A stretch of 64,000 nucleotides of DNA from a virus. The notes beneath the pieces are model-generated. The model saw nothing but the letters and a program-made list of their open reading frames with translations. It searched no databases and was not told the DNA's origin. Both the position numbers and the translations under genes were made by a program. Numbering within the stretch: the stretch's first letter is position 1; every line of letters starts with the position of its first letter. The DNA is taken from IMG/VR virus record IMGVR_UViG_3300029319_007985, positions 64,001 to 128,000 of that record. One strand, given 5' to 3'. Positions 1 through 64,000 of the stretch are shown piece by piece.

Positions 1-1
1 A

Positions 2-208
2 ATATTCATTATGGGACTTTTGACCATAACCATTATAAGTGTTGGTTCACTGCAGGTGATGGCTGGTAATCTAGACATAGGATTATTGATTGGTTCTAAC
101 ATATTGGCGGCACGAGCAGTGCAAGGCACAAGCAAGTATGCTAAAGGAGTTGATGCTTTACGACAGAGAGAAAAAGCAGTAAGGGAGATTAATGAAGTCA
201 TCAAGTAA
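2..208 (+). CDS. 3' end of T1SS ABC-transporter-like membrane domain protein (starts before window; no ATPase domain follows)
   Basis: GLLIGSNILAARAV resembles the last TM helix of PrtD/LapB-type exporters; frame open to window edge; next gene is HlyD-like. Confidence 0.55.
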   Translation: MFIMGLLTITIISVGSLQVMAGNLDIGLLIGSNILAARAVQGTSKYAKGVDALRQREKAVREINEVIK

Positions 209-890
209 ATTTTTTCTATTATTAAGTAGTTTAATTATTGGCCTGTTTGTATGGTGTTATTTGGCCAAAGTTGACATAACTTTCCAAGCACCAGGACATA
301 TCGAAACACAGAGCAATTCAACCACTATCGACACAATGGTGGATGGTCAGATAGAAAATGTATTAATAAGAGAAGGTGATATTGTTAAAGAAGGAGACAT
401 AGTGGTTGTGATTAATCCAGGAGTTGGCTACGAAAAATATAATGTTGTTGCAAATATAAATGGAAGGGTGCAGAGTCTTAACTATAAAAATCCAGGTGCA
501 GTTGTAGAAAAGGGCGAATCAATATTGACCATAGTGCCGGAAGATCAAAAAATGGTTGTTATGGGCAAACTGTCTGTATCTAATAGAGGTTACGTCAAAA
601 TAGGAAACATAGCCAAAGTAAAATTGGCAAACCAGGATCAAATAAGATTTGGACCGATCACAGGAATAATTTCAAACATATCACCAGATGTGGTGTACAC
701 CGACGCAGGAACCTATTACGCGATTGAAATTTTATTGGAATCACAACAATTTAGTAATGGTAAAGATAATTATTTGTTAGTACCAGGCATAATGGTGGAA
801 GTTTACATTTTAACCGGAGAGAGAACAGTAATGAGTTACATCACAAGTCCTTTCCATAATAGCCTTGGACAGGCATTACAGGAGAGATAA
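192..890 (+). CDS. Short HlyD-family membrane fusion protein
   Basis: N-terminal TM, lipoyl-like halves (VLIREGDIVKEGD, GAVVEKGESILTIVP), C-terminal PGIMVEVYILTGERTVMSYITSP. Confidence 0.8.
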   Translation: MKSSSKFFLLLSSLIIGLFVWCYLAKVDITFQAPGHIETQSNSTTIDTMVDGQIENVLIREGDIVKEGDIVVVINPGVGYEKYNVVANINGRVQSLNYKNPGAVVEKGESILTIVPEDQKMVVMGKLSVSNRGYVKIGNIAKVKLANQDQIRFGPITGIISNISPDVVYTDAGTYYAIEILLESQQFSNGKDNYLLVPGIMVEVYILTGERTVMSYITSPFHNSLGQALQER

Positions 891-1018
891 TGCTGACTTG
901 GTTTTTAGCAGGAATTTTTATTGGATTGTGTATAAGATGTATATGCACTCCACATAAGAATGAAGAAGAAAAATTTAAAGATCCATGGAACTGGACTTCA
1001 TTTGGCGGAGGAGGCTAA
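890..1018 (+). CDS. Small membrane protein, 42 aa (MLTWFLAGIFIGLC...)
   Basis: Read manually; TAATG overlaps with both neighbours. Confidence 0.6.
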   Translation: MLTWFLAGIFIGLCIRCICTPHKNEEEKFKDPWNWTSFGGGG

Positions 1019-1239
1019 TGGATAAGAAACTATCCTATAAACAAAGATTTAAAAAGGCTTGTAACACAGATAACGTGATAGATTTCAGTGTTGACGTTGG
1101 TTTAATTGCCTTTGACGTACTAGCCTCACCAATACTAATCGTAGTGAGAATAGCAAGATTCTATATTAGGAAATTTGTTAACAATTATCTCAAACGTTTT
1201 TTAAAATGGTTTGTGCATAAAGTTTTAAGAATAAAATGA
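1018..1239 (+). CDS. Hypothetical protein (start moved to 1018)
   Basis: GGAGG upstream and TAATG coupling; hydrophobic centre, basic C-terminus. Confidence 0.6.
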   Translation: MDKKLSYKQRFKKACNTDNVIDFSVDVGLIAFDVLASPILIVVRIARFYIRKFVNNYLKRFLKWFVHKVLRIK

Positions 1240-3074
1240 GTAAAAAATTAACAAGTGTCTGGATGGTGGTAGCACTATCCTTGATCTTATTTTCTGCTAG
1301 ATTATTTGATACAAGTCCTGTTGAAACTTTAAGGTTAAAAACATTTGACTACTATCAAAAGATATCACCCAGAGACGTAACTACAAACTCTGTAGTCATA
1401 GTCGAGATTACGGAGCAAGATCTTAAAAAATACGGCCAATGGCCATGGCCAAGAAATTTAATTGGAAACTTACACAACAGGATATATCAGCACGGGGCAA
1501 AAGTAATCCAATACAATATAATATTCGCTGAAAAAGATAGGGCCGGCAAGGATGAACTTTTTGCACAAAAATTAGCCGGCACTAACACCGTGATGATGTA
1601 TAGTATAAAAGATTCTGCCACAGACGGACAGGTGGCAAAGGTTCCTATTGTAAAACAAGGTGAGCCTGACAAATTTTTGTATAGTTTCAAAGGAGTGGTA
1701 ACAAACATATCGGAACTATTAAGATTCGCTAACGGTGCCGGAGTTAATATTATGGTGCCTAATATAGATGGTACCATTAGGCAGATCCCTTTATTTGTAA
1801 ACACAGACATAGGCACAATACCAAATCAAGTTCTAGACACAATAAGAGTTTACAATAAAAATAACAAATATAAAATTGTTGCAGATAACAACGGTGTTAC
1901 TGAAATACTTCTAAGTAGAAACAAAAAGATCTACACTGATTCTAACGCAATGTTCAATATAAATTTTGCAGAAGCAATAACCATCACAAAATACAGTGTA
2001 ACCGATATTATCAAAAACAAAATTAACCTAGAAAACAAAATTGTTGTAGTTGGGTTGAATGCCGCGGGATTGAGTTATTTAAAAGATACTCCTCTAGGAC
2101 TCATGACCGACACACAAATTAGTGCCCAGGCTATAGAAACTGATCTTACAGACAGCCAACTTATAAGAAATGGTAATACCAATCTAATAGAAATAATAGC
2201 AGTTTTTGTCATTGGATTTTTACTGATAGCCTTAGTGCCCAGGTTTAATATTACCAGCACTGTGCTCGCTTATTTGACGCTTTTAACCGGCATAATTTCG
2301 TCGAGTTTGGTCGCCTATAACGGTTACAATTATATGCTAGACGCATCTTTTCCGGTCTTGTTTATTACCATCATTTGGGGCCATTTGGTATTCAATAGTT
2401 TTGCCAAGCAGTATAGATTAAGGCAACAAATAAAGAAACAGTTTGAACATTATCTTGATCCACGCATGGTCAAAAAATTACAGAAGGATCCTGGGTTATT
2501 GAAGTTGGGTGGAGAGACAAAAACCATGACATTTATGTTTTCAGACATCCGAGGGTTCACTCCTATATCAGAAAAATACAAGGGCAATCCACAAGGACTC
2601 ACACGTTTGATCAATAGGTTTTTGACACGTATGACCAACATTATAATCAAAAACGGTGGCACAGTTGACAAGTACATGGGCGATTGCATAATGGCATTTT
2701 GGAATGCTCCGTTGGATACGCCCAGACATGAAACTTTAGCCATCAAAACTGCATTGCAAATGCAGAAAGAACTTAAAAAATTAAACAGAGAACTTAAAAA
2801 GGAAAAACTTCCTCAAATCAATATTGGCATAGGAATAAACACAGGAGAAGCATTAGTTGGCAACATGGGCAGTGATCAGCGTTTTGATTATTCTGTTATA
2901 GGTGATGATGTCAACTTAGCAAGTAGATTAGAAAGCAGTTCAAAGGAACTACAGACAACTTTGGTAATTGGTGAGAAAACACGTATAAAATGTAAAAAAA
3001 TTAAGTTTACTTCGCTGGGTTCAATCAAAGTAAAAGGAAAAACTGAAGACATCAAAGTGTACACGGTTAAATAA
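1236..3074 (+). CDS. CHASE2-domain class III adenylate/guanylate cyclase
   Basis: CHASE2 GQWPWPR, three TM helices, cyclase motifs FSDIRGFT, DKYMGDCIMAFW, YSVIGDDVNLASRLE. Confidence 0.92.
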   Translation: MSKKLTSVWMVVALSLILFSARLFDTSPVETLRLKTFDYYQKISPRDVTTNSVVIVEITEQDLKKYGQWPWPRNLIGNLHNRIYQHGAKVIQYNIIFAEKDRAGKDELFAQKLAGTNTVMMYSIKDSATDGQVAKVPIVKQGEPDKFLYSFKGVVTNISELLRFANGAGVNIMVPNIDGTIRQIPLFVNTDIGTIPNQVLDTIRVYNKNNKYKIVADNNGVTEILLSRNKKIYTDSNAMFNINFAEAITITKYSVTDIIKNKINLENKIVVVGLNAAGLSYLKDTPLGLMTDTQISAQAIETDLTDSQLIRNGNTNLIEIIAVFVIGFLLIALVPRFNITSTVLAYLTLLTGIISSSLVAYNGYNYMLDASFPVLFITIIWGHLVFNSFAKQYRLRQQIKKQFEHYLDPRMVKKLQKDPGLLKLGGETKTMTFMFSDIRGFTPISEKYKGNPQGLTRLINRFLTRMTNIIIKNGGTVDKYMGDCIMAFWNAPLDTPRHETLAIKTALQMQKELKKLNRELKKEKLPQINIGIGINTGEALVGNMGSDQRFDYSVIGDDVNLASRLESSSKELQTTLVIGEKTRIKCKKIKFTSLGSIKVKGKTEDIKVYTVK

Positions 3075-3081
3075 TATTACA

Positions 3082-3255
3082 ATGACAGGTTTAGAAGTAA
3101 TGACAATAGTATCAAAGGCATGGCCAATCTTCCTTGGCTTCATTCTTTTAATTGTAACTTTGGCGCAGGCCCACTACAGAATAAAGGTGCTTGAAGAAAA
3201 AGTTAAAGTTGCCTTTGACCTAATCAACAAATTGACAGACAAGTTTAGCAAATAA
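3082..3255 (+). CDS. Small membrane/coiled-coil protein, 57 aa
   Basis: Read manually (MTGLEVMTIVSKAWPIFLGFILL...); TAAATA 8 nt upstream. Confidence 0.65.
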   Translation: MTGLEVMTIVSKAWPIFLGFILLIVTLAQAHYRIKVLEEKVKVAFDLINKLTDKFSK

Positions 3256-3316
3256 ATTTTACTTTAATCAAGAAGTAGTCGCTTAACTTAGCCTCCTAAC
3301 AGGTTAAGTATTTTAG

Positions 3317-3583
3317 ATGAATTATTTTTTGGTAGTAATAATGTGTATAGGATTGGATTGCACAACAGCATGGAACCCAACTCCCTACGACTCGAAGTTC
3401 GAATGTGAAATAAGTGCCAAAGAAACAGTGCAATCACTTTCAACAACTTTTCCAGACAGTGACGGAGAAGTCTACTGTCTTACCAAAGAAGAATACAGCA
3501 CTTGGAAAAAGGCCATAGATGCTGGAGTTATACCAAGACTAAACAAACATAGACTCAACCAACCACTAGAACAATCTATCTAG
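3317..3583 (+). CDS. Hypothetical Cys-containing exported protein
   Basis: Hydrophobic N-terminus, 4 Cys; TAAGTA 6 nt upstream. Confidence 0.6.
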   Translation: MNYFLVVIMCIGLDCTTAWNPTPYDSKFECEISAKETVQSLSTTFPDSDGEVYCLTKEEYSTWKKAIDAGVIPRLNKHRLNQPLEQSI

Positions 3584-3586
3584 TAA

Positions 3587-3614
3587 TTGACAATTCTTTA
3601 AGATCTGTTATAAT
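3587..3614 (+). promoter_or_regulatory. Sigma70-type promoter, leaderless
   Basis: TTGACA-N16-TATAAT with TG extension; ATG follows after 6 nt. Confidence 0.8.
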
Positions 3615-3620
3615 TTAAGC

Positions 3621-3932
3621 ATGTCTTCAAAGCGTTCTAGAACTGCGGTTAAAACACTCACTTGGCGTGTATTAGCAACAACTGACACGTTTCTTATCAG
3701 TTATTTTATTACTGGTAGATTCGATTTTGCCGGAGCCATTGCTGGTATTGAGGTGGCAACAAAAATGATTTTGTACTACCTGCATGAAAGAGCATGGAGC
3801 AGAATTAAATGGGGCAAACTAATAATAGATTTGCCTACTTCACCGTATCCTTTCGAAGACTGGAAAATAAAAAGGTTACGTAATTTTTTAGATAAAAAAG
3901 GAAACAAAAGATTGGCAAGGTTATTACAATGA
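3621..3932 (+). CDS. DUF2061-like membrane protein
   Basis: KTLTWRVLATTDTFLISYFITG...KMILYYLHERAW. Confidence 0.8.
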   Translation: MSSKRSRTAVKTLTWRVLATTDTFLISYFITGRFDFAGAIAGIEVATKMILYYLHERAWSRIKWGKLIIDLPTSPYPFEDWKIKRLRNFLDKKGNKRLARLLQ

Positions 3933-4099
3933 CAAAATGTTGGGAATTTGATTTAGATCTTAAGACAAGAAAAATAAAAACATTCGTGTACAGTGACACA
4001 GGAACTGACATACAGGAAAGATTTACAAAAGGATATGAAGTGAGCAACATCAAAGAAATTGATGATCCGTTGTTAGAGAATAAAAAGGTCAAAAAATGA
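3929..4099 (+). CDS. Hypothetical protein, 56 aa
   Basis: Read manually (MTKCWEFDLDLK...); ATGA overlaps at both ends. Confidence 0.65.
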   Translation: MTKCWEFDLDLKTRKIKTFVYSDTGTDIQERFTKGYEVSNIKEIDDPLLENKKVKK

Positions 4100-4620
4100 T
4101 CCACGCAATGATTGACTTGGAAACCTTGAGCACTAATCCAAATGCTGTGGTTTTGACCATTGGGGGTGTAAAGTTTGATCCAAAGTCTCAGATGAAACCT
4201 TATGATGAAATGTATTTTCGAGTGGACGTGGACTCACAAACTAAAATTGGCAGGGACGTCATGCAAGAAACACTAGATTGGTGGGCACAACAACCAAAAG
4301 AAATATCGGAAGAAGCGTTATCTGATAGTGACAGGATTGACGTCAATAAAATGCTTGACGCTATCAATAAATTCTCAGTAGGAGTAGACGTATTTTGGTG
4401 CCAAGGCCCTTTATTTGACTACGCGATTTTACAAGATTTATACAGGCAAATGGGCAGACCTGTGCCATGGCAATACTGGCAAATCAGAGATAGTAGAACA
4501 CTTTTCAGTTTGGTGCCTAAACAAAATGATAAAAGAACTGGACTACACAATGCATTGGAGGATTGTAAGTATCAAGCACAGAAAGTTCAGAAAGTCTATA
4601 GGCAACTAGGAATAAAATGA
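4096..4620 (+). CDS. DEDDh 3'-5' exonuclease (phage DexA-like)
   Basis: MIDLETL, FDYAIL, RDSRT, HNALEDC. Confidence 0.85.
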   Translation: MIHAMIDLETLSTNPNAVVLTIGGVKFDPKSQMKPYDEMYFRVDVDSQTKIGRDVMQETLDWWAQQPKEISEEALSDSDRIDVNKMLDAINKFSVGVDVFWCQGPLFDYAILQDLYRQMGRPVPWQYWQIRDSRTLFSLVPKQNDKRTGLHNALEDCKYQAQKVQKVYRQLGIK

Positions 4621-5258
4621 AGATCTGTATAATATTTGGACATCACAATACCAAGGACAGTTTCAACGCCGCGATAAGAGATACTTTTATAGAAGAAGCA
4701 GAAAAGTGCGGACATCAAATAGACTTAATAAATTTGTTTGAAGAAAAAGAACAATTACCCTTTTACAATTCAAATATAAATCCACCACCCGAACTTGTAT
4801 TGGATTATAGAAAAAGATTAGAAAACAGTGACGTGATGTTCCTAATTGGTTCGTGCCACAATTTAAGGATGCCAACCATACTAGAAAATTGGATCGACTG
4901 GGTATTACACCCGAAATGGTTTTTCAGTTATAGGGCATTAGTGCCTGGCAGTAAATATTTTAAGAACTATGGTTACCCTGTGCCAGGAGCAATGAACGGC
5001 AAACTGGGATTGATATCTATGACATATGGTGGACCTATGGTGACCTATTTTAATTTTAGTTTATTTGACAATATTCCTTACAGAAGAATAAAGAAAGCCG
5101 TGTTTAACTTGGGAGGCATGGTCACGAAGTACATAAGGTTTTATTCTGTTTTACCTGGCATGGATAAGAAAGAATTTGATAGTCATATGAATAGAGTAAG
5201 AAAACTTGCCAGAAGTTTAAATCCAAACAAGAAGAAAAAAATAAGTTGGTGGGCATGA
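4617..5258 (+). CDS. Flavodoxin-fold NAD(P)H:quinone oxidoreductase-like protein
   Basis: IIFGHH...SFNAAI, MPTILENWIDWV, TYGGP. Confidence 0.75.
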   Translation: MKICIIFGHHNTKDSFNAAIRDTFIEEAEKCGHQIDLINLFEEKEQLPFYNSNINPPPELVLDYRKRLENSDVMFLIGSCHNLRMPTILENWIDWVLHPKWFFSYRALVPGSKYFKNYGYPVPGAMNGKLGLISMTYGGPMVTYFNFSLFDNIPYRRIKKAVFNLGGMVTKYIRFYSVLPGMDKKEFDSHMNRVRKLARSLNPNKKKKISWWA

Positions 5259-5617
5259 TGAGTGACATCAAATATTATAGCATCGAAGATTTATATACCA
5301 TTAAAGATTATAAAATTAGGCATCGAAAGGATCCTGTCATCAAGTGGATAAAGTTACCTTGCGTCTACAAAATAACAATAGCAAACAAGGTGGTGCACGT
5401 TGGAAGATCAGACACTTGTAAAAAACATGGCGGTGCAGAGAAGGTGAGGAAAGCAATTGTTAATCTCTTAGACGTTAATCAACATAACCCTAGTGTGCCC
5501 AAAACCAAATATTGGACAGCAATTAGGTTGAAATTTCGTCCAAATTCAAATAATATTAAAATAGGAATAATAAAAACAAATGCAATCAATAAAACCTACT
5601 TACAAGAAGCCATTTGA
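5255..5617 (+). CDS. GIY-YIG-like protein
   Basis: CVYKI...VVHVGRS. Confidence 0.4.
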   Translation: MMSDIKYYSIEDLYTIKDYKIRHRKDPVIKWIKLPCVYKITIANKVVHVGRSDTCKKHGGAEKVRKAIVNLLDVNQHNPSVPKTKYWTAIRLKFRPNSNNIKIGIIKTNAINKTYLQEAI

Positions 5618-5987
5618 AGAGATTAAATCTTACGATGAATGCACGTGGTTAGGAAATGACAAACCGATTTATGAAAATAAATTTTGTGCTATTTTCAAGG
5701 ATAGGTACCCTGTAACGAAAGGACATCTACTATTTGTACCAAAAAAAAATGACGTACATGAAATTGGCGAAACCTATAAACTGGCGTACATATATGGCCA
5801 AAGGGGTATAGAAGACGGAACATGGACAGGATATAATTTAGGGCAGAATCTCGGAAGATCTGCAGGACAAAGCATATTTTGGCCACACATACATCTTATA
5901 CCTAGATTAGATGGCGACAGTGATCCAAATAAACACAATGGTGTAAGACTAGCACATCCGTCAGGTGATCACACTAACTATTACTGA
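5580..5987 (+). CDS. HIT family hydrolase
   Basis: YPVTKGHLLFVP, AGQSIFWPHIHLIPR. Confidence 0.88.
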   Translation: MQSIKPTYKKPFEEIKSYDECTWLGNDKPIYENKFCAIFKDRYPVTKGHLLFVPKKNDVHEIGETYKLAYIYGQRGIEDGTWTGYNLGQNLGRSAGQSIFWPHIHLIPRLDGDSDPNKHNGVRLAHPSGDHTNYY

Positions 5988-6265
5988 TGCCAAAGAAAAA
6001 AAGAAAGTTAAAGAAACCTCGCCTGTATTCAGAAGGCAAAATTTATGTTAGTCCCGATGGCGGAGAAACTGTCTATGAACAAAAAAGAGATGGTTCAAGA
6101 GGACCTTTGATAGAAAAAAGTGAATTGGCAAAAGATGTTGAGACTGCTCAGTCGGAGATGGAGATGCATGGTGTTTATGCAATTCAACTTAGAAAGAAAG
6201 TCCCTGCATTAAAAAAAGCCTGGGACAAGTATAAATTAATTTGGAATATGGTGCACAATGACTAA
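5987..6265 (+). CDS. Hypothetical phage protein
   Basis: Coupled ORF; IYVSPDGGETVY. Confidence 0.6.
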   Translation: MPKKKRKLKKPRLYSEGKIYVSPDGGETVYEQKRDGSRGPLIEKSELAKDVETAQSEMEMHGVYAIQLRKKVPALKKAWDKYKLIWNMVHND

Positions 6266-6899
6266 GTTTGTTTCTATTATAGGAAACGGTGAAAGTAGAT
6301 TGGGTTTCGATCTTACTCCACTTAAAAGTTTTTCGACAGTTGTCGGCTGTAATGCACAGTTTAGAGATTACAATTTTGATTATTTTGTTTGTGCGGATAG
6401 GCATATGTGTCAGGAGGCAGTCAACGCGGTTGGAAAGAACACCACAATATACACTAGAGATAAATGGCACAAGCAGTTTGCGATGTGGCCAAATGTGAAG
6501 CCTTTACCAACTTTGCCTTACGAAGGTGATAAAAGACAAGATGAACCATTCCACTGGGGTACCGGACCATATGCTGGTGTTGTGGCGGCTTCTTTCAAAC
6601 CAAAAGCAGTATTCATGCTAGGTTTTGATCTGTATCCTTTGCCTGGAGCGGATAAAAACAAAGATAATAACATTTATAGGAACTCTAAAGGATACACATA
6701 TATTAAAAGGCCAGTTGATCCAAGATATTGGATACACCAATTTGGAAAATTATTTGAACATGTTAGTTGTAGATGGGTCATCGTCAATCAAAAAGATTGG
6801 AAAATGCCCGATGAATGGAGTAAGCATAAAAATGTTTTTCAAGAAAGTTATGAAGGAATGGCAAAATTTATACAAAAACAGTTGACAAAATCTAAATAA
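6258..6899 (+). CDS. IGNGESR-motif Rossmann-like protein (glycosyltransferase-related)
   Basis: IIGNGESR, GCNA, LGFD; paralog of 13537..14376. Confidence 0.55.
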   Translation: MTKFVSIIGNGESRLGFDLTPLKSFSTVVGCNAQFRDYNFDYFVCADRHMCQEAVNAVGKNTTIYTRDKWHKQFAMWPNVKPLPTLPYEGDKRQDEPFHWGTGPYAGVVAASFKPKAVFMLGFDLYPLPGADKNKDNNIYRNSKGYTYIKRPVDPRYWIHQFGKLFEHVSCRWVIVNQKDWKMPDEWSKHKNVFQESYEGMAKFIQKQLTKSK

Positions 6900-6909
6900 C
6901 TGCTATAGT
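6882..6909 (+). promoter_or_regulatory. Sigma70-type promoter, leaderless
   Basis: TTGACA-N16-TATAGT with TG extension; ATG follows after 5 nt. Confidence 0.75.
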
Positions 6910-6914
6910 AACTT

Positions 6915-7220
6915 ATGTTTGAAAATATAAAAGAAAATGAAATAATTGCACTAAAATTTTCCACAGGAGAAGAAGTGTTGGCCACGTTTAAAAGAGAAGA
7001 CAACATGACGATTTCAATCGTGAAAGGCCTTGTTTTGATGCAAGGTCCACAGGGTATAGCACTTGGAACCTTTTTTAGTACAGCAGATCCCGAAAAAGAA
7101 ATAGCATTGAACAGAAATTTAATACTCAGTGCCGCGGAACTTAATCCTAAACTTAAAGACCAATACAATAATGTTTTTAGTAAAATAAAAACACAACCTA
7201 AACCATCAATTATTACATGA
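6915..7220 (+). CDS. Small beta-barrel (Sm-like) phage protein
   Basis: LKFSTGEEVLA pattern. Confidence 0.45.
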   Translation: MFENIKENEIIALKFSTGEEVLATFKREDNMTISIVKGLVLMQGPQGIALGTFFSTADPEKEIALNRNLILSAAELNPKLKDQYNNVFSKIKTQPKPSIIT

Positions 7221-7453
7221 AGTCAAAACACAAAAAAGCAATAATGTGTTTGGTAGACACAACAGAAGCAATACTAAATGTTTTCCAAAAACATAAGATT
7301 AATCCTGATAAAGTTGCTGAACATTATGAATTCAAGGTTTTGGTTCATTTACTGAAAACAATAATTGATGGACAGTCTGGTATACCAAATTCATTACACG
7401 AAAAATTGAAAGATTTAGATCTTGACAAAACACCTAGTCATACAGTACACTAA
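7217..7453 (+). CDS. Hypothetical protein
   Basis: ATGA-coupled ORF. Confidence 0.6.
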   Translation: MKSKHKKAIMCLVDTTEAILNVFQKHKINPDKVAEHYEFKVLVHLLKTIIDGQSGIPNSLHEKLKDLDLDKTPSHTVH

Positions 7454-7457
7454 CACT

Positions 7458-7518
7458 AGAGGACTTTAAGACAATCATCCCTCTTTAAACATTCTGCTTG
7501 TCATCAAAGGAGAAAAAG
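7458..7518 (+). ncRNA. Candidate pseudoknotted riboswitch-like 5' leader of queD
   Basis: AGAGG(7458-62)/CCTCT(7480-84); GACAA(7470-74)/TTGTC(7498-7502); CTTT(7464-67)/AAAG(7506-09, in the SD); promoter TTGACA 7422 / TACACT 7446 directly upstream. Confidence 0.5.
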
Positions 7519-7962
7519 ATGGCATACTATTCAAGTAAAACATATGATCACAATGAAGGACTAAGTTGCGCTTTCAGGCAGTGGAAAGCAACACACAGTC
7601 ATTGCCGTTGGATTCATGGATACGCACTTGCAGTAAAGTTGACTTTCGGTTCCCACAAACTTGACGATAGAAATTGGGTGCAGGATTTTGGAGGCTTAAA
7701 AGACATCAAGTTATGGTTGAAACAAATGTTTGATCATACTTTATGTATTGCTGAAGATGATCCGGAACTGGACAAATTCAAAGAATTACATGCAAAAGAT
7801 TTATGTGACTTAAGAATTGTTCCTGCTGTAGGTTGCGAAAAATTTGCTGAACTGATCTACAATCACGTAAGTAAGATTGTAAACAACGACAGAATATGGT
7901 TAGAATCTGTCGAAGTCAAAGAGCACAGCGGCAATGGAGCAGTATTTAAAAGACAAAATTAA
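7519..7962 (+). CDS. queD: 6-carboxytetrahydropterin synthase
   Basis: HCRWIHGY, DFGGLK, FDHT, GCEKFAE, VKEH; AAGGAG SD places the start at 7519. Confidence 0.88.
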   Translation: MAYYSSKTYDHNEGLSCAFRQWKATHSHCRWIHGYALAVKLTFGSHKLDDRNWVQDFGGLKDIKLWLKQMFDHTLCIAEDDPELDKFKELHAKDLCDLRIVPAVGCEKFAELIYNHVSKIVNNDRIWLESVEVKEHSGNGAVFKRQN

Positions 7963-9082
7963 AGTTACTTTATCTGGAGATAAGGATTTAACCTATACAA
8001 TAAAATTGTATGATAATGATTTTGTTGTTAGATGGTTGAAACATTTCAAAGAAATACTGAGAAATAATTTAATACTTGAAAAAAATTATTGCTTTTTAGG
8101 ATTTGCAGACTCAAAAAGAGATTTGAAATATCTTTGTAACGAGTTAAATTCTGCCGTCAAACAAATAAATGATTTCAATCAAACTAAACAATGGCAAAAT
8201 GCAGGATTGGCATCATATCATATAAAAAATGTTTTCAGTCCCGAGGACTTTATGCATGATGAAAACCTTCCTGTAGGCAATGCACGTGATGGTGTGACCA
8301 AAGAACAAACACTTGGCTGTAGACTTAAACATGAAGCCTGTAACATTCTGCATAGATATTTTGAAGATCTCCAAGGACAGGCATGGAGCCTTTCTGAATA
8401 TTATTTTAAGGCAGATAATGAAACAAAATATGCAATAAGACAGTTGAACAACCTGTGCCATGAAATAGAAAACTGGGTAAGTGCCTTTAGAAAATCCAAG
8501 TATGAGCCTGAATGGATGCGGCCATCTCAGATAACAACATTTTTACATGCTCCAAGATCTCCTTTAAAAGAAAAAGATTATGTTTTATTTAAAAAAAATA
8601 GATACGATCGAGAACTTGGTGGTGTTTACTTACATTGGTCGCAGGTCGGAAAAACTCTATATGAAGTTTGGCGTGATAACGATGAGGCAGTTGGAGAAGG
8701 TGGAATCAATCACCAGCAGTTGTTTTCAGGTGAATTTGATATTGATTGGGGCCAAACAATAACTGAAAAACTTGATTTCAAAAAAGAAGAAACAAGAGAA
8801 TTTAAAAGTTGGCTTGAGAAAAATGGATTTGATTGGGAAGATGATAAACTAGCCTTGGGTTACATCAAATTAGGACAAGTGGATCTTGAATCATCCTTTG
8901 GTACCACAAATTTTTTAGAGGTGCATAGCAAAATGATAGACTGCTTAAATATTAGTAAAATAGAATTGATTGGATCGGAAAATGTTACTGCAAAATACAA
9001 TTACAGTTTGTCTGACCCAGATTGGAAAAAATTACAGATAGGTGAACTTAAAAAAGGATATGAATCACATAGTTTGCGTTAA
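7934..9082 (+). CDS. Hypothetical phage protein
   Basis: 382-aa ORF, no family recognised. Confidence 0.65.
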   Translation: MEQYLKDKIKVTLSGDKDLTYTIKLYDNDFVVRWLKHFKEILRNNLILEKNYCFLGFADSKRDLKYLCNELNSAVKQINDFNQTKQWQNAGLASYHIKNVFSPEDFMHDENLPVGNARDGVTKEQTLGCRLKHEACNILHRYFEDLQGQAWSLSEYYFKADNETKYAIRQLNNLCHEIENWVSAFRKSKYEPEWMRPSQITTFLHAPRSPLKEKDYVLFKKNRYDRELGGVYLHWSQVGKTLYEVWRDNDEAVGEGGINHQQLFSGEFDIDWGQTITEKLDFKKEETREFKSWLEKNGFDWEDDKLALGYIKLGQVDLESSFGTTNFLEVHSKMIDCLNISKIELIGSENVTAKYNYSLSDPDWKKLQIGELKKGYESHSLR

Positions 9083-9755
9083 ATGGGGCAACAAGTACAT
9101 TAGTCAGTATGTCAATGTTCTTAAGAGTATGATCACTAGGCACACTACAGTGCCTTTCCAATTTCATTGTTTTACAGAAGATAAGAAGGGACTAGATGCT
9201 GACATCAACATCATTCCTTTTCCAAATGGTACACACATTAAAAGTTGGTGGAGCAAACTTGCCATGTTCCAGAACGACATTGGCATAAAAGGAACGATAT
9301 TATACTTGGACCTTGATGTTATTGTTTTTAGAAATATTGATGAATTGTTTTCTTATAATCCAGGAAAATTCATGATCATTAGAGATTTCAACAGATGTAG
9401 AGTGGCGGACTGGCGGCAAAGCAATTCAAGTATCATGCGTTGGGAAACAGGCACAATGAATTATCTATGGAATAATTTTAATGCTAACCCTAATAAAGCA
9501 ATAGGAAGAATGCATGGAGATCAAGACTGGATAATGAAAGAGGCAACCAAGGATATTAACCATTGGCCTGATGAATGGATACGTTCATACAAATGGGAAA
9601 TGATGGGTCGCAAAGACACAAAGTTAAGAAGAGGAACCAAATACATTTTCGAACATCCACCAAAAATTGAAGATAATACCAAAATAGCGGTGTTTCATGG
9701 CGAACCAAAACCATTCAACTGCGGTGATCAATTTGTAATTGACAATTGGAAGTAA
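9060..9755 (+). CDS. GT-A fold glycosyltransferase
   Basis: CVKWGNKY, WWSKL, YLDLDV (DxD), GDQDWI, FHGEPKP. Confidence 0.8.
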   Translation: MNHIVCVKWGNKYISQYVNVLKSMITRHTTVPFQFHCFTEDKKGLDADINIIPFPNGTHIKSWWSKLAMFQNDIGIKGTILYLDLDVIVFRNIDELFSYNPGKFMIIRDFNRCRVADWRQSNSSIMRWETGTMNYLWNNFNANPNKAIGRMHGDQDWIMKEATKDINHWPDEWIRSYKWEMMGRKDTKLRRGTKYIFEHPPKIEDNTKIAVFHGEPKPFNCGDQFVIDNWK

Positions 9756-9766
9756 TCTGTTAAAAT
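9739..9766 (+). promoter_or_regulatory. Sigma70-type promoter, leaderless
   Basis: TTGACA-N16-TAAAAT with TG extension; ATG follows after 6 nt. Confidence 0.75.
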
Positions 9767-9772
9767 AACAAC

Positions 9773-10819
9773 ATGCGTATAGGTTTTTGCTGTAAATGGC
9801 TTAATGATAGATCTGAGTTTGGTGGAATGAAAGTCAATGCCAAGGATCGCGAATTAAATGGTAGGTCCACCACAATGCGTTGGCTGAGAGAACATCCAAA
9901 TGACGCAGAGCAAAGACAATGGGACATTATGAATCACAATGCGGCCGCGGCCAAAAGAATGGTCGAGCGTGTTGGTAGTCTACCACCTGAACGTAGAATG
10001 GTACGACTAGGATCTGAAATGTTACAAGGCTACACAGAAAAAAATTGGAAGTCCTGGTGGCAACAAAAAGAAATACAAGATCATTGTGCCAAGATATTTG
10101 CGCCAGTTGGTGAGACTGCAAGACGTCTGGACGTCAAAGTAAGTTTTCATCCCGGACAATTTTGTTGTCTGTCTAGTGTAAATCCTGACATAGTAGAAAG
10201 ATCGATAGAAGAATTTGAATACCATGTTGACATGGCCCGTTGGATGGGATATGGAAAGACATGGCATGATGGTTGCAAGGTGAATGTACATATCTCTGGC
10301 AAACATGGGCCGGAAGGACTACTAAAAGTATTTCCAAGGCTATCCAAAGAAGCAAGGAACTTGATCACAATAGAAAATGACGAGATGGGGCATGGACTGG
10401 AAGATACATTACAAGTTGCACATAAGATTGCCTTAGTTTTAGATATTCATCATCACTGGATACGAGCAGAAGAATATATCGATCCAAATGACGACAGAGT
10501 CAAGAAAGTGATAGATAGTTGGCGAGGTGTAAGGCCCACTCTACATTATTCATACAGCAGAGATGAACACCTCAAACCAGCAGGACTAGGTGACAAAATG
10601 CATACAGAAATGCATGATATCAAAATGTTATTAGAAAGAGGATGTAAAAAACAAAAATTACGGGCACACTCTGACCTACTTCCAAATGCAAAAGTAAATG
10701 ACTGGGCATTGAGTTTTGGTGAAAATTTTGATATACAAACAGAGGCCAAAGGTAAGAACATGGCCGCTGAGCAACTGTACGACCAGTGGCTAAATATCAA
10801 TAATGGAGCCAATATCTAA
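9773..10819 (+). CDS. uvsE: UV DNA damage endonuclease
   Basis: RIGFCC, SFHPGQF, IENDE, LDIHHH, AHSD, EAKGK. Confidence 0.9.
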   Translation: MRIGFCCKWLNDRSEFGGMKVNAKDRELNGRSTTMRWLREHPNDAEQRQWDIMNHNAAAAKRMVERVGSLPPERRMVRLGSEMLQGYTEKNWKSWWQQKEIQDHCAKIFAPVGETARRLDVKVSFHPGQFCCLSSVNPDIVERSIEEFEYHVDMARWMGYGKTWHDGCKVNVHISGKHGPEGLLKVFPRLSKEARNLITIENDEMGHGLEDTLQVAHKIALVLDIHHHWIRAEEYIDPNDDRVKKVIDSWRGVRPTLHYSYSRDEHLKPAGLGDKMHTEMHDIKMLLERGCKKQKLRAHSDLLPNAKVNDWALSFGENFDIQTEAKGKNMAAEQLYDQWLNINNGANI

Positions 10820-11102
10820 CTCAAAACACGTCGACGGTCTGTACAAAGCAGATGCCAAAAAAAAATTAACCATCTGCGAAGTCCATAGGAAATTATACAA
10901 TAAATTAAAAGGCACAGATCTTATGACCGACGAGGTGAGATATCTATTAGAACAGGGTTTCGTGATAGGAAAGAAAATGCATTATAGGTTGGCCAAGTAC
11001 AAACACAATTGGACGGAAGATGTGTATAAAGAAAACTTAAATGGTGACCATCAAAAAATCACACAAAACCAACCTATCGAATGGAAATGGCTGTCTAAAT
11101 AA
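10803..11102 (+). CDS. Hypothetical protein
   Basis: ORF with TAAATA 6 nt upstream. Confidence 0.6.
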   Translation: MEPISNSKHVDGLYKADAKKKLTICEVHRKLYNKLKGTDLMTDEVRYLLEQGFVIGKKMHYRLAKYKHNWTEDVYKENLNGDHQKITQNQPIEWKWLSK

Positions 11103-11110
11103 ATATAGAT

Positions 11111-11659
11111 ATGCATTACAGAGAATTTATTGATAAAAGTTGTCCAAGAACAAAAGCAGAAAGTTGTTCTTGTGAAAGCATTAAGACATTGTCTGAACAG
11201 GCGTCTGATATAAAAGCATTTGTAGAACTTCAACACAGCGACAAAGTAAAAGGCACAATACTATTGATGCAGAAGCCTGGAACTCCAACTATGATCAAAG
11301 GAAGGATAGAAGGACTAACACCTGGCGAACATGGATTTCACATACATGAATTTGGCGACATGAGTGATGGATGTAAGTCAATGGGAGGACATTATAATCC
11401 AGACGGAGTTGACCATGGCGATCTAGAACAGGGACACGTTGGTGATCTTGGAAATGTATCCGCTGATGATTCCGGCATAGCAGACTTTACGATTGTGGCC
11501 AAGAGAGTTGACCTTGTTGGCGACAGATCGGTTGTTGGACGGGGTATGGTAATACACAAGGATGAAGACGATCTTGGTCGAGGTGGAGACGCAGAGTCCA
11601 AAAAAACTGGTAACGCTGGTGATCGACTGGCCTGCGGTGTGATTGTAATTAAAGAATAA
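11111..11659 (+). CDS. sodC: Cu/Zn superoxide dismutase with N-terminal extension, no signal peptide
   Basis: HGFHIHEFGD, GGHYNP, HVGDLGN, GNAGDRLACGVI. Confidence 0.93.
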   Translation: MHYREFIDKSCPRTKAESCSCESIKTLSEQASDIKAFVELQHSDKVKGTILLMQKPGTPTMIKGRIEGLTPGEHGFHIHEFGDMSDGCKSMGGHYNPDGVDHGDLEQGHVGDLGNVSADDSGIADFTIVAKRVDLVGDRSVVGRGMVIHKDEDDLGRGGDAESKKTGNAGDRLACGVIVIKE

Positions 11660-11677
11660 ATCAGTTATAATAATTAA

Positions 11678-12517
11678 ATGGAAAACAATTCTTTATTGAG
11701 TTTTGGTTGTAGCCATATGTATGGCTGGGAACACAAAAGCACTGAAAACAATACCAAACCTAGCAAAGATGTCTATACCAATTTACTCGCTGAACATTAT
11801 AAGTTGAAACACTTTAATTTTGCCGAGGGAGGCGCCAGCAATCAAAGTATCGCAAGACAAGTTATATTTGGACTAGATTTCGAAAAAGAAAATAATTTAC
11901 AAAGCACCTATTGGATACAGTGGAGCAACTACGAGAGATTGGAGATTCCTTTTTTAAATTCAAAAAATTTAAGTAAAAATTGGCCTTACGTCCAAGTTTA
12001 TGCAGAACTTCTAAACACAACCAAGCAAAAACCACTGCTGAATTGGGCAGAAGCAATCTATAGAAACGTAGATAAGTTTGCCTGTTTACATTTGAGTCTG
12101 GCCTCAATCATACAAGTCAATAGTCTGCTAAGGCAAAAAAATAAAAAAGTAATAAACACCTTTGCACACACATGGGACCTTGACTGTAAAAAGTCAACAT
12201 ATTACATTAAAGACAACAACCTTAAGAACATGGACACCATGTACACAGATATGATATCAAAAGATAATAGTGATAAAGAGATGGTAGGTTCGTTGCTGTT
12301 AGGAAAAACTGGATCGGACTTTAAGGAATACGATCCTTATACGAAAAAACTTTGGAGTCTAGTTGATTCCTACGATTGGTTTGAATGGGGTGATAATAAC
12401 ATGGGATTCAAGCCATGGAGTGTGCAAAACGGGTACGGAGTCCATCCAGAAGGCCATCCTACTGAGAAAGCACACACTGAAGCATTCAATCTTATAAAAG
12501 AAAGAAAAATTATATAA
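11678..12517 (+). CDS. SGNH-hydrolase-like protein
   Basis: FGCSHMYG, NFAEGGASN, GHP...H. Confidence 0.55.
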   Translation: MENNSLLSFGCSHMYGWEHKSTENNTKPSKDVYTNLLAEHYKLKHFNFAEGGASNQSIARQVIFGLDFEKENNLQSTYWIQWSNYERLEIPFLNSKNLSKNWPYVQVYAELLNTTKQKPLLNWAEAIYRNVDKFACLHLSLASIIQVNSLLRQKNKKVINTFAHTWDLDCKKSTYYIKDNNLKNMDTMYTDMISKDNSDKEMVGSLLLGKTGSDFKEYDPYTKKLWSLVDSYDWFEWGDNNMGFKPWSVQNGYGVHPEGHPTEKAHTEAFNLIKERKII

Positions 12518-12518
12518 T

Positions 12519-12806
12519 ATGAAACCCAAAACTTTTAAATCATCTGACCTAAGCGGATACGATAAAAAATTCAAGCACAGCATTTATTTGAACAGTGATG
12601 GAGTTGTGGAAGATTACATCGACTGGTGCAGGAAAAATTGTAAAGGCCGTTGGGGATGGTGGTACGAGACCACTAGAGATTGGGACCTGCATTGGGACTC
12701 CAGTGGTAACAAGGCCTTTATGAGTTTCTCGAGAAGAAAAGAGGCCCTAAGTTTTTGGTTCCACAATTGCAAATTAATATATGACACAGATTACGGAAAA
12801 GATTGA
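12519..12806 (+). CDS. Hypothetical Trp-rich phage protein
   Basis: WCRKNCKGRWGW. Confidence 0.6.
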   Translation: MKPKTFKSSDLSGYDKKFKHSIYLNSDGVVEDYIDWCRKNCKGRWGWWYETTRDWDLHWDSSGNKAFMSFSRRKEALSFWFHNCKLIYDTDYGKD

Positions 12807-13191
12807 GTATTGGGGATCTAATCTAAAGTTGTTAGAAGGCTTGGATAGATTCCAGTATATTATTGAACAGGCGAGGATGGCCAAACCAATGAACGAAAAA
12901 TTTAGAATACCTGAATTTCAGATACATGGTTGTGCAAGTAAACTTTGGGTGGTGCCAGAATTGAGGCAAGATCGATTGTTCCTTACTGTTGACAGTGACG
13001 CCTTCATAACTAAAGGGACCGCGGCAATAATTGCTGACATCTTTGATGGACAATCTCGAAGAGAAATAAGTCTTATAACAAAGGAAGACATCAGCAAATT
13101 AGGTATCATTGAAATATTGACTCCACAGAGGCAAAACGGCCTTTCAAACATGATAGGAACAATTCAGCGGTACGCAAAACAGGATAATTAA
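12781..13191 (+). CDS. sufE: SufE-family sulfur acceptor
   Basis: IHGCASKLW, DSDAFITKG, LTPQRQNGL. Confidence 0.88.
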   Translation: MTQITEKIEYWGSNLKLLEGLDRFQYIIEQARMAKPMNEKFRIPEFQIHGCASKLWVVPELRQDRLFLTVDSDAFITKGTAAIIADIFDGQSRREISLITKEDISKLGIIEILTPQRQNGLSNMIGTIQRYAKQDN

Positions 13192-13195
13192 TAAT

Positions 13196-13531
13196 ATGCA
13201 ATGGTTTAAAATCACAGAATCAGCAAAGAGTCAAATTGAAAATTTGCTGTCTAAAAACCCCGAAAAATATGCAGTTAGCCTTTCGGTACTTGGCGGCGGC
13301 TGTGCCGGTTTTAAGTATGACTGGGGATTTGTTGATAAAAAAGATGACATACATAAAGATGATCATTTAGAAGATTGGGGCACAGGAAAATTTGTGGTGG
13401 ACTCACAATCAATGTTGTACGTTGCAGGAACACAGATTGACTGGAAAGAAGAAGTTTTTGGGTCTCAGTTTGAAATATCTAATCCAAACGCCACTTCAGG
13501 TTGTGGGTGCGGAGAAAGTTTTGGAGTTTAG
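13196..13531 (+). CDS. A-type Fe-S carrier (IscA/SufA/ErpA family)
   Basis: GGCAGF, NPNATSGCGCGESF. Confidence 0.92.
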   Translation: MQWFKITESAKSQIENLLSKNPEKYAVSLSVLGGGCAGFKYDWGFVDKKDDIHKDDHLEDWGTGKFVVDSQSMLYVAGTQIDWKEEVFGSQFEISNPNATSGCGCGESFGV

Positions 13532-13536
13532 TAAAA

Positions 13537-14376
13537 ATGGTCAAACCCGGCAAGCCTAAACCTGATCCAGCAGAAATACAAAGAATTAATAGAGAGACAA
13601 TAAAAGATACTTGTTTCGTGATAGGCAACGGAGAAAGTAGGAACATATTCAAAAATTTAGAAACGTTGAAACACAAGGGTACAATATATGGTTGCAACGC
13701 CATATACCGTGATTGGCCGGACCTGTGTGATAAAATATTTGCGGTCAATCCTCCCATGTATGAAGAAGTCCTAGAAGCCAAAAAAGCAAACAACTACAGT
13801 TTTGAATTGATAGGCAAAGATCAAACAAGCAAGTGGAATTATCTACTTGAAGAGGATAAAGTTAAAAAACAAAAGATGCCAAAAGGTCTACAACTTTATA
13901 GATACTGGATAGGTGGCAACAATAAAACTGGTGTTATGCGAACTTTGGATCTTTCGGAGGCAAAGGGAAGTGGTTGCTCCGCTGTGTTACATGCGGCCGA
14001 ACAAGGATATAAACACATTTTTTGTATAGCATTTGACATGTTAGGCGCTGAACAATATAGAAAGCCTTACACTTTGCAATCAAGAGAACAAAACAATATC
14101 TATAAAAATACTCCTAATTACCCTACAAGAATGAACATGAAGGCCTATCTCAAGTATGAATGGATGTTTCAACTTACCCAGATAGCAAGAAAATTTACTA
14201 ATTCAAACATTTACATGATTAATCGAAAAGAATATTTGAAAGGCAATAATTTACTTCCACACTATATGAAACATAGTAAAAATAATTTTTATGGCGCCCA
14301 TTATGCCGAACTTAAAAAATTTATAGAAGATCCAAGAGACCCAAGAGGATTTTTTAAATTTTCACTAAGACCTTAG
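13537..14376 (+). CDS. IGNGESR-motif protein, second paralog
   Basis: VIGNGESR, YGCNAIYRD, AFD, NNIYKN. Confidence 0.55.
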   Translation: MVKPGKPKPDPAEIQRINRETIKDTCFVIGNGESRNIFKNLETLKHKGTIYGCNAIYRDWPDLCDKIFAVNPPMYEEVLEAKKANNYSFELIGKDQTSKWNYLLEEDKVKKQKMPKGLQLYRYWIGGNNKTGVMRTLDLSEAKGSGCSAVLHAAEQGYKHIFCIAFDMLGAEQYRKPYTLQSREQNNIYKNTPNYPTRMNMKAYLKYEWMFQLTQIARKFTNSNIYMINRKEYLKGNNLLPHYMKHSKNNFYGAHYAELKKFIEDPRDPRGFFKFSLRP

Positions 14377-14655
14377 TTAGATAAACTTTGTAGAACTGGC
14401 ATCTAGTTTATAGATGTTGCGCATTTTTACGCCAACTTTTTGTGCAAACTTTTTAGAATCACAGTTAGGGCATACATGCTTGTAGTCGTTAGTGGCCCTT
14501 TGAGGATCAATCTTTGATCTTGCTCGTAAAAATATTACACCACAGCAGTCGCATTTGAAAACAAATATGGTACTTTTTCGTTTGAAGGAATGGTATATGC
14601 CAAGTTTGCTTTGGCGCTCATAGAGTCGGAGTGTTTTTAGTGTTTCAACGAACAT
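14377..14655 (-). CDS. Zinc-ribbon protein
   Basis: CDCC and CPNC; minus-strand TAAATA at 14671-14676. Confidence 0.65.
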   Translation of the reverse strand: MFVETLKTLRLYERQSKLGIYHSFKRKSTIFVFKCDCCGVIFLRARSKIDPQRATNDYKHVCPNCDSKKFAQKVGVKMRNIYKLDASSTKFI

Positions 14656-14670
14656 AATTGCTCCACAAAT

Positions 14671-14683
14671 TATTTAATAAATA
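14671..14683. promoter_or_regulatory. Back-to-back late promoters
   Basis: TATTTA-A-TAAATA between divergent genes. Confidence 0.65.
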
Positions 14684-14717
14684 GTGTAAAGGATTATACG
14701 AGTAGATATAATAAAAC

Positions 14718-16271
14718 ATGACAAGATTAACAATTGACACCGGCGTTCTAGGCAATCCAGCCACTGGAGATACTCTTAGAACCGCAATGGGCAAAATCAA
14801 CAGCAATTTTATTGAATTATATGATGACGTTGCCGCGAGTGGACTAGGTGGACAACTGACAAACCCAGAAACCAATGGAGATGTTAAAATCCAACCCAAC
14901 GGCACAGGTATTGTTGAAGTTGACCAATTACAGATCACAGATGACGCAATAACTTCATTAGTAACAAACGGCAATGTATCACTATCTGGCAACGGAACAG
15001 GTGGTGTAACCATTGAAGCAATACAAGTCAATGGAACCAGTATTTCGAGTGCAGACTCAACCACAATCAATATAAATGATGCTTTGATCGTTGACGGCAG
15101 TTTTACAGTTACTGGCAATTTGACTGTAACCGGATCATCAGGCATTTCCATAGATGATAACACCATCACATCATCGGCATCAAACGCAAATCTTGAACTG
15201 TCAGCGGCAGGGTCAGGTGAAGTAACAGCAGACACTGATTTTAGGATAAAGTCTGCTACACCTTTCCTTAAGATCCAAAGAACAGATAACGCTAATGTCC
15301 CTGGCATAGATTTCATAGGCCAGGCCGATACATCAGGAGCAAAAATATTATTCGACGGCACAAGCGGAACAGCGAACGAATTGATCTTCCAGACGTTCAC
15401 AGTACCGGCGGGACTTGCTGAAGCATTTAGAGTGCAGGGAGGTGGCGCAAAAGTCACAGGAACTTTGGACATAGACGGTGGCATCAGCATAACGGACAAC
15501 ACAATAACAACATCGGCATCAAACGCCAATCTAGAACTTACAGCATCGGGCACAGGTGCAGTAAAAGTTGAAGCAATTTTATCACTACCCGATGGCAGTG
15601 TTAGTGACAACTATGTAGGAGTTGGTGATGATGATGACCTAAAAATATACCACGATACTAGTTTTGACAACGGTGTAATTGATAATTTAACCGGTCATTT
15701 AGTAATTCGTAACAACACTTCTAATACTACTAAGAATGTTTACATACAATCAGACAATGACGTTTTGATAACGAGTATTGGCGATGAAGAAACTTTTGCA
15801 AAATTTTCTGATGATGCTGGAGTAGAACTTTACTTTGACAATGTCAAAAAGTTTGAAACAACATCTACTGGAGCAACAGTCACAGGCATTTTTAATATAG
15901 GTGATGGCAGTGTTAGTGACAACTATATTGGACTTGGTGCCGCTAATGACTTAAAAATATTCCACAACGGAAGCCATTCAATAATAAGAGAAACAGGAAC
16001 AGGAAGCCTTTACATTCAGAGTGATACCAATGTTATAATCGGTAAGGATAGCAGTTCAGAAACAATGATAAAGGGTGTTGCCGACGGTGCAGTTGAACTT
16101 TATCACGACAATACCAAAAAGTTTGAAACAACATCAGGCGGTGTTTCAGTCACAGGAAACCTTGCGGCAGATGGCTCACAGATAGATTTTACAAGCCTCC
16201 CAACCTCGGACCCAGGAGTGGCAGGCAGACTGTTTAGATCAGGAAACGACGTAAAAATAAGCACAGGTTAG
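14718..16271 (+). CDS. Tail fibre/baseplate-attached protein 1
   Basis: N-terminal GDTLRTAMGKINSNFIELY (T4 gp9/gp10-like anchor); G/T/S/N-rich repeats. Confidence 0.75.
   Translation: MTRLTIDTGVLGNPATGDTLRTAMGKINSNFIELYDDVAASGLGGQLTNPETNGDVKIQPNGTGIVEVDQLQITDDAITSLVTNGNVSLSGNGTGGVTIEAIQVNGTSISSADSTTININDALIVDGSFTVTGNLTVTGSSGISIDDNTITSSASNANLELSAAGSGEVTADTDFRIKSATPFLKIQRTDNANVPGIDFIGQADTSGAKILFDGTSGTANELIFQTFTVPAGLAEAFRVQGGGAKVTGTLDIDGGISITDNTITTSASNANLELTASGTGAVKVEAILSLPDGSVSDNYVGVGDDDDLKIYHDTSFDNGVIDNLTGHLVIRNNTSNTTKNVYIQSDNDVLITSIGDEETFAKFSDDAGVELYFDNVKKFETTSTGATVTGIFNIGDGSVSDNYIGLGAANDLKIFHNGSHSIIRETGTGSLYIQSDTNVIIGKDSSSETMIKGVADGAVELYHDNTKKFETTSGGVSVTGNLAADGSQIDFTSLPTSDPGVAGRLFRSGNDVKISTG
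15591..16135 (+). repeat. Intragenic direct repeats
   Basis: 24-bp GATGGCAGTGTTAGTGACAACTAT at 15591 and 15903; 21-bp CAAAAAGTTTGAAACAACATC at 15845 and 16115. Confidence 0.85.
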
Positions 16272-16311
16272 TGCTTCTTAAACACAATAAAAATCCAATA
16301 AATACCCGTGC

Positions 16312-19300
16312 ATGACACAGCAACAAATCATAAATGTAGGTGTGACCGAAAACGATGGAACTGGTGACAGTATCCAGGCGGCGGGTAGCAAGATAAACCA
16401 CAATTTTAGCCAACTCTACACTGATAACAACATTGACGGAAACATACTATGGCAGGGTAACAAAATCACTAGTAACCTGTCTAATTCAGATATTGTGCTG
16501 ACAGCATCTGGTACAGGAAAAATTCAATTGGCCGGCATTAAGATAGGCGGCACATCAATGAGCAGTGATGACAGCACCACTATCAACATAAACGAAAATT
16601 TACAGGTTGATGGCTCTGTTACTGCGACCACATTGGTTGGTGGTGGCTCTGGATTGACAGGAGCATCAATTACTAACGTTGGAGATCTTAGTGCAACTGG
16701 GTCAACACTTATATCTCCATCCAATGCAGACTTAACTTTTTCAACTGCTGGCACAGGAAGGATGATACTTGGTGATTTTATTATATTGGATGATAATAAC
16801 TTTACAGGCTCAAGAACCAATGATGACATCAACATCACTCCAAATGGTACAGGCTGTATAAATTTTCCAGCAATACAAATAAAGGCCAATAATATCAACG
16901 GCTTGCGATCAAACGATGACATAGTTATTACGCCAGCAGGCACAGGATCAATTGTGTTGCCTGCAATCACCATCAATGACAACAACATAGAAGGCAAAAG
17001 AAGTAACGATGACATAAATCTATTTGCCAGCATCAGTGGTGCTGTAAATGTCACAGATATAACAATAGATTCAAGTTTACGTCTAGCAGACAATAATATC
17101 ACAGCATTGAATACAAATTCAGATATCAACATAAATCCATCAGGCACAGGACTGATACAAATCAGCAAGATTGATGTCGATGATGGTACCATAGATGGAA
17201 CAACAGTTGGGGCGACTATTCCTGCCGCCGGAACATTTTCTACCCTTAGTGCCACAACGTTTCAAACAACGGGTCTAACAATAACCGACAACAAAATAGT
17301 AGCGAACACGTCAAACTCTGATTTAGTTTTGACTGGCAGTGGTTCTGGTGGTGTGCTATTAAATGGATTTTCTTTACCTGCTAGTGATGGCAGTTCAGGA
17401 CAAATACTACGAACGGATGGCAGTAAGACATTGAGTTTTGCCACTTCTCCTTTGATACTTGGTGTGACAACTTTTGCGGACACAACTCAAGACATAAGTT
17501 TTAGATCGACCTCAACTATAGATGTTAACACTGCCATTATTGCACATGAAATTGTGCCTAATTCTTCTACGCCATTAGATAAATTTACTTCCACACAGTT
17601 TGACAGTGTGTGGTATCATGCAGTCACCAAAGATCAAACAAATAACAGGTTTGGAGTTGCAAAATACTCATTAGCCAGAGGAACAATCAATGACGGAAGC
17701 ACAATCGATTCGGTGGTATCACAATCAAACCTAGTAAGAACTACAACGCACAATCATATCACAGTTGACACACAAATAAATGGTACATTTACTCAGTTGG
17801 ATGGCACTGGACCATCGGCAGAAAACGCATTTAAGGCCTACAGAATTGGCTTGGGTGACAGTGACTCCAGCACCAGTTCAGGTAACGTGGCCACAATTGT
17901 TAATGCTGATGTTGACAGTGCAAGTGAATCTCTGGACTCATGGGCGTATGCCAGTTACCGTGGCGCCAAATATTACATCAGTGCAGAAAACAGCGACACT
18001 GGAGAAGTCAGCAACATTGAGGCATTGGTGGTTCACAATGGAAGTGATGCTTTCATAAACTCTTACAATGTTGTAAACACAGGCAACAACGATCTACTGT
18101 CTTTGACAGCGGCCATAAGCGGAAGCAATGTGGTTTTGAGCGGAGCGGCTTTGACTCCAAACACAAAAGTACGTATGTATAGAATACTTTTGTCTGACAA
18201 CGAGACTTCCAGCACAGGAGACAATGTGAGTCTAATTGGAAATAAAACAGTAGCGGCCAGCACTGAGACAGTAATAGATCATGTGACCAGTACCGGCACA
18301 TCTGTTGGAAATGCGGCGGCCACAAAAACCGTAAACAGTTTTACAGTTGGAGAATATGATAGTGCTCTTTATTTTGTTGTAACCAAAGACAACGTAAACT
18401 CAGGCTTTGAAACAGGTAAAATAAGTTTGATGCACAATTTAAATGATGCTTTTCTAACACATTCTAGCATAGTAAGAACAGATCCTACAGATGTTCATCC
18501 TACTTTTGATGCAGACATTGTCAGTGCAGGGGACAGCACCAGCACTGTGAGATTAAGAATGACAGATGGTGATGGATCAACTGTTACGCCTGCAAACAGC
18601 ATGGCATTTTACAGAATAGGTTTGGGTGACAGTGATTCCACAGGGTACGTCGGTGAAATAACTTTGGTCAATGATATCACGGTTACAAACATCATAGATA
18701 GTTCAACCGCTACACTGGACGCATTTACGCACGGCTCACACGTTGGAGCAAAATATTTTATCTCGGTTAATAATCAATCCACAGGCGAAGTTGGAAACAT
18801 TGAAGCATTGGTCACTCATGACGGAACCAACGCATACATCACTACATACAACGAATCTTTTTCAGGCAACAACAGCCTTATCAGTCTGTCGGCGGTCATT
18901 AGTGGTACTTCTGTTATATTAAGAGGTTCTGCCACTGCAGGTGGTAGCACCAAAGTAATAGTCAACAGAGTAGTAGCATTTGGTGATTCAGAATCAAATG
19001 AAGCAAACTCAGATAGCACAAGAAAGATAATAGGTAATGTAATTGTTTCTAGCAGTGCAACGACCTTTGATAGTTTTTCGAGCGATGATGTTGATGCGGC
19101 CCATTACGTGATTACTGGTCAAAAAGGTTCCGATGAAAATTTCATTTGTGAGGCGATGGTTGTGACAGATGGGTCCAATGTGTTTGTGTCACAAGGTCCA
19201 AATGTCAGTACCAAGGAAAATGACATGTTGGAAATCACTGCAACAATTTCAGGCGGAACTGTAAGTGTTAAAGCAAGTTCTACTTCTGGTGCATCAACTG

Positions 19301-19926
19301 TACAGGCCTTTGCAATTAAATTAAAGGCACCTGTCGCAAACGAAAGTATAGTAGACTCTTGGGCAGAATCAACATTCACCGGAGCACACTATATTGTTGT
19401 GGCTAAGAAAGATGGAAGCGATGACAGTTCAATTACAGAACTACAAATGGTCACTGATGGCAGTGACTCATACGTGAATGCATCTCCACAGGTATCTACC
19501 ACCAGTGCAAATTTAATTGATTTCAGTGCAGACTACTCTGACAGCACTGCTAGATTAAAGGCATTGCCAACAGATGGCAGTTCAAGTTTCACTTTAAATG
19601 CATACAGAATAAATCTATTGAGAGAGGATGGTAGTTCCACTTCATTGACCACTCTCGATACATTTGATAAAACAGAACAGAGGTCGGTAAAGTATTTGGT
19701 CCAGACCCATAGAACAGATGACGACAAATTTGAATTTTGTGATATTAATGTCACCCATAATGGATCTGACGCTTTTTTAAGTATTTTTGGAAAAGTAGGC
19801 ACCCAGACCACAGATCTTGTCACATTTACAGCAGACGTAAGTGGAGACAATGTAAGACTGAGAGGCGAGGTTGCAGGAACACAAGATCACACAGTAAAAA
19901 TAGTTAAAAGAAACGTAAATATATAA
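16312..19926 (+). CDS. Tail fibre/baseplate-attached protein 2
   Basis: Same anchor; about 29-aa repeats, then tandem AKY...E..V.H.G..A domains. Confidence 0.75.
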   Translation: MTQQQIINVGVTENDGTGDSIQAAGSKINHNFSQLYTDNNIDGNILWQGNKITSNLSNSDIVLTASGTGKIQLAGIKIGGTSMSSDDSTTININENLQVDGSVTATTLVGGGSGLTGASITNVGDLSATGSTLISPSNADLTFSTAGTGRMILGDFIILDDNNFTGSRTNDDINITPNGTGCINFPAIQIKANNINGLRSNDDIVITPAGTGSIVLPAITINDNNIEGKRSNDDINLFASISGAVNVTDITIDSSLRLADNNITALNTNSDININPSGTGLIQISKIDVDDGTIDGTTVGATIPAAGTFSTLSATTFQTTGLTITDNKIVANTSNSDLVLTGSGSGGVLLNGFSLPASDGSSGQILRTDGSKTLSFATSPLILGVTTFADTTQDISFRSTSTIDVNTAIIAHEIVPNSSTPLDKFTSTQFDSVWYHAVTKDQTNNRFGVAKYSLARGTINDGSTIDSVVSQSNLVRTTTHNHITVDTQINGTFTQLDGTGPSAENAFKAYRIGLGDSDSSTSSGNVATIVNADVDSASESLDSWAYASYRGAKYYISAENSDTGEVSNIEALVVHNGSDAFINSYNVVNTGNNDLLSLTAAISGSNVVLSGAALTPNTKVRMYRILLSDNETSSTGDNVSLIGNKTVAASTETVIDHVTSTGTSVGNAAATKTVNSFTVGEYDSALYFVVTKDNVNSGFETGKISLMHNLNDAFLTHSSIVRTDPTDVHPTFDADIVSAGDSTSTVRLRMTDGDGSTVTPANSMAFYRIGLGDSDSTGYVGEITLVNDITVTNIIDSSTATLDAFTHGSHVGAKYFISVNNQSTGEVGNIEALVTHDGTNAYITTYNESFSGNNSLISLSAVISGTSVILRGSATAGGSTKVIVNRVVAFGDSESNEANSDSTRKIIGNVIVSSSATTFDSFSSDDVDAAHYVITGQKGSDENFICEAMVVTDGSNVFVSQGPNVSTKENDMLEITATISGGTVSVKASSTSGASTVQAFAIKLKAPVANESIVDSWAESTFTGAHYIVVAKKDGSDDSSITELQMVTDGSDSYVNASPQVSTTSANLIDFSADYSDSTARLKALPTDGSSSFTLNAYRINLLREDGSSTSLTTLDTFDKTEQRSVKYLVQTHRTDDDKFEFCDINVTHNGSDAFLSIFGKVGTQTTDLVTFTADVSGDNVRLRGEVAGTQDHTVKIVKRNVNI

Positions 19927-19927
19927 A

Positions 19928-21403
19928 ATGGCACAACAAATTTTAAATGTAGGTACAACAGCAAACGACGGAACAGGTGATACATTGCGTGAAGCAATGA
20001 TCAAAACCAACGAAAATTTCAACGAACTTTATGCATCACCACTGTTGGCTAGTGGTATTTCTGTAAGTGGCAATGAAATTATTGCATCAAGATCAAATGA
20101 TGATTTAATTTTACAAGCCGCCGGTACGGGAAGTATTGTGGCAGGTGCATTGAGTTTCAAAGGCACTAGTATCAGTTCAACTGACTCAACCATAGTAAAT
20201 GTTAATGAAGGATTAGTGGTGGACGGCACGTTAACTGCTACCAGTTTTACAGGTGATGGAAGTGCAATCACAGGCTTGAGTGCTACTGCACTTGGAGATT
20301 TATCTGTGGTTGGATCCACTATAATTGCACCTTCTAATGCTGATATAACATTCGCTCCGGCTGGAACAGGAGCCATTGTGTTTCCTGCTATCACAATCAA
20401 TGATAACAATATAACTGCAACAAGGTCAAACGATAATATCAATTTCACTCCGTCCGGAACAGGATCAATTGTGTTTCCGGCCATTACAATCAATGACAAC
20501 AACATAAGTGCAACAAGAACCAATGATGACATAGTAATTACTCCCGCTGGCACAGGAAGTATTGTGCTACCTGCGATAACAATAAATGATAACAACATCA
20601 CAGGCACAAGATCGAATGAAGACATCAATATAACACCTTCTGGAACAGGACAAGTTGTAGTTAATAAATTGAAAATAGATGGCAACATAGTAATAGAAGA
20701 CAATGAAATCACGTCAACTGTCACTAACAGTAATATAGTATTCACTCCTGCGGGCACAGGATCAGTTGTCATGTCAAAAGCGGACATTAATGGTGGTTCA
20801 ATTGATGGTACCACAATTGGTGCATCTTCGGAAACAACTGGAGTGTTTACAACTGTTACGGCAAACACCAGTGCAACTATTGACGGAATATCATTGGCTG
20901 ACAATGAAATCTCAGCAACTAGAACAAATGATCCATTGGTGCTATCAGGTAGTGGTTCAGGTGGTGTCACAATCAGTGGATTTACTTTTCCAACGTCAGA
21001 TGGATCCAGCGGACAGTTTTTAAAAACTAACGGTGCAGGTGTTTTGAGTTTTGCCACTGCTGGTGTAACATTAAGTCACAGTGCCATTGCAGATGGAACT
21101 ACAACAGTATCTTCATCCACTGTTTCCAATATTGACACATTTTCAGCGTCTAGTTTTCGAAGTGCAAAATATGTTATTTCTGCCGCCAACACAGAAGATT
21201 CTAGATTTGAAATTTTTGAAGCAAATATAACACACGATGGAACAAATGCTTATGTATCGACTTTTGGGTCAACAACAAGCGGTACAGAACCTTTGGGTAC
21301 TTTCAGTGCAGACATTGATAGTGGAAGTGTAAGGTTAAGAGTAACTTCAATCACAGACGATGATGTTGTATATAAATTCCAAAGAATAGCATTAAACGTA
21401 TAA
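19928..21403 (+). CDS. Tail fibre/baseplate-attached protein 3
   Basis: NDGTGDTLREAMIKTNENFNELY; tandem P.GTG.IV.PAITINDNNI..TR.ND repeats. Confidence 0.75.
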   Translation: MAQQILNVGTTANDGTGDTLREAMIKTNENFNELYASPLLASGISVSGNEIIASRSNDDLILQAAGTGSIVAGALSFKGTSISSTDSTIVNVNEGLVVDGTLTATSFTGDGSAITGLSATALGDLSVVGSTIIAPSNADITFAPAGTGAIVFPAITINDNNITATRSNDNINFTPSGTGSIVFPAITINDNNISATRTNDDIVITPAGTGSIVLPAITINDNNITGTRSNEDINITPSGTGQVVVNKLKIDGNIVIEDNEITSTVTNSNIVFTPAGTGSVVMSKADINGGSIDGTTIGASSETTGVFTTVTANTSATIDGISLADNEISATRTNDPLVLSGSGSGGVTISGFTFPTSDGSSGQFLKTNGAGVLSFATAGVTLSHSAIADGTTTVSSSTVSNIDTFSASSFRSAKYVISAANTEDSRFEIFEANITHDGTNAYVSTFGSTTSGTEPLGTFSADIDSGSVRLRVTSITDDDVVYKFQRIALNV

Positions 21404-21447
21404 TATTTTTACATTAGGTTTATAAAATTTTCAATAAATAACTGCAA

Positions 21448-23253
21448 ATGGCAAGACAAACGATCAATATAGGTACTAATGCAAACGACGGAACAGGTGA
21501 TCCGTTAAGAACAGCATTTGACAAGATTAACGATAATTTTTCTGAATTGTATGCTGATAGTGATGCTTCTACTATTTTAGAACACGACACAGCACCAAAG
21601 TTATCAGCAAATTTAGATGTCAACAATAATCAAATTACGACAGATGTTACTAACGGAAATGTTAGTATTCAACCAAACGGTACAGGAAACGTCACCATAG
21701 CCGCAATACAAGTTCAGGGTACTTCTCTTTCTTCAAGTGATTCAACAGTAATTAACGTAAATGATGGCCTAATTGTTGACGGTACAGCGACAGTGTCAGG
21801 AGCACTTAGTTCAGCAACAAGTTTAGCATTGGCGTCAGGAGCCACTGTCACAGGTATAGCGGACGAAGACGACATGACATCAAATAGTGCAACTCTTCTT
21901 GCAACACAGCAGTCTATCAAGGCATATGTTGACACACAGATCACGGCGGAAGATTTAGATTTCAGTGCAGATGACTCAACTGTGTTATCAATTGATTTGG
22001 ATTCTGAAGTATTACACTTTGCAGGTGGAACAGGTATTAGCACTTCTGTCAGCAACAACACAGTCACACATGCGATCGACACAGGCACGGTAGTAACACT
22101 AACAGATTCACAAACACTCACAAACAAAGTTTTAACATCACCTACAATCAGTTCGCCTACAATAACAGGTGTAACCATTACGACGTCTTTGACAACTAAT
22201 GACATTACAACAAATGGTTCAAATGCCAACCTAACATTAGATCCACAAGGCACAGGAACAATAGAATTAGGTGCGGCAACAAACATTACCGGCAACGTGG
22301 ATGTTACTGGTACGCTGACAACTGATGATATCACAACCGCAGGTAACCATACTTTAACAGGAAACAGCACTATATCAGGAACATTGACAGTACAAGGCAC
22401 TGTAAATGCAGATACATTTATCAGCAACTCAAACGGTGACATAACCATAGATCCTGCAGGTACAGGCGCAATTGTTTTAACAGGTCCAATCACACACGCA
22501 GGTACACAAACCACAACAGGACAAATGAATGTTGACAATATTAGAATTGACGGCAATGCGATCACAGCCACAAATTCAAATGGCGGAATAAACATCACTC
22601 CTGATGGCACTGGTAATATTACACTAGGCGGAAACTATGTGGCAGTGACAAATGAATTAGCGGCGGCTGATGTTGCCGTATCCAGCGAATTACTTTTGGC
22701 CTCAGGTGCACAAATTGTACAAGTTGCAACAAACCAAGATTTAGTGTTAGCAACAAATGGCACAGGAGCAGTTACAACATCCGCACAATTAACTTTGACT
22801 GGATCTTTCAAAAGAGCCATACACACATTTACAGCAACTGACAGTGTCACAGAAACAGAACACGCAGGAAGAACACTTTTACTTGGTGAAGTTGGTGGAA
22901 ATGCCAACGTTGTTTTGACAATGCCTGACGCAACAGGTTCGGGTAACGTGTATGAATTCATAGTCAGTGTTGCAATGGGCGGATCAACAACATACAAAAT
23001 TCAAGCCGCGGACGCCGACAACACGTTCTCAGGCATGATACAATATTTAGATGAAGATGGTACAGCAGTAACGGCATTCCCAACTGTAGCCGCTTCTGAT
23101 ACAATCACACTAAACAGTGGCACACAAGGCGGACTAGTAGGTGACACAGTTACACTTATCGATATTGCCGCTAACAAATACGCAGTAAAAGGCCAAATGC
23201 GAGTATCTGCTGGAGCCAACCCTGCTACTCCATTCTCAGCCGCAGTATCTTAA
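21448..23253 (+). CDS. Tail fibre/baseplate-attached protein 4
   Basis: NDGTGDPLRTAFDKINDNFSELY; distinct C-terminal domain. Confidence 0.75.
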   Translation: MARQTINIGTNANDGTGDPLRTAFDKINDNFSELYADSDASTILEHDTAPKLSANLDVNNNQITTDVTNGNVSIQPNGTGNVTIAAIQVQGTSLSSSDSTVINVNDGLIVDGTATVSGALSSATSLALASGATVTGIADEDDMTSNSATLLATQQSIKAYVDTQITAEDLDFSADDSTVLSIDLDSEVLHFAGGTGISTSVSNNTVTHAIDTGTVVTLTDSQTLTNKVLTSPTISSPTITGVTITTSLTTNDITTNGSNANLTLDPQGTGTIELGAATNITGNVDVTGTLTTDDITTAGNHTLTGNSTISGTLTVQGTVNADTFISNSNGDITIDPAGTGAIVLTGPITHAGTQTTTGQMNVDNIRIDGNAITATNSNGGINITPDGTGNITLGGNYVAVTNELAAADVAVSSELLLASGAQIVQVATNQDLVLATNGTGAVTTSAQLTLTGSFKRAIHTFTATDSVTETEHAGRTLLLGEVGGNANVVLTMPDATGSGNVYEFIVSVAMGGSTTYKIQAADADNTFSGMIQYLDEDGTAVTAFPTVAASDTITLNSGTQGGLVGDTVTLIDIAANKYAVKGQMRVSAGANPATPFSAAVS

Positions 23254-23298
23254 TACTTAAATTCACGATAAATATCATCGTAAAGGAGTAAGTTCAAT

Positions 23299-25851
23299 AT
23301 GGCCTCACCAGTGTGGCAAACCACAGCAGGCTTGTTAGGTGTAATCAACGAGCGTGATTTTTATTCGGTAACACTATCAGCGACTGATAGTGATGGGGAT
23401 TCTTTAACTTATTCCAAAATAGCAGGCACTCTACCAACAGGAATTGAACTTACTTCTGCAGGTGTACTGCAAGGCGTACCAACGGAGGTCTCTACAAGAT
23501 CCCTTTACACTTTTGTTATACGAGTCTCCGATGGTACAAATGTTGCTGACAGAACATTTAGCCTGCAGGTACAAGGTGCTGATGCTCCAGTTTTCGCTAC
23601 CGCGGCCGGAGAACTAAATTTAGCAGACTCCACTCAAGGCAGAGTCAATAGATGGGTGTTGGATGGAAGTTTAGTAAATTTCAGAGTGCAGGCCACAGAC
23701 ACCGACACTGCGGCAGGACAAACACTATTCTATTTTATTCAGGAAGGTGAACTACCACCCGGACTTAAACTTACCAGCGATGGACTTATAACCGGCACTG
23801 TGCTTTTGACAGATGATGAACGATATGGGCCTATTGGTGGATATGACAATTTCTACAAGTACGACGATGTGGGATATGACCCAACAAAATTTTCTACAAG
23901 TATCAGTAAAAACTTTGAGTTTACTATTGGAGTAAGTGACGGAAGCAATGTAACCACGCAAGTAAATTCTATCTTTGTTTTCAGTGCCGACTATTGGTTA
24001 GTCAGCAACAGTCAAATCACTATCGATTCTGACACACTGGCTGGTGATGCCTTGACCATGTCTTCTGCTCCTAACAGGCGTCCTGTTTTTGAAACAGATA
24101 GTAGTTTAGGATCCTTTAGACATGATAACAATGTTGTAATTAAAATTGACGTGGTTGACTTTGATCCATTACAAGGAGACTTGAACTATTCTATACAATC
24201 AGGAAGTTTACCCACAGGCTTATCTATTGACGTCAACACTGGCGAAATATCAGGACAACTGCCAACGCAAAGTGCAGTCTCAGTAGATCACACTTTTACA
24301 GTCAGGGCGAGTAGAATTGACGCGGTATCCGGCGTAACAATTTTTGGTGACAAAGAATTCACTATGACTGTGATCGGAGAGATCGACACAGGTATAAGTT
24401 TTGTGAGTCCAACGAACTTAGGCACAGTTACCGCTGGTATTCCTAGTTTGATTAATATAGAAGCAAGTGCGGTTGCAACCAACAGAGTTTTAGAATACAC
24501 GGTTACGACAGGATCACTTCCGACAGGTTTAACTCTTTCTCGTTCAGGAAATATCATTGGAAAAGTTGATAAAACAGAATTTACTACTGTTGATGATAAT
24601 GAAATTACTTTTGATACTAATAGTCTAAGTTTCGATAGAAAGTACACTTTTACGGTTACTGTTGGTGATCAGTATCAATCACTGGCAACTTCAAAAGAAT
24701 TTACTTTAACTGTTAGTCTACCATATGGGGTTGAGTATGGAAACATGTCTGCTCAAGGTCTCATACCAACTGGTGATAGAGATCTGTTCTACCAAATTGC
24801 ACAAGATCCTAACATTAACAGTAACGAAAATATATTCAGACCAGAAGACAATTTTTTTGGTATCCAAACAAATCCTGAGATGTTATTAATATCTGGACTA
24901 GAGCACAAGACCTTAACAGAATTACAGCAACAAATGGAGCAAAATCATACACCTAAGTCACTATATTTTGGTGAAATAAAAACAGCGGTTGCCAAAGAAA
25001 ATGGCAAGGTCAAATACGAAGTTGTGTATGTTGAAATGAAAGACAATTTAGTAAACAACTCAGGCGAAGCAGTTGCATCGTCTGTGACTTTGAGAACTGA
25101 TATCGTTAGACCATTAATAGGTGGATTGGCGGATGGAAACAGAATAACTGCGGATTATGATGTTTATGATGTTACCACCGATGGTGGCCTCAGTTTTTCT
25201 ATTGCTGGATCTAAAATAAGATATGCAAACCAATTGACAGCGGATACCGGAACTTTTGAAAAATTATTTCCAAACGCTGTGGCAAACATGAGAACCAGAA
25301 TGAAATCGTTAGGCCAAAGAGAATATGTACATCTACCTCTTTGGATGAGGACTAGTCAAGATAATTCTGGCGTTCCACTAGGTTATAAAATGGCAATGGT
25401 ACTTGCCTATTGTAAACCAAACAAGTCAGGTCTAGTAAAAAAACGTATACAAGATAAAACGATTGACTTCAAAAAATTAAATTTTGTAATTGACAGATAT
25501 AAAACTACCATAAACAAAGTTGATACAGGAACATTGACGGCCGATGGATCAACAACACAATTCACTTTGAATGAGATAGTAAATGAAGAAGAAATAAAAG
25601 TCAGAGAGAACGCCGTTGTGTATTCTCATGGCCAGCAGGTCAGGGCAGATAATAATCTATCGCCGAGTTATCTTTCAGCGGATTCGTTACTACGTTCTGC
25701 TGACTATGAACCACAATTTAGCCTGTCACATGACACAACAAACAAAAAGACAACCATTAATTTTACCAACGCTCCGACTGCCACTTCTAAAATAAGAGTG
25801 GAGCGACTTGGAGATAAATATCTAGCGTTTAAAAAGAAACTAAAAGAATAA
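23299..25851 (+). CDS. Baseplate/virion protein with Ig/cadherin-like repeats
   Basis: Repeated G.LP.GL.L...G.I.G motifs; AAGGAG SD; TAAATA at 23269. Confidence 0.75.
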   Translation: MASPVWQTTAGLLGVINERDFYSVTLSATDSDGDSLTYSKIAGTLPTGIELTSAGVLQGVPTEVSTRSLYTFVIRVSDGTNVADRTFSLQVQGADAPVFATAAGELNLADSTQGRVNRWVLDGSLVNFRVQATDTDTAAGQTLFYFIQEGELPPGLKLTSDGLITGTVLLTDDERYGPIGGYDNFYKYDDVGYDPTKFSTSISKNFEFTIGVSDGSNVTTQVNSIFVFSADYWLVSNSQITIDSDTLAGDALTMSSAPNRRPVFETDSSLGSFRHDNNVVIKIDVVDFDPLQGDLNYSIQSGSLPTGLSIDVNTGEISGQLPTQSAVSVDHTFTVRASRIDAVSGVTIFGDKEFTMTVIGEIDTGISFVSPTNLGTVTAGIPSLINIEASAVATNRVLEYTVTTGSLPTGLTLSRSGNIIGKVDKTEFTTVDDNEITFDTNSLSFDRKYTFTVTVGDQYQSLATSKEFTLTVSLPYGVEYGNMSAQGLIPTGDRDLFYQIAQDPNINSNENIFRPEDNFFGIQTNPEMLLISGLEHKTLTELQQQMEQNHTPKSLYFGEIKTAVAKENGKVKYEVVYVEMKDNLVNNSGEAVASSVTLRTDIVRPLIGGLADGNRITADYDVYDVTTDGGLSFSIAGSKIRYANQLTADTGTFEKLFPNAVANMRTRMKSLGQREYVHLPLWMRTSQDNSGVPLGYKMAMVLAYCKPNKSGLVKKRIQDKTIDFKKLNFVIDRYKTTINKVDTGTLTADGSTTQFTLNEIVNEEEIKVRENAVVYSHGQQVRADNNLSPSYLSADSLLRSADYEPQFSLSHDTTNKKTTINFTNAPTATSKIRVERLGDKYLAFKKKLKE

Positions 25852-25852
25852 A

Positions 25853-26416
25853 ATGGCAAGTAATATAGTACCAGGTAATATAGACGGAACTTTCCCAATA
25901 GCAGGACAGGATAACTCATCTCAAGGCTTTAGAGATAATTTCACAGCAACTAAAAATAATTTTACAACTGCTTCGACAGAAATAACTGACTTGCAGGCAA
26001 ATAAGGCATCAACAAACGCGGCGTCAGACTTTGCGGATAATATAGTTTCAAGGATGGCACTAAAAGACACTGCCGAGATGGTTTATGATCATGGCACAGT
26101 ATCAACTGGCACACTGACTCTAAATCACGAAAATGCAAATTTCCAAGTTGCCAATATAACAGGAAACATTACTTTGGCTTTTAGTAATTTTCCAATATCG
26201 GGAAGATTAGGCCGGGTGATTATACTAGCAACTGTTGGTGCAAGTGTATCGGCAATAACAGTGCCTAGTGCAGTAAGAAAAGCAACAAATGTCACTGGAT
26301 CGGATGGCTCTTCAACTACAGTCAATCCTGGTGTTGGCAGATATATGTGGGAGTTCATGACTACCGACGCTGGAACCACTGTGTACATGCATCAATTGGG
26401 TGATTATCACTCATAA
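25853..26416 (+). CDS. Virion structural protein
   Basis: FPIAGQDNSSQGFRDNF; position in structural block. Confidence 0.6.
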   Translation: MASNIVPGNIDGTFPIAGQDNSSQGFRDNFTATKNNFTTASTEITDLQANKASTNAASDFADNIVSRMALKDTAEMVYDHGTVSTGTLTLNHENANFQVANITGNITLAFSNFPISGRLGRVIILATVGASVSAITVPSAVRKATNVTGSDGSSTTVNPGVGRYMWEFMTTDAGTTVYMHQLGDYHS

Positions 26417-26432
26417 CAAATAGGAGGTACCT

Positions 26433-26687
26433 ATGTACTTTCATCCCTTACAAGAAGAATTAGATAACATGTCCGAGGAACAACTCGGAGAAAGAATAAG
26501 AGAACTTACCAAAAAATATACTAGTGCAAGAAGGTTTGGACGTAATCCTGAACTTCAAGGACAACTCCAAAAGGCACTTGCATCATATCAACAAACACTT
26601 CGACAGAAAAGACTCAAAGGTTGGGTCGACAAAAATAAAAAAAATCGAGGTGAACCAGATCTAGGTGAATTGATAAACGTAGAATAA
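26433..26687 (+). CDS. Hypothetical coiled-coil protein
   Basis: AGGAGG SD. Confidence 0.65.
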   Translation: MYFHPLQEELDNMSEEQLGERIRELTKKYTSARRFGRNPELQGQLQKALASYQQTLRQKRLKGWVDKNKKNRGEPDLGELINVE

Positions 26688-26697
26688 TAATTACGTT

Positions 26698-27345
26698 GTG
26701 TCAAAAAAATATTTCAGTTGGAGCACAGGATTTAAAAGTATAATCATCGTAGATGGTGAACTTTTCAATAACGATTATACAATTAAGTTACACATAACTC
26801 CAATAACCACAAACCTACAGGAGCAAGGAGATTATTTTGAAAGATTGAAAATGCTTTTTGAAAATGTTTTAAACAACACTGTAGTCGCTTCAAAAGATGA
26901 AAAACTTTATCAACTCTTAGAAAAAGAAAGCAATAATAGATTTATACAATTACCAAAGCAACCTTATGATCAGTTGATGGCGGCAGTATGCTTTACCAAA
27001 TCAAATGCGGTCATGCAAGGAAAAATCCTTATAAATGAATTAGAACTTAGCAGTTACCAAGGTGATGGTATCACCTACAGAATAGTCAAAGAAGGACCCG
27101 AGATCGAATTGCTAGACGTTGACAATTGGTTTCCAACCAAGTATAATAAATTTGATCCATGGTGGTTAAGATCAGATACAGCAACATATGATAAAATTTT
27201 GGACAAAGGTATCTATACAGGACACTATCGTTGGCACAATCAAGAGACAATTATTGATACGGTTGACAAAGATAGTGCCAATCATGCTAAAATATTTGAG
27301 TTCAATCCAAAGGTTTTAGATGGCGACAAAGGTAAAGATAAATGA
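26698..27345 (+). CDS. Hypothetical phage protein
   Basis: GTG start, 215 aa. Confidence 0.6.
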   Translation: MSKKYFSWSTGFKSIIIVDGELFNNDYTIKLHITPITTNLQEQGDYFERLKMLFENVLNNTVVASKDEKLYQLLEKESNNRFIQLPKQPYDQLMAAVCFTKSNAVMQGKILINELELSSYQGDGITYRIVKEGPEIELLDVDNWFPTKYNKFDPWWLRSDTATYDKILDKGIYTGHYRWHNQETIIDTVDKDSANHAKIFEFNPKVLDGDKGKDK

Positions 27346-27841
27346 TTACGGTGACTGCGAATATAGTGAAGAGGCTATAATCGAACAGATCTATCAAAAT
27401 CCAAAACTAGACATATCTAATTTAAATATAGAATCTAAACTGTACGAACAGGCTCTAGCAAAATTACAAATCGATCTTCCAAAACTACTATCAAAAGTTA
27501 CCCACACTGAAACAATCAGCCAGTTTGACAAAGCACATTACAACGATTGGCACATGCCAGAGTCATACACAAAAATAGATGTAAAAAATTATCTCTTGGA
27601 AAAATGTAAAAATGAGCAAGAGCGTGAAAGGGTAGAAGCAGAATATAAATTATTTGAAACTAAAGGATTCATAAAAGTTTTACAATTTTTGATATATTTT
27701 GTAGACACACTAAGGCACAATAATGTGGTATGGGGTGTTGGCAGAGGCTCCTCAGTAAGCAGTTTTTGTTTGTTCTTAATTGGTGTTCATAAAATCAATC
27801 CATTGATATACGATTTAGATTACACTGAATTTTTGAGATGA
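27320..27841 (+). CDS. Stand-alone DNA polymerase III alpha (DnaE) fragment
   Basis: RVEAE, WGVGRGSSVSS, IGVHKINP, FLR then stop before the DID motif. Confidence 0.8.
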   Translation: MATKVKINDYGDCEYSEEAIIEQIYQNPKLDISNLNIESKLYEQALAKLQIDLPKLLSKVTHTETISQFDKAHYNDWHMPESYTKIDVKNYLLEKCKNEQERERVEAEYKLFETKGFIKVLQFLIYFVDTLRHNNVVWGVGRGSSVSSFCLFLIGVHKINPLIYDLDYTEFLR

Positions 27842-27864
27842 TAAGTAAAATTAAAGGAGACAGT

Positions 27865-28248
27865 ATGCCAATATCTAGAGCACCAAGAAGAAAAATGTAT
27901 AGAACCATGCAGGGCCGTATGGTTGATATAGAAAAATTAAGAGGAGCCAACGAAAACGTTAGAGCAGTTGGTAATATGAAAGTAAATGCTCGTGGTGATG
28001 TGCTTGGTCCTGGTGGTACGGTTGCAAAACAAAAGGAGCAAGTAATGAAAGAATATTATGAAACTCCAAAAGGTAGAGCGATTGATACTCCAAAACTAAA
28101 AACTCCACCAAAACCTAGAATAGAATCTCAACCAGTAAAACCAGTGGCACCTAAGGCCGCACCTAAAATTACAAAAACAGTTGAGTCAAAAAAAACAACT
28201 ACTAAACCAAAGACTGGAATCGACGCCGCACTTGACGGATTGGAATAG
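27865..28248 (+). CDS. Hypothetical basic/Pro-rich protein
   Basis: AAGGAG SD; AVGNMKVNARGD. Confidence 0.65.
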   Translation: MPISRAPRRKMYRTMQGRMVDIEKLRGANENVRAVGNMKVNARGDVLGPGGTVAKQKEQVMKEYYETPKGRAIDTPKLKTPPKPRIESQPVKPVAPKAAPKITKTVESKKTTTKPKTGIDAALDGLE

Positions 28249-28256
28249 TAGGCCCA

Positions 28257-29024
28257 ATGAAATTATTAAATTGTGGATGTAGTTTTGCACATGGCTACAA
28301 TTCAATTCCACTTGATAATTATAACATTTTAAATCAACCTGGACTAATGAGTCCAGGCACCAAAAGAACTACCGCCACCGCTTACAAAAGTGCTGGTTGG
28401 CATCTAGCACAATCAAAAGATATGGAGTATATTGACATTGCACGTAATGGCAACAGCAATGAAGGGATATTAAGAACATTAAGAACTTACATCCATCTTA
28501 ATGACACAAAAGACTTATTCGTTTTGATCGGTTGGACACATGCATTTAGGAGAGAATACATGAGTGTGGTGACAGATAAAAACAAAAATGAATTTACTCA
28601 GTACAGAGAAATTCCAAGTTCTGGATCATTTTTAAATTCATTTGCCCAGGGAAAATCACCAATGATGGTTGAATTTAATGAAAGGAACTTCCGCCCTTTG
28701 GCATATGATGACCATATAGAATATAGACAATACAACATTATGTTGCAGGCACAACAGTTGTTACAACTAAAAAACATACCTTACCTCATGTACAATGCCT
28801 GTGGTAACGAGCATCAAAGCAATGACAGAGAAGTATTACAACTAAAAGATCAAATCGATAAGAAAAATTTTTTTAGATTTACAGGGCCAAGTTTTGATGA
28901 ATATGTTTTAGCCAACAGAATGTATCTTTCCAAAGATGGAGGACATCCTGGTCCAAAAGGACATCAACATCTTGCTGATTTATTAAGACCTAAGTTTGAT
29001 ACAATATTGACAAAAACCAACTAA
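28257..29024 (+). CDS. SGNH-hydrolase-like protein
   Basis: GCSFAHG, ARNGNSN, DGGHP. Confidence 0.55.
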   Translation: MKLLNCGCSFAHGYNSIPLDNYNILNQPGLMSPGTKRTTATAYKSAGWHLAQSKDMEYIDIARNGNSNEGILRTLRTYIHLNDTKDLFVLIGWTHAFRREYMSVVTDKNKNEFTQYREIPSSGSFLNSFAQGKSPMMVEFNERNFRPLAYDDHIEYRQYNIMLQAQQLLQLKNIPYLMYNACGNEHQSNDREVLQLKDQIDKKNFFRFTGPSFDEYVLANRMYLSKDGGHPGPKGHQHLADLLRPKFDTILTKTN

Positions 29025-29035
29025 AATACTATAAT
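29007..29035 (+). promoter_or_regulatory. Sigma70-type promoter for groES-petB
   Basis: TTGACA-N17-TATAAT; ATG follows after 7 nt. Confidence 0.82.
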
Positions 29036-29042
29036 TATAGAC

Positions 29043-29489
29043 ATGGGACAAATAGAAGATTTACAAAATAAAGGTTTTGGCAGTCACGGTGGAAGACAGT
29101 ACACCGTTGAATATGATATTACTCCATTAAAGAAACGTGTTTTGGTAACAAACATGAAATTTGGAGAGATCAAAACTGCCGGGGGAATAATTATACCTGA
29201 CGATGACGGTACCGAATCTGGCATACACCCGCGTTGGGCAGAAGTGTACGCAGTAGGTAGCAAACAGGAAGACGTCAAAGTAGGGCAATGGATATTGGTG
29301 GCTCACGGCAGATGGAGTAGATCTTTCAAAGTTAAAAAGAATGGAAAAGAATTTGAAGTGAGAATGATTGATGAAAATGACATTTTATTAGTTTCTGACG
29401 AAAGACCCGCTGACGAAACATCTAAAAAAGCAGGTTACGTAAACACTGGCGGTATGCAACAAATGACAAGTTTACCGGGAAATGATTAA
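29043..29489 (+). CDS. groES: Co-chaperonin GroES-like
   Basis: [30 protein letters not shown]. Confidence 0.82.
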
Positions 29490-30748
29490 TGGAAGAAGAA
29501 AAAAAATATAAACCAGTAAACACAAACAAAGTGGCGGAGAACACTTCGCCGTTCAAAGGTGTGTTAGGTTGGCTAGATAACAGACTGCCAGTATTCAGGA
29601 TGTTCAAGCACGAATACTTGGACTTCCAAGTACCAAAAACTTTGACATACTTTTGGAGTTTTGGAGCAATATTGACATTTTGTTTATTAGGTCTAATTAT
29701 AACAGGCCTAATATTAGGAATGCATTATAAACCATCTACGGCAGAAGCATTTGACAGTGTTGAAAAAATTATGCGTGATGTCAACTACGGTTGGCTGATA
29801 AGGTACATGCATATGAACCTGGCGTCCTTTTTCTTTATTGCAGTCTATATACACATGTTCCGCGGATTATATTTTGGTTCTTACAAATCACCTCGAGAAC
29901 TTATGTGGATCTTAGGATTAATAATTTATTTCTTAATGGTGGCAACTGCATTTTTAGGATACACTTTGCCATGGGGGCAAATGAGTTTTTGGGGAGCAAC
30001 TGTTATAACAAGTTTATTTGGAGCAATACCTTATATTGGTGAAACTATAACACATTGGTTATGGGGCGCCTACGCAGTTGACGATCCAACATTAAACAGG
30101 TTTTATGTATTGCACTGGCTTATAGCATTTCTAATTGTGGGTGTTGTGTTGTTTCATGTTATTGCACTACACATGACCGGATCAAACAATCCAACAGGAG
30201 TTGAACCAAAAGACACTAGAGATACTGTAAGTTTTCATCCTTATGTCACAACAAAGGATTTATTTGCATTTTTAGTTTTTATTGTAATATTCGCGGCATT
30301 TTTATTTTTCATGCCTAACTATCTTGGACACCCTGACAACTATATAAAAGCCAATCCGTTAGTGACACCTGCACATATTGTACCTGAGTGGTATTTTTTA
30401 CCTTGGTACGCAGTGCTAAGAGCGATACCTGACAAACTAGGCGGAGTAATTGCAATGGTGTCAGCGATCGGCGTAATAGGTTTACTGCCATGGCTAGACA
30501 CTAGTAAGATAAGAAGTTCTATATATAGACCAGTCTGGAAACAGTTTGTTTGGATTTTGGTTGCGGACTTCTTCCTTCTAATGTACTGCGGTGCTATGCC
30601 GGCGGAACAACCATTTGTTCTTTTGAGTCAAATAGGTACAGCATATTGGTTCTTATTTTTCTTAGTAATTGCACCGGTTGTGGGTTGGACCGAGAAACCT
30701 ACACCTCCCCCTGCGGCTATTCACTTATACAAAAAATCTAAAAAATGA
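29489..30748 (+). CDS. petB: Cytochrome b of the bc1 complex, full length
   Basis: Two His pairs 14 residues apart (YMHMN/YIHMF, LHWL/LFHV), [18 protein letters not shown]. Confidence 0.96.
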
Positions 30749-30984
30749 CCGAATTTACTTGTGGTAAATGTGGAACCAATTTTAAGGATTGCGTTTATTG
30801 GTTTGATAGTTTATACTATGCTAAATTCGACCATAGAAAAATTATTCCTTTCTGTGGTCCTAAATGCGTAGACGAATGGCACAAAGAAAACAACGTAAAA
30901 GAATGGGAACTAAGAAAAGCACCTTATCCAAAAGGTCCAGAATGGCAAATGATTACAAACCTATACCCTGCCATGTTCCAATAG
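30745..30984 (+). CDS. Zinc-finger protein
   Basis: CGKC and FCGPKC. Confidence 0.6.
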
Positions 30985-31334
30985 AAAAACTAGTCACTCT
31001 GGCAGAACTAGGACTTGGAGTAGAAAGGCCACTTAATTCAGAAAAAAGAAAGTGGATAGCCAAACTAGCAAAGGAAGGCAGTGACCAACCTATTCTTGTC
31101 ACTCCAATAAAAGACTCCGGATACTTTGTGTTGGCAGATGGTTGGCATAGGGTACAAGCCGCAAAAAAGAAAAACAAGAAAAAAATCTACGCACTACAAG
31201 TTCCTGTGAGGGTAGGACTTACAATGGCAAAAGTAAACAAAATATTACGGGACATCGATAAAGAATTTGATTACAAACTTGACACTAGTGGTGTTGTGGC
31301 TCACTGGGCAGTTATGCAATCAATGTTATACTAA
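30942..31334 (+). CDS. ParB/Srx N-terminal-like domain protein
   Basis: PILV...LADGWHRVQAA. Confidence 0.7.
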   Translation: MANDYKPIPCHVPIEKLVTLAELGLGVERPLNSEKRKWIAKLAKEGSDQPILVTPIKDSGYFVLADGWHRVQAAKKKNKKKIYALQVPVRVGLTMAKVNKILRDIDKEFDYKLDTSGVVAHWAVMQSMLY

Positions 31335-31342
31335 GGAGGAAA

Positions 31343-31462
31343 ATGAAGATAACCAAGAAAGCAAAAACAATAGCACAAACTAAAAGGACTTTAGCAGGAC
31401 TAATATCGATAGGCTTTGTCCTTTTGATGGTCGCAGTTTTACTAAACCAACTACAAAGATAG
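31343..31462 (+). CDS. Single-TM micro-protein, 39 aa
   Basis: AAGGAGG SD; read manually. Confidence 0.6.
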   Translation: MKITKKAKTIAQTKRTLAGLISIGFVLLMVAVLLNQLQR

Positions 31463-31463
31463 T

Positions 31464-31547
31464 ATGAATCAAATATTACCTTTTGCATTAGCAGTGATAA
31501 TCACGGTGGCTGTTATTTTGGCCATTGTGTATTATGTGCCAATGTAG
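31464..31547 (+). CDS. Single-TM micro-protein, 27 aa
   Basis: MNQILPFALAVIITVAVILAIVYYVPM fills the gap. Confidence 0.5.
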   Translation: MNQILPFALAVIITVAVILAIVYYVPM

Positions 31548-31558
31548 TATAATGAATT

Positions 31559-32485
31559 ATGAAAGAACTTTGGGTAGAAAAATATAGACCGGACACACTG
31601 AAAGACTACGTCGTCAGAGACGAAGCACAAAGACTACAGATCGGCGCATGGATAAAAGAAGGAGCGATCCCGCACTTACTATTATCAGGTGCTCCTGGTG
31701 TGGGTAAGACAACACTTGCAAAAATACTTTTTAACGAACTAAAAGTAGATGGCTATGACATACTTGAAATAAACGCTTCGAGAGAAAACAGTGTAGACAC
31801 GGTGAGAGATAAAATTATCAACTTTGTGCAAATTATGCCATTTGGTTCGTTCAAGTATGTTTTGTTGGATGAAGCAGACTATATTACTCCAAACGGTCAG
31901 GCGGCACTGCGTGGCGTGATGGAGACATATCACACGTCAGCAAGATTCATATTGACATGCAACTATCCCAACAGAATCATTCCTGCACTGCATTCAAGAT
32001 GTCAAGGCTTCCATATCGAGACCATTGACAAGAATGAATTTACCGCAAGAGTGGCTACGATATTGATTGAAGAGAAGGTTGAGCAGGACATCGATACATT
32101 AGACACTTATGTAAAAGCAACTTATCCAGATCTTAGAAAATGTATAAACATGGTGCAGATGAACACACGTGATGGCAAACTAGTCCCGCCAGCAAAAGGT
32201 GACTCTCATCAGCAAGACTACAGATTAAAAATGGTCGAACTCTTCAAAGCAGGAAAAATTAATGAAGCAAGAAAACTGGTATGTGCCCAGGCAAGACCAG
32301 AAGAGTGCGAAGAGATATACAGATGGTTGTATGATAATCTTGATATAATTTCAACGGACGAAGACTCTCAAGACAAAGCAATACTAATAATCAAACAAGG
32401 ACTAGTTGATCATTCATTTGTTGCAGATCCAGAAATAAATCTAGCAAGTGTTATGATTAAACTGGCCAGACTGCAAAGTGCATGA
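31559..32485 (+). CDS. Clamp loader ATPase (RFC/gp44-like)
   Basis: WVEKYRP, GAPGVGKTT, LDEAD, SRC. Confidence 0.93.
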   Translation: MKELWVEKYRPDTLKDYVVRDEAQRLQIGAWIKEGAIPHLLLSGAPGVGKTTLAKILFNELKVDGYDILEINASRENSVDTVRDKIINFVQIMPFGSFKYVLLDEADYITPNGQAALRGVMETYHTSARFILTCNYPNRIIPALHSRCQGFHIETIDKNEFTARVATILIEEKVEQDIDTLDTYVKATYPDLRKCINMVQMNTRDGKLVPPAKGDSHQQDYRLKMVELFKAGKINEARKLVCAQARPEECEEIYRWLYDNLDIISTDEDSQDKAILIIKQGLVDHSFVADPEINLASVMIKLARLQSA

Positions 32486-32592
32486 TAAAAAAATTAATTA
32501 GATTCCTGGACAATTTACCTTTAATAAAAGCACCGGCATACTTTTTAGCCGCGGTTGGCGTTGTACTTGTAATCTTGACAATGGTGTTATGA
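32482..32592 (+). CDS. Single-TM micro-protein, 36 aa
   Basis: ATGA overlaps at both ends. Confidence 0.55.
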   Translation: MIKKLIRFLDNLPLIKAPAYFLAAVGVVLVILTMVL

Positions 32593-32843
32593 AGATACGA
32601 TACTACAAAAACATAGATGGATGGAGATGGCTGGGTTTCCTTTTGGCCATGATCGGTGCATTCATATTATCAAACGCCAATGTTGATACACAATGGATGG
32701 GTTGGGCCATAGCAACATGCAGTTGTTCAATTTGGATATACATGGGGATCAAAGATAAAGACACGCCGAGGGCGTTGATGGAACTAATGTATCTGTTATT
32801 GGCAGTGCGGGCAATTTGGAATTGGTTGGGCAATGGGTACTAA
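32589..32843 (+). CDS. Three-TM membrane protein
   Basis: Three hydrophobic segments; similar layout to 56656..56937. Confidence 0.6.
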   Translation: MKIRYYKNIDGWRWLGFLLAMIGAFILSNANVDTQWMGWAIATCSCSIWIYMGIKDKDTPRALMELMYLLLAVRAIWNWLGNGY

Positions 32844-33099
32844 ACACAATAAAAAAAGATATCTAGTTGTAAAATATAAGGCTAAACCGGATAAAAAATT
32901 TGACGAATTAGTTGAGATGTCTAAGAAAAAAATTGGCGCAGGAAAAATGGCCGAAGCCGCAATAGTTTTAGATTTACAAAATCAAAAAGTGTTAAAGTGC
33001 AACCTACCTGGGGTAGATGAAAATATAGAATACGGAAAAGTTTATGCGCATTTCCAAAAATATTATGGAGATGCTATTTCTGAATTCATGAAGAGTTAG
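32833..33099 (+). CDS. Hypothetical phage protein
   Basis: Coupled ORF. Confidence 0.6.
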   Translation: MGTKHNKKRYLVVKYKAKPDKKFDELVEMSKKKIGAGKMAEAAIVLDLQNQKVLKCNLPGVDENIEYGKVYAHFQKYYGDAISEFMKS

Positions 33100-33101
33100 A
33101 T

Positions 33102-33329
33102 CTAAAAATAATTACTATACCTATATTTCAACATTGCCAATCTTTTTGCCTTCCATATTTTTGTCAACACTCTCCTTCTACGCCTATCTTTTTGTTTTCT
33201 TATTCTTAACCAATTTTCGTTCAACATATATAATCGGATCCTTTTGTCGTAGACCCTTTTTTTCTTCATCATTCTCCAAAGTTTCCTCTGAAACAATGGC
33301 CGCATTTGTAGGCTGTTATAAAATAGCAT
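33102..33329 (-). CDS. Arg/Lys-rich small protein
   Basis: AAGGA SD; minus-strand TAAATA at 33392-33397. Confidence 0.5.
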   Translation of the reverse strand: MLFYNSLQMRPLFQRKLWRMMKKKRVYDKRIRLYMLNENWLRIRKQKDRRRRRVLTKIWKAKRLAMLKYRYSNYF

Positions 33330-33461
33330 AAGATTTCCTTTGATTTTTTTGGTGATAATTTTTGTCTTTATTTCGAGACATTTGATAAAAGTATTTACAG
33401 GGCAACATGCGGAGTAATAATAGCATAATTGCCGCTAGGCATTTTTGAACTAAATATAATC

Positions 33462-33914
33462 ATGCATGATGTTTTAGACATAATCCGTAATGTACAGTCG
33501 TTATACGCAATATCGCCTAGTCTAGGAATATTAAAAGATTTCGAAAGAGTCATAGATGAACTGGACGTGTATGTTTTTAAAAATTGGGAAAATGGAGAAT
33601 TATTAGAAGGCCCTATAGATAGTAGACATTTTGTCACCTGTAGTTTCATGTGGCCTGAAGATCAAATGCCAGACCCTAGCGGTGGAAAAAGATTACTTGA
33701 TAGGGGTTGTAAAGTAACCTATAAAAAAGACATCCTATTCAAACCAAGACCTATAAAGAAGCCTGACGATTATAGACCAGGAACCGTAAAAGGTAAAATT
33801 GACGGACATGACATATGGGTAGTAGAAATACGTATGCCAAAAGAACTTATTGCCAATTTCAAGTACAGCACAAAAGGCCAAGAAGCCACCCAAGAAGAAA
33901 GTGAAGAAATCTAG
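33462..33914 (+). CDS. Hypothetical phage protein (start moved to 33462)
   Basis: TAAATA at 33451, ATG after 5 nt. Confidence 0.7.
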   Translation: MHDVLDIIRNVQSLYAISPSLGILKDFERVIDELDVYVFKNWENGELLEGPIDSRHFVTCSFMWPEDQMPDPSGGKRLLDRGCKVTYKKDILFKPRPIKKPDDYRPGTVKGKIDGHDIWVVEIRMPKELIANFKYSTKGQEATQEESEEI

Positions 33915-34652
33915 ATGAATATACAAGAAGGATTGAAAGCAGGTGATCTAGAAGGGATAGTTGAAAAACAATTTACAGTAGATCAATTTAAAAGCAAAAT
34001 GGGAGAAGACAAAGATGTTTGTGTTTTATCTTTTACTTGCAACAGTCAAAATGGAGCAAAAGATTTAGAGTCGTTTGCGGAAAAAGGATACAAAACAATA
34101 CTAGATGCTGACGCTACTCCAGGCACAATGGAGGACGGAAAATATAAAGTTTTTATAGAATTTCCTAGAGATGAAAAATTGGCCCCTGCTATAACAGAAT
34201 TTTTGAATGATCTCAAAAAATTAACAAACATAGAAAATTTTACGTATACCTATCATAAAGGATCTGTGCCAGTCGATGCTATAGGAGAAAATTTAATGGC
34301 ATTGCCTAATTCTGCTGATTCTTATACACAAAAAATACAGGGTCTAAGAATGGGCGAAACAAGAAAATTTTTTGATAAATTTGACATGATGGAAATGAAA
34401 CTGGAAGAAAACATCATGAGCATCAAAAAAAATGGGCAACATGAAACTTTGAAATTTGAAATACACAATTTTGGGTCAACAGATTCAATAATAAAAGAGA
34501 CCAAGTCATTCATGATTGATTCCAATTCAATGGCCGAAGTCATGCATCTTACCAAATACTTTGGACCTTACGATATTACCAAGACAAATGAAAACAAATT
34601 CATTTTCAGCAACGCTGGGGAGTCTGCGGTATTAAGTAAGTACAAATGGTAA
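33915..34652 (+). CDS. Hypothetical phage protein, possibly processed (MNIQE|G)
   Basis: 245-aa ORF. Confidence 0.65.
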   Translation: MNIQEGLKAGDLEGIVEKQFTVDQFKSKMGEDKDVCVLSFTCNSQNGAKDLESFAEKGYKTILDADATPGTMEDGKYKVFIEFPRDEKLAPAITEFLNDLKKLTNIENFTYTYHKGSVPVDAIGENLMALPNSADSYTQKIQGLRMGETRKFFDKFDMMEMKLEENIMSIKKNGQHETLKFEIHNFGSTDSIIKETKSFMIDSNSMAEVMHLTKYFGPYDITKTNENKFIFSNAGESAVLSKYKW

Positions 34653-35110
34653 GATTATCAAAGAACTTTACTTTACAAGAATTTACAAAAAGCCAAACAG
34701 CAATCAGGCAAGGCATAGACAATACTCCCGGTGATGTACATCTAAACAATGCAAAAGTGCTCTTTGAGAAAGTTGTGCAACCTGTAAGAAATAATTTTGG
34801 AGTCACTGTTATCAATTCAGGCTATAGAGGCCCTGCCTTGAATGAGGCGGTAGGTGGTTCAAGCAATTCACAACACTGCAAAGGTGAAGCAGTAGATATA
34901 GAATGTCCAGGAACTAGCAACTATGATGTGGCAAGTTGGATAGCAGAAAATTTAGATTTCGACCAACTGATATTAGAATTTTACACTCCAGGCATACCCG
35001 ATTCTGGCTGGGTACACGTTTCATACAAGGCAGAAGGAAATAGAAAATCTATACTTACAGCAATGAAAGAAAACGGAAAGACAGTATACAAGCCTGGTCT
35101 TATAGAATAA
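34646..35110 (+). CDS. Peptidase M15A, probable endolysin
   Basis: LSKNFTLQEF, SGYR, SQHCKGEAVD, WVHVS. Confidence 0.88.
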   Translation: MVRLSKNFTLQEFTKSQTAIRQGIDNTPGDVHLNNAKVLFEKVVQPVRNNFGVTVINSGYRGPALNEAVGGSSNSQHCKGEAVDIECPGTSNYDVASWIAENLDFDQLILEFYTPGIPDSGWVHVSYKAEGNRKSILTAMKENGKTVYKPGLIE

Positions 35111-35978
35111 TTCTTTTATCCCATTTTCTAGCAAAACATAAACGATTAACTTTTGTGCCTCTTTCGTATTCAGGATATCTATTATTCTTATCAAGTCCAA
35201 ATATCACGCAAGACGACGTATCCAAGCCTAATTTTTTGCACTCATCCGATTGCATTTTTTTATATTTGTCATAAAGCCAATTATTTTTGAATTTCTTAAT
35301 GAGTTCGTGCCCAATGTGAATACTTTGTAAATTTATGTAATTGTTTTCATTGTATGCAAACAAAGTATCATCGTAAAAATTTTGTCTAAAACGAATGCCT
35401 ATTCTGTTATGTTCTACAGGAAACACCTTGCTTAACGATGTGCATATTACCTCAATACACTTATATTCCAAATTAAGTTCTTGTATATTTGATATGTTTA
35501 TGTAAGCCATATCCAGCATTACCGGAACCTGCAATGCCTCGCATCTGTCGAGTATTGAATAAAAATTTTCAGGTATATTGCCTGTGTTTGAGAATGGACA
35601 ACTCATTACTACAACATCTCCCTTGGCTATGTCATTATGATCAAGAACTAAAACATTGTTGAAATAATTGCGGGCCACAAGCCAATGAAAAAAATATTCA
35701 CCTTTCAATAATCTTAATCTTTTGTCTAAGTGGCCTAAATAAAAATGCATGAAAGTTTCTGTGGTACCAGCACTGAAATCAACGTGCTTATAATTTTCGA
35801 GGCCCGAAAATTTTTTTCCTTCTTGGATCCAGTCCTTATACTCTGTTAAAAACTTTCTACGATCCCCTTGCTTAGTGTGTATATTCTTTATAAAATTTAC
35901 AGATTCAATGTCATGAATACTCCATGCTCCACCGTACTTTTTATCACGTAATGGGGATAAAACTTTTTGTTGTTCCAT
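35100..35978 (-). CDS. PLP-dependent aminotransferase-like protein
   Basis: PFSNTG, LDMAY, SLSK, RIG; minus-strand TAAATA at 35985-35990. Confidence 0.65.
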   Translation of the reverse strand: MEQQKVLSPLRDKKYGGAWSIHDIESVNFIKNIHTKQGDRRKFLTEYKDWIQEGKKFSGLENYKHVDFSAGTTETFMHFYLGHLDKRLRLLKGEYFFHWLVARNYFNNVLVLDHNDIAKGDVVVMSCPFSNTGNIPENFYSILDRCEALQVPVMLDMAYINISNIQELNLEYKCIEVICTSLSKVFPVEHNRIGIRFRQNFYDDTLFAYNENNYINLQSIHIGHELIKKFKNNWLYDKYKKMQSDECKKLGLDTSSCVIFGLDKNNRYPEYERGTKVNRLCFARKWDKRIIL

Positions 35979-36019
35979 GAACAATATTTAATTCATAATA
36001 TACGCCGATAAATATTATC

Positions 36020-36496
36020 ATGATATTTGGAAAAATTAAGATGCTAATAACAGTCCTTATGATTACTGGACTGGCAGGAGCAGGCATGTATGTGATGAAA
36101 CTAAGATCCGACAATGCTGTTTTGAAAGCAAATCAAGTAAAACTGGAAACTGCAATCTCAGAACAAACAAAAGTCCTTGAACAACAGAAAAAAGATTTTC
36201 AAGCAATAATGGAGAGCAATAAAAAACTTAATTTGCTAGTAGGCACATTCAAAAAAGACCTAGATGATCTTGATAAAAGATTTACTAAAAAGAATAGAGA
36301 CATAGGAAAACTTTCAATCAAAAGGACAGAGTCAATGGAAAGAATCATTAACAAAGGTGGCAAGAACGCGGCTAGATGTATTGAGTTGGCATCAGGTGCA
36401 GAACACACCGAAGAAGAATTGAAGGCCACCCTGAAGTCACAAATTAATCCTGAGTGCCCTGCACTTGCAAATCCAAACTTTGTACACTATGAATAA
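36020..36496 (+). CDS. Inner-membrane spanin (Rz-like)
   Basis: N-terminal TM, long coiled coil, C-terminal Cys; overlaps lipoprotein gene. Confidence 0.65.
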   Translation: MIFGKIKMLITVLMITGLAGAGMYVMKLRSDNAVLKANQVKLETAISEQTKVLEQQKKDFQAIMESNKKLNLLVGTFKKDLDDLDKRFTKKNRDIGKLSIKRTESMERIINKGGKNAARCIELASGAEHTEEELKATLKSQINPECPALANPNFVHYE

Positions 36497-36851
36497 AATT
36501 TTAGCAATATTATCTATACTTTTACTGACCGGTTGTAGCATCGGTGGGGAGAAAAAGATTAAGATATTCTCAGTTGAAAAGCCGAGAGAAAAATTAGACT
36601 ACCCTATGCCTACTCCTCTGCAGATGGAACAGATAAAATGGATCATAATAACAAGTGAAAATGCCGAAGAAGTATTCAAGAAACTTGAAGAGGCCGGAAT
36701 AGATCCTGTGCTGTTTGGCATCACTGACAAAGACTTCCAAGTGTTAGCAAGAAATTTCGCTCAGATTAGACAAAAATTACAAGAGACGAATAATCTATTG
36801 CAGGAATATAAAAAATACTATGAAGGAGAAAATGGCAACAAGAGTAATTGA
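36489..36851 (+). CDS. Outer-membrane spanin lipoprotein (Rz1-like)
   Basis: MNKILAILSILLLTG-C lipobox; Pro-rich segment. Confidence 0.7.
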   Translation: MNKILAILSILLLTGCSIGGEKKIKIFSVEKPREKLDYPMPTPLQMEQIKWIIITSENAEEVFKKLEEAGIDPVLFGITDKDFQVLARNFAQIRQKLQETNNLLQEYKKYYEGENGNKSN

Positions 36852-37578
36852 TGATGTCATTTCTTCAAGCCAAAGACAACAAATCTGCAACTGGCTAGAC
36901 CAAAAAGACCAATATCTTGACGTTAGACCAGATGTCACCTCAAAGACGCCAAAGTTTGATGACAAAGACTGGCCACGGGCCACTATCAAAAATGCATTGG
37001 ACCATGTGCTAGACAAAGCATATAAAGTCGAAGAAGTAATATTTTTTAAGGCAAAGGGTGCGTTTAGATTACACGTGGACAGTGCCAACGGTGAAGACAA
37101 CCTTTACAAGGTCATAATATTTCCCTTAAAAATTTCAGGCCCATCATCTACTGTTATTTTTGACAACCACTGGTATGGTCCCAGCGGTAAGTTTAGCAAG
37201 AAAGAAATTCCACAATATGAGTATACATTGAACCTTGGAACAGAAAAAATATATATTCCCGATATGAGAGAATACAAAACCAATGATTCAAAAATTAGGG
37301 CATTGCTGGACGAACTTATAGAAAAAAGAAAAAAGGTAGACGGAAGACACTACGATTACAGTAAGATAAAAAACCTTAATAATAAACCATTCGATAAAAA
37401 TATACACAAAAAATACATGGATCACATTCCATATGAAAACCTTCACGGTCTCACTGTTGAAAAAATAGTGGATTGGCAGGAAGGTTCTGCCTTTACTTTT
37501 GACCGAACACAGATACACTGCGGCACCAACACCCATAATGAAAAGGTGTTTTGTACCGTGTTTACTTTTTTAGCATAG
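36832..37578 (+). CDS. 2OG-Fe(II) oxygenase-like protein
   Basis: LHVDS and FDRTQIHC (HxD...H). Confidence 0.55.
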   Translation: MATRVIDDVISSSQRQQICNWLDQKDQYLDVRPDVTSKTPKFDDKDWPRATIKNALDHVLDKAYKVEEVIFFKAKGAFRLHVDSANGEDNLYKVIIFPLKISGPSSTVIFDNHWYGPSGKFSKKEIPQYEYTLNLGTEKIYIPDMREYKTNDSKIRALLDELIEKRKKVDGRHYDYSKIKNLNNKPFDKNIHKKYMDHIPYENLHGLTVEKIVDWQEGSAFTFDRTQIHCGTNTHNEKVFCTVFTFLA

Positions 37579-37614
37579 TATATTTGCTAAATACTCCTAT
37601 ATAATAAGGAACTT

Positions 37615-38205
37615 ATGGAATTTATAGTAGCACTAGCAACAAAATTTTGGCAATGGACCGTACTGATAGCAGTTGTAATAATTGGCGCAATTATCAACTT
37701 CACAGACAAAAGAAAGAAAACAAAACTTAAATTTTCTTACACAGAACTGCCACATTTGAAACCAATAAAAATTGCTACCAAGGGCAAAGGTTTTTGGAAA
37801 GGTATAGTGATGTGGTTGCTATCAACACGTAATTGGCAAATTACAAAAGACTGGCACTACACAATAGACGGGATAGATTATGTGATTCCAGCAGGATTTA
37901 CTTTTGATGGTGCAAGTATTCCTAAATTTTTAAGAACATTCTTTTCTCCGGTTGGTGTTTTACTTGTCGGCGGACTTGTGCATGATTATGCATACAAGTA
38001 TCAAACACTTTTATGTAAAAACAAAAAATCTACAATGGGTATTATAAGCCAAGCAAGAGCAGATCAAATATTCAGAGATATAAACATTAATGTAAATGGA
38101 TTTTATGTTATGAATTATCTATCATACTATTCACTAAGGATAGGTGGCTTTGTGGCATGGAATGGTCACAGAAAAAGAAATAGCAAGATAGAAGGCGTAG
38201 AATAA
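37615..38205 (+). CDS. DUF1353-family protein
   Basis: IPAGFTFDGASIP, VHDYAY, ADQIF. Confidence 0.82.
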   Translation: MEFIVALATKFWQWTVLIAVVIIGAIINFTDKRKKTKLKFSYTELPHLKPIKIATKGKGFWKGIVMWLLSTRNWQITKDWHYTIDGIDYVIPAGFTFDGASIPKFLRTFFSPVGVLLVGGLVHDYAYKYQTLLCKNKKSTMGIISQARADQIFRDININVNGFYVMNYLSYYSLRIGGFVAWNGHRKRNSKIEGVE

Positions 38206-38540
38206 TGGCCGAGTTGAAAGAAGATAAATTAGTAGTTCCAGCAGACAAAAACCAAGCAAGTAAAAAAGTAAAACTTGAACTAGAAGTAGACTCAAGTGCA
38301 AAAGATCTTGGTCCTAATCCATATGCAAAACTTATACATCTGGCAAGAGCCGTTGATGCTTGGAGAATATTTCCAAGATTATTCTTAACAGTTTACATAG
38401 TTCTACTATACAAGTGTGTCATTTGGTACATGAACTTACCAAGTCCTACAATGGAACAATCAGGATTAATTAGTATTGTGGTAGGTGCCGGGGCGGCATG
38501 GTTCGGATTGTACACTGGATCTAGCAAAAAAATCAAATAA
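38205..38540 (+). CDS. Two-TM holin-like protein
   Basis: DAWRIFPR, two TMs, basic tail, near spanins. Confidence 0.45.
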   Translation: MAELKEDKLVVPADKNQASKKVKLELEVDSSAKDLGPNPYAKLIHLARAVDAWRIFPRLFLTVYIVLLYKCVIWYMNLPSPTMEQSGLISIVVGAGAAWFGLYTGSSKKIK

Positions 38541-38542
38541 CA

Positions 38543-38570
38543 TTGACAGATTTCCAATCTGTAGTAAAAT
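38543..38570 (+). promoter_or_regulatory. Sigma70-type promoter for dnaJ-aox
   Basis: TTGACA-N16-TAAAAT; ATG follows after 6 nt. Confidence 0.75.
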
Positions 38571-38576
38571 AAATTA

Positions 38577-39428
38577 ATGAAAGACTATTATAAAATTCTT
38601 GGGGTATCCGAGGATGCATCTGCGGATGAAATAAAAAAAGCATTTAGGAAACTGGCCGTAAAGCATCACCCTGACCGAGGTGGAAATGAATTAAAATTTA
38701 AAGAGGCCAACGAAGCATACGATACCCTTAAAAACAAAAGTAAAAGACAAGAATACGATACACTGAGAAAGTATGGTAGTAACTTTGGCGGACAAGGTTC
38801 TGGTTTCCGATTCACATCAGGAAACTTTGATGAATTTTTTGGAGGTGATTTCTTTGAAGAATTTATGAGTGGCATGGGTGGAATGGGACGTAGACCTAAT
38901 TACAGGGCAAGGCCAAGAAACAATAAAGATGTTTCAATAAGGATTAATCTTAGTATTAAAGAAGTGATGCAAAGTGTTAAAAGAACAATAAGTGTAAAAC
39001 TGCCTAGTGGTCGAGATGAGATAGTAGATGTGAAGATAGGAGCAGGAGTGCAAAGTGGAGTTGTGTTCAAATATGCTGGACTGGGTGATGACACTGATAA
39101 AAATTTGCCAAGAGGAAATTTATTGATCCGAGTAACAGTGTTAGATTCTGATGGCTTTACACGAAAAGGAAATGATTTATGGACGGACAAAAGGATAGAT
39201 GCTTTTCAGGCCATGAGAGGTTGTGAATTTACTATACGTGATTTACAGGACAATGTTGTAAAGGTACATGTGCCTGCTGGTACTCAACCAGGAAGTGTTT
39301 TACAATTAAAAAGCAAAGGAATGCCGGTCCATGAGACTTTGTCGATACGTGGTAACATGTATATCAAAATACATGTCACTATACCTAAACTTAATGAATC
39401 AGAATTAAATAAAATAAAAGACTTATGA
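38577..39428 (+). CDS. dnaJ: Class B DnaJ (CbpA-like, no zinc finger)
   Basis: [13 protein letters not shown] region, C-terminal domain. Confidence 0.9.
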
Positions 39429-40039
39429 AAACTCCAGTAAACTTTTCAGATAAAGTGGCATATAGAATTACAATGTTCTTAAGGTGGACAGCAGACACCT
39501 TTTTCAAGAAGAGGTATGGACACAGAGCAGTTGTATTAGAGACCATTGCTGGTGTGCCTGGTATGGTCGCAGGTATGTGGAATCATTTAAGAAGTTTACG
39601 TAAAATGAAGCCAGATGACCGAGGGTGGATCAAAACTTTATTAGCAGAAGCAGAAAATGAACGTATGCATCTAATGATTTTTATTAGAATTGCAAAACCT
39701 AATTGGTTTGAACGTTGGATGATTATCACAGCGCAATTTATTTTCTGGCACTTCTATATGTTCTTATACATATTTTTTCCGCAATGCGCCCATAGGATGG
39801 TAGGTTATTTTGAAGAACAAGCCTGTATAAGTTACACAGAATATCTTAAAGAAATAGATGAAGGTAGGACAGAAAATATAAAGGCACCCAAAATTGCTAT
39901 TGATTATTACAACCTAAGTCAAGATGCAACATTACGTGATGTTGTCATAGCAGTACGAAAGGATGAAGAAGGACACAGAGATGTAAATCACGACATGGCA
40001 GATCAAATAAGAAGGAATAGGCACGGACTTATACATTAA
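39425..40039 (+). CDS. aox: Alternative oxidase (ubiquinol oxidase)
   Basis: [35 protein letters not shown] di-iron ligands. Confidence 0.93.
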
Positions 40040-40053
40040 TGTTTAAATAGATT

Positions 40054-40557
40054 ATGATGCAAATTTTTATAAATCCATATCACACTCTTAACACTGTCAG
40101 CACTGATGTGGATCTTGAACAAGGTATTCAAGGTTATAGCGACATAGAAAGATTTGAAAAAGATATGATCAATCTTATGGTTGCATCCAAAGGTATTGGA
40201 TTGGCCGCAAACCAACTAGGCATTACCAAGCGATTTTTCTGTATTGGCTATGAATCATTTGACGTTTTTAAAAAACCTGTTATACTATGGAATCCATTGA
40301 TAGTTAGAAGTTCTGAAGAAACTGTCGAGGATGTTGAAGGTTGTTTAAGTTTTCCAGGCGTATGGTTAAAAGTTAGACGACCAAAAAAAGTCACTGTAAG
40401 ATGGCAGAATGTTAAAGGAGAAATTTGTATGCAACATTTAGATAATTTGGAAAGTAAATGTTTTCAGCATGAACTAGACCATATAGATGGCATAACATTT
40501 GACAAACGGGTCTCAAAATTAAAATGGGACATGGCTAAGAAGAAAGCAAAAAAATGA
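40054..40557 (+). CDS. def: Peptide deformylase
   Basis: GIGLAANQ, EGCLS, QHELDH. Confidence 0.93.
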   Translation: MMQIFINPYHTLNTVSTDVDLEQGIQGYSDIERFEKDMINLMVASKGIGLAANQLGITKRFFCIGYESFDVFKKPVILWNPLIVRSSEETVEDVEGCLSFPGVWLKVRRPKKVTVRWQNVKGEICMQHLDNLESKCFQHELDHIDGITFDKRVSKLKWDMAKKKAKK

Positions 40558-42860
40558 TTGAATCAACAGACGACCTAGAACACATATTCGAACAAGCAGT
40601 AAAAGAGGCCGAGTCAAGAAGGCACGAATACGTTACTATAGAACATTTGTTACTTGCTTTAGTAAAAGATAAAAACATAGGTACAATTTTAGTAGACTTT
40701 AAAGTAAATGTTGGAGCATTGATAAAGGATCTAGAAAACTATCTTGATGACGAAGTTAAAGACATCATTGTAAAAGATAAATCAAAACCCGTTAATCCAA
40801 GAAAAACTGCTTCATTAGAAAGACTTATGAATAGAGCCTTTACTCAAGCACTATTTCAAGGAAGACAAGATCTTAAGCCAATTGATATACTGTTGAGTAT
40901 TTTTGCAGAAAAAAGAAGTTACAGTGCATTTTTATTGAAAAAGTTTAATGTTAACAAAGATGATATTACAGATATGGTCTCAGCAGAAAACATTATTGAT
41001 GAATCTGCTTTTGGTGGCTCTGGTCCTGAACAAAAATTAAGACCAGATCAAGCCGATAAGATATTAAGAAATTATACGGAGAATTTGAATCAAAAGTATT
41101 TTGATAAAAAAATTGATCCTGTTATCGGTAGAGAAGAAGAACTTCTTACTATTAAACAAACTCTTGCAAGAAGAAATAAAAATAATGTTTTATTAGTTGG
41201 TGACCCAGGAGTGGGTAAGACTGCCGTGGTCGAAGGATTGGCAAGACGCATAGCAAAAAACAAAGAGGATGTGCCGGAATACTTGAAGGATCATATAGTT
41301 TATAGTCTTGATGTATCTGGAATGATTGCTGGATCAAAGTTTAGAGGAGATTTTGAAGAAAGGTTAAAACTAATTTTGAATGCGCTTGAGAAGAAAGGCA
41401 AAACTATACTTTTCGTTGACGAGGCCCATATGATGGTTGGTGCAGGTTCAACAGGACAAGGAGGAGTGGATCTAGCACAGATGATCAAGCCGGTATTGAC
41501 CAAAGGGTCAATAAAAGTAATCGCTTCAACAACATGGGAAGAATTTAGGAAATTTTTTGACAAAGATCGTGCTCTGATGAGAAGATTTCAAAGGGTACAA
41601 ATAGGAGAGCCGACAAACGAAACTTGTAACAAGATCATCAAAGGTGTAAAACAATATTATGAAAAGTTCCATGGTTGCACTATCACGGACGAAGCATGTG
41701 AAGACGCTGTAGAATATTCAAGTAAATTTATCGCTGATAAAAAATTACCAGACAAGGCAATAGACCTAATGGACTCTGCATGTGCCAGACTAAGATTAAA
41801 AGGCATCAAAAATGGAAAAATTGATCATGACGAAATCATACATGAGGTAAGCAAAGTCACAGGTATTTCAATTGAACAACTATCACAAAAACAAGCAACT
41901 AATTTAAAAACATTAGAAGAAAAAATGAAACTGCAGGTATTTGGACAGGACGAGGCAATCAACACTATCACTGATAAAATTTTAGTTGCTAGGGCAGGCC
42001 TTAAAAGTTTAAACAAACCTGTTGGTAGTTTCTTGTTTTTAGGTCCTACAGGGTGCGGAAAAACTGAGACTGCAAGGCAACTTGCTAAAACACTAGGAGT
42101 TGAATTGCTAAGGTTCGACATGTCTGAGTATCAAGAAAAGCATTCAATTGCCAAATTAATTGGATCACCGCCAGGATACGTTGGCTACGAGGATAGTAAC
42201 ATGGGTGGTGGTATGTTTATCAATGAAGTAGAAAAGAATCCACACGCAGTTGTGCTGTTTGACGAAGTTGAAAAAGCACACAGAGATGTTTCGAACATGC
42301 TTTTACAAGTAATGGACTACGGTACAGTTACTGGCTCTAATGGTAAAAAGGCAGACTGCAGAAATATAACCTTGATCCTGACCTCAAACTTGGGTGCCGA
42401 GGAAATGGAAAAAGCAACATTAGGATTTGGTGACACACAGAGAACTGAAGATGATGATGCAATGAAAAGATTCTTCCCTCCAGAATTTAGAAATAGACTG
42501 GATGCTGTGATCAAGTTCAGTAAATTAGGCAAGGATACAATGAAGAAGATTGTTGGTAAGTTTTTACAAGAACTTAACACAATGACTATTGAAAAAGGTG
42601 TAGAAGTAAATGCCTCGGATGATGCAGTGGACTATCTGATTGACAAAGGTTTTGATGCAAAACTAGGAGCAAGGCCATTAAGCAGAATTATCGATGACGA
42701 GATTAAGAATCCGTTATCAAAAATGATACTGTTTGGTGAACTACAAGAAGGTGGCAGAGTAGAAGTAGCAATCAAAGATGATAAAATAAAAATTGACTAT
42801 AAAAAACCTGTGTCAAAAGACAAACCTAAGACAGTAAAGGCCAATGCGAAAACATCATAA
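40554..42860 (+). CDS. clpA: ClpA AAA+ unfoldase
   Basis: N-domain, two Walker A motifs (GDPGVGKT, GPTGCGKT), no ClpB M-domain, LGF loop. Confidence 0.9.
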   Translation: MIESTDDLEHIFEQAVKEAESRRHEYVTIEHLLLALVKDKNIGTILVDFKVNVGALIKDLENYLDDEVKDIIVKDKSKPVNPRKTASLERLMNRAFTQALFQGRQDLKPIDILLSIFAEKRSYSAFLLKKFNVNKDDITDMVSAENIIDESAFGGSGPEQKLRPDQADKILRNYTENLNQKYFDKKIDPVIGREEELLTIKQTLARRNKNNVLLVGDPGVGKTAVVEGLARRIAKNKEDVPEYLKDHIVYSLDVSGMIAGSKFRGDFEERLKLILNALEKKGKTILFVDEAHMMVGAGSTGQGGVDLAQMIKPVLTKGSIKVIASTTWEEFRKFFDKDRALMRRFQRVQIGEPTNETCNKIIKGVKQYYEKFHGCTITDEACEDAVEYSSKFIADKKLPDKAIDLMDSACARLRLKGIKNGKIDHDEIIHEVSKVTGISIEQLSQKQATNLKTLEEKMKLQVFGQDEAINTITDKILVARAGLKSLNKPVGSFLFLGPTGCGKTETARQLAKTLGVELLRFDMSEYQEKHSIAKLIGSPPGYVGYEDSNMGGGMFINEVEKNPHAVVLFDEVEKAHRDVSNMLLQVMDYGTVTGSNGKKADCRNITLILTSNLGAEEMEKATLGFGDTQRTEDDDAMKRFFPPEFRNRLDAVIKFSKLGKDTMKKIVGKFLQELNTMTIEKGVEVNASDDAVDYLIDKGFDAKLGARPLSRIIDDEIKNPLSKMILFGELQEGGRVEVAIKDDKIKIDYKKPVSKDKPKTVKANAKTS

Positions 42861-43461
42861 TAGATTGTATTTTGGCAAGTATTCACACAAAGCAACTTTT
42901 AGATTACCAGGACTTAACATTTTGTACCCAACAAGCGACTATTATATTTCTAGAGCAATAAGATATAAGGATCAAAGTTCAGATATTGTAAGATTTGCAA
43001 AATATTTAATGGAACACAGATCACAGATGAAATTCAGACTACAAAACAGAAGTTGTATTTTTTATAGCAGTAAAAAAATAATTTTAGAATCCATCAGCAA
43101 ATTTTGGGACTTTTGGGTGGACATAACATCAACTGATCCAAAACTTTCAATTTCTACAAATGATGTGGTGGTCTGTAAAAGATTGCCGTTAGGCAAATAC
43201 AATTATCAAGTCCATACAAAAAGAAAAATGTATACAAGGTTAAGTGACGCACAAAGGAGACTGCTAAGGTCATATCTGACACAAAATGACGATAACGCCA
43301 CTGTAACAAATAAAAATCTGAAGGCATATCTTAGTCTTAATGGCTTTTGGAGTGCTGACGTTAATTCTTATTTTTATGTAAAAGATGAAAAGGCCCTTAC
43401 GCCAATCTACATGATATCTAAAGATATTGTCGACAGAGTAATTAAATTTGTGAAAGTATAA
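42844..43461 (+). CDS. Hypothetical phage protein
   Basis: 205-aa ORF. Confidence 0.6.
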   Translation: MRKHHNRLYFGKYSHKATFRLPGLNILYPTSDYYISRAIRYKDQSSDIVRFAKYLMEHRSQMKFRLQNRSCIFYSSKKIILESISKFWDFWVDITSTDPKLSISTNDVVVCKRLPLGKYNYQVHTKRKMYTRLSDAQRRLLRSYLTQNDDNATVTNKNLKAYLSLNGFWSADVNSYFYVKDEKALTPIYMISKDIVDRVIKFVKV

Positions 43462-43767
43462 ATGATAGACATAATAACTAAATTAAAAGATAAAAAAATT
43501 TTTAAAGTGGACAGTCTAATAGAAGCAGAAGTAACAAAGACGTTTATGGGATCACCGGTTAATAAAAAAATTACCCTAAGGGTAAAACATTTATTTGACA
43601 ACTATTGTTTGGCGGACGAGGAAAAGTCTTTAGACTACAAAGTGCCCATGAGAAAAATCAAATATGAAAAAATAAAATTAATTGATGGTATGTTACCCGT
43701 AGAGTTAGCGGCTGTGTATGGACTTGCTCCTAAAACCGAAAGATTCAAGACCCGCAAAGAACAATAA
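43462..43767 (+). CDS. Hypothetical phage protein
   Basis: IDGM.P..LA.VYG. Confidence 0.6.
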   Translation: MIDIITKLKDKKIFKVDSLIEAEVTKTFMGSPVNKKITLRVKHLFDNYCLADEEKSLDYKVPMRKIKYEKIKLIDGMLPVELAAVYGLAPKTERFKTRKEQ

Positions 43768-43777
43768 ATAACAGCAT

Positions 43778-44359
43778 ATGGCACAAACAAGTTTAACGAT
43801 ATCTGGACAAAAAACTTTCAAGTCAGCAATAACAGTGACTGAAGGTTGCACATTTACAAGCACCAGTGGCACAAACAAGATTGCGGCCGCTTCAACTAGC
43901 CTAGCCGCTCTTTCAGTTAGGGATTTAATCACAATCACAGGCACCACAAGTAACAATGCCACGTTTACTGTGAAAAGTGTAGATAGCAATGGTACATTTA
44001 TTACAGTTGAAGAAACTGTGACAGCAGAAACATCAGATGGATCCACAGACACAGTTTTAACTTATTCAGGATTTGTCACTGACAAATTCAAAGGAGATGG
44101 TTACTACTCCCAGACAGATGGAAACCATACCGTTGCTTATCATGTCACCACCAGTTGCACCGGTTCAATCAAAATGCAAGGTTCACTGGCAACAACTCCT
44201 ACAGAAGATGACTACTTTGATATTGACGGCACGACATTTACAACGGATCAAAGCACCACAATAAGTTCTGTAAACTTTACAGGAAACTTTGTTTGGGTAA
44301 GAGCAAAATGCACCGATAATACTGCCGGCGCAGTAAGTAAAATCCTATATAATAATTAA
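43778..44359 (+). CDS. Thr/Ser-rich putative virion protein
   Basis: TAAATA at 43765; GNFVWVRA. Confidence 0.6.
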   Translation: MAQTSLTISGQKTFKSAITVTEGCTFTSTSGTNKIAAASTSLAALSVRDLITITGTTSNNATFTVKSVDSNGTFITVEETVTAETSDGSTDTVLTYSGFVTDKFKGDGYYSQTDGNHTVAYHVTTSCTGSIKMQGSLATTPTEDDYFDIDGTTFTTDQSTTISSVNFTGNFVWVRAKCTDNTAGAVSKILYNN

Positions 44360-44363
44360 TCAA

Positions 44364-44391
44364 TTGACAATCTGCCATTATAGTATACAAT
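44364..44391 (+). promoter_or_regulatory. Sigma70-type promoter
   Basis: TTGACA-N16-TACAAT. Confidence 0.65.
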
Positions 44392-44401
44392 TATACTAAG
44401 C

Positions 44402-44590
44402 ATGGAACAGATAACAATAACTTGCACAGACAACGGAAAAACTAAAACTGCTGATGTTTTATCCAAATCGGACAAGTATCTAAAGGTAGTTGTGGAAGGA
44501 ACCACGATGACAATAGAACTGTCAAGATCGGATGTAAATAAACCGTATATCGGTACTAAAGCAGGTTTAGAATTTACGTATGGCGTCTGA
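44402..44590 (+). CDS. Small hypothetical protein
   Basis: 62 aa, directly behind a promoter. Confidence 0.65.
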   Translation: MEQITITCTDNGKTKTADVLSKSDKYLKVVVEGTTMTIELSRSDVNKPYIGTKAGLEFTYGV

Positions 44591-45062
44591 AAAACTAAAA
44601 TTTAAAATAGAATTATATAGCACACATTGGGATAAGGCTCCAGGTGCTGAGATATTCGTAAACAATAAATCATTTTACAAAGATAAAATTACAGGCACAG
44701 AAAAAAATCCTACCTTAATTGAATTTGAAGAACAATTAGAAGAAGGACAAAAATACAATTTCACTATCAAACGTACAGGAAAAGATCCCACCCAAACAAT
44801 TCTAGATAATGATAACAAAATTATAAAAGATCAATTGTTACACATTAAAAGCATAGAAATTGACGAAATCAATATAGGTTCATTAGTTTATGAAGGAGTT
44901 TATGCTCCAGAATATCCCGAACCATGGTACTCACAACAGGTCCAAAAAGGACAAACTCCAGACAAATCAATAAAAAATGTCACTGCTATGGGGCATAACG
45001 GCACCTGGACATTGGTTTTTGAATCACCTTTTTACATGTGGTTGCTAGAGAACCTGTATTAA
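44580..45062 (+). CDS. Hypothetical beta-rich protein
   Basis: Shares TGK and NGTWTL with the N-domain of 47429. Confidence 0.6.
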   Translation: MASEKLKFKIELYSTHWDKAPGAEIFVNNKSFYKDKITGTEKNPTLIEFEEQLEEGQKYNFTIKRTGKDPTQTILDNDNKIIKDQLLHIKSIEIDEINIGSLVYEGVYAPEYPEPWYSQQVQKGQTPDKSIKNVTAMGHNGTWTLVFESPFYMWLLENLY

Positions 45063-45074
45063 TAAATACTGCAT

Positions 45075-45512
45075 ATGAACACCTACGAAGACATTAAAAC
45101 ACTTATATCACGTTTAGACAGCATAGCCAAAGCACCGGAGTATCAACCATTCCCAGAAGCAGATGAATTCAATATCGAAGAAGATGAAGATTTTGAAGAA
45201 GTGTTAGGAGTGTTAGGTTTTCCAGAGGATGAAATATGGGAAGCGGAATATAGAGGTAGAAAAGTCAAACTAAACAAGCCTATGAGAGGCGATGTAAAAA
45301 AATTCAAAGTATTTGTAAAAGATCCAAAATCAGGCAACGTAAAAAAAGTTAACTTTGGTCACGGTGGAACTTCTGCCAAAAAATTAGGACAAAAAACAAT
45401 GCGTATCAGAAAGTCCGATCCAGCAAGACGTAGAAGTTTCAGAGCAAGACACAACTGTGCTAATCCAGGTCCAAAAACAAAGGCAAGATACTGGAGTTGC
45501 AGAAAATGGTAA
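45075..45512 (+). CDS. Putative internal head protein (acidic leader plus basic module)
   Basis: Acidic N-half, IWE|AEYRGRKVKLNKP, basic Cys/His C-half. Confidence 0.6.
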   Translation: MNTYEDIKTLISRLDSIAKAPEYQPFPEADEFNIEEDEDFEEVLGVLGFPEDEIWEAEYRGRKVKLNKPMRGDVKKFKVFVKDPKSGNVKKVNFGHGGTSAKKLGQKTMRIRKSDPARRRSFRARHNCANPGPKTKARYWSCRKW

Positions 45513-45865
45513 GGGCAGTCCAATTTATTAAAGAAGCCGTAGACTCTGATGCAATGAACGAGTTGAAGTTGTTCATCAACAATGATGAAGATCTATACAG
45601 AAAAAAGTTCATGCCAATTATAGCAAATATTAAAAGAAAAATAAAAAGAGGAGTTTACAATCATGAGATGGCTCCTAAATTATGGATGTATCTCGTTGAC
45701 GAAGCGGCAAGAAAATATGTAAAAGAATTTGGTTCTCCTGATCAAGACGTTGCTGATATGTTTCCAAAAGAATTACGCCAACAAATTGCAAAAGACATGG
45801 CTGACGAAGAACAAGAAAAAATAGAGGCAGGAGAATACGATGTTGTTAAAGGAACTATTTCTTAA
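45506..45865 (+). CDS. Putative internal head protein
   Basis: MVRAVQFIKE|A. Confidence 0.55.
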   Translation: MVRAVQFIKEAVDSDAMNELKLFINNDEDLYRKKFMPIIANIKRKIKRGVYNHEMAPKLWMYLVDEAARKYVKEFGSPDQDVADMFPKELRQQIAKDMADEEQEKIEAGEYDVVKGTIS

Positions 45866-47015
45866 CGAAGACGAAGGCAACATAGCCGTATTTGCTTTTG
45901 GAAGATTTAACCCACCCACAGTTGCACACCAAAAACTTATAAAACAAGTGCAGGATCTTGCCACAAAATTGAATGGCAGACCTTTTATTTTTTTAAGTCA
46001 TACACAAAACAATGCCACTGATCCTTTAAGTTTTCAAGAGAAGTTAGATTACATTGAAGGCGTGTATGGCAAAGACAAAGTTGTATTTGGAGATGCTGGC
46101 GTAAAGACAATAGTGCAAGTTCTACAAAAACTACAGGATGAAGGCAGAACAAAAGTTGTAATGGTTGCTGGCAGTGATCGGGTACAAAATTTCACAAAAC
46201 TGCTTGACCAATACAACAACAAACCTGACAAGTCAGGCAACATTCTTTACAACTTTGACAGCATAAGTGTGGTAAGTGCCGGACAGCGTGATCCTGATGC
46301 TGAAGGTATGTCGGGTGTGAGTGCCAGCAAGGCAAGAGAGTACGCCCAGGCAGATGATTTTGAAAATTTTAGTAAAATTGTAATGGGTGGTAAAGTTAGT
46401 GCCAAACTTTTCATGAAGATCAAGTCCAAGATGGGACAAAAGGTTGCAGTCAACAACGAAAAGTTGTATAATGAAGATATGGATGGTAAACCTACAGTGT
46501 ATCTTGACATGGATGGAGTACTGGCTGATTTCTTTGGCGGGGTCGAAAAACTGTATGGTGTGAGTCATTGGAAGGAACTTACATCTGATAAAACAAAAGA
46601 TCTCAAAGCAGAAGTGATCAACAGGATAACAGGTACTGATTTCTTTGCAACATTGCCTAAATTTAAATCCGCAGATGACCTAATACAACTTGTAAAGAAA
46701 TTCACTGGTGGAAAATTTTCAATAAACACATCACCACTTAGAGGTGACAATGAGAACTCCGGCAAGTATAAAAAAATATGGATCTCAAATAACATCGAAA
46801 AGCCAGACGAGATAGTGGTTACCGGTAGGAAAGAAACCTACGCCAAAGACAAGGCCTCCGGGACACCAAACATCCTCATAGATGATAGACCAGTCAACAT
46901 TGAACGTTGGGAGAATGCTGGCGGTCATGGAATTTTATATCAGGCCAATCGAGATCCGCTAACTAAAGTAGAGAAGGGATTACAAGATTATGGCAAGATA
47001 CGAGGGAATCAATAG
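45840..47015 (+). CDS. HIGH-type nucleotidyltransferase-like domain fused to HAD 5'(3')-nucleotidase
   Basis: FGRFNPPTVAH, AGSDR, SASKAR; YLDMDGVLADF, LIDD. Confidence 0.8.
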   Translation: MLLKELFLNEDEGNIAVFAFGRFNPPTVAHQKLIKQVQDLATKLNGRPFIFLSHTQNNATDPLSFQEKLDYIEGVYGKDKVVFGDAGVKTIVQVLQKLQDEGRTKVVMVAGSDRVQNFTKLLDQYNNKPDKSGNILYNFDSISVVSAGQRDPDAEGMSGVSASKAREYAQADDFENFSKIVMGGKVSAKLFMKIKSKMGQKVAVNNEKLYNEDMDGKPTVYLDMDGVLADFFGGVEKLYGVSHWKELTSDKTKDLKAEVINRITGTDFFATLPKFKSADDLIQLVKKFTGGKFSINTSPLRGDNENSGKYKKIWISNNIEKPDEIVVTGRKETYAKDKASGTPNILIDDRPVNIERWENAGGHGILYQANRDPLTKVEKGLQDYGKIRGNQ

Positions 47016-47238
47016 AAACTACGAAGCAGGTATTTGGAACAAAGAAGAAGGACCGTCTCCGGAACAAAAGAAGGCCGAAAGAGAAAGATTGATGAAAGAG
47101 TTCTTGGCCAAAGGCGGAAAGGTAGAAAAACTTGCTCCAGGCAACGCCAAAGTATATGGCTCATTGAACAAAGGTGGAAAACCTCCTTTCACTGACGCAC
47201 AGTTGAAAGCAAAATGGAGAGAGGAAAATGGATCTTGA
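46990..47238 (+). CDS. Hypothetical protein
   Basis: EFLAKGGKVEKL. Confidence 0.6.
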   Translation: MARYEGINRNYEAGIWNKEEGPSPEQKKAERERLMKEFLAKGGKVEKLAPGNAKVYGSLNKGGKPPFTDAQLKAKWREENGS

Positions 47239-47428
47239 TACCCTCAAAAGGCTGGCCGGCGTAGGGCACTCCACTAATATAAAAGAAAATCCTTCTATCA
47301 CAGGCACGGAGAAAGCAAAATATCAAAGAAAGCATAACATCGAACCTGGTTCCCAAGAATGGTTCAAACTTTGGTTCAGCCGTCCAAAAATGACTGGCGA
47401 GAACCCAATGCCAAAATCTAAAAAATAA
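47228..47428 (+). CDS. Putative internal head protein
   Basis: LKRLAGV, IKE|N, PGSQEWFKLWF. Confidence 0.55.
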   Translation: MDLDTLKRLAGVGHSTNIKENPSITGTEKAKYQRKHNIEPGSQEWFKLWFSRPKMTGENPMPKSKK

Positions 47429-47431
47429 TTG

Positions 47432-48409
47432 ATGAACTTTTTAGAAATATCGCTGAAAACAGAACACACTTCTGTTCCTGCCCACCTAAAAATATATTGC
47501 AGTGATGAATTAGTATTTGATGATCTTATCGATAAAAATTTGGTTATAAAGAAACAATTTGAAACGCCAAAAGTATTCGAACTAAAAATAATCAAAACTG
47601 GAAAAAACATAGATTTAGTAAAAAAAGATCACATACAAAAAGTACAGATAGAAAAAGTAAGTGTAAATGGTATCAATTTGAAAATAAATGAATTTGGCAA
47701 CTTTCAAGTGCATGATAATCCTTACGTTGATGATCACACTCTACAAACAGTTGATTTGAATCTTAACGGCACGTGGACACTGCAACTACAGGAACAAAAG
47801 TTGATCGGACAATTTGAACCAGCAAAAGCAAAGTTCAGAGATGCCATACAAGACTGTGATATCGCATGTTTTGGTTGTAGTCAAACGTATGGAGTTTTTT
47901 TAGACCATAACGAAACTTGGCCATATTTTTTAGGCAAAGAACTAGGACTCAACGTGAAGAATTTTGGAATACCAGGATCAAACTACAATGAGATGACTGC
48001 ATTCATGGAATACTATGTAAAAAATTACAAAGCCAAAACAATTTTGGCGCTATTCCCACATTCGTTCAGAAGACAATCTATTGATAATGGAAAGATTGAA
48101 CACATAGGTGCTGTGGATGAACGCAACAAACATTTAATTTTCCACGGAGAAGAACATTCCATTGTGAATCTGTCGATGTGTTTTCCTGCCTGGCTAGAAA
48201 GTGTTCATGATAATATTATGGTCAGTACCTATCAACGCAGTGAACACAATTTAATGATGCTTACAAATATTAAAAAGCACATGCTACCATACTTTGATTC
48301 AGATCCTTACCCTAAAGCAAGTGATGGGAAGCATTTTGGTGTAGAACATAACCTAAGTTACGCAAAAGCACTTGCAAAGCACATCAATCAGCAAACTACA
48401 TTCCAATAA
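47432..48409 (+). CDS. Beta-domain plus SGNH-like protein
   Basis: FGCSQTYG, NFGIPGSN, DGKHFG. Confidence 0.55.
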   Translation: MNFLEISLKTEHTSVPAHLKIYCSDELVFDDLIDKNLVIKKQFETPKVFELKIIKTGKNIDLVKKDHIQKVQIEKVSVNGINLKINEFGNFQVHDNPYVDDHTLQTVDLNLNGTWTLQLQEQKLIGQFEPAKAKFRDAIQDCDIACFGCSQTYGVFLDHNETWPYFLGKELGLNVKNFGIPGSNYNEMTAFMEYYVKNYKAKTILALFPHSFRRQSIDNGKIEHIGAVDERNKHLIFHGEEHSIVNLSMCFPAWLESVHDNIMVSTYQRSEHNLMMLTNIKKHMLPYFDSDPYPKASDGKHFGVEHNLSYAKALAKHINQQTTFQ

Positions 48410-48417
48410 ATACCTTT

Positions 48418-48546
48418 ATGAAAACATGGGAAATCACAGAAGGTACTAGATGCTGGAAAGGATATGAACGTAAAGGATTCAAAATACATCCTTTCTCAAA
48501 GAAACGTGTGCCCAACTGTGTGAAAAGAAAAGCCAAAAGAAAATAA
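48418..48546 (+). CDS. 42-aa basic peptide (CWKGY...VPNCV), absent from ORF track
   Basis: MKTWEITE|GTRCWKGY...; TAAATA 5 nt upstream; module recurs in 48802. Confidence 0.75.
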   Translation: MKTWEITEGTRCWKGYERKGFKIHPFSKKRVPNCVKRKAKRK

Positions 48547-48547
48547 A

Positions 48548-48805
48548 ATGAAAATTCGAGAGATCTTATACACCACAGATCGTAATTTGTTACAGCCTGA
48601 CATCAATAAAATAATAGACAAATATAGTAGCAGAGCAAAAAAGAGAAAATCAAACCTAGGATACCACAGCATGATGGCCTATCCGTTTAGAGTAGGAGAA
48701 GGTAAAAGTTGGAGTAAAAAATATAAGAAGTCTATCAACTGCAACAATCCAAAAGGCTTCTCACAGAAGGCCCACTGCGCAGGAAGAAAGAAAAAGAAAA
48801 AATGA
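48548..48805 (+). CDS. Putative internal head protein
   Basis: MKIREIL; VGE|GKSWSKKYKKSINCNNPKGFSQKAHC. Confidence 0.6.
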   Translation: MKIREILYTTDRNLLQPDINKIIDKYSSRAKKRKSNLGYHSMMAYPFRVGEGKSWSKKYKKSINCNNPKGFSQKAHCAGRKKKKK

Positions 48806-49497
48806 AAATTAAAGAGTTCATAATCATGCCATCTAGCATAGACACACTTGGCCTTGTCCACAAGCCAGGCCGTGGTCCAAACAACAGATTCGATTTCAAA
48901 AACAAAGCAAATAATAGAGCAAACGAAGTAGGTGAAACCAAGGAAGCACCACCAGGCACATATTTTACTAAAACAGGCAACTTAGTTAAAGGAAGATTGA
49001 CCAAGGCCGCGAAAGAAAGAGGAGCAAGAGAAACTGATCCAAAAGATGATCAAAGATCTAAAGTGCCGCCAGTCACACAAAGGAATGAAGCGAGAGGTAC
49101 CTGCTGGCATGGATATCAACAAAAAGGTTATAAGAAAAAAGGCAACAAAATGGTTCCTAATTGTGTTAAGGAAGAGGCCGCTGGTGTTGGCATAGTAACA
49201 AAACAAAACGCCACAAAAGACGTGCCTGTAGGTGGCGAATACATGAACGTAAAAAAATTAGGCCTAGGTAAAGGCAAGCCAAAAACAATAGGCGAAGAAT
49301 GGAAACAGTTCCAAGAAAATTTTGCCGACAAAAAAGTCAAAGGTAAAAGTAGGCCTGGGCGGGTCAAAAGGGCAGGAGCAAGTTGTAAAGGCTCAGTTAC
49401 AAGTTTAAGAGCAAAGGCAAAAAAATCAAGTGGTGAAAGAAGAAAGATGTATCACTGGTGTGCCAACATGAAATCCGGTAGGAAAAAATCCAGATAA
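48802..49497 (+). CDS. Putative polyprotein of basic modules
   Basis: MKIKEFI; modules separated by TKE|A, RNE|A, VKE|E, FQE|N. Confidence 0.6.
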   Translation: MKIKEFIIMPSSIDTLGLVHKPGRGPNNRFDFKNKANNRANEVGETKEAPPGTYFTKTGNLVKGRLTKAAKERGARETDPKDDQRSKVPPVTQRNEARGTCWHGYQQKGYKKKGNKMVPNCVKEEAAGVGIVTKQNATKDVPVGGEYMNVKKLGLGKGKPKTIGEEWKQFQENFADKKVKGKSRPGRVKRAGASCKGSVTSLRAKAKKSSGERRKMYHWCANMKSGRKKSR

Positions 49498-49506
49498 CTA
49501 CTGGAT

Positions 49507-50256
49507 ATGGACGTAATTTTAAGTTTAGGTTTTCTTTGTAACATTTTTAAAAAAGCACCAACAGTAAGGCTCTTTGCTGATGAATATTTTCTAGATGAAT
49601 TTACCTTAAAAAATACTGTTGATAAATCCACACTAAAAAGTTTATTATCAAACAAAGACAACTTTGATTTTATTTTTCCAAAAAAAGTCAGCAATTTACT
49701 AGACCCAAATGTGCAAATGGTTGACCCACAAATAGATGCTAATGTTGAATATAAATTCTATCGCATAAAAAAGTTTAATCTAAAGAAAAAAGATAAAGTC
49801 AAAGTAAAAATCGAATTTTATAATAGGGACTCTAATCATACAAACGGATTCATCACAAAAAGCACAATGGTGTGTGTTCCATACGTTTTAATTACTCCAA
49901 CCAAGATTATGAAAGACATAACAACATTTCATAAGAAGTGGTATCAAAAAGTTAAATTTGAACAGCAAAAACAAAACAAATTTAAATTTATAAAGAAATT
50001 TTACAAACACAGATCACGTCTTTTCAACTGCATAGAACATCGCAATTATTGGTTTAAGGATAGGCAGACTAAAAATTTATTATACACGTACTTCGCAGGT
50101 GGTGATGTAACGCTAGAAAGGACCTTTTATAAAAAACATAACTTGTACATCGGTGATCCAAATACCATTGGCTATGTGTTGTTTGGACACTACCAAAGGT
50201 TTAAAAAACTATCAGATAAATACCTTCAATATGAGAATCTGCGAAATAATCATTAG
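49507..50256 (+). CDS. Hypothetical protein
   Basis: Lys/Phe-rich 249-aa ORF. Confidence 0.55.
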   Translation: MDVILSLGFLCNIFKKAPTVRLFADEYFLDEFTLKNTVDKSTLKSLLSNKDNFDFIFPKKVSNLLDPNVQMVDPQIDANVEYKFYRIKKFNLKKKDKVKVKIEFYNRDSNHTNGFITKSTMVCVPYVLITPTKIMKDITTFHKKWYQKVKFEQQKQNKFKFIKKFYKHRSRLFNCIEHRNYWFKDRQTKNLLYTYFAGGDVTLERTFYKKHNLYIGDPNTIGYVLFGHYQRFKKLSDKYLQYENLRNNH

Positions 50257-50497
50257 AGAACAGGCCACTGCCGGCGCCACTTCTGCTGGCAATATTGCAT
50301 CTGTAGTCAGTCCACATATCGCAATAGGACCTGATAGGTTCAAGAAATCATATACAGGCACGCCTGGAAAATCAGGCACTAAGGCACCAAAGTTGCCTAA
50401 GATTGTTCAACCAAAAAAGAAAGATGGCACGGCAAAAGGCGCACATAATTTACCAGGAGTAAGTTTGTTTGGCGGGCCAGGATTTGTGAGAAGATGA
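50231..50497 (+). CDS. Putative internal head protein (start moved to 50231)
   Basis: MRICEIIIRE|QATAGATSAGNIA; TAAATA at 50217. Confidence 0.6.
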   Translation: MRICEIIIREQATAGATSAGNIASVVSPHIAIGPDRFKKSYTGTPGKSGTKAPKLPKIVQPKKKDGTAKGAHNLPGVSLFGGPGFVRR

Positions 50498-50652
50498 GTT
50501 ACTGTTTAAATTGTGGCAACGAGTGCCACGAAGGAAAAGTGTTAACAAGAACTGAAAAAACTTATGCAGTAGAAGGTGCGAAGGAATACGAAATAGAAGT
50601 CTGTAAATATTGCAGATGTGAAGACGAATTAATGGATGCTTTAGAAGAATGA
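50494..50652 (+). CDS. Small Cys-rich protein, 52 aa
   Basis: CLNCGNECH...CKYCRC; ATGA overlaps at both ends. Confidence 0.65.
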   Translation: MSYCLNCGNECHEGKVLTRTEKTYAVEGAKEYEIEVCKYCRCEDELMDALEE

Positions 50653-51551
50653 AATTTTTAATATTCAATGGTAGTTTAAAGGCAGATGCAGAATCAAATA
50701 CTTTTGCTGTTTGCAAAATGTTACAACTGGCCTTTGATAAACTTGGACATGAATGTGAGATAGTCACATTGAGAGATCTTGACTACGAAGGATCAACTGA
50801 TGATGTAAATGATGAACTTAAACCTTATATCATGAAGATGTTCGACATGGACGGAATAATTTTTGCTACTCCAATTTGGTGGGGCACACATAGTTGTCAT
50901 ATCCAGGCCATGTTGGAAAGACTTGACTTTATATACAGTTGGGCCAAAGACAACAAGTATCAACCATTTTATAACAAAGTATTTGGCACATTAGTGTCAG
51001 GTGGTGGAGATGGATTCCAACACATTCACGGAGTACTATATTCAGCGGCATCTAATTTTGGATTTACTATTCCGCCGCAGTGTAACATCGAATCCAAGGC
51101 ACAGGGCATAGAAGAAATCAAAAAAGACGAAGACACTTACAACCAAGTTAAAAACTGTGCGACTAACATGACAGTCTGGGGAGAACTGATGAGAGCCGGA
51201 AATCCTACACTGGCGGCAAGGCACGGTAGTGTCGACGTAAACGAAGCACTGGCTGAAGGAAAAAGAATACCACGTAAAAAAGGACAAAAGAGGAAAAGCA
51301 AAAAACATAGTGACCTTTACACAGATGAAGATCCAAAAGGCACTATCCACGGACTAGGATTCAAAGACGAGGCCACAGCAAGAGCCAGTGTAACAAAAAT
51401 CCGAAAGAGCGGTAGATCACACGCACACAAGATACAGGCCGCAGTGGCAATGGAACAGAGAGCGAGAGCGGCAGGCAAATCAGGACCAGCGGCGATCTAT
51501 AGAAAATATATCAACAGCATGAAGAAAAAAACAAAGGCTAAGAAAAAATAA
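50649..51551 (+). CDS. Flavodoxin/FMN reductase fused to a basic C-terminal module
   Basis: FNGSLK...SNT, FATPIWWG; VNE|ALAE|GKRIPRKK. Confidence 0.8.
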   Translation: MKFLIFNGSLKADAESNTFAVCKMLQLAFDKLGHECEIVTLRDLDYEGSTDDVNDELKPYIMKMFDMDGIIFATPIWWGTHSCHIQAMLERLDFIYSWAKDNKYQPFYNKVFGTLVSGGGDGFQHIHGVLYSAASNFGFTIPPQCNIESKAQGIEEIKKDEDTYNQVKNCATNMTVWGELMRAGNPTLAARHGSVDVNEALAEGKRIPRKKGQKRKSKKHSDLYTDEDPKGTIHGLGFKDEATARASVTKIRKSGRSHAHKIQAAVAMEQRARAAGKSGPAAIYRKYINSMKKKTKAKKK

Positions 51552-51955
51552 TGAAAAGATTGGATATCAACGACAACACTAGTATCAGTATGCCAATAAG
51601 AAATATGATTGCAATTATAGGTGCAGTGGGCGTTGGCGTGTGGGCATACTTTGGAATCACAGAAAAATTGAATCAACATTCCACTTCGCTTACATTAATG
51701 AAAAAAGAGATGGAAGAAAACACAGAATTCAGGATAAAATATCCAAGAGGTGAATTGGGTCAGTCACAAAACGACCTTGAACAATTCATGCTTATTGAAG
51801 AACTTTACAAAACAGTTGACAAGATGGAAGGCGTGTTAGAAAACAACATGACCAATAAAGTTAATATTGAATTTTTAAGAAAACAAGTTGACAAAATGAT
51901 CGGCGATATTGAAGCACTGAAAGACGCTGATAGACAGATACAAAACGGACACTAA
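51551..51955 (+). CDS. Membrane-anchored coiled-coil protein
   Basis: One TM, then coiled coil. Confidence 0.6.
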   Translation: MKRLDINDNTSISMPIRNMIAIIGAVGVGVWAYFGITEKLNQHSTSLTLMKKEMEENTEFRIKYPRGELGQSQNDLEQFMLIEELYKTVDKMEGVLENNMTNKVNIEFLRKQVDKMIGDIEALKDADRQIQNGH

Positions 51956-52170
51956 TGATTGAAACAGTTGTTGCTTTATTAATGATAGTACATGGTGAAA
52001 TCAAAGAACATCGTATTCAAGACTCTATGAGTGCATGTTTACGAGGTAAAAGAACAGCAGAGAGACAGTTTTCAGCAGGGGTCAAATACCAGTGTATCAA
52101 AAGCAAGGCTGAATTAGAAGAGAATGTAGACGGTTCAAGAGCAATCAAAAAAATAATATTGGCTGAATAA
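51955..52170 (+). CDS. Small hypothetical protein
   Basis: TAATG-coupled; two Cys. Confidence 0.6.
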   Translation: MIETVVALLMIVHGEIKEHRIQDSMSACLRGKRTAERQFSAGVKYQCIKSKAELEENVDGSRAIKKIILAE

Positions 52171-52178
52171 ATACACAT

Positions 52179-53681
52179 ATGCGTTTAAAAGAAATCAATC
52201 ATCCGGTACAAGCAGACACATACGAAGCAAGTATGGCCCTGAATCAGTTGCTAAAAATAGGGCAACACGCAATCAAACTACACAACCTACTTAAAGATGA
52301 ACAGGAAATGGAGTCTTGGGTGGCCAAGAAGATTGACCTAGCAGGTGACTATGTTAAAAAAGTACACGGTTACATGATGGGTGAAAAAGCAGGTTTGTAT
52401 GATGACGCAGGCGAAGGACACATGAGCAAAAGCACATTGTATCACACTGCCAAGTATGCAATACAACTTATGCAGATGATAGACAAAGGTGATGACCTAG
52501 AAGGTTGGGTGCAAAGCAAACTGAATAAGGCCGCTGATTATCTACAGGGTGCGTACAACTATGAAGAATATCAAAAACTATCTCCATACAGAGAAGACCT
52601 AGACGGATCAACATTTTCAAAACACAAAGAAATTATCAAAAAAAACATAGACGAGATATTGGCCAAAGAAACTGATCTAGATGACACAGACACAAAACCA
52701 GGCATGATGAGGATCCTTGGCAAAAGAGTTAATGACGTGGAAAAAGAAATGTCAAAAAAAATGCGTAAAGAACCGCCTGTGTTAGACAAAGACTTTGATG
52801 ACCAACCGAGATACAAAGGACAAAGAATAGATGTTGGTGAAAAACATGGTGGCGAACACAGCACATCAGGTAGAAGCATGACCAAGGGCGAAATGAACAA
52901 AAGAGAAAAAATTGTTAAAGCAATGAAGAAAGACAAAGCAGGATTCAAGAAAAGATATGGTAAAGATGCAGACGCAGTGATGTATGCCACAGCAACCAAA
53001 CAAGCAATGGGCGAGGACAAGTACGAATTCAGAGGCAATCCTTTTCCTATATTGGGCAAAGCAGAAAGTTATCTAAACTACGGTTCGGACATGGCAAAAG
53101 CCATCATGAACAACAGTGACAATTTGAAGGCCATGGCACAAACCTACTTGGACAGAGTACCTAGTTTCGTAAACACAGAGATGAAAGAAATATTTCCTAA
53201 AAACGAAAGCGGTATCATGTACAGAGCGGGTGTTAAAAAATACGGCAAAGCAGGTATGAAAGCCATACAAAGTGCCGCAGGCAAAGGTGCTAGTCATCAA
53301 GAAATAGGTAAAATTAAAGACAAGTATTTGAAAGACGATGAAATCGACGAAGGACTTAAAGACACACTTCAAAAATTGGCGGCCGCTGGAATAATTGTTG
53401 GTACAATGGCCGGTGCTGGATCTATGATTAATGCTTTAGATAATAGTGTGCCTGCAATGAAAGCCATGAATACTGCTTACAAAATGGCAACTGATGCAGG
53501 TAATGAAGAACTAGCACAAATGATTAAAAATGATATTTCAGCAGTAAAAGTAAGACTAAGTTCAGGCAAAGATTTAAACTTTGTGAAAGCAATGCAGGAC
53601 AAATATAGTAAATTCATGCCAACAGAAGGTTTAGCGTATGAGTCAAAACTCGCTGTACTGCTTAATCAACAACTTAAATAA
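52179..53681 (+). CDS. Putative internal head polyprotein
   Basis: MRLKEI; tandem AI.L...E.WV..K...A.DY repeat; VGE|K, MGE|D, KNE|S, IDE|G junctions. Confidence 0.6.
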   Translation: MRLKEINHPVQADTYEASMALNQLLKIGQHAIKLHNLLKDEQEMESWVAKKIDLAGDYVKKVHGYMMGEKAGLYDDAGEGHMSKSTLYHTAKYAIQLMQMIDKGDDLEGWVQSKLNKAADYLQGAYNYEEYQKLSPYREDLDGSTFSKHKEIIKKNIDEILAKETDLDDTDTKPGMMRILGKRVNDVEKEMSKKMRKEPPVLDKDFDDQPRYKGQRIDVGEKHGGEHSTSGRSMTKGEMNKREKIVKAMKKDKAGFKKRYGKDADAVMYATATKQAMGEDKYEFRGNPFPILGKAESYLNYGSDMAKAIMNNSDNLKAMAQTYLDRVPSFVNTEMKEIFPKNESGIMYRAGVKKYGKAGMKAIQSAAGKGASHQEIGKIKDKYLKDDEIDEGLKDTLQKLAAAGIIVGTMAGAGSMINALDNSVPAMKAMNTAYKMATDAGNEELAQMIKNDISAVKVRLSSGKDLNFVKAMQDKYSKFMPTEGLAYESKLAVLLNQQLK

Positions 53682-53707
53682 AACAGCAACACTACTAAAT
53701 AAATCAA

Positions 53708-54832
53708 ATGGCAAGTAAAAAACCCAAAAAAGAAAACAGTTTCGCAGACCTAGTCGCTCGTTTGAACGCAATGAGCAACATGACTAAGGAAGAAGAACGT
53801 GCATCTCTTATGGAAGCGGCTAGACAAGAGCCAAGAATATTAGATGACAAAGAAGTTTCACTGGCTGACATCGCAAAACTAGCCGGAATAAAAGAGTACC
53901 AAGAGGAACCAAAAGTTTCTGCTAAAGCAGAGAAGTTGGTTGAGTCGATCACAAAAGAATCAAGCGCAGAGTCTATAATAACAAAAGCCATAAAAGAATC
54001 AGATGCAGATGAATCAATTTCAACACAAATTAAAAAAGAGGTTACAGAAGAATCTAAAAGATTAGACAAAATTGCAGAATTGGAAGCGCAATTGGCAGAA
54101 TTAAAAGCACAGGAAAAAGAAGAAGCAACACTGGATTCAGATGCTTTCAAAGAAACATTTGTAAATGAAATAACAGAATACGTAAAAGAAGCAGAAGCAG
54201 ACAAACTTGCAGAACTATATAATGCTTTTTCAAATAACACAGTTGAAGTTAAGGAAGATTCATTTTTAATTAAAACACCAGAAACGCAAGAAGTTATAGC
54301 AGACGCAGAAAAGGCAGAAGCACCAGCAGAAGAAGAAGTTGTACAGGAAAAGGAACCAGAAGTAGACACTGAACAAGCAACTGACGAGGCTTCAGGATAC
54401 CAGGGTTCAGCAGAAGCAAGAAAACACGAAGTGACTTTAGCGGGTGATTTTACTCCAGAAGAGCCGGTGACAGAAAAAGATGCCGAATCAATTGAAAAAA
54501 TGTTACAGGACGCAGGTATTCCTGCAGAAGTAAGTCCTACCGATGAAAAATTTGATAGAGTTCAAGTACAAACAATGGCTGACAAAGATGCTATTTTAAA
54601 AGTTTTAGGTGACATGGTCGAAGAGAACATGGAAGTAGAATACACCGATGACTTATCAGAAGCAAAAAAGAAGCCTGTACCAACTTCTCCCGAAAAATGG
54701 TCCAGAGCAAAGGCCAAAGCAAGATCCAAATTTGATGTTTATCCATCTGCATATGCAAACGCATACGCCGCCAAAGAGTACAAAAAAATGGGTGGTGGTT
54801 GGAGAATGGGTAAGCCTAAGAAGAAAAAGTAA
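53708..54832 (+). CDS. Acidic scaffold-like protein with basic C-terminal module
   Basis: Glu-rich, KLAGIKE, many xxE|S/A sites; LSE|AKKKP...YPSAYAN. Confidence 0.6.
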   Translation: MASKKPKKENSFADLVARLNAMSNMTKEEERASLMEAARQEPRILDDKEVSLADIAKLAGIKEYQEEPKVSAKAEKLVESITKESSAESIITKAIKESDADESISTQIKKEVTEESKRLDKIAELEAQLAELKAQEKEEATLDSDAFKETFVNEITEYVKEAEADKLAELYNAFSNNTVEVKEDSFLIKTPETQEVIADAEKAEAPAEEEVVQEKEPEVDTEQATDEASGYQGSAEARKHEVTLAGDFTPEEPVTEKDAESIEKMLQDAGIPAEVSPTDEKFDRVQVQTMADKDAILKVLGDMVEENMEVEYTDDLSEAKKKPVPTSPEKWSRAKAKARSKFDVYPSAYANAYAAKEYKKMGGGWRMGKPKKKK

Positions 54833-54844
54833 TAAGTACGTGTG

Positions 54845-55495
54845 ATGAAAATCACATTAACCCAAAATAAATTTAATCCAAATCCATATTACGATCAACG
54901 AATAAAAGCAATTCTTTCTGACAACTTTGTTAAAAACTTACCAGGAACAATAGATACCTTTGACCAGAATGGTTTCGATCTTACTAATCTTGAAAGATTA
55001 TATGCCAAAAAAATGGACTACAAAATTAAAAAGGTTAGAACAAGCCACTGGGTGTTGAAAGAAGATTGGTTCACTTCCGAGCCAACAGACAGAGGTTGCC
55101 ATATAAATCACGCAGTGATTTTTGAAAGAAAAGGATTTACAGGTGCGGCAAAAGAACAAATGGAAGAATTTGCTGAGAAATGTCCTTTGGTTCATAAAGT
55201 CTTGCAAATAAGACCTAAATGGGGATTGGACTTTTCAATAGACTATGCAGATGCCGAGGGTAACGTGTTTGAAGTGTTACATTGGGAGTGGGACAGTTTT
55301 AATTTTGAAGAAATACAGGAAAAGAAAAAATACATGGATGATTTTTTACAGGCACAAGATTTTGATGAAATGGCTCTACGACTATTGGACAAAAAGTCAG
55401 AGTGGCACCATTTAGGCTTTTTTGAACAAAGTGATTACAAAACTAATTTTTTTGGTATAGAAAAAGAACGATTTAAGATGGTTCTCTGGAAATAA
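54845..55495 (+). CDS. Hypothetical phage protein
   Basis: TAAGTA 6 nt upstream. Confidence 0.6.
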   Translation: MKITLTQNKFNPNPYYDQRIKAILSDNFVKNLPGTIDTFDQNGFDLTNLERLYAKKMDYKIKKVRTSHWVLKEDWFTSEPTDRGCHINHAVIFERKGFTGAAKEQMEEFAEKCPLVHKVLQIRPKWGLDFSIDYADAEGNVFEVLHWEWDSFNFEEIQEKKKYMDDFLQAQDFDEMALRLLDKKSEWHHLGFFEQSDYKTNFFGIEKERFKMVLWK

Positions 55496-55503
55496 ATATT
55501 GAT

Positions 55504-56358
55504 ATGACTATACCTTGGAATTTTAAACAATACTATCAGAACCTAGCGCATCTAAAACAAAGAGGACACGTAAGTTCGGGAGAACAGATTCAGTCTCCAG
55601 TATCAGCAGGTAGCCGAGGACTTGCCAACGTTGAACATTTTGCTGACAAGTCAGTGCAAATGATGGGATCACAAATAGATGAATCTGCTGATAGAGAATA
55701 CCAAAATTTAGACAAAGATACTATTGAAAAACTTAGAGAGAAATACCTACCTGATTGGGAATACAAAGATAACAGTTTACAAAAAAGATATAAGTTTGAA
55801 GATTACTTCCAGGTAGTGAAGTTTTTGATTGACACAATAAAGCCACAAGAAGAACTAGACCATCATGCAGACTTAGGAGTCTTCTACGATGAAGTTTTGG
55901 TAAAAATTTACACACACAGAACAAAAGATGTCACTGACTATGATTTTAAGGTCGCACTGCAAATGGATATGATTGCAAAAAAGAAACATGGTGCAATAAA
56001 ACCTGATTATGACTTATCAGCCTTAGTTGATGATTTTGATTTTTGTATAAACTGTGGCGACTTGATACTAAATGAAAGAAAGTACCAAGGTGGATTGCGT
56101 AAATGGTTCAAACAAAAATGGGTGAACATAGCCAAGAAAAAGAAAGGTGGAGGCCATCCTGAGTGTGGTACTTCAGGTTCTAAAAGAGGTTATGCAAAAT
56201 GTGTGCCGGCATCAAAGGCACGTTCAATGTCAAAAAAGCAGAAAAAGTCAGCAGTATCAAGAAAAAGAGCCGCACAGCGAAAAGCAGGTAGAGGTGGTAA
56301 AGATACAGGTGGCACTGGTAAAAAGCCAATTAGAGTTTCTACAAAGCCTAAAAAATAA
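55504..56358 (+). CDS. Pterin-4a-carbinolamine dehydratase domain flanked by a leader and a basic module
   Basis: DHHADL, IYTH, VTDYD; IDE|S before, LNE|RKYQGGLRKWF after. Confidence 0.75.
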   Translation: MTIPWNFKQYYQNLAHLKQRGHVSSGEQIQSPVSAGSRGLANVEHFADKSVQMMGSQIDESADREYQNLDKDTIEKLREKYLPDWEYKDNSLQKRYKFEDYFQVVKFLIDTIKPQEELDHHADLGVFYDEVLVKIYTHRTKDVTDYDFKVALQMDMIAKKKHGAIKPDYDLSALVDDFDFCINCGDLILNERKYQGGLRKWFKQKWVNIAKKKKGGGHPECGTSGSKRGYAKCVPASKARSMSKKQKKSAVSRKRAAQRKAGRGGKDTGGTGKKPIRVSTKPKK

Positions 56359-56387
56359 TTGCTTTTACTCCAATCATAAAGTATAAT
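56359..56387 (+). promoter_or_regulatory. Sigma70-type promoter of replication block
   Basis: TTGCTT-N17-TATAAT, then AGGAG SD. Confidence 0.7.
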
Positions 56388-56404
56388 AGTAAAAAGGAGA
56401 AAAA

Positions 56405-56656
56405 ATGCGAAATTTCAACGAAGCAGAAAAACAAAAACTAATACAAATTATAAACCAAGGTTCACAAGTTCTCGGAGAAGTCGACGATCTTAAATCAGGA
56501 TTGAAGGACACTGTAAGGGCACTTGCAGAAGAACTAGAACTTAAACCAGCACTCATCAACAAAGCCATATCGGTTGCACACAAAGACAACTACAAGGGTG
56601 TGTCAGACGACATGGATCAAGTAGAAGCGATACTAACAGCCGCGGGTAAAATTTAG
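56405..56656 (+). CDS. DsbA/GapR-like dsDNA-binding protein
   Basis: 83-aa helical protein, LKDTVRALAEELELKPALINKAI. Confidence 0.6.
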   Translation: MRNFNEAEKQKLIQIINQGSQVLGEVDDLKSGLKDTVRALAEELELKPALINKAISVAHKDNYKGVSDDMDQVEAILTAAGKI

Positions 56657-56937
56657 TGTATAATTTACTCAAAGAATTTTGGGTAAACAGTTATAACACA
56701 GATAAGACAGCATTTTATCTTGAGATTATATCTGTGGCATTTACCATTGCAGGATCAGTGATATTGACTTTCACTTCTCCTTATCCTATAATGGAGTATG
56801 TGTTTCCTGTCTATCTGGTAGGATCTTGCACACTGGCCATTGCATGTTGGAGAAGAAGAATAATTTGGACACTGGTTTTGGCAAGTTGGTTTACTATAAT
56901 GAATGTGATTGGAAACATTAAAGTATTTTTATTATGA
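56656..56937 (+). CDS. Three-TM membrane protein
   Basis: Hydrophobic, coupled ORF. Confidence 0.6.
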   Translation: MYNLLKEFWVNSYNTDKTAFYLEIISVAFTIAGSVILTFTSPYPIMEYVFPVYLVGSCTLAIACWRRRIIWTLVLASWFTIMNVIGNIKVFLL

Positions 56938-59594
56938 GTTATATAGATGCATTCTATAAAAGAGATGAGGACAAAGTCCGTGTAGTTGAAAGAGACTCCA
57001 AAGGACAAAGAAAGTTTGTAGACTACGACGCAAGATATACATTTTACTATCCTGACAGCAGAGGAAAACACAGAAGTATATTTGGAGAACAACTGCAAAA
57101 AGTACAATGCTCCACTTTCAAGCAATTTATAAAAGAACAAAAAATAAGATCAAATAAAAAATTATACGAACAAGATATAAATCCAGTCTTTAGGTGCCTG
57201 GAAGAAAATTATCTCGGTAAGGAAACTCCAAAATTAAATGTTGTATTTTTCGATATTGAAGTTGACTTCGACCCACAGCGTGGATATTCTACTACAGATG
57301 ATCCATTTATGCCAATAACAGCAATAACTTGTTATCTAAGTTGGAGCGATCAATTAGTAACACTTGCGGTTCCGCCAAAGACACTAAACATGTCAGGAGC
57401 AAAAATGGCGACAGAACGTTTTGAAAACGTCATGTTGTTTGAAAAAGAAGCGGACATGTTAGACGCATTTTTAACACTGATAGATGATGCGGACATTTTG
57501 AGTGGATGGAACTCGGAAGGTTATGATATTCCATACACTGTTGGTAGGATACAAAAAACATTGAGTAGCGACGACACAAGAAGACTATGCTTCTGGGGTG
57601 AAAAGCCAAAGCGTAGGACATTTGAGAAATATGGCAGAGAGCAACTAAGTTATGACCTGATAGGAAGAGTGCATTTGGATCTGCTAGAACTTTACAGAAA
57701 ATACACATATGAAGAAAGACATTCGTACAGACTAGATGCAATAGGTGAACACGAACTTGGCGAAAAAAAGACAGTGTATGAAGGATCTTTGGACAACCTA
57801 TATAATAATGACTTTGGTTTGTTTATAGAATACAATAGACAAGACTGTGCTCTACTTGCCAAACTGGAAAAAAAATTAAAATTTATTGAACTTGCAAACG
57901 AAATAGCACACCAAAATACCGTGTTATTACAGACTACGATGGGGGCAGTCGCAGTGACTGAACAAGCAATCGTGAATGAAGCACACAGAAGAGGCATGAT
58001 TGTGCCTGGAAGAGTCAAACGTGCCGAAGGAGAATCTGTCACGGCGGCTGGTGCATACGTGGCCACGCCCAAGAAAGGTTTACATAATTGGATAGGTAGT
58101 TGCGATATCAACAGTCTATATCCAAGTGTAATTAGAGCATTGAACATGGGACCAGAATCAATTGTTGGACAGATACGCCCTGTTATCACGTCTGCGGAAA
58201 TAAATCGTGCAAGGCACCAGAAAAAGTCATTTGCGGCGGCTTGGGATAATCAATTTGGCACTTGGGAATATCAAGCAGTAATGAAACAAGATAAAGGCAC
58301 TGAAATAATAGTTGACTGGGAAGATGGCACAAGTGTGAAAATGAGTGCAGGGCAACTACACGAACTTGTGTTTGAGAGTAATAATCAATGGATGTTGAGT
58401 GCAAACGGAACTATTTTCACGTATGAATTTGAAGCAATCATCCCTGGACTACTTAAAAGATGGTATGCTGAAAGAAAAGAAATGCAACGTAAGATGCATG
58501 AGTGCGGTGATAATGAAATAGAAAAAGAGTTTTGGGACAAAAGGCAACTAGTCAAAAAAATTAATTTAAACAGTTTGTATGGAGCAATCTTAAATCCAGG
58601 TTGCAGATTCTTCGACATAAGGATTGGACAGTCAGTAACACTAACTGGTAGATGTATCACAAAACACATGGGCGCAAAAGTAAATGAAGTAATAACTGGC
58701 GACTATGATCATAAAGGTGATTCAGTAATTTACGGCGACACAGATTCAGTTTACTTTAGTGCTTACAAACCGCTACAGAATGAAATAACGTCTGGAAAAG
58801 TGCCATGGCAAAAAGAAAACATAATAAATTTATATGATAAAATTGCTGACGAAGTCAATAACTCCTTTACACAATACATGACCAAAGCATTTCACTGTCC
58901 AAAAACTAGAGGCGAGGTAATAAAAGCAGGACGTGAATTAGTTGCTAGTAAAGGATTGTTTATTACAAAGAAAAGATATGCAGTGTTGTACTTCGACAAG
59001 GAGGGAGAACGTCAAGATATAGCCGGCTCGCCAGGAAAAATGAAGGCAATGGGACTTGATCTTAAAAGATCTGACACTCCTGTTTTTGTACAAAACTTTC
59101 TAAGTGAGTTGTTGATGATGGTTTTGACTAACAAAACTGAAGAAGAAGTCCTAAAAAGAATATCTGAATTTAGGTCAGAGTTCAAAGCAAGGCCAGGTTG
59201 GGAAAAAGGATCACCAAAAAGAGCAAACAACGTTACAGAATATCTTGCAAAAGAAACTAAACAAGGGAGAGCCAACATGCCAGGGCACGTAAGAGCAAGT
59301 ATAAACTGGAATAGATGTAGAGAAATGTACAGCGACAAATATTCTCTTCCTATAACGGATGGAGCAAAAGTGATTGTGTGTAAATTGAAAAACAATCCAT
59401 TAGGCTACACTTCAATAGCCTATCCAGTTGACGAGATGAGAATACCCGACTGGTTCAAAGAAATGCCATTTGATGCTGAAGCAATGGAATCTACAATACT
59501 AGATCAAAAAATAGACAATCTTATCGGGGTGCTTAATTGGGACGTACAAAGCACAGAGACCACAAACACATTCAACAAACTATTCCAATTTTAA
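56934..59594 (+). CDS. Family B DNA polymerase
   Basis: FDIEV, YNRQD, DINSLYPS, KINLNSLYG, YGDTDS, KKRY; no intein. Confidence 0.96.
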   Translation: MSYIDAFYKRDEDKVRVVERDSKGQRKFVDYDARYTFYYPDSRGKHRSIFGEQLQKVQCSTFKQFIKEQKIRSNKKLYEQDINPVFRCLEENYLGKETPKLNVVFFDIEVDFDPQRGYSTTDDPFMPITAITCYLSWSDQLVTLAVPPKTLNMSGAKMATERFENVMLFEKEADMLDAFLTLIDDADILSGWNSEGYDIPYTVGRIQKTLSSDDTRRLCFWGEKPKRRTFEKYGREQLSYDLIGRVHLDLLELYRKYTYEERHSYRLDAIGEHELGEKKTVYEGSLDNLYNNDFGLFIEYNRQDCALLAKLEKKLKFIELANEIAHQNTVLLQTTMGAVAVTEQAIVNEAHRRGMIVPGRVKRAEGESVTAAGAYVATPKKGLHNWIGSCDINSLYPSVIRALNMGPESIVGQIRPVITSAEINRARHQKKSFAAAWDNQFGTWEYQAVMKQDKGTEIIVDWEDGTSVKMSAGQLHELVFESNNQWMLSANGTIFTYEFEAIIPGLLKRWYAERKEMQRKMHECGDNEIEKEFWDKRQLVKKINLNSLYGAILNPGCRFFDIRIGQSVTLTGRCITKHMGAKVNEVITGDYDHKGDSVIYGDTDSVYFSAYKPLQNEITSGKVPWQKENIINLYDKIADEVNNSFTQYMTKAFHCPKTRGEVIKAGRELVASKGLFITKKRYAVLYFDKEGERQDIAGSPGKMKAMGLDLKRSDTPVFVQNFLSELLMMVLTNKTEEEVLKRISEFRSEFKARPGWEKGSPKRANNVTEYLAKETKQGRANMPGHVRASINWNRCREMYSDKYSLPITDGAKVIVCKLKNNPLGYTSIAYPVDEMRIPDWFKEMPFDAEAMESTILDQKIDNLIGVLNWDVQSTETTNTFNKLFQF

Positions 59595-59601
59595 ATACAA
59601 G

Positions 59602-60429
59602 ATGCTTAGTATAGAAGAGATAAAACTAACAATATCTGCTCTCAAAAAATTACGAGATACAAAAAATTGGGAAGATTGCATTGACAGTTACTTAAAAAAA
59701 TTAGAAGAACTGGCCAGACGTGTTGACGCATACAACGACGATCAAATCCAACAATTGGATAAGACAAAAGATTGGTATCAGCAAGAGTTAGATTGGACAC
59801 ATAATAGAAAAAAACACTTGTACGACGAGTTGCTTGACAAGATGATCGAATCAAAAATATTTCAGTTTGCGAAAGCAGGCAAAACAGCCAACATGCAAAA
59901 CTCTTTGGAAATAGGACCAGGGTATGGTAGGTACAGTAAAATGTTTTTGTCTTGGAGGCTGAACTATTTTCTAGACTTATTGCCAACATGTGAAACTAAA
60001 ATTAAGAAAAAATTTCACCCACCTCATCACAAATATATTAAATTTTATACGACACTACGTTGTGACTGTTCTCCAATACCAACCAACAGTTGTAATTTTG
60101 TTTTTTCCTGGAACACCTTTACTTTCTTTACACAAAAACACATCAATGAATACCTAGGAGACATGAAAAGGGTAATGTTACCAGGCGGATATGCTCTTAT
60201 ACATTATGCCAACTGTGAATATGATAAAGACTTGCACGAGGCAAAGCGTGGTTATTGGAACTTCAATACTAAAACAGACATGCACAAAATGATCCAATCA
60301 CATGGTTATGACATCATAGAAAGCGATCAATTTAAACAAGGCGCCAATTATGTTATCTTCAAAAAACTTGGTAATCTAAATCCTGTGCTTTATCAAGTTT
60401 TAGAAATGCCGCTAGATAAAGAAAAATAA
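59602..60429 (+). CDS. Class I SAM-dependent methyltransferase
   Basis: LEIGPGYG, MLPGG. Confidence 0.75.
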   Translation: MLSIEEIKLTISALKKLRDTKNWEDCIDSYLKKLEELARRVDAYNDDQIQQLDKTKDWYQQELDWTHNRKKHLYDELLDKMIESKIFQFAKAGKTANMQNSLEIGPGYGRYSKMFLSWRLNYFLDLLPTCETKIKKKFHPPHHKYIKFYTTLRCDCSPIPTNSCNFVFSWNTFTFFTQKHINEYLGDMKRVMLPGGYALIHYANCEYDKDLHEAKRGYWNFNTKTDMHKMIQSHGYDIIESDQFKQGANYVIFKKLGNLNPVLYQVLEMPLDKEK

Positions 60430-60475
60430 TTTAACAGTTGATTCTGATCTAAATATTTTATATAATAATTGTATT

Positions 60476-61213
60476 ATGATAGATATCTTGAAAGACATTG
60501 TCAAGCACACGCATGGACTTGGATTCCTCGATCTTGTTAAAATTACTGGTACCAGTGATTCAACTGCTATTGATTCAATGGCAGAGGACAGATCAGTTAT
60601 CCTGCAAGGATCTTTTCACAAACCACAATCAGGTATGATAGGAACTTTTGGTATGCCTCAGTTGAATAAACTAGATATACATTTAAAATGTCCGGAATAC
60701 AAAGATAAGGCAAACATATCCGTAATGACTGGAACCAGAAATGGTGCAGAAACACCAACAGGTATACACTTTGAAAATGAAAAAGGTGATTTCAAGAATG
60801 ATTATAGATTTATGAATGCCGAGATTATTAACGAAAAACTTAAAACTGTAAAATTTAAAGGTGTTAAGTGGGACGTTGAGATCGAGCCTACAGTGGCAAG
60901 TGTACAAAGATTCAACTTTCAATCAGTAGCAAACACAGAACACAATTCTTTTGTTGTAAGAACAGAGGATGGTAACCTGATATTCACTTTTGGTGATCAA
61001 TCATCACATGGTGGTGAATTTGTATTTGCAAAAGACGTGAAAGGAACTCTTAATAAAGGATGGAGTTGGCCGGTAGCACAGGTATTACAGATATTGAAAC
61101 TTTCTGATTCTGCAAAAGTAACACTACATTTTTCCAATGAAGGAGCAATGCAGGTTACAGTAGACTCAGGACTAGGCAAATATCAGTATATTATTCCAGC
61201 GCAGGCGCAGTAA
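60476..61213 (+). CDS. Sliding clamp-like protein
   Basis: 245 aa, next to polB, C-terminal GAMQVTVDSGLGKYQYIIPA; promoter TTGATT-N17-TATAAT. Confidence 0.6.
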   Translation: MIDILKDIVKHTHGLGFLDLVKITGTSDSTAIDSMAEDRSVILQGSFHKPQSGMIGTFGMPQLNKLDIHLKCPEYKDKANISVMTGTRNGAETPTGIHFENEKGDFKNDYRFMNAEIINEKLKTVKFKGVKWDVEIEPTVASVQRFNFQSVANTEHNSFVVRTEDGNLIFTFGDQSSHGGEFVFAKDVKGTLNKGWSWPVAQVLQILKLSDSAKVTLHFSNEGAMQVTVDSGLGKYQYIIPAQAQ

Positions 61214-62655
61214 TGACAGATAAAAGGCAAGAACATTTAGGAGAGTACAGCAGAGACTTTGCGGTGTTCTTGCCTGCTATTTCAAACTTTTACAATACTT
61301 TCATTAGCAAACAAAGGGTTACTGAGGGCACCCACATACCAGCAGAAAGAATACCAAAAGGATTGGACAGAGGAGTCGAAGGATTAAACTTTATCAATCC
61401 TGAACAAGGATATTTCACATATCCAACAGCATTATATTCGGCAGGACACGCCTGTTTAGATATGGATAAAACAGCAGACAGAGATTCAATGTGTGTCAAT
61501 CGAGACAGAAAGTTTTCAACGATTATTGGTGACTCAGGTGGATATCAGATAGGAAAAGGTGTTATTAAATTTGATTGGAAAGATTTTGAAGGAAATAAAG
61601 CAAACAAAGTAAGGTCAGATATTTTAAATTGGTTGGAACTTACAAGCGATTGGGCAATGACCTTAGACGTGCCAACTTGGGCGGCAGACGATTTGAATTC
61701 ACCAAAAACAGGACTAAAAAGTTTTCAAGATACATTGGACGGCACAATTTACAATAATAAGTTTTTCCAAAAAAATAGACTAGGACAGACCAAGTTATTA
61801 AACGTGTTACAAGGTGATGATTGGGAAACAGCACAAATTTGGTATGACAAAGTAAAAGATTTTGAATTTGAAGGTTGGGCAATGGGCGGAATCAACATGT
61901 GTGACATGGAGGTTATGTTAAAAAGGCTAATCATAATGAGAGATGAAAAGAAACTGGATGGTAAAGACTGGATGCACGTACTAGGCACGTCACAACTTGA
62001 TTGGGCATGTTTCTTAACACAGGTACAAAGACAGGTTCGAAAGAATATCAATGACAAATTTACTATTAGTTTTGATAGTGCGTCAGCATTTTTATCAACC
62101 GCAAATGGACTTGTGTACACGCACAACTTGTTTACTCCAAAAAGATGGAGTTACATAATGGAGAAGGCACCAGATGACAAGAGACTAAAAGGATCAACTA
62201 TTCCGTTTCCTTTCAAGTCAGCAATAGGAGAAAGACTAATACTTGGAGATGTTTGTGCTTATGGTGAAGGGGATCTAAACAAAAACAATAAAGAGGGCAA
62301 AACAAGTTGGGATAGTTTTAGTTACTGCTTGATGATGGCCCATAATGTTTACAACCATATAAGAGCGGTGCAAATTGCAAATGACTTGAATGACATTGAG
62401 ATGATCAAACATAAACCACAGGTAAAACACTGGAGAAAGACTAAGGATTCGGACAACACAGATGAACCAAGTGACTTTGTTCCACGAAATATTTTATATT
62501 TCAACACACTTGTGGAAGAAGTGTTCACAAGTGAAAAGCCAATGGATGTAATAAACAATGCCAGTAGTTTCCTTGCTGACATACGTGGCACTAGATGGGC
62601 AAGGGCCACAGGCGGTGGAAAAGGCAAAAACAACTTTAGCAGTCTATTCGAATAG
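61213..62655 (+). CDS. TGT-fold transglycosylase (DpdA-like)
   Basis: DSGGYQ, LDVP, VLQG, AMGG, HVLG, SFDS, HN. Confidence 0.8.
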   Translation: MTDKRQEHLGEYSRDFAVFLPAISNFYNTFISKQRVTEGTHIPAERIPKGLDRGVEGLNFINPEQGYFTYPTALYSAGHACLDMDKTADRDSMCVNRDRKFSTIIGDSGGYQIGKGVIKFDWKDFEGNKANKVRSDILNWLELTSDWAMTLDVPTWAADDLNSPKTGLKSFQDTLDGTIYNNKFFQKNRLGQTKLLNVLQGDDWETAQIWYDKVKDFEFEGWAMGGINMCDMEVMLKRLIIMRDEKKLDGKDWMHVLGTSQLDWACFLTQVQRQVRKNINDKFTISFDSASAFLSTANGLVYTHNLFTPKRWSYIMEKAPDDKRLKGSTIPFPFKSAIGERLILGDVCAYGEGDLNKNNKEGKTSWDSFSYCLMMAHNVYNHIRAVQIANDLNDIEMIKHKPQVKHWRKTKDSDNTDEPSDFVPRNILYFNTLVEEVFTSEKPMDVINNASSFLADIRGTRWARATGGGKGKNNFSSLFE

Positions 62656-62664
62656 GAGGATAAA

Positions 62665-62877
62665 ATGGTAAAAGTTAAAAACAAGAAACTAAAAAAATTA
62701 TTGTATGAAAAGAATTGGTTAGATAAAAAAGTTGCCGAACTAACCAAAGATCGGAAAAAAGATAGAAGTTGGGACGCCAAAGCAACTTTGGTAAGATTAA
62801 AAAAACAAAAACTGAGATTGAAGGAAGAAATAACAAGACTAGCAAACAAATTGGGCAGTTTAACAAAACTAAAGTAA
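62665..62877 (+). CDS. Basic coiled-coil protein (DUF465-like)
   Basis: LKKQKLRLKEEI; GGAGG SD. Confidence 0.55.
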   Translation: MVKVKNKKLKKLLYEKNWLDKKVAELTKDRKKDRSWDAKATLVRLKKQKLRLKEEITRLANKLGSLTKLK

Positions 62878-62878
62878 A

Positions 62879-62906
62879 TTGACAAAATGTTTTTCTATGT
62901 TATAAT
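62879..62906 (+). promoter_or_regulatory. Sigma70-type promoter, leaderless
   Basis: TTGACA-N16-TATAAT with TG extension; ATG follows after 6 nt. Confidence 0.82.
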
Positions 62907-62912
62907 AGGCTT

Positions 62913-63458
62913 ATGTTAAGAGATTATTCTACAGGCTTCAAAGAAGATGTGAATGTTTTTTCAGGTATTGAAATAGAACACACTCCGGCATATGGTAAAC
63001 AAACACTTTTCCTTGCACGTAACGATCTTACTTTTGATCAAATACAAAGTTTGGCCGTGGCCGCTGATGCAGAAGCAATATACTATGGAGCAAATAGGTC
63101 CTATATGCACAGTCACGCGATGCAGTTGGCTCAAATACATCAATTGTTAGACAGAGGATACTGGGTAACTGTTGATTACCCATTTGAATTACATCAATTG
63201 GTTGCCAAGAAGTTTAGCACGTGCTGGAGAAAGGAAAGATTTATTCCATTCTGCTCTATCATATTTCCACACACAGAAGAAGATGACAATTTGTGTTTCA
63301 AAGTAGACGATGTAGATTTTAACAAAACAAATCCTGGTGTTTGGAGCATGACTATGAAAGATTTCAAAGACAAAGCAGGATTTACTAAATGGGAAGAATA
63401 CAAACAAGATGAACCAATAACAGAGGACAAAATATGGCCAGCACCACAGAAAGCGTAA
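62913..63458 (+). CDS. Hypothetical phage protein
   Basis: EIEHTPAYGKQTLF, KVDDVDFNKTNPGVW. Confidence 0.65.
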   Translation: MLRDYSTGFKEDVNVFSGIEIEHTPAYGKQTLFLARNDLTFDQIQSLAVAADAEAIYYGANRSYMHSHAMQLAQIHQLLDRGYWVTVDYPFELHQLVAKKFSTCWRKERFIPFCSIIFPHTEEDDNLCFKVDDVDFNKTNPGVWSMTMKDFKDKAGFTKWEEYKQDEPITEDKIWPAPQKA

Positions 63459-63898
63459 TTGATCAGATGTATAACATACCTGAGCAACAACAAGAACAAG
63501 CATTGAAAGAAAAAGCCGGAAAGGCGGCAAAAATGATATGGGTGACCTTTCAAAAAGAAGGTATGCACAAATACCCTGCGGCACTAGATGATCCAAAATT
63601 AAAGACAGGAGATGAGTACGATGTTAGTTTCTTAGGATATCCACACAGACACATATTTCATTTCAAAGTGGCAATAGAAGTATTCCACGATGACAGAGAC
63701 ATTGAATTTATACAGTTTAAAAGATGGCTCCTTAATTTGTACAAGGACGGCACTATACAAAGCGACTTTAAAAGTTGTGAAATGATGAGTGATGACCTAT
63801 ACATTGCAATCACAAAAAAATATCCAGGTAGACGCATAGAAATAGATGTATCAGAAGATGGTGAAAACGGATCACACGCAGTATATGAAAGAACTTAA
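63434..63898 (+). CDS. QueD-like T-fold protein (second type)
   Basis: EGMH, HRHIFH, DIEF, SCEM, VSEDGENG. Confidence 0.6.
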   Translation: MASTTESVIDQMYNIPEQQQEQALKEKAGKAAKMIWVTFQKEGMHKYPAALDDPKLKTGDEYDVSFLGYPHRHIFHFKVAIEVFHDDRDIEFIQFKRWLLNLYKDGTIQSDFKSCEMMSDDLYIAITKKYPGRRIEIDVSEDGENGSHAVYERT

Positions 63899-64000
63899 GA
63901 TAAAAGAAAAGAGAGCAACTACTAGGAAAGGATATCTACCGATAGGTGGTGGTGGACTAAATGCCAGTTACACATTTGTAGATGCAGTAGCCAACGTATG
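63885..64000 (+). CDS. Partial CDS running off the window
   Basis: MKELKIKEKRATTRKGYLPIGGGG... Confidence 0.5.
   Translation, partial: MKELKIKEKRATTRKGYLPIGGGGLNASYTFVDAVANV

Follow-up and report, generated by a model that had tools for sequence, protein, structure and literature searches.

Loss of AGCT, GCWGC and AGCCC from a marine T4-like phage lineage and a possible role for guanine modification at GA and GGC

The window analysed here, a 64,000-nucleotide stretch of DNA (positions 64,001 to 128,000 of the IMG/VR record IMGVR_UViG_3300029319_007985), contains no AGCT on either strand, and AGCT is the sole 4-mer missing from the whole 172,389-bp record, which is only ~47% complete. The loss of AGCT is restriction-site avoidance, brought about by synonymous recoding and extending to non-coding DNA. 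With a probability of roughly 60%, we favor the reading that sequence-specific nucleases of the host purge the sites that a GA- and GGC-specific guanine modification fails to shield. The agents would be host R-M enzymes, and the base would be a deazaguanine located at GA/GGC. Coordinates of the features discussed are given in Table 1.

Table 1. Features of the window (window coordinates)
Feature	Position	Strand	Basis or remark
AGCT/GCWGC (GCAGC/GCTGC)/AGCCC/GGGCT-free stretch	1..64000	both strands	motif counts; holds for the 172-kb record too
QueD/PTPS-like gene (6-carboxytetrahydropterin synthase family)	7498..7962	+	PF01242 match G000:71555-71953
Surviving GCDHGC site GCAAGC	13550..13555	.	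context GGCAAGCC
Surviving GCDHGC site GCTTGC	16901..16906	.	context GGCTTGC
Host-like cytochrome b (bc1 type)	29489..30748	+	Pfam Cytochrome_B + Cytochrom_B_C
Host-like alternative oxidase (aox)	39425..40039	+	Pfam AOX, E 7.5e-82
Surviving GCDHGC site GCAAGC	49274..49279	.	context GGCAAGCC
Surviving GCDHGC site GCACGC	50358..50363	.	context GGCACGCC
T4-type DNA polymerase	56934..59594	+	phrog_262, E 1e-195; marker used to gather relatives
DpdA-like TGT-fold protein, 480 aa	61213..62655	+	candidate DNA-guanine transglycosylase for the shielding base; predicted fold

Over both strands of the window, 100 dinucleotide-preserving shuffles gave a mean of 192.2 AGCT sites (sd 13.0), the mononucleotide expectation was 209, and the Markov expectation was 91.5. 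These figures bear out the initial annotation, which had noted the absence by eye, predicted about 200 sites from composition, and proposed a k-mer count against a Markov null; the remaining palindromic 4-mers lay at 0.56–1.27 of Markov expectation. The six words it had listed as present were all found (GATC 261, GGCC 145, CCGG 76, TCGA 109, GTAC 153, and CTAG 153), and its pairing of AGCT with GCWGC avoidance also holds, both being zero in the record. There, the minimal absent 5-mers are just GCAGC/GCTGC and AGCCC/GGGCT, and GCDHGC is nearly absent alongside them; AGCCC/GGGCT and GCDHGC had escaped that annotation. Reverse complementing the avoided words gives the same set, and all are short, as Type II sites typically are.

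The synonymous nature of the purge is evident from the 226 ORFs of the record. Shuffling synonymous codons, with proteins and codon usage fixed, gave expectations of 403 ± 15 sites for AGCT, 176 ± 9 for GCWGC, and 98 ± 9 for AGCCC/GGGCT, against none observed for any of the three; the Markov expectation for AGCT in the record was 261. No GCT codon follows an A-ending codon (0/590), though 36.7% of codons end in A, no AGC codon precedes a T-starting codon (0/422), and no CTN codon follows NAG (0/2133). As the replacement in Ala-Ala pairs, GCSGC is 2.4-fold enriched (227 vs 94 expected), and 196/196 such pairs start with GCS. Words might be depleted without any cleavage if AGCT were mutated away (for example, by deamination where it is methylated or a hotspot), if codon or dinucleotide usage were biased, or if reads or their assembly were faulty; AGCT and GCWGC do hold C5-methylatable cytosines, and elsewhere deaminases are known to have a hotspot at AGCT. 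We regard such an origin as highly improbable, being effectively refuted by the nulls and the relatives: 0 of ~400 sites far exceeds any mutational depletion; none of the three nulls (dinucleotide, Markov, or synonymous-codon) accounts for the absence; the record's non-coding DNA is also free of AGCT (0 vs 20 expected); and close relatives are near normal (observed/expected 14/14 in L028 and 15/20 in L010). Nor is the purge an assembly artefact, because it recurs in metagenomic relatives that were assembled independently, and those assemblies agree.

Relatives were drawn from the best 80 of 313 polymerase-related IMG/VR loci, a polymerase tree was built, and the non-redundant comparison set held 59 related lineages from marine viromes. 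Among GenBank phages, megablast with a 9.5-kb stretch gave no match, and the best polymerase relatives were only 49% identical. Of these lineages, 54/59 had no GCWGC, a character that changed twice on the polymerase tree, and the AGCT state (below 0.1 of expectation) changed at least 9 times. AGCT loss tracked AGCCC loss across lineages (rho 0.82), a correlation that was not significant on phylogenetically independent pairs, where only 4 supported pairs made the comparison underpowered. Graded AGCT states also occur in relatives (for example, 34/149 and 22/97 observed/expected), and a mosaic origin for them was rejected, since the survivors in partly purged genomes are dispersed and unclustered. 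Grading and patchiness of this kind are in keeping with host R-M that varies by strain. The avoidance of GCWGC, nearly universal in lineages spanning 31–48% GC, is unusual for strain-variable R-M and counts against our main reading.

Self-avoidance would account for such uniformity in a different way: one or more endonucleases of the clade's own would break up the host's DNA at GC-N0-2-GC words and might also cut AGCT, with the phage kept safe by lacking unshielded sites and not by methylation. GCGC, GCWGC, and GCDHGC indeed behave as one clade-wide character that changes twice on the tree and is wholly absent from a basal non-avoiding clade, GCWGC is zero over ~830 kb whatever its flanks, and the target words are plentiful in candidate hosts like SAR11 (AGCT 897 vs 627 and GCWGC 480 vs 88 at SAR11 loci, the latter 5-fold over mononucleotide expectation). 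Only ~47% of the phage genome is in hand, and it is in this 172-kb portion that the MTase families PF00145, PF01555, and PF02086 and the RE_AlwI family PF09491 gave no match, and that PADLOC models found no MTase-like and no REase-like protein among 154 ORFs, the only nuclease hit being Cas4-like (E 7e-5). With a nuclease of its own, a phage in one of the graded AGCT states would destroy itself, and each repeated gain would need a prior purge, so we consider self-avoidance unlikely.

In the relatives, survival of a site depended on its flanks. Flank classes were expressed as observed/expected under the synonymous-shuffle null, either for G001, G002, and G004 in turn or pooled over four genomes. 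HAGCTD stood at 0/216, 3/148, and 1/90 (total 4/454), AGCT with one G flank at 3/85, 27/70, and 20/42 (total 50/197), and GAGCTC at 8/8.1, 3/7.6, and 1/3.7 (total 12/19). The same held for HAGCCC (2/63, 18/52, and 10/30) against GAGCCC (10/12, 14/12, and 6/6.8). For GCGC, the four pooled genomes gave 20/196 for HGCGCD, 115/197 with one flank, and 27/35 for GGCGCC. H-GCDHGC-D was not observed at all in relatives where ~135–143 sites were expected, and the pooled counts were 6/71 for GCDHGC with one flank and 16/14 for GGC-DH-GCC. Spacers creating an inner GGC were tolerated (359/315), as were GA spacers (23/33), in the same four genomes; GT spacers were depleted (3/36.5), and N3–N6 spacings between GC words showed no depletion. 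SAR11 and other alphaproteobacterial CDS gave ~1.0 in every flank class, and a null-model bias was rejected because these bacterial controls are flat. Sites escaped the purge where a G lay in GA or GGC, the two motifs published as targets of CAjan DpdA. GGGCCC was found at 1/18 in relatives, and a protective GGC preceded by G at only 3/77; GGGC contexts thus appear to be unshielded in the clade, which counts against our main reading.

Within the window, 4/4 of the surviving GCDHGC sites are preceded by G. The proposed shield is visible in this genome only for GCDHGC and invisible for AGCT, which is gone even where relatives still tolerate it, in the GA context, and this counts against our main reading. 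Because the AGCT and AGCCC purge is complete in all contexts, GAGCT included, the enzyme acting there would be one that flanking modification does not stop. The initial annotation had taken the missing words as a fingerprint of host defences that a deazaguanine modification does not block; that idea suits the relatives, which spare GA/GGC-shielded sites, but not the window's AGCT. Its naming of AGCT as the AluI-type site is just one reading, because an RGCY-type enzyme would leave an identical trace with GGC shielded. A single-agent RGCY model, which correctly predicted GGGCCC depletion, was not adopted: G001 tolerates GAGCCC fully but not GAGCTD.

Synteny is kept in most relatives with sufficient sequence, the putative DpdA-like gene lying downstream of the DNA polymerase gene, and its product has >7000 close homologues in metagenomes. 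Sequence searches of Pfam (TGT included), PHROG, and PDB with the 480-aa protein gave no match, and the family profile matched only TGT in the PDB, weakly (E 0.8) and over the DSGGYQ region. The AF2 model (pLDDT 92.3, pTM 0.92) returned tRNA-guanine transglycosylases for all of the top 50 Foldseek hits (E ~6e-8, TM ~0.5, target-length normalised). For the catalytic aspartates, namely the DSGG motif Asp and the nucleophile Asp, the family alignment (D107-S-G-G...Q motif) showed D107-S108-G-G110 and D288 to be invariant in 54 diverse homologues. From the predicted structure, we confidently place the protein in the TGT superfamily by fold; its assignment as DpdA comes from fold, not activity. The QueD match (E 1.2e-17, above the curated cut-off) belongs to a family that performs a 7-deazaguanine synthesis step, FolE was found (PF01227, E 5e-49), the QueE candidate has only a generic radical-SAM/SPASM match, and QueC was not found in the record (~47% complete); the last two points count against our main reading. 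The TGT-fold gene, FolE, and QueD agree with the putative deazaguanine modification of the initial annotation. That the survivor pattern is a sequence-only readout of guanine modification at GA and HGGC by this divergent TGT-fold enzyme is a proposal that we put at even odds.

The flank rule might also arise without a deazaguanine at GA/GGC, through enzymes indifferent to G-flanked sites or through another shield at G-G/G-A, for example a modified cytosine, some further modification, or a GRGCYC-like phage MTase. The survivors in G001 are almost exactly GRGCYC hexamers (GAGCTC, GAGCCC, and GGGCTC), and the cultured SAR11 myophage HTVC008M, in which no TGT-fold family member was detected, still has a mild outer-G gradient at GCGC (11/26, 38/31, and 8/2.2); the reliance of the DpdA assignment on fold also leaves room for such a cause. 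We nevertheless think it quite unlikely, as one rule fits three unrelated cores and their spacers (GA and GG(C) tolerated; GT and GC not) and coincides with measured DpdA specificity. A hexamer MTase would not explain the one-sided GAGCTD survivors of G002 and G004 or the purging of GGGCCC, and no MTase was found in the record.

Host-like genes were also free of the purged words, and petB and aox had been described as long resident in the phage. For cytochrome b, none of the three motifs is present vs 5.6 sites expected under phage codon usage (P = 0.0015), 80/80 bacterial homologues carry at least one, and the phage gene sits on a long alphaproteobacterial branch at ≤64% identity; long residence is therefore reasonable. 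The same cannot be said of aox, which is motif-free but too short to be informative alone (1.8 sites expected, P(0) = 0.135). Its best bacterial matches are 63–67% identical and come from alphaproteobacterial genomes of ~1.2 Mb, and AOX was not found in the five genomes of alphaproteobacteria from which the cytochrome b loci came. By similarity, the host-like genes would point only to Alphaproteobacteria. Three observations about hosts count against our main reading: SAR11 loci do not avoid the purged words, no cognate R-M gene or methylome could be matched to them, and in published metaepigenomes from the sea, methylated AGCT is reported for Thaumarchaeota and methylated GCWGC for Chloroflexi, neither for Alphaproteobacteria, although m5C is poorly detected by SMRT sequencing. 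Searching the literature for methylation or restriction at AGCCC/GGGCT gave nothing usable and named no matching enzyme.

Under the nuclease-and-shield reading that we favor, the phage lineage would be under strong continuing selection from the sequence-specific DNA-cutting defences of its hosts, probably marine alphaproteobacteria. The targets would be short and GC-centred, namely AGCT (AluI-like or RGCY-like), GCWGC (TseI-like or GCNGC-like), GCNNGC (Cac8I-like), and GCGC, with asymmetric AGCCC as a further one. The first answer of the phage would be a putative DpdA-like transglycosylase with a FolE/QueD-type supply, converting G to a 7-deazaguanine derivative in 5'-GA and 5'-GGC and so covering any site that contains or abuts a modified G. 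The second would be removal of unshieldable sites through synonymous recoding, which in the window's lineage has gone to completion for AGCT and AGCCC, GAGCT included. Site avoidance itself is textbook; what goes beyond it is the completeness, since no copy of three words is left in 172 kb or more. With >50 lineages in differing purge states, the clade is also a natural experiment, and its flank rule, matching measured DpdA specificity, lets base modification and recoding be described together in quantitative terms. If the proposed readout holds, the motifs targeted by hypermodifications could be mapped from avoidance footprints across uncultured viromes without chemistry, along with the defences against which those modifications fail. 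This would predict the modification motif of an uncultured, very abundant marine phage group and list which nuclease specificities of hosts are important in surface ocean waters.

Restriction-site avoidance is well known in lytic dsDNA phages, Staphylococcus phage K being GATC-free and T7 site-poor. Like these, the present lineage has wholly lost a short Type II-like word, through synonymous recoding and with lineage-variable loss; unlike them, several GC-centred words are purged together, and the purge in the clade is conditional on flanks (G before A or GC). Among Type II enzymes, AluI recognizes AGCT, Fnu4HI GCNGC, Cac8I GCNNGC, HhaI GCGC, CviJI RGCY, and both ApeKI and TseI GCWGC. The purged words correspond to these sites minus the subset holding GGC or GA. 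AGCCC/GGGCT, unlike the listed sites, is not known to be the site of any enzyme, and no such enzyme gene was identified in phage or host.

HTVC008M resembles the lineage as a marine T4-like phage with host-like envelope and cyclase genes, and in its depletion of AGCT (142/424) and AGCCC (4/33). It differs in lacking a detectable TGT-fold family member, in not avoiding GCWGC, and in avoiding the GA-containing words TCGA (2/213) and GATC (82/336), and its AGCT shows no G-flank rule (118/327, 24/92, and 0/4.5 with no, one, and two G flanks). Leaving GCWGC aside, these differences speak for our main reading. The closest parallels to the proposed shield are the DpdA/7-deazaguanine DNA modification systems of phages CAjan and iggy (PMC7544227, PMC10484667, PMC6884629), with which this phage shares a TGT-fold enzyme with DSGG(Y)Q and genes for FolE and QueD. 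It is unlike them in that the 480-aa protein has no Pfam TGT or PHROG match, belongs to a marine jumbo T4-like phage family, and is accompanied by no QueC that we could find; the apparently unshielded GGGC of this clade likewise has no reported counterpart in CAjan. In iggy, modification occurs at GA only (PMC10484667). In CAjan, the DpdA motifs were mapped experimentally as GA and GGC, and GC, GT, and GGT sites were cut (PMC7544227); the escapees from the purge described here are exactly GA and GGC, with G in a GC or GT context apparently unprotected, a match that in our case emerges from sequence alone.

AGCT, which the initial annotation had reported by eye as missing, had no match in the window, against 192.2 ± 13.0 in 100 dinucleotide-preserving shuffles, none of which came near zero. 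GATC, GGCC, CCGG, TCGA, GTAC, and CTAG all occurred, as had also been reported, and k-mer counts against a Markov null bore out the contrast, with AGCT absent and the other fifteen palindromic 4-mers at 0.56–1.27 times expectation. Across the whole 172,389-bp record, AGCT was the sole missing 4-mer, and GCAGC/GCTGC (GCWGC) and AGCCC/GGGCT were the only minimal missing 5-mers. We then shuffled synonymous codons among the 226 called ORFs (96% of the record), retaining proteins and codon usage. This null predicted 403 ± 15 AGCT, 176 ± 9 GCWGC, and 98 ± 9 AGCCC/GGGCT sites, where none was observed; under the same null, GCWWGC was reduced (6 vs 67 expected) and GCSGC enriched (227 vs 94). Non-coding DNA likewise held 0 AGCT vs 20 expected. 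Codon context reveals the way in which the purge is carried out: GCT never follows an A-ending codon (0/590), though A ends 36.7% of codons, AGC never precedes a T-starting codon (0/422), CTN never follows NAG (0/2133), and the first codon of Ala-Ala pairs is GCC or GCG in 196/196 cases, though GCA and GCT make up two-thirds of Ala codons. Lytic phages have long been known to avoid restriction sites, and the bare absence of sites is a clean new example of this. What is new is that the purge is flank-conditional, that it matches GA/GGC, and that it is accompanied by a divergent enzyme with a predicted TGT fold.

To place the record among its relatives, we searched IMG/VR with its DNA polymerase, which yielded 313 loci. 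The best 80 (81–96% identical) were retained, giving 59 non-redundant lineages and 869 kb in total. GCWGC was absent from 54 of these 59, and the polymerase tree shows 2 changes in this state. AGCT was at zero in 20 lineages, normal in 9, and strongly to partially depleted in those between, and the state of AGCT below 0.1 of expectation required at least 9 changes; surviving sites in partly purged contigs were scattered, without clusters. Loss of AGCCC/GGGCT goes along with that of AGCT (Spearman 0.82), a co-variation that is suggestive only, because just 4 pairs are phylogenetically independent. We examined the full sequences of three long relatives, G001, G002, and G004 (139, 91, and 62 kb). 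In these, GCWGC was found at 0 vs 127, 0 vs 86, and 0 vs 45, and AGCT at 13 vs 207, 34 vs 149, and 22 vs 97, respectively. Mutational or artefactual explanations fail against these nulls and relatives. Other words were also scarce. TAAATA/TATTTA (92 vs 197 by Markov expectation in the whole record; 126 vs 441 in the pooled synonymous shuffles) was depleted in 3/3 long relatives too, TAAGTA and TAACTA behaved alike, and all are probably late-promoter-like words excluded from gene bodies. GTGCAC (ApaLI-type) was low clade-wide, in the three long relatives and pooled relatives (15/50, 22/68, and 1/14), and the G004 lineage was also low in CTTA/TAAG (263 vs 439), TGCA, and CATG.

The sites that survive in the relatives follow a rule set by their flanks. 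Nearly all surviving AGCT sites were GAGCT/AGCTC, and nearly all surviving GCNNGC sites were GGC..GCC.

Sites observed/expected by flank class in three long relatives, under the synonymous-shuffle null
Flank class	G001	G002	G004
HAGCTD	0/216	3/148	1/90
AGCT with one G flank	3/85	27/70	20/42
GAGCTC	8/8.1	3/7.6	1/3.7
HAGCCC/GGGCTD	2/63	18/52	10/30
GAGCCC/GGGCTC	10/12	14/12	6/6.8

Pooling the record with these relatives (four genomes), GCGC stood at 20/196 when lacking an outer G, 115/197 when one was present, and 27/35 as GGCGCC. GCWGC was at zero in every class (0/315, 0/175, and 0/20 for no, one, and two outer G), so no flank protects it. For GC-NN-GC with spacers AA, TT, AT, TA, AC, or GT, the corresponding counts were 0/143, 6/71, and 16/14. 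Spacers making an inner GGC/GCC were present in full (359/315), GA/TC spacers gave 23/33, GT/AC spacers were low (3/36.5), and GC-GC spacings of 3–6 showed no depletion. These flank and spacer counts indicate that sites are rescued by a G that stands before A or GC, but not by one before T or C. GGGC seems to lack this effect, with GGGCCC at 1/18 and a G preceding the protective GGC in only 3/77. No outer-G gradient of this kind was seen for TGCA, GTAC, CATG, ACGT, or CCGG in the pooled genomes. Coding sequences from SAR11 (207 kb) and from other alphaproteobacteria (282 kb) gave about 1.0 in every flank class, showing that the null is sound. In SAR11 DNA (Pelagibacterales loci), GCWGC lay about 5-fold above mononucleotide expectation (480 vs 88) and agreed with the synonymous-codon null (439 vs 425); this excess is thus a codon effect and carries no signal.

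The record itself has no AGCT or AGCCC left in any context (GAGCTC 0 vs 7.7, one-flank AGCT 0 vs 107, and GAGCCC 0 vs 14). The GGC/GA rule is still detectable through GCDHGC, at 0/48 unflanked and 5/4.1 doubly flanked, with 4/4 survivors in the window preceded by G; GCGAGC/GCTCGC is tolerated across lineages with AGCT fully purged (8/11.3). The shield, a proposed guanine modification at GA/GGC, thus seems present in this lineage, yet the AGCT-directed agent that it met was apparently not halted by a flanking modified G.

The candidate modifying enzyme is a DpdA-like protein with no sequence match in Pfam, PHROGs, or PDB. Its family comprises 971 clusters at 50% identity, with >7000 close homologues in marine metagenomes, and is therefore an abundant one that the Pfam and PHROGs libraries miss. 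A D-S-G-G..Q motif and a second Asp, at position 288, are invariant, and the family profile, searched against PDB, matched TGT only, weakly (E 0.8) and along the DSGGYQ stretch. An AlphaFold model (pLDDT 92.3, pTM 0.92) had tRNA-guanine transglycosylases as 50/50 of its best structural matches (E about 6e-8), and the protein is accordingly modeled as adopting a TGT fold. Most relatives with sufficient sequence, among them one non-avoiding lineage, carry this gene downstream of their polymerase. As for the pathway, FolE is encoded just past the window edge, a QueD/PTPS gene is present inside the window, the QueE candidate is a generic radical-SAM match only, and QueC was looked for in the record and not found.

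Features of the window
Feature	Window position	Type
QueD/PTPS gene	7498-7962	
bc1-type cytochrome b, full-length	29489-30748	host-like
Alternative oxidase (AOX)	39425-40039	host-like
DpdA-like protein, TGT-fold candidate enzyme	61213-62655	

The record, of which the window is bases 64001-128000, is linear, and CheckV completeness of about 47% for its 172 kb and 39% for the 139-kb relative implies a full genome of about 355–365 kb. Its polymerase is T4-type, with jumbo phages as the closest in GenBank (≤49% identity), and it belongs to a marine jumbo T4-like clade without a close cultured relative. The host is probably a marine alphaproteobacterium, judging from the type of two genes: cytochrome b is 55–64% identical to those of Stappiaceae, Pelagibacteraceae, SAR116, and others, and AOX is 63–67% identical to genes of roughly 1.2-Mb alphaproteobacterial genomes. 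DnaJ and a ClpB-like ATPase are further host-like genes in the window. Cytochrome b carries 0 sites of the three motifs vs 5.6 expected (P = 0.0015), while such sites occur in 80/80 bacterial homologues, in most of them four or more, and its branch in the tree is long and falls outside Pelagibacterales; together these support the initial annotation's claim that petB is long resident in the phage. AOX is also motif-free (1.8 expected, P = 0.135), with too few sites to be judged alone. Separately, PADLOC matches among 154 ORFs of the record included a protein resembling Pycsar-type cyclases (E 2e-28), a set of five to seven radical-SAM paralogues that are viperin-like, and one Cas4-like nuclease.

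The main rival explanation is a phage-encoded nuclease, which would account chiefly for the clade-wide GCGC/GCWGC/GCNNGC package. Against it, neither C5, N4/N6, or Dam-type methyltransferases nor, among the 154 ORFs, any PADLOC REase or MTase model was found in the about-47%-complete record, and for AGCT the numerous graded purge states speak against a resident nuclease. As for cognate host systems, marine metaepigenome studies have reported AGCT methylation for Thaumarchaeota, GCWGC methylation for Chloroflexi, and nothing beyond GANTC/GAWTC for Alphaproteobacteria.

Finally, we compared the clade with characterized phages. In Pelagibacter phage HTVC008M, a cultured SAR11 myophage, no member of the TGT family was detected, and its profile differs: TCGA (2/213), GATC (82/336), ACGT (104/324), and CGCG (0/33) are depleted, whereas GCWGC is not avoided. 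AGCT is depleted without the G-flank rule (118/327, 24/92, and 0/4.5) and AGCCC is low (4/33), though GCGC shows a mild outer-G gradient (11/26, 38/31, and 8/2.2) despite the lack of a detected family member. GGCC is also depleted in this phage. GATC in our genome stands at 672 vs 493, and the contrast fits a reading in which GA-containing sites endanger only phages without the shield. The DpdA of phage iggy acts on GA only (PMC10484667). That of phage CAjan places preQ0 at the G of GA and GGC, such that sites containing these resist EcoRV and HaeIII, in contrast to GC, GT, and GGT sites, which are cleaved (PMC7544227), and these targets are the same two contexts spared in the clade described here.

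Follow-up and report, generated by a model that had tools for sequence, protein, structure and literature searches.

Short GC words are purged according to GGC context in a family of giant marine phages

In the genome of a T4-like giant marine phage, words of the GCGC, GCNGC and RGCY types are purged only if they lack a GGC preceded by a base other than G. This context rule is the new element of the present analysis. The words removed are HGCGCD, GGGCGC, GCWGC, AGCT, GGGCT and GGGCCC, whereas GGCGC, GCSGC, GGCC and HGGCT are kept. That only the variants lacking GGC are purged suggests that site removal is combined with guanine modification at GGC. We tentatively favor, with a probability of roughly 0.45, an explanation in which nucleases, presumably host-encoded, that read short GC words select on the phage, a modified guanine in GGC shields some of the sites, and the rest are purged.

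The window, a stretch of 64,000 nucleotides, lies within a 172,389-bp contig (G000) that represents about half (47%) of the phage genome. No near-identical DNA was found among GenBank phages. The DNA is 94% coding, with intact reading frames, and the window carries no tRNA genes. A family B DNA polymerase, 49% identical to that of Sinorhizobium phage Phosso and with more than 300 relatives in IMG/VR, served as the marker for gathering and placing related phages. Expected counts come from a null in which synonymous codons were shuffled within genes (100 shuffles for the window). The features of the window are as follows.

1..64000, both strands: purged sequence, with no GCWGC, AGCT or AGCCC/GGGCT, and with GGC-free GCGC and GCNNGC depleted
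9941..9952, plus strand: example of a recoded Ala run, GCGGCCGCGGCC, read directly
18313-18321, 43883-43891 and 53379-53387: further recoded Ala runs, read directly
29489..30748, plus strand: phage-borne cytochrome b with bacterial matches, a host clue that shares the purge
56934..59594, plus strand: family B DNA polymerase (PHROG DNA polymerase, E 1e-195)
61213..62655, plus strand: TGT-fold protein of 480 aa by predicted fold, a candidate DpdA-like DNA transglycosylase

A preliminary description of this DNA had noted by eye that GCAGC and GCTGC seemed to be missing, and an exact count shows that the claim was understated. Each word occurs 0 times in the 64-kb window, and GCWGC thus stands at 0 against 62.2 ± 5.1 under the codon-shuffle null (minimum 51 in 100 shuffles), far below expectation. 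For the whole contig the corresponding values are 0 and 165.7 ± 8.5. GCSGC is doubled, with 88 sites versus 40 expected in the window and 230 versus 105 in the contig. The same description held that Ala-Ala pairs begin with GCG or GCC although single Ala codons are mostly GCA or GCT, and the examples near 9941, 18313, 43883 and 53379 indeed read as claimed. Ala is encoded by GCA (49%), GCT (17%), GCC (22%) and GCG (11.5%), yet the first codon of all 196 Ala-Ala pairs in the contig is GCS (GCC 90, GCG 106). Similarly, Ser-Ser appears as AGC AGT and Cys-Cys as TGC TGT, as had been described: after a codon ending in GC, AGC is used for 0 of 80 Ser residues and TGC for 0 of 15 Cys residues. Between a codon ending in G and a codon beginning with C, CAG encodes 0 of 49 Gln residues and CTG 0 of 78 Leu residues. 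Dipeptide frequencies are normal (Ala-Ala 196 versus 204 expected), so the purge carries no amino-acid cost. The recoding is purely synonymous, and Ala-Ala is forced into GCS-GCN.

Several other purged words had been missed. AGCT occurs 0 times in the contig versus 387 ± 15 in the codon-shuffle null, AGCCC/GGGCT 0 times versus 88 ± 9, and whether GCGC and GCNNGC are removed depends on their context. Within the window, the observed and null counts are 0 and 133 for AGCT, 0 and 29 for AGCCC/GGGCT, 10 and 24 for HGCGCD, and 6 and 29 for GCDHGC. Strong selection by an agent that reads short words, as proposed earlier, is well supported by zero counts against large nulls, by the synonymous recoding and by the normal counts in sister lineages. 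The accompanying proposal of a TseI/ApeKI-type agent in the host holds as far as selection by a word reader is concerned, but the identity of the enzyme does not follow, given that the GCWGC purge is near-fixed across a diverse family instead of differing between strains and that GCWGC is one word among several. A single TseI-like enzyme is insufficient because GCWGC belongs to a purged set that obeys the GGC-context rule.

The rule is evident when observed counts are set against the codon-shuffle null in three purged contigs (G000, G009 and G010, in that order below) and two non-purged contigs (G006 and G007). GCWGC is at 0/167, 0/155 and 0/109 in the purged contigs, with GCSGC enriched about twofold. 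HGCGCD is at 21/59, 0/53 and 0/39, whereas GCGC with a 5′ G or a 3′ C flank is found at 0.55-0.81 of expectation. Likewise, GCDHGC falls to 0.13-0.21 while GCNNGC with an inner GCC or GGC remains at 1.0-1.2, and AGCT falls to 0-0.16 while GGCC and HGGCT remain at 0.9-1.2. In the non-purged contigs the same word classes are mostly at 0.8-1.4 of the null (range 0.69-1.37), with GCWGC at 1.3.

Densities per 100 kb, pooled over 173 purged loci (1.48 Mb) and 33 non-purged loci, resolve the rule further. Every HGCGCD hexamer is at 0.01-0.08 of its density in non-purged loci. HGGCGC is retained (with A as the first base, 16.5 purged versus 15.0 non-purged), whereas GGGCGC drops to 0.9 versus 12.2. 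GGGCT is present at 10 in AGCT-purged loci versus 79 in non-purged loci, while HGGCT is the same in both, and GGGCCC is at 0.1 versus 2.9. AGCT, GGGCT and GGGCCC are precisely those RGCY sites in which no GGC can be shielded, and the AGCT and AGCCC purges co-vary because both words belong to this class. GCGAGC, the only purgeable word that contains GA, is not purged in the pooled loci. There are exceptions. A GGC on the outer flank fails to rescue GCWGC or GCDHGC, and GCGGGC is predicted to be unshielded but still is not purged; these cases rule out the simpler statement that any GGC within or adjacent to a site protects it. In addition, G000 retains 21 sites of TGCGCA, AGCGCA or similar sequence.

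The favored explanation would operate in two layers. Lasting selection on the phage lineage would come from at least one nuclease reading GC-type words, with one pressure (GCGC and GCNGC) acting family-wide and a second (RGCY, including AGCT) varying among lineages. In the first layer, the TGT-fold DNA transglycosylase would swap the guanine in GGC for a 7-deazaguanine derivative, using precursors supplied by the phage FolE, QueD and radical-SAM genes. The modification appears to require a base other than G before GGC, and sites that contain or abut a modified GGC would become uncuttable. In the second layer, sites that cannot be shielded would be deleted by synonymous recoding. We infer that the DNA is modified, that this modification is why certain words are exempt, and that the host encodes the nucleases; the putative GGC motif is derived solely from the words that escape the purge. 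Any purge directed specifically at W or DH variants would, through compensation alone, likewise enrich the GGC forms.

A TGT-fold gene adjoins deazaguanine synthesis genes in every sampled member of the family. As a single sequence, the 480-aa protein has no Pfam or PDB sequence match, and a profile of 54 homologues has weak matches (E about 0.8), all of them to tRNA-guanine transglycosylases. Its AlphaFold model (pLDDT 92) retrieves TGT structures exclusively among the best 50 listed PDB fold matches (probability 1.00, E 6e-8), and the 54 homologues share a GDSGGYQ motif together with invariant Asp residues. The protein is therefore a candidate DpdA-like transglycosylase that may place 7-deazaguanine in DNA. 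Near it, immediately beyond the downstream edge of the window, are genes for FolE (E 5e-49), a radical-SAM enzyme and a glycosyltransferase, and the contig carries a PTPS (QueD-type) gene elsewhere; QueC was not seen in the contig, which covers 47% of the genome. Orthologues with 83-86% identity occur in purged and non-purged relatives alike, and thus the gene does not explain which phages are purged. The nearest other proteins are uncharacterised jumbo-phage proteins with 28-40% identity. Public data hold more than 7,000 homologues of the protein; the phage group is among the most abundant uncultured ones in the ocean.

Fnu4HI recognizes GCNGC, HhaI recognizes GCGC, and AluI and CviJI recognize AGCT and RGCY, respectively; all are Type IIP enzymes. 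The purged sets have at their cores the recognition words of these enzymes and of TseI/ApeKI and Fsp4HI. TseI and ApeKI (GCWGC) and Fsp4HI (GCNGC) are Type IIP enzymes that act on unmodified sites (PMC4926085). Unlike in such systems, no enzyme of this kind was found in the phage contig (47% of the genome). A survey by Rusinov et al. (2018; PMC6286503) documented avoidance of palindromic restriction sites in virulent dsDNA phages and its absence in hmC-modified phages. As in the surveyed virulent phages, Type II-type words are here eliminated near-completely by synonymous recoding, and relatives under other pressures keep their sites. Unlike in those phages, the purge is context-dependent, striking only the GGC-free forms of GCGC, GCNGC and RGCY, is near-fixed throughout a large family and is found alongside a set of DNA-modification genes. 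The DpdA of phage CAjan modifies the G in GA and GGC with 7-deazaguanine, and this modification blocks HaeIII (PMC7544227), and in phage iggy the 7-deazaguanine modification motif is GA (PMC10484667). As with CAjan DpdA, the TGT-fold enzyme here adjoins FolE and putative QueE-type genes, and GGC is a documented CAjan target. Unlike the CAjan and iggy enzymes, it matches no Pfam TGT model, and both the modification and its motif are predicted from sequence statistics alone. A limited literature search returned no report of a DpdA motif coupled to site purging.

Avoiding sites and hypermodifying DNA are commonly regarded as alternative anti-restriction strategies, and here the two seem to be combined. 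If the exemptions mark the modified motif, then the modification target of an uncultured phage would be predictable from its genome sequence, and the specificities of the nucleases that it meets could be predicted likewise. Purged and non-purged sisters are sharply divided and so also offer a clean comparative system for finding the nuclease, whether in host or phage.

The cytochrome b points tentatively to Alphaproteobacteria as hosts, which provide its best bacterial matches, many of them from Pelagibacteraceae, at only 56-64% identity. SAR11-like loci are GCWGC-rich. Restriction of GCWGC throughout SAR11 is unsupported, as the SAR11 phage HTVC008M has 65 sites versus 59 expected in 50 kb. 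The SAR116 phage HMO-2011 shows a mild deficit (98 versus 146). A link to cyanophages was rejected, with S-RIM8, ACG-2014f and S-SKS1 retaining GCWGC at normal counts. Marine metaepigenome papers give GCWGC methylation only in Chloroflexi and AGCT methylation in Thaumarchaeota; these taxa fit poorly as hosts because the phage carries TolC, TonB-receptor and alphaproteobacterial cytochrome b genes. A near-universal host nuclease would be awkward for streamlined marine Alphaproteobacteria.

The distribution of the purge bears on who owns the nuclease. Of 128 relatives sampled in the DNA polymerase region, 95 are GCWGC-free, with only 2 state changes on the tree versus about 15 for the AGCT purge, which AGCCC follows. 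Purging of GCWGC goes together with purging of HGCGCD, and both are near-fixed in a family that spans 31-49% GC and many metagenomes, and over more than 200 loci GCWGC is bimodal, at 0 or near expectation with no clear intermediates. A non-purged clade of 31 rows together with L057 and L059 has 587 GCWGC sites versus 478 expected, and counts are normal in Phosso and Atu_ph07. This pattern would also fit a phage that wields its own methylase-free, restriction-like enzyme to cut host or rival DNA, is itself immune through purging or a deazaguanine shield, and lost the nuclease in the two non-purged lineages. Candidate hosts hold about 2 GCWGC per kb, and none of the cultured marine phages sampled is free of the word or shows such host pressure; both observations count in favor of this explanation. 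We consider it possible but on the unlikely side. Neither the Pfam families listed (at most 25 in three of the lists) nor the PADLOC matches in the 172-kb contig (47% of the genome) included a restriction-like or DNA-methylase gene, and none turned up in the extra parts of purged G009 and G010. DNA methyltransferases of families PF00145 and PF01555 are absent from G000, and PF00145 is also absent from the records of ten relatives. Both candidate nucleases were rejected. A PADLOC REase_II match (window 45599-45796) is spurious, scoring 18 bits and covering 64 of 332 positions, and the protein behind it is a helical, charged product of 122 aa with no homologue in relatives. A TnsA-like endonuclease in G009 proved to be the T4 gp4 head completion protein, which is general in T4-like phages; its gene occurs at 475 loci, and 80 of 80 sampled are GCWGC-free, yet non-purged Atu_ph07 has it too. 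Where G000/G009/G010 and G006/G007 overlap, their gene content differs consistently only in a PIG-L deacetylase that belongs to a sugar cluster, and no nuclease, methylase or anti-restriction gene separates them (the non-purged contigs cover 21-32% of the genome).

The purge pattern might also read out a two-layer immunity code, in which deazaguanine at non-G-preceded GGC would be the modification half, a nuclease that reads close or palindromic GC steps the restriction half, and unreachable sites would be deleted; we regard this as rather unlikely. Under this reading, modification motifs would be legible from sequence statistics, and were the nuclease phage-borne, a giant ocean phage family would wield deazaguanine-based restriction-modification as a weapon.

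Plain, stacked site avoidance with no modification is a doubtful alternative. It would invoke a TseI-like enzyme for GCWGC, an AluI-like enzyme for AGCT, a type IIS enzyme for AGCCC and several six-base enzymes with GCGC cores, with the GGC rule emerging secondarily from what these enzymes recognize and from compensation. Both GCWGC and AGCT are textbook Type IIP targets (PMC4926085), and such avoidance is well documented in virulent dsDNA phages (PMC6286503). Moreover, the AGCT purge is uneven and comes in degrees, in the manner of strain-level restriction-modification pressure, and the failure of outer flanks to rescue GCWGC is as expected. However, six HGCGCD hexamer classes plus GGGCGC would all have to be targets with HGGCGC spared, AGCT, GGGCT and GGGCCC would have to go jointly with HGGCT and GGCC spared, and many independent enzymes would need to co-vary. 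We know of no single specificity that yields either purged set (HGCGCD with GGGCGC, or AGCT with GGGCT and GGGCCC). Furthermore, avoidance fades with other anti-restriction chemistry (Rusinov et al.; PMC6286503), and thus its coexistence with modification genes here needs explaining.

It is highly improbable that a modification-dependent nuclease of the BisI/GlaI/Esp638I kind, cutting clusters of modified cytosines, has driven a phage with GpC cytosine modification to purge its GC clusters. The purged cores GCGC, GCNGC and GCNNGC do mirror the specificities of this enzyme family, and some members, including marine Rhodobacterales enzymes, favor GCWGC over GCSGC (PMC4926085). Nevertheless, no cytosine methyltransferase-like gene was found in five contigs of the phage family, and both the flank dependence of GCGC and the AGCT and GGGCT purges would be left unexplained.

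Finally, base-calling errors at modified motifs or deamination of methylated sites are scarcely credible as causes, even though the genome probably contains modified bases, since the zero count recurs in 173 loci from many independent metagenomes, the frames are intact in DNA that is almost entirely coding, the changes are strictly synonymous with normal dipeptide counts, and the purged phages carry GCSGC where aligned non-purged sisters have GCWGC, which is a transversion rather than a product of deamination.

Exact counts reveal no GCAGC and no GCTGC in the 64-kb window, against a maximal-order Markov expectation of about 60 GCWGC sites. By our main null, in which synonymous codons are permuted within each gene, 62.2 ± 5.1 sites are expected, with a minimum of 51 among 100 shuffles. 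The preliminary description had proposed both this absence and a codon-shuffled null as its check, and the absence is borne out. The window spans positions 64001 to 128000 within one 172,389-bp contig, over which GCWGC is again missing (0 observed versus 165.7 ± 8.5 expected by codon shuffling) and GCSGC is doubled (230 observed versus 105 expected).

The codon choices follow an exact pattern. Specifically, the first codon is GCC or GCG in 196 of 196 Ala-Ala pairs, despite the fact that GCA and GCT supply 49% and 17% of Ala codons overall. Ala-Ala pairs are indeed forced into GCS-GCN as had been claimed, and the recoding suggested for Ser and Cys also holds, in that neither AGC nor TGC is ever used after a codon ending in GC. 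Similarly, CAG and CTG are never found in the context ..G_C.., and dipeptide counts are as expected (e.g. 196 Ala-Ala pairs versus 204). Because the counts are zero against these nulls, the codon pattern is exact and dipeptide frequencies are normal, the purge of GCWGC is real, complete and purely synonymous. The recoding creates NotI-like words across the contig, such as GCGGCC/GGCCGC (62 versus 18 expected) and CCGCGG (18 versus 6).

When all 4- to 6-mers are scanned against a synonymous-codon null, AGCT (0 versus 387 ± 15 expected) and AGCCC/GGGCT (0 versus 88 ± 9) are also absent, as are AGCGCT (0 versus 10) and GCTAGC (0 versus 12), and CGCGC/GCGCG is rare (2 versus 24). Word counts show no depletion of GATC, GGCC, CCGG, CTAG, TGCA or GANTC. 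GATC is approximately 1.3-fold over-represented in all five contigs compared, purged or not (the window's contig and those of the relatives G006, G007, G009 and G010), and CAGCAG is 1.5-fold over-represented in the window's contig.

The contig, an IMG/VR record that lacks end repeats and is estimated to be 47% complete, carries phage genes for a family B polymerase, a ClpA-like ATPase, and baseplate and fibre proteins. In its relatives, the portal, capsid and terminase genes and gp4 are of T4 type. The closest cultured relatives are the Rhizobiaceae jumbo phages Phosso and Atu_ph07 (44-49% polymerase identity). A phage-borne cytochrome b is nearest to those of Alphaproteobacteria, many of them Pelagibacteraceae (56-64% identity), a similarity that offers a weak hint of an alphaproteobacterial host.

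A polymerase search of IMG/VR yields more than 300 relatives, of which we examined 127 (80-96% amino-acid identity, 31-49% GC). In a tree of these relatives and the window rooted on Phosso, 95 of the 128 rows are GCWGC-free, and parsimony requires only two changes of state, both reversions: one 31-row clade on a long stem, and the pair of loci L057 and L059. GCWGC has returned to expectation in the reverted lineages (587 versus 478 expected), and GCSGC in the purged sister of L059 stands opposite the GCWGC sites of L059. A search with the gp4 gene adds 80 further loci (732 kb), all with zero GCWGC. GCWGC does occur in Phosso, Atu_ph07, the pelagiphage HTVC008M, the SAR116 phage HMO-2011 and three cyanophages, with a mild deficit only in HMO-2011 (98 versus 146). 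In HTVC008M (positions 1-50000), GCWGC is normal and AGCT is at half of expectation (51 versus 100).

The AGCT purge, by comparison, changes about 15 times on the same tree and takes graded states, as in the GCWGC-purged relatives G009 (13 versus 301 expected) and G010 (34 versus 209 expected). Depletion of AGCCC/GGGCT tracks that of AGCT, with observed/expected ratios of 0.17 where AGCT is purged versus 0.65 where it is not. Among pooled relatives, CAGCTG stands at 0.05 and CAGCT at 0.12, versus 0.25-0.34 for other AGCT contexts; this wider depletion of both words is a hint of additional PvuII-type pressure on lineages in which the remaining AGCT sites are retained.

A second null, in which synonymous codons are shuffled with GCWGC, AGCT and AGCCC/GGGCT forbidden, exposes further depletion of GCDHGC (11 versus 72), MGCGCK (0 versus 22) and GCRYGC (2 versus 25). 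In the window's contig (G000), G009 and G010, respectively, HGCGCD (GCGC without a 5′ G or a 3′ C) is observed 21, 0 and 0 times versus 59, 53 and 39 expected, whereas the ratio for GGCGC/GCGCC holds at 0.55-0.81. In the same three contigs GCDHGC lies at 0.13-0.21 and GCNNGC with a spacer that forms GCC or GGC at 1.0-1.2; GCNGC splits into purged GCWGC and enriched GCSGC, and RGCY into purged AGCT and retained GGCC and HGGCT. The same word classes mostly fall at 0.8-1.4 (range 0.69-1.37) in two non-purged contigs, G006 and G007. Removal falls on the forms of these GC-type words that lack a GGC.

Pooled data sharpen this rule, with 173 purged loci totalling 1.48 Mb compared with 33 loci that are not purged. 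Each HGCGCD hexamer occurs in purged loci at 0.01-0.08 of its non-purged density, and HGCGCD is wholly absent from 154 of the 173. The exemption is lost where G precedes GGC: GGGCGC falls to 0.9 per 100 kb in purged loci versus 12.2 in non-purged loci while A/C/T-GGCGC is kept, GGGCCC falls to 0.1 versus 2.9, and in loci purged of AGCT, GGGCT falls to 10 versus 79 with no change in HGGCT. The RGCY sites without a non-G-preceded GGC are exactly AGCT, GGGCT/AGCCC and GGGCCC. Thus, the co-variation of these words is explained by one agent, not two. The rule has exceptions, since a GGC at the outer flank does not rescue GCWGC or GCDHGC, GCGGGC and GCGAGC are not purged, and the 21 HGCGCD sites of G000 persist as 20 TGCGCA or AGCGCA and one TGCGCG.

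One gene of the window, in a candidate deazaguanine locus at its end, encodes a protein with the fold of tRNA-guanine transglycosylase (TGT):

61213-62655 of the window: TGT-fold protein, 480 aa (profile, predicted model and fold match)

Single-sequence searches with this protein give no Pfam match and no PDB sequence match. A 54-member family profile matches tRNA-guanine transglycosylases alone, weakly, and the best 50 matches listed for the predicted model (pLDDT 92) are all TGT structures (probability 1.00, E 6e-8). The GDSGGYQ motif and invariant aspartates are conserved in the alignment. The family, which has no Pfam model, is large and very abundant in ocean data: it counts 7,294 scored homologues, some of them from Tara, and 971 representatives at 50% identity. 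Some contigs that carry the gene are 160-225 kb long. Among GenBank phages, homologues are confined to PA5oct-like, Vibrio and Phosso jumbo phages, where they lack annotation. Genes for FolE, a radical-SAM enzyme and a glycosyltransferase lie directly downstream of the window, and the contig also has a PTPS/QueD-type gene at another position. A PIG-L family de-N-acetylase (G000 151249-151890, outside the window; L166:3791-4429) sits in a sugar and radical-SAM cluster; it is present in purged G000 and G009, whereas the syntenic position in both non-purged contigs, G006 and G007, is without it.

In phage CAjan, the DNA transglycosylase DpdA modifies guanine within GA and GGC, and in GGC it is the first G that gives the signal. 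DNA so modified resists HaeIII, whereas cutting occurs where G stands in a different context (PMC7544227). A shield specific for GGC and GA would exempt GCSGC, GGCGC, GGCC, HGGCT and GCGAGC from the purge. We infer such a DNA modification, its motif and its causal role in these exemptions.

GCWGC is cut by TseI and ApeKI, and GCNGC by Fsp4HI (PMC4926085). Avoidance of Type II sites is established in virulent dsDNA phages (PMC6286503). The purge described here differs in being context dependent and near-fixed in a large, abundant family. Moreover, the same survey found that avoidance vanishes in phages with DNA modification (PMC6286503), whereas here the purge coexists with a modification gene set.

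The evidence on the nuclease's source points two ways. Variable host systems could supply it, as the graded and labile purge of AGCT/GGGCT resembles strain-level host restriction. Alternatively, the nuclease could be phage-borne or very widespread in hosts, as the purge of GCWGC and HGCGCD is family-wide, all-or-none and coupled. No DNA methyltransferase or restriction-type gene is among the matches listed for the contig and additional parts of purged relatives, and purged and non-purged contigs show no telling difference in gene content in the part of the genome compared. Two nuclease candidates from the contig and purged relatives were rejected. As between host and phage, a host origin is somewhat ahead.

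Several other words deviate on the contig as a whole. Contexts of AGTACT are under-represented (WAGTACTW 1 versus 17, AAGTACT 4 versus 30, GTAC at 0.72), reflecting either a further avoided site of ScaI/RsaI type or a regulatory word. GGCACAG is 2.5-fold over-represented (60 versus 24), chiefly in the frame GGC ACA G. This is probably a codon-pair effect related to avoidance of GGT AC(N), a combination that would create GTAC. Finally, under a constrained codon null, TAAATA/TATTTA (92 versus 211 expected) and ATAAGTA/TACTTAT (4 versus 31 expected) are scarce, and this scarcity of late-promoter-like words resembles the result of selection to keep stray late promoters out of genes.

Follow-up and report, generated by a model that had tools for sequence, protein, structure and literature searches.

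Introduction

SAM-II and SAM-V riboswitches, the latter being marine, control translation initiation by means of a compact H-type pseudoknot. In both cases the Shine-Dalgarno (SD) sequence is contained in the helix stabilized by the ligand, the response is OFF, and the genes under control belong to methionine and SAM metabolism. A different arrangement is found in the adenine riboswitch of Vibrio vulnificus add, a purine-class RNA built around a three-way junction: here the ligand-bound aptamer takes a strand from a helix that hides the initiation region, and translation is switched on. In the leader of T4 gene 32, a pseudoknot located far upstream of the start codon is the operator of gp32, and there is no competing start-codon hairpin. 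Closest to the case described here are the class I preQ1 riboswitches (preQ1-I), H-type pseudoknots in which the P1 helix has 5–6 bp, L3 is rich in A, and L2 contains a conserved C that confers specificity (PMC10622847). The preQ1 classes act by occlusion or sequestration of the SD (PMC11625349).

In this work we have analysed the leader of a queD-family gene from an uncultured jumbo phage, contained in a 172-kb IMG/VR record rated 47% complete. The whole 64,000-nt stretch of this record that was analysed is called the window. The phage carries baseplate genes of the T4 type, and its family B DNA polymerase is closest to those of the jumbo phages Phosso, Atu_ph07 and SCTP-2 (41–49% identity). 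No description of the leader motif presented below was found in the literature searched.

Results

The queD gene and its leader

The features of the locus are collected in Table 1. The product of the gene downstream of the leader matches Pfam PF01242 (8.7e-17) and PHROG 2389 (QueD-like, 9e-39) and has the Cx3HG[H/Y] active-site spacing of the PTPS fold family. It clusters with the phage QueD proteins of 7-deazaguanine gene clusters. Its identity to the QueD proteins of Iggy and Pan1 is about 50%, and all three have the SHCxxxHGY motif; in cultured phages with QueD relatives at this level (~50% identity), the gene adjoins queC, queE, folE and dpdA. With 36.8 bits, it does not reach the 89.25 bits of the NCBIfam QueD equivalog cut-off.

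Table 1. Elements of the queD locus, with positions in the window.
Feature	Position	Strand	Details and basis
ORF upstream of the leader, 78 aa	7217-7453		
Promoter-like site: TTGACA (7422-27), 18-nt spacer, TACACT (7446-51)	7422..7451	+	scanner score 10/12
Leader before queD, intergenic, 65 nt	7454-7518		between the 78-aa ORF and the PTPS/QueD gene
Aptamer-like H-type pseudoknot: P1, L1, P2 5′ strand, L2, P1 3′ strand, L3, P2 3′ strand, AU	7458..7504	+	alignment A3, pair counts
P1 5′ strand AGAGG	7458..7462	+	partner 7480-84
L1 ACUUUAA	7463..7469	+	CU invariant, then a variable insert of 1-6 nt
P2 5′ strand GACAA	7470..7474	+	partner 7498-7502
L2 UCAUC	7475..7479	+	UCA and final C (7479) invariant
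P1 3′ strand CCUCU	7480..7484	+	partner 7458-62
L3 UUAAACAUUCUGC, 13 nt	7485..7497	+	UA.A.A and UCUGC conserved
P2 3′ strand UUGUC	7498..7502	+	common to P2 and the sequestor helix
Sequestor helix 5′ strand UGUCAUC (P2 3′ strand plus AUC)	7499..7505	+	MFE fold, covariation
Shine-Dalgarno region AAAGGAG	7506..7512	+	within the sequestor-hairpin loop, outside the pseudoknot
Sequestor helix 3′ strand GAUGGCA (start codon 7519-21 plus codon 2)	7518..7524	+	MFE fold, covariation
queD-family gene, 147 aa, PTPS fold family	7519..7962	+	ATG at 7519; Pfam, PHROG
Conserved gene, 382 aa	7934..9082	+	first 29 nt shared with the end of queD

The 382-aa gene has 91 related loci (47–74% identity), and in every one listed it lies directly 3′ of queD. 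It is probably co-expressed with queD, and its product may belong to the same pathway. Sequence searches of Pfam, PHROG and PDB returned no match to this protein. Its AlphaFold model (pLDDT 81) has no Foldseek match at E ≤ 0.001, and VIA-align matched it only to generic helical bundles (best Z 9.7, 123 residues) and to cyclophilin-like barrels at Z ~7. Further downstream, a GT8-like glycosyltransferase (9042–9755) and a UvdE UV-endonuclease (9773–10819) form a block that is syntenic with queD in at least 100 related loci.

A leader of roughly 60 nt, starting where a TTGACA-N18-TACACT promoter would place the +1 position, had been predicted at this locus. The intergenic distance is indeed close to this value and the promoter-like site is present, its −10 hexamer ending 6 nt 5′ of P1, but sites of this kind are not enriched in the region (12 seen vs 8.6 ± 2.9 in shuffles). 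Both hexamers are conserved in relatives with differing flanks. In addition, among 213 unique flanks, 55 have a −10 box (at least 5/6 matches to TATAAT) that ends 6–8 nt 5′ of P1, vs 26 in the upstream control window. The frequency of a −10 box at this distance suggests that the motif is often located at the start of the transcript, the P1 end representing in many copies the predicted 5′ end of the mRNA.

A pseudoknot conserved by compensatory changes

Taken as a single sequence, the leader has an unremarkable fold (MFE −11.2 kcal/mol, z = −0.33 vs shuffles), and the significance of its structure therefore comes from the comparison with its relatives. A protein-based search yielded 490 viral contigs with QueD relatives, the closest of which have a conserved leader with compensation in both helices, and a pattern derived from L3 and P2 matched at least 119 viral loci, nearly all of them with the full motif. 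More than 300 copies were recovered overall, most of them found by pattern, so that L3 and GUCAU seem more conserved than they are.

In the alignment of 57 diverse copies (A3), 98.1% of the P1 and P2 cells are paired. Both sides have changed in 63 cells, a count that exceeds the number of independent events because many copies are kin by descent; double-sided change is seen in five of the ten pairs, and compensatory changes occur in both helices. The score of A3 was equalled in none of 500 shuffles, and the slid controls are 33–64% paired. P1 is found as AGAGG/CCUCU, AGUGG/CCACU, UGCGG/CCGCA, AGACG/CGUCU and AGUCG/CGACU, and P2 as GACAA/UUGUC, GACAU/AUGUC, GACUU/AAGUC, GACGC/GUGUC, GACAG/CUGUC and GGCAU/AUGCC. 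This covariation argues that the H-type pseudoknot formed by P1 and P2 in the queD leader is real. Both helices had been proposed in the original prediction, which had named covariation in the leaders of homologous phage queD genes as one way to check the proposal.

The whole element measures 47 nt, of which about 13 are invariant and clustered at the helix junction. The constant nucleotides are CU in L1, UCA..C in L2, and UA.A.A together with UCUGC in L3. On the other hand, L1 varies from 4 to 9 nt, with sequences such as CUAC, CUUC and CUCA and with A, U or C as its first base. The UCUGC block and the other constant nucleotides are conserved also in the 26 unique copies that were reached by the protein search and recognized by the covariance model, a set not fully independent of the pattern, given that this model was built from pattern-selected copies. 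The invariant loop nucleotides are maintained across QueD proteins that are only ~45% identical and that fall into two deep clades of the QueD tree. A conserved, structured aptamer with covariation, located in the 5′ leader of a functionally coherent gene, is a generic mark of riboswitches and, on these comparative grounds, the queD leader bears it.

A competing helix at the start codon

The MFE fold pairs 7499–7505 with 7518–7524 and leaves the SD in the loop. This sequestor helix is 97.4% paired in 106 unique leaders, vs 19–65% when slid. In these leaders the pair just before the AUG (x1-y1) is C-G in 87 cases and U-A in 12, and the pair involving the wobble base of codon 2 (n2-z1) is U-A in 59 and A-U in 28; in one subgroup the helix reads GUCAUUG/CAAUGGC. 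In the 49 short-linker copies of alignment A5 it is 93.9% paired, and one pair is A-U in 21 copies and U-A in 21 others. A single nucleotide that can pair both with its partner in the P2 5′ strand and with the wobble position of codon 2 is found in 165 of 188 leaders. Finally, the gene starts with [A/G/U]UG[G/A]C in all 188 motif-bearing leaders, a sequence absent from most of the ~48 motif-less homologues. Since P2 and the sequestor hairpin use a common strand, they are mutually exclusive. An expression platform that excludes the aptamer helix is a second generic mark of riboswitches, and the pairing data place it in this leader.

The platform is not the same in all copies. In a subgroup of three loci (L068:2918-3001, L069:2920-3001 and L047:2926-3001), the partner of the P2 3′ strand, extended by UAUG, is a CAUAGG that overlaps the SD (CCUAUG with CAUAGG) and not the AUG; judging from these pairings, the same logic would be served by a different expression platform. 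Riboswitches typically join a constant aptamer to an expression platform that varies. Copies of the long-linker subgroup (e.g., L085 and L088) have a conserved CAAACUU[G/A]CU after the aptamer and [C/G][U/A]AGAG before the AUG, two blocks for which no convincing pairing partner was found; possibly they lengthen the sequestor helix beyond an internal loop. A role of the P1 3′ strand as anti-SD (CUCU with GGAG) was also considered and rejected, as this pairing fails in the AGUGG/CCACU subgroup (sequences read by eye).

The competing helix bears directly on the proposal that the leader is a variant of preQ1-I. In a divergent class I preQ1 switch of the OFF type, the ligand would close the pseudoknot, L1 would pair with the SD and the ribosome would be blocked; in this vein, the original prediction had the pseudoknot occlude the SD, with CUUU (7464–67) of L1 pairing with AAAG (7506–09). 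The layouts are alike in several respects: P1 has 5 bp and ends in G-C pairs, a C (7479) immediately 5′ of the P1 3′ strand is invariant in 57 of 57 copies, L3 begins with UAAA.A, and a que gene follows. However, the third pairing does not covary, L1 varying in length and sequence opposite a constant SD region. Furthermore, the SD falls outside P2: GGAG (7509–12) is 6 nt beyond this helix in the window and 15–25 nt beyond it in other subgroups (overall range 1–25 nt), and the element that is conserved instead is the alternative helix hiding the start codon, whose logic is the opposite one. Searches of the whole of Rfam 15 gave no match at E ≤ 10 on 7300–7700, and none at the gathering score on the full window; 8 diverse members of the motif gave no match at E ≤ 1 either. 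The families without a match include preQ1-I (RF00522), preQ1-II, preQ1-III, SAM-II, SAM-V and guanidine-III, and thus the preQ1 and SAM-II/V families suggested for comparison at the outset. What holds of the variant proposal is thus the aptamer layout and the tie to queD; Rfam membership and the OFF logic are not supported, and we regard an OFF switch of the preQ1-I type as highly improbable.

A predicted two-state switch

The calculated energies in the window are −6.8 kcal/mol for the sequestor hairpin, −3.9 kcal/mol for P1 and −2.0 kcal/mol for P2 alone; these are nearest-neighbour values in which tertiary contacts and co-transcriptional folding have no part, so that the pseudoknot could be stable also when ligand-free. 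In the ensemble of the window the probability of an unpaired AUG is ~0.1, the start codon being paired for about 90%. The sequestor belongs to the MFE structure of 161 of 195 leaders and, when the P2 3′ strand is blocked, the mean probability of an unpaired AUG in the 195 leaders rises from 0.05 to 0.41.

We consider it probable that the queD leader is a cis-acting, two-state translational ON riboswitch with a putative small-molecule ligand. In the first state, the predicted ground state, the P1 hairpin and the 7499–7505/7518–7524 hairpin would bury the start codon and translation would be off. In the second state, the 3′ strand at 7498–7502 would pair with GACAA (7470–74) in the P1 loop to give the pseudoknot; both start codon and SD would then be free, and translation would be on. 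Given that the hairpin is the predicted ground state, the default condition would be OFF, and formation of the pseudoknot would turn translation ON. The second state needs extra stabilization, since the sequestor hairpin is stronger than P2 by itself. We infer that this stabilization is provided by a small molecule at the P1/P2 junction, where the invariant nucleotides (CU of L1, UCA..C of L2, UA.A.A..UCUGC of L3) would form a compact pocket; a ligand bound at this invariant junction would be the most economical source of the missing energy.

Alternatively, the device could work without a ligand. The pseudoknot would fold first during transcription, allow a burst of translation and then relax to the hairpin, or else the leader could act as a thermosensor or as a stabilizer of the mRNA 5′ end. 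The order of transcription is compatible with such a timer, P2 being transcribed ahead of the start codon, and so is the hairpin as thermodynamic ground state; likewise, the frequent position of the motif at the predicted +1 is one at which 5′ structure could protect the mRNA. However, neither a timer nor an end cap has need of ~13 invariant loop nucleotides, and in the copies compared it is the junction that stays constant, whereas the loop lengths and the P1 and P2 sequences drift. A ligand-independent device appears to us quite improbable, and the ligand-operated ON switch is the reading that we retain in what follows.

Distribution of the motif

Wherever it could be judged, a QueD-family gene is located directly 3′ of the motif: this is the case in 108 of 108 viral contigs, 108 of 108 metagenome contigs and 2 of 2 contigs of metagenome-assembled genomes (MAGs). 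The covariance model detects the motif in 32 of 80 protein-selected loci, each time just 5′ of queD and on the same strand, and only one copy is present in the phage record (covariance model R1, 68.5 bits). Among 185,579 prokaryotic species genomes, searched with a full-motif pattern checked against known members, only two matches were found, both on short Bacteroidota MAG contigs and both before queD. Megablast and blastn comparisons of the locus and of the leader with 50,697 phage records returned chance fragments only. In Phosso, Motura, BUCT608, Pan1 and Iggy, whose queD regions were scanned with the unfiltered covariance model, no match was found near queD. The motif thus appears, as far as these collections go, to be restricted to uncultured aquatic phages. 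In the QueD tree its presence in the two deep clades corresponds to about nine gains or losses.

Two other queD leaders are of note. One (L044:2860-3000) is a decayed copy of the motif, in which the 3′ half and the long-linker blocks are kept before queD and P1 and the P2 5′ half are lost. The other (L335:2416-2503) belongs to Sinorhizobium phage Phosso, a cultured jumbo-phage relative, whose own 88-nt queD leader has a different hairpin (GGACA...UGUCU) and does not contain the motif.

The tie to a single gene would fit also autoregulation by a protein. QueD itself, or another phage or host factor, could bind either the pseudoknot, with an activating effect, or the hairpin, with a repressing effect, after the model of T4 gene 32 and gp32. 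Leader pseudoknots are known as protein operators in T4-like phages, and autoregulatory operators, like this motif, are bound to one gene family; its restriction to phages points in the same direction. On the other hand, 47 nt with some 13 invariant nucleotides at the junction are more reminiscent of small metabolite aptamers, and the maintenance of the motif across two deep QueD clades of ~45% identity would require the protein partner to co-evolve throughout. The constant core joined to varying expression platforms also counts against a protein operator. Altogether we judge a protein-operated switch unlikely, and a metabolite as the effector of the ON switch better suited to these features.

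The record of this phage contains other unusual genes. Ten matches to the radical SAM family, seven of them above the Pfam cut-off, were found outside the window, at 45–51 kb and 128–165 kb (G000:C1), an unusual load for a phage; several are clustered on the minus strand at 158–165 kb. The window also encodes a 612-aa protein in which a CHASE2 sensor domain is fused to an adenylate/guanylate cyclase domain (1236–3074) and a full-length ClpB/Hsp104-like double AAA+ chaperone of 768 aa (40554–42860).

Genes of the 7-deazaguanine pathway

The original prediction had assigned to the leader the control of precursor supply for DNA modification. In the phage record we found FolE (C1:132021-132548), whose gene has no leader, and a weak QueE-like gene; no QueC, no Pfam TGT match and no Iggy-type DpdA were found in it. 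The TGT family (PF01702) is an insensitive probe for DpdA, as it misses the phage DpdA proteins found by tblastn or protein query in positive controls. FolE and QueE-like genes are present also in motif-bearing relatives. Canonical QueC was not found in the 21 motif-bearing relatives searched, two of which are rated 100% complete, nor in the source record, and the Iggy-type DpdA subfamily, to which the DpdA probing refers, was not found in any of these 22 records. The same searches detected both genes in small motif-less phages. Several motif-bearing records contain weak partial QueC-like matches, in ORFs of ~204–313 aa whose similarity to the QueC model is limited to its N- or C-terminal part (e.g., G001:C1:271514-272098); to judge from these partial similarities, they may be very divergent QueC-like PP-loop enzymes. 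Because no canonical QueC and no Iggy-type DpdA were found in the motif-bearing records, a role of the motif in DNA modification, as put forward in the original prediction, is unsupported, though still conceivable in view of the QueC-like fragments.

Discussion

The comparative analysis outlines a small leader RNA in which a covarying pseudoknot and a covarying start-codon hairpin compete for the same strand upstream of a single gene. For the ligand that would tip this balance, we find most plausible a purine- or pterin-like metabolite of the route from GTP to 7-deazaguanine. We give roughly even credence to the fuller proposal that the 47-nt pseudoknot is the aptamer of a new, phage-restricted riboswitch class which senses a purine- or pterin-like intermediate, or a signal of the host state, and switches queD translation ON, and which would thus be this pathway's first riboswitch of the activating kind, in large aquatic phages apparently devoid of QueC and DpdA.

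Several consequences would follow. The preQ1 classes known before que genes are all OFF switches, which counts against the ON reading; should it hold, this would be the first switch of the ON type before a queuosine or 7-deazaguanine gene. The apparent lack of QueC and DpdA would point to a role of the pathway other than DNA modification in the phages concerned. The presence of FolE, QueD and QueE-like proteins, along with the absence of canonical QueC and of Iggy-type DpdA, raises the question of which product is made from GTP, and the identity of the ligand could answer it directly. Should a ligand be found, the motif would be a new riboswitch class, abundant (>300 copies) and yet confined to uncultured aquatic phages, which is a rare case. 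Large phages could in this manner set the timing or the dosage of a metabolic gene and need no protein regulator for it, and the 47-nt RNA could be used as a compact activating aptamer in synthetic biology.

Among known systems, the nearest likeness is to preQ1-I (RF00522, types I–III, e.g., B. subtilis queC, T. tengcongensis and E. coli yhhQ). In common with this family, the queD motif is a small H-type pseudoknot of the 5′ leader with a P1 of 5 bp, an L3 whose start is partly A-rich, and a queuosine-pathway gene downstream; the conserved C with which L2 ends, beside P1, may correspond to the specificity base of preQ1-I. The two differ in other parts. L1 has 4–9 nt and may start with A, U or C in the queD motif, whereas it has 2–3 nt with a conserved U in preQ1-I; P2 consists of 5 bp that do not include the SD, whereas the short P2 of preQ1-I overlaps or adjoins it; and the 13-nt L3, starting with UA.A.A, ends in an invariant UCUGC, in place of the A-rich tail of preQ1-I. 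Moreover, the logic of the queD motif is apparently ON, via the release of the start codon, whereas preQ1-I represses, and its copies come only from uncultured phages. SAM-II and SAM-V resemble it as compact H-type pseudoknots acting on translation initiation but, unlike these, the queD motif has no Rfam match, keeps the SD outside the helix and precedes other genes. With the add riboswitch it has in common the ON logic by removal of a strand, although add is not a pseudoknot and there is no sequence similarity. The leader of T4 gene 32 is likewise an H-type pseudoknot of a phage 5′ leader controlling translation downstream, the difference being that it is a protein operator. We file the queD motif as a new riboswitch-like class, with an architecture partly like that of preQ1-I and a place outside the preQ1-I family.

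Follow-up and report, generated by a model that had tools for sequence, protein, structure and literature searches.

We analyzed a 64,000-nucleotide stretch of viral DNA (positions 64,001 to 128,000 of IMG/VR record IMGVR_UViG_3300029319_007985), hereafter the window, which carries a lone petB gene for a full-length cytochrome b. This gene is most likely an auxiliary metabolic gene that would provide a replacement core subunit in a SAR11 host. New here are the lineage to which the phage gene belongs, which we call type A, and the presence of this lineage in SAR11 chromosomes. It was already known that petB can be named as an auxiliary gene, since 'CYTB and petB' appear in one line of an automated auxiliary-gene list from Mediterranean viral contigs, in a paper whose main text holds no phylogeny, context or host analysis of petB (PMC10653327). 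Our literature search, which mostly did not reach subscription papers, returned no dedicated study of phage petB. Viral cytochrome b is absent from PHROGs and BFVD, and the search of cultured phages gave a single match, partial and doubtful (39%), at one end of a record from a Helicobacter phage.

A complete cytochrome b chain among phage genes

The source record is a 172-kb fragment of a marine jumbo phage that is 47% complete, which puts the whole genome at approximately 365 kb. Among DNA polymerases, those of Phosso and Atu_ph07, two jumbo phages of Alphaproteobacteria, most resemble the one in this record (44-49%). The following features, in window coordinates, are relevant to petB:

29007..29035, + strand: sigma70-type promoter, 12/12 consensus, 7 nt before the groES start (consensus match only)
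29043..29489, + strand: groES-like co-chaperonin (PHROG 'head morphogenesis'), with the same order in loci L311-L318
29489..30748, + strand: petB, full-length type-A cytochrome b, 419 aa (ORF call, Pfam and PDB matches)
29810..29854, + strand: helix B heme ligands His108 (bL) and His122 (bH), with Leu111 replacing the usual Gly100 (alignment)
29990..30010, + strand: WGATVIT, residues 168-174, cd1 helix of the Qo site and Rieske docking surface
30113..30172, + strand: helix D heme ligands His209 (bL) and His223 (bH), plus Qi-site His228
within 30113..30172, + strand: type-A Trp210 and Ala213 (Tyr199 and Pro202 in Paracoccus numbering)
30383..30394, + strand: PEWY Qo motif, residues 299-302
30745..31334, + strand: 79-aa ORF with no family, then a ParB-like ORF, downstream of petB
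31502..31529, + strand: terminator-like hairpin, possible end of the unit (pattern match only)
39425..40039, + strand: alternative oxidase (AOX), a second quinol-oxidising enzyme, coupled to dnaJ (PF01786, E 7.5e-82)

As expected of the bc1 type, the b6-like and subunit-IV-like halves lie in a single petB chain, matching PF00033 (E 3e-69, residues 45-231) and PF00032 (E 3e-40, residues 287-388), respectively. The four heme histidines (residues 108, 122, 209 and 223) are spaced by 14 and 14. In b6, the spacing is 15 in helix D, and there is a cysteine for heme cn. The Qo site retains PEWY, the cd1 helix, Y147 and Y302, and the Qi residues H228, K256 and D257 correspond to H217, K251 and D252 of bc1. 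The best PDB matches are the cytochromes b of Paracoccus and Rhodobacter (1e-139), while b6 matches the N-terminal half only (1e-39). In particular, cytochrome b of Paracoccus denitrificans (PetB/FbcB; PDB 2yiu/9fks) aligns end to end with the phage chain and shares with it the two Pfam halves, the four histidines and their 14/14 spacing, PEWY and the Qi His/Lys/Asp (E 1e-139). Unlike it, the phage petB is viral, lies outside petABC, does not have the Rhodobacteraceae loop insertion and bears Q58L, G100L, Y199W and P202A, as well as F301W in its subclade. The predicted model (pLDDT 70.6) has eight long helices in the expected order, and a crude hydropathy scan counted seven. Alignment, Pfam and PDB matches thus bear out the original prediction of a full-length bc1-type chain with all four heme histidines, PEWY and WGATVIT intact.

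The petB gene is under strong purifying selection. Across 24 viral rows of clade A, the viral clade that includes the window, the heme ligands do not vary, and neither do the Qo residues F144, G146, Y147, M154, G158, I162, T288, E295, Y297 and Y302 or the Qi residues H217, K251 and D252. The dN/dS of viral petB pairs (0.016-0.08) is comparable to that of host pairs (0.017-0.039), and the window petB differs from a 97%-identical relative by 64 synonymous and 4 non-synonymous codons.

The neighbours of petB are groES, a DnaE fragment, a ParB-like ORF, a clamp loader and virion proteins, with no petA upstream or petC downstream. The stop codon of groES overlaps the start codon of petB (TAATG, 29487-29491), which implies translational coupling, and the position of the promoter suggests that the groES-petB transcript is probably leaderless. 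Two observations on related phages that are otherwise 97% identical suggest allele exchange at this locus: a 255-aa ORF upstream of groES (window 28257-29024) is missing from them, and the groES-petB-parB block is just ~89% identical. The AOX gene sits 9 kb from petB, with a promoter-chaperone layout that parallels that of petB; among cultured phage records, an AOX homologue is found in 'Phage C48C1' only (55%). Genes for Cu/Zn superoxide dismutase, SufE, IscA, peptide deformylase and ClpA are also present in the window (11111-11659, 12781-13531, 40054-42860). Judging from these annotations, the AOX, superoxide dismutase and Fe-S assembly genes would fit a wider respiratory-maintenance kit. 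In related phages, the heme-synthesis gene hemE (L148:9212-10243) and Fe-S assembly genes (L144:3749-6738) lie near petB.

The composition of petB is that of its surroundings. Three motifs are avoided throughout the phage genome, namely AGCT (0 observed, 261 expected), GCWGC (0 versus 159) and AGCCC/GGGCT (0 versus 58). As predicted, petB shares this avoidance (0 versus 2.8 expected; synonymous resampling, P = 0.026). Its GC3 of 0.34 is close to that of the phage genes (0.33 +/- 0.05), compared with 0.22-0.24 for SAR11 petB. Both properties indicate that petB is a long-term phage resident. Across this record and the loci L001-L019 and L141-L150, avoidance of GCWGC was common to most clade A phages and that of AGCT was found in some, while several clade B phages avoid GATC instead. 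A search for a host methylase matching the avoided motifs returned none.

Viral petB genes and the host of the phage

We identified 59 viral petB loci in IMG/VR, none of which is flanked by petA or petC, the genes that flank nearly all bacterial petB loci. The lack of Rieske or c1 neighbours named in the original prediction extends to all 59 viral loci. The Rieske, c1 and cytochrome c families have no match in the 172-kb record, and the petA and petC families are absent from all 36 other viral records searched. All of these records are partial (at most 47% complete), so that partner genes could lie in the missing parts. Viral petB occurs in approximately ten different gene neighbourhoods, after groES, nrdB, folE and others, and many phage relatives may be without it.

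The proposed phylogeny separates the viral copies into clades A and B, and places clade A with the petB of Fonsibacter and HIMB59, apart from canonical SAR11. Clade B, which has a T4-like context, nests within SAR116 petB (support 100/98), and these trees argue that it is a second, independent viral capture, from SAR116. Residue conservation, purifying selection, the diversity of contexts and the capture from SAR116 all agree with a lone, intact and long-resident phage petB. In the majority of phages of either clade, an otherwise invariant threonine (residue 201 of the window petB) has been replaced, independently in A and B, by phenylalanine or leucine (petB residues 199-205, loci L002-L019 and L020-L058); the window petB retains it. 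Two loci (L154:4001-5317 and L273) hold a lone Fonsibacter-type petB at 49% GC beside csgF/csgG, isocitrate lyase and hemC, which could be a re-capture from the host. At the contig edge of L050, the petB of a viral contig resembles Rhodobacteraceae sequences, and represents a possible third capture or cellular carry-over.

Several phage genes point to the host. The record contains a permuted tmRNA with a 25-residue tag ending in LAA, next to the bL12 gene (L319, G000 25000-26425, outside the window); bS21, ClpX, Hsp20 and ClpS lie further along. Permuted tmRNA is an established alphaproteobacterial trait and therefore indicates an alphaproteobacterial host. The phage Hsp20 is most similar to that of the sister group of Fonsibacter (70-74% identity), followed by Fonsibacter (64-66%), the rest of SAR11 (54-63%) and the other Alphaproteobacteria sampled (at most 52%). 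The AOX is 63-74% identical to SAR11 AOX, and the top match of SufB is in the Fonsibacter sister group, by a thin margin. Overall, ClpA, ClpX, bS21, bL12, SufB and the tmRNA did not discriminate the host subclade. These similarities suggest that the host is likely an alphaproteobacterium, most likely of SAR11.

The type-A lineage in bacterial chromosomes

The type-A signature comprises approximately 20 positions. These include Q58L, Y199W and P202A, together with a bulky side chain at G100 (G100L/M/F, Paracoccus numbering; leucine in the window petB), which in the sequence lie near the ligands of heme bL. Y199 and F195 lie at the bL-bL interface. Residues that appeared virus-specific against 77 bacterial rows, and could have been ascribed to 'retuning' by the virus, were then detected in the chromosomes of Fonsibacter and HIMB59. 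Since phage, Fonsibacter and HIMB59 copies share them, these residues belong to the lineage as a whole and were not invented by viruses, and the retuning of host complex III that had been proposed for the phage gene is not borne out by them. The type-A residues appear compatible with being the only cytochrome b of the cell, and would retune only a host that has a canonical chain.

Clade A is ~59-64% identical to canonical SAR11 petB. The nearest cellular relatives of the window petB are the petB genes of Ca. Fonsibacter, which share 71-72% identity (70-73% with part of its sister group included) and lie in ordinary petABC; no cellular copy above 73% was found in either the SAR11 or the class-wide search. 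Among the 381 Pelagibacterales genomes in which petB matched, 12 carry a type-A copy (70-73%) and no other match, located between petA and petC; in a thirteenth, the type-A copy is frameshifted. This arrangement supports, indirectly, the predicted replacement of the host complex III core. In the RpoB tree, the carriers are all eight sampled genomes of the Fonsibacter clade and four of the eight in its sister group (clade IIIa in our reading), whose remaining four have canonical petB. The class-wide search identified one further carrier group of ~60 genomes, whose petB is 65-66% identical and which we take to be the HIMB59 group (AFS48982.1). In other families of the HIMB59 order (L263-L272), the Qo motif of chromosomal petB is degenerate, reading PNWY or ANWY instead of PEWY, with E295N in 10 of 10 rows.

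The petB genes of Fonsibacter (SAR11 IIIb/LD12) and of part of its sister group belong to the same clade as the phage gene and share its N-terminal extension and signature residues. They differ from it in lying in petABC, in their GC3 of ~0.24 and in being less diverse, with a mean identity of 86% among themselves as compared to 74% among the phage copies. The HIMB59-group petB also bears the type-A signature and is sister to the clade of phage and Fonsibacter copies; unlike the phage gene, it is found in petABC and does not have nine residues specific to phage and Fonsibacter.

Normally, petB is the most conserved of the three subunits in SAR11. The petA and petC of the carriers nest in SAR11 (100/99) and are 65-67% identical to those of other SAR11, and their petB is just 58-59% identical to that of other SAR11, among which petB identity is 83%. 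With rows from the HIMB59 order included, the tree unites carrier petB with clade A and the HIMB59 group (100/100), and the remainder of the HIMB59 order branches as sister to this clade (96/93). The grouping of carrier petB with other SAR11, as under vertical descent, was rejected (AU test, p = 4e-9), and so was an origin of type A inside Pelagibacterales, with canonical SAR11 as the donor (p = 5e-9). The test of a SAR11 origin gave no rejection without phage or HIMB59 rows (p = 0.71), and therefore the result depends on taxon sampling. Taken from these sequence comparisons, a replacement of petB in Fonsibacter and part of its sister group is well supported.

The carriers nest among the phage rows with support of 97/92, 95/86 and 84/85 in three trees, and do so in every best tree. 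Viral monophyly was recovered in none of 200 bootstrap trees in every set, each protein half included, but the AU test leaves it unrejected (p = 0.24, 0.096 and 0.27), so that a phage-to-host direction is favoured but unproven. In these trees, several protein-database rows are labelled viral by clade, without context evidence, and row P0098, which proved mosaic, was removed from the tree giving 95/86 and p = 0.27. None of our conclusions relies on the unpublished genome G443. We lean slightly towards a history in which jumbo phages acquired cytochrome b from a HIMB59-like lineage and diversified it. A viral copy would later have taken the place of the original petB, with the native petA and petC kept on either side, in the lineage that includes Fonsibacter and some of its sister group. 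The alternative route is a transfer of petB from bacterium to bacterium, with viral capture afterwards.

Role of the phage chain

Given the conserved residues, we consider it probable that the host cell expresses the phage chain, which acquires heme, combines with the Rieske protein and cytochrome c1 of the host, and keeps the Q cycle running. During infection, the phage would make its own cytochrome b from the groES-coupled transcript. This chain would bind two hemes b and, with the host Rieske protein and cytochrome c1, would form a hybrid complex III capable of a full Q cycle, which may sustain the proton-motive force and the turnover of the quinone pool after host expression declines. The Qo reaction needs the Rieske head (PMC7908018), and the Rieske-docking surface kept in the phage chain would be senseless without one, so that a Rieske partner is expected. 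Cross-species bc1 dimers work in vivo and support growth (PMC4152375). The natural placement of the type-A chain in operons with SAR11 Rieske and c1 also favours such a hybrid, while the identity of just 72% between the phage chain and its nearest chromosomal copy, and of about 60% to canonical SAR11 petB, counts against it.

A sub-case of the replacement subunit, compatible with it, is that a host with a canonical chain receives a type-A isoform, whose changes at heme bL and at the dimer interface would alter redox potential, superoxide leak or inhibitor sensitivity. Which petB isoform the host already has, and hence whether that of the phage differs from it, depends on the host subclade. The genomes with the best Hsp20 matches (G004, G024 and G242) carry canonical petB (~61%), which, together with the signature changes around heme bL, makes retuning a possibility that we hold tentatively. 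However, the signature is also chromosomal, the sister-group genomes G163 and G383 carry type A with Hsp20 matches nearly as good, and the SAR116 phage clade merely tracks the chain of its host.

The nearby AOX, with its parallel layout, could suggest that the phage chain is instead dominant-negative, soaking up Rieske and c1 or short-circuiting the Q cycle to divert electrons to the phage oxidase. We regard this as unlikely, because the Qi, Qo and both heme sites are all constrained, and an inhibitor would not need every one of them, and because the type-A chain serves as sole chromosomal petB. It is quite unlikely that the chain acts alone, as a heme store or a quinone-linked oxidoreductase: partners were found in none of the (partial) viral records, but the Rieske-docking residues are invariant, and unassembled bacterial cytochrome b is generally unstable.

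Finally, it is very improbable that petB is a chimera of assembly or a piece of host DNA that was captured recently and is carried passively, given the GC3, the motif avoidance and the distance from any cellular copy found, and because a 99%-identical protein recurs in the same groES-petB-parB-clamp loader context in at least eight other assemblies (among 25 index blocks), where, as in L001 and L031, phage genes flank petB on both sides. For the window petB, this repeated groES-petB synteny rules out the chimera that the original prediction had named as its possible refutation. Such artefacts or recombinants do occur in petB: two single contigs, L151:61-1365 (coverage 2.3) and L310:551-1822, switch between phage and SAR11 sequence inside the gene near WGATVIT. 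Whether chimeric in assembly or truly recombinant, these contigs have no bearing on the window copy.

The closest precedent for a replacement core subunit is cyanophage psbA/psbD, which likewise encodes a quinone-binding core subunit of a multi-subunit membrane complex, the partners of which are not carried. Purifying selection, repeated captures and exchange with hosts are known for psbA/psbD. Viral petB resembles them in being flanked by viral genes in independent assemblies, in its purifying selection and in its host origin with virus-specific clades. Unlike them, it is respiratory and is found in phages of heterotrophs. Expression, incorporation and fast turnover have been shown for D1, and for viral petB expression and incorporation are predicted; to our knowledge, fast damage-driven turnover is not established for cytochrome b. 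The predicted analogy with psbA therefore holds for viral location, selection and origin, and is missing the leg of damage-driven turnover.

These results would carry the psbA pattern, in which the virus provides a single core component of an energy complex of its host, over to respiration in the most abundant heterotrophs of the ocean, with at least two independent captures, one linked to SAR11 and HIMB59 and one from SAR116. They also expose a hidden swap, within SAR11, of the bc1 subunit that is normally the most conserved. If the swap went from phage to host, it would serve as evidence from nature that SAR11 partners assemble with the phage chain. The dominant SAR11 of fresh water, Fonsibacter, and some members of its sister group would then respire via a virus-derived complex III core, and a virus would have rewritten the respiratory core of a globally dominant lineage.
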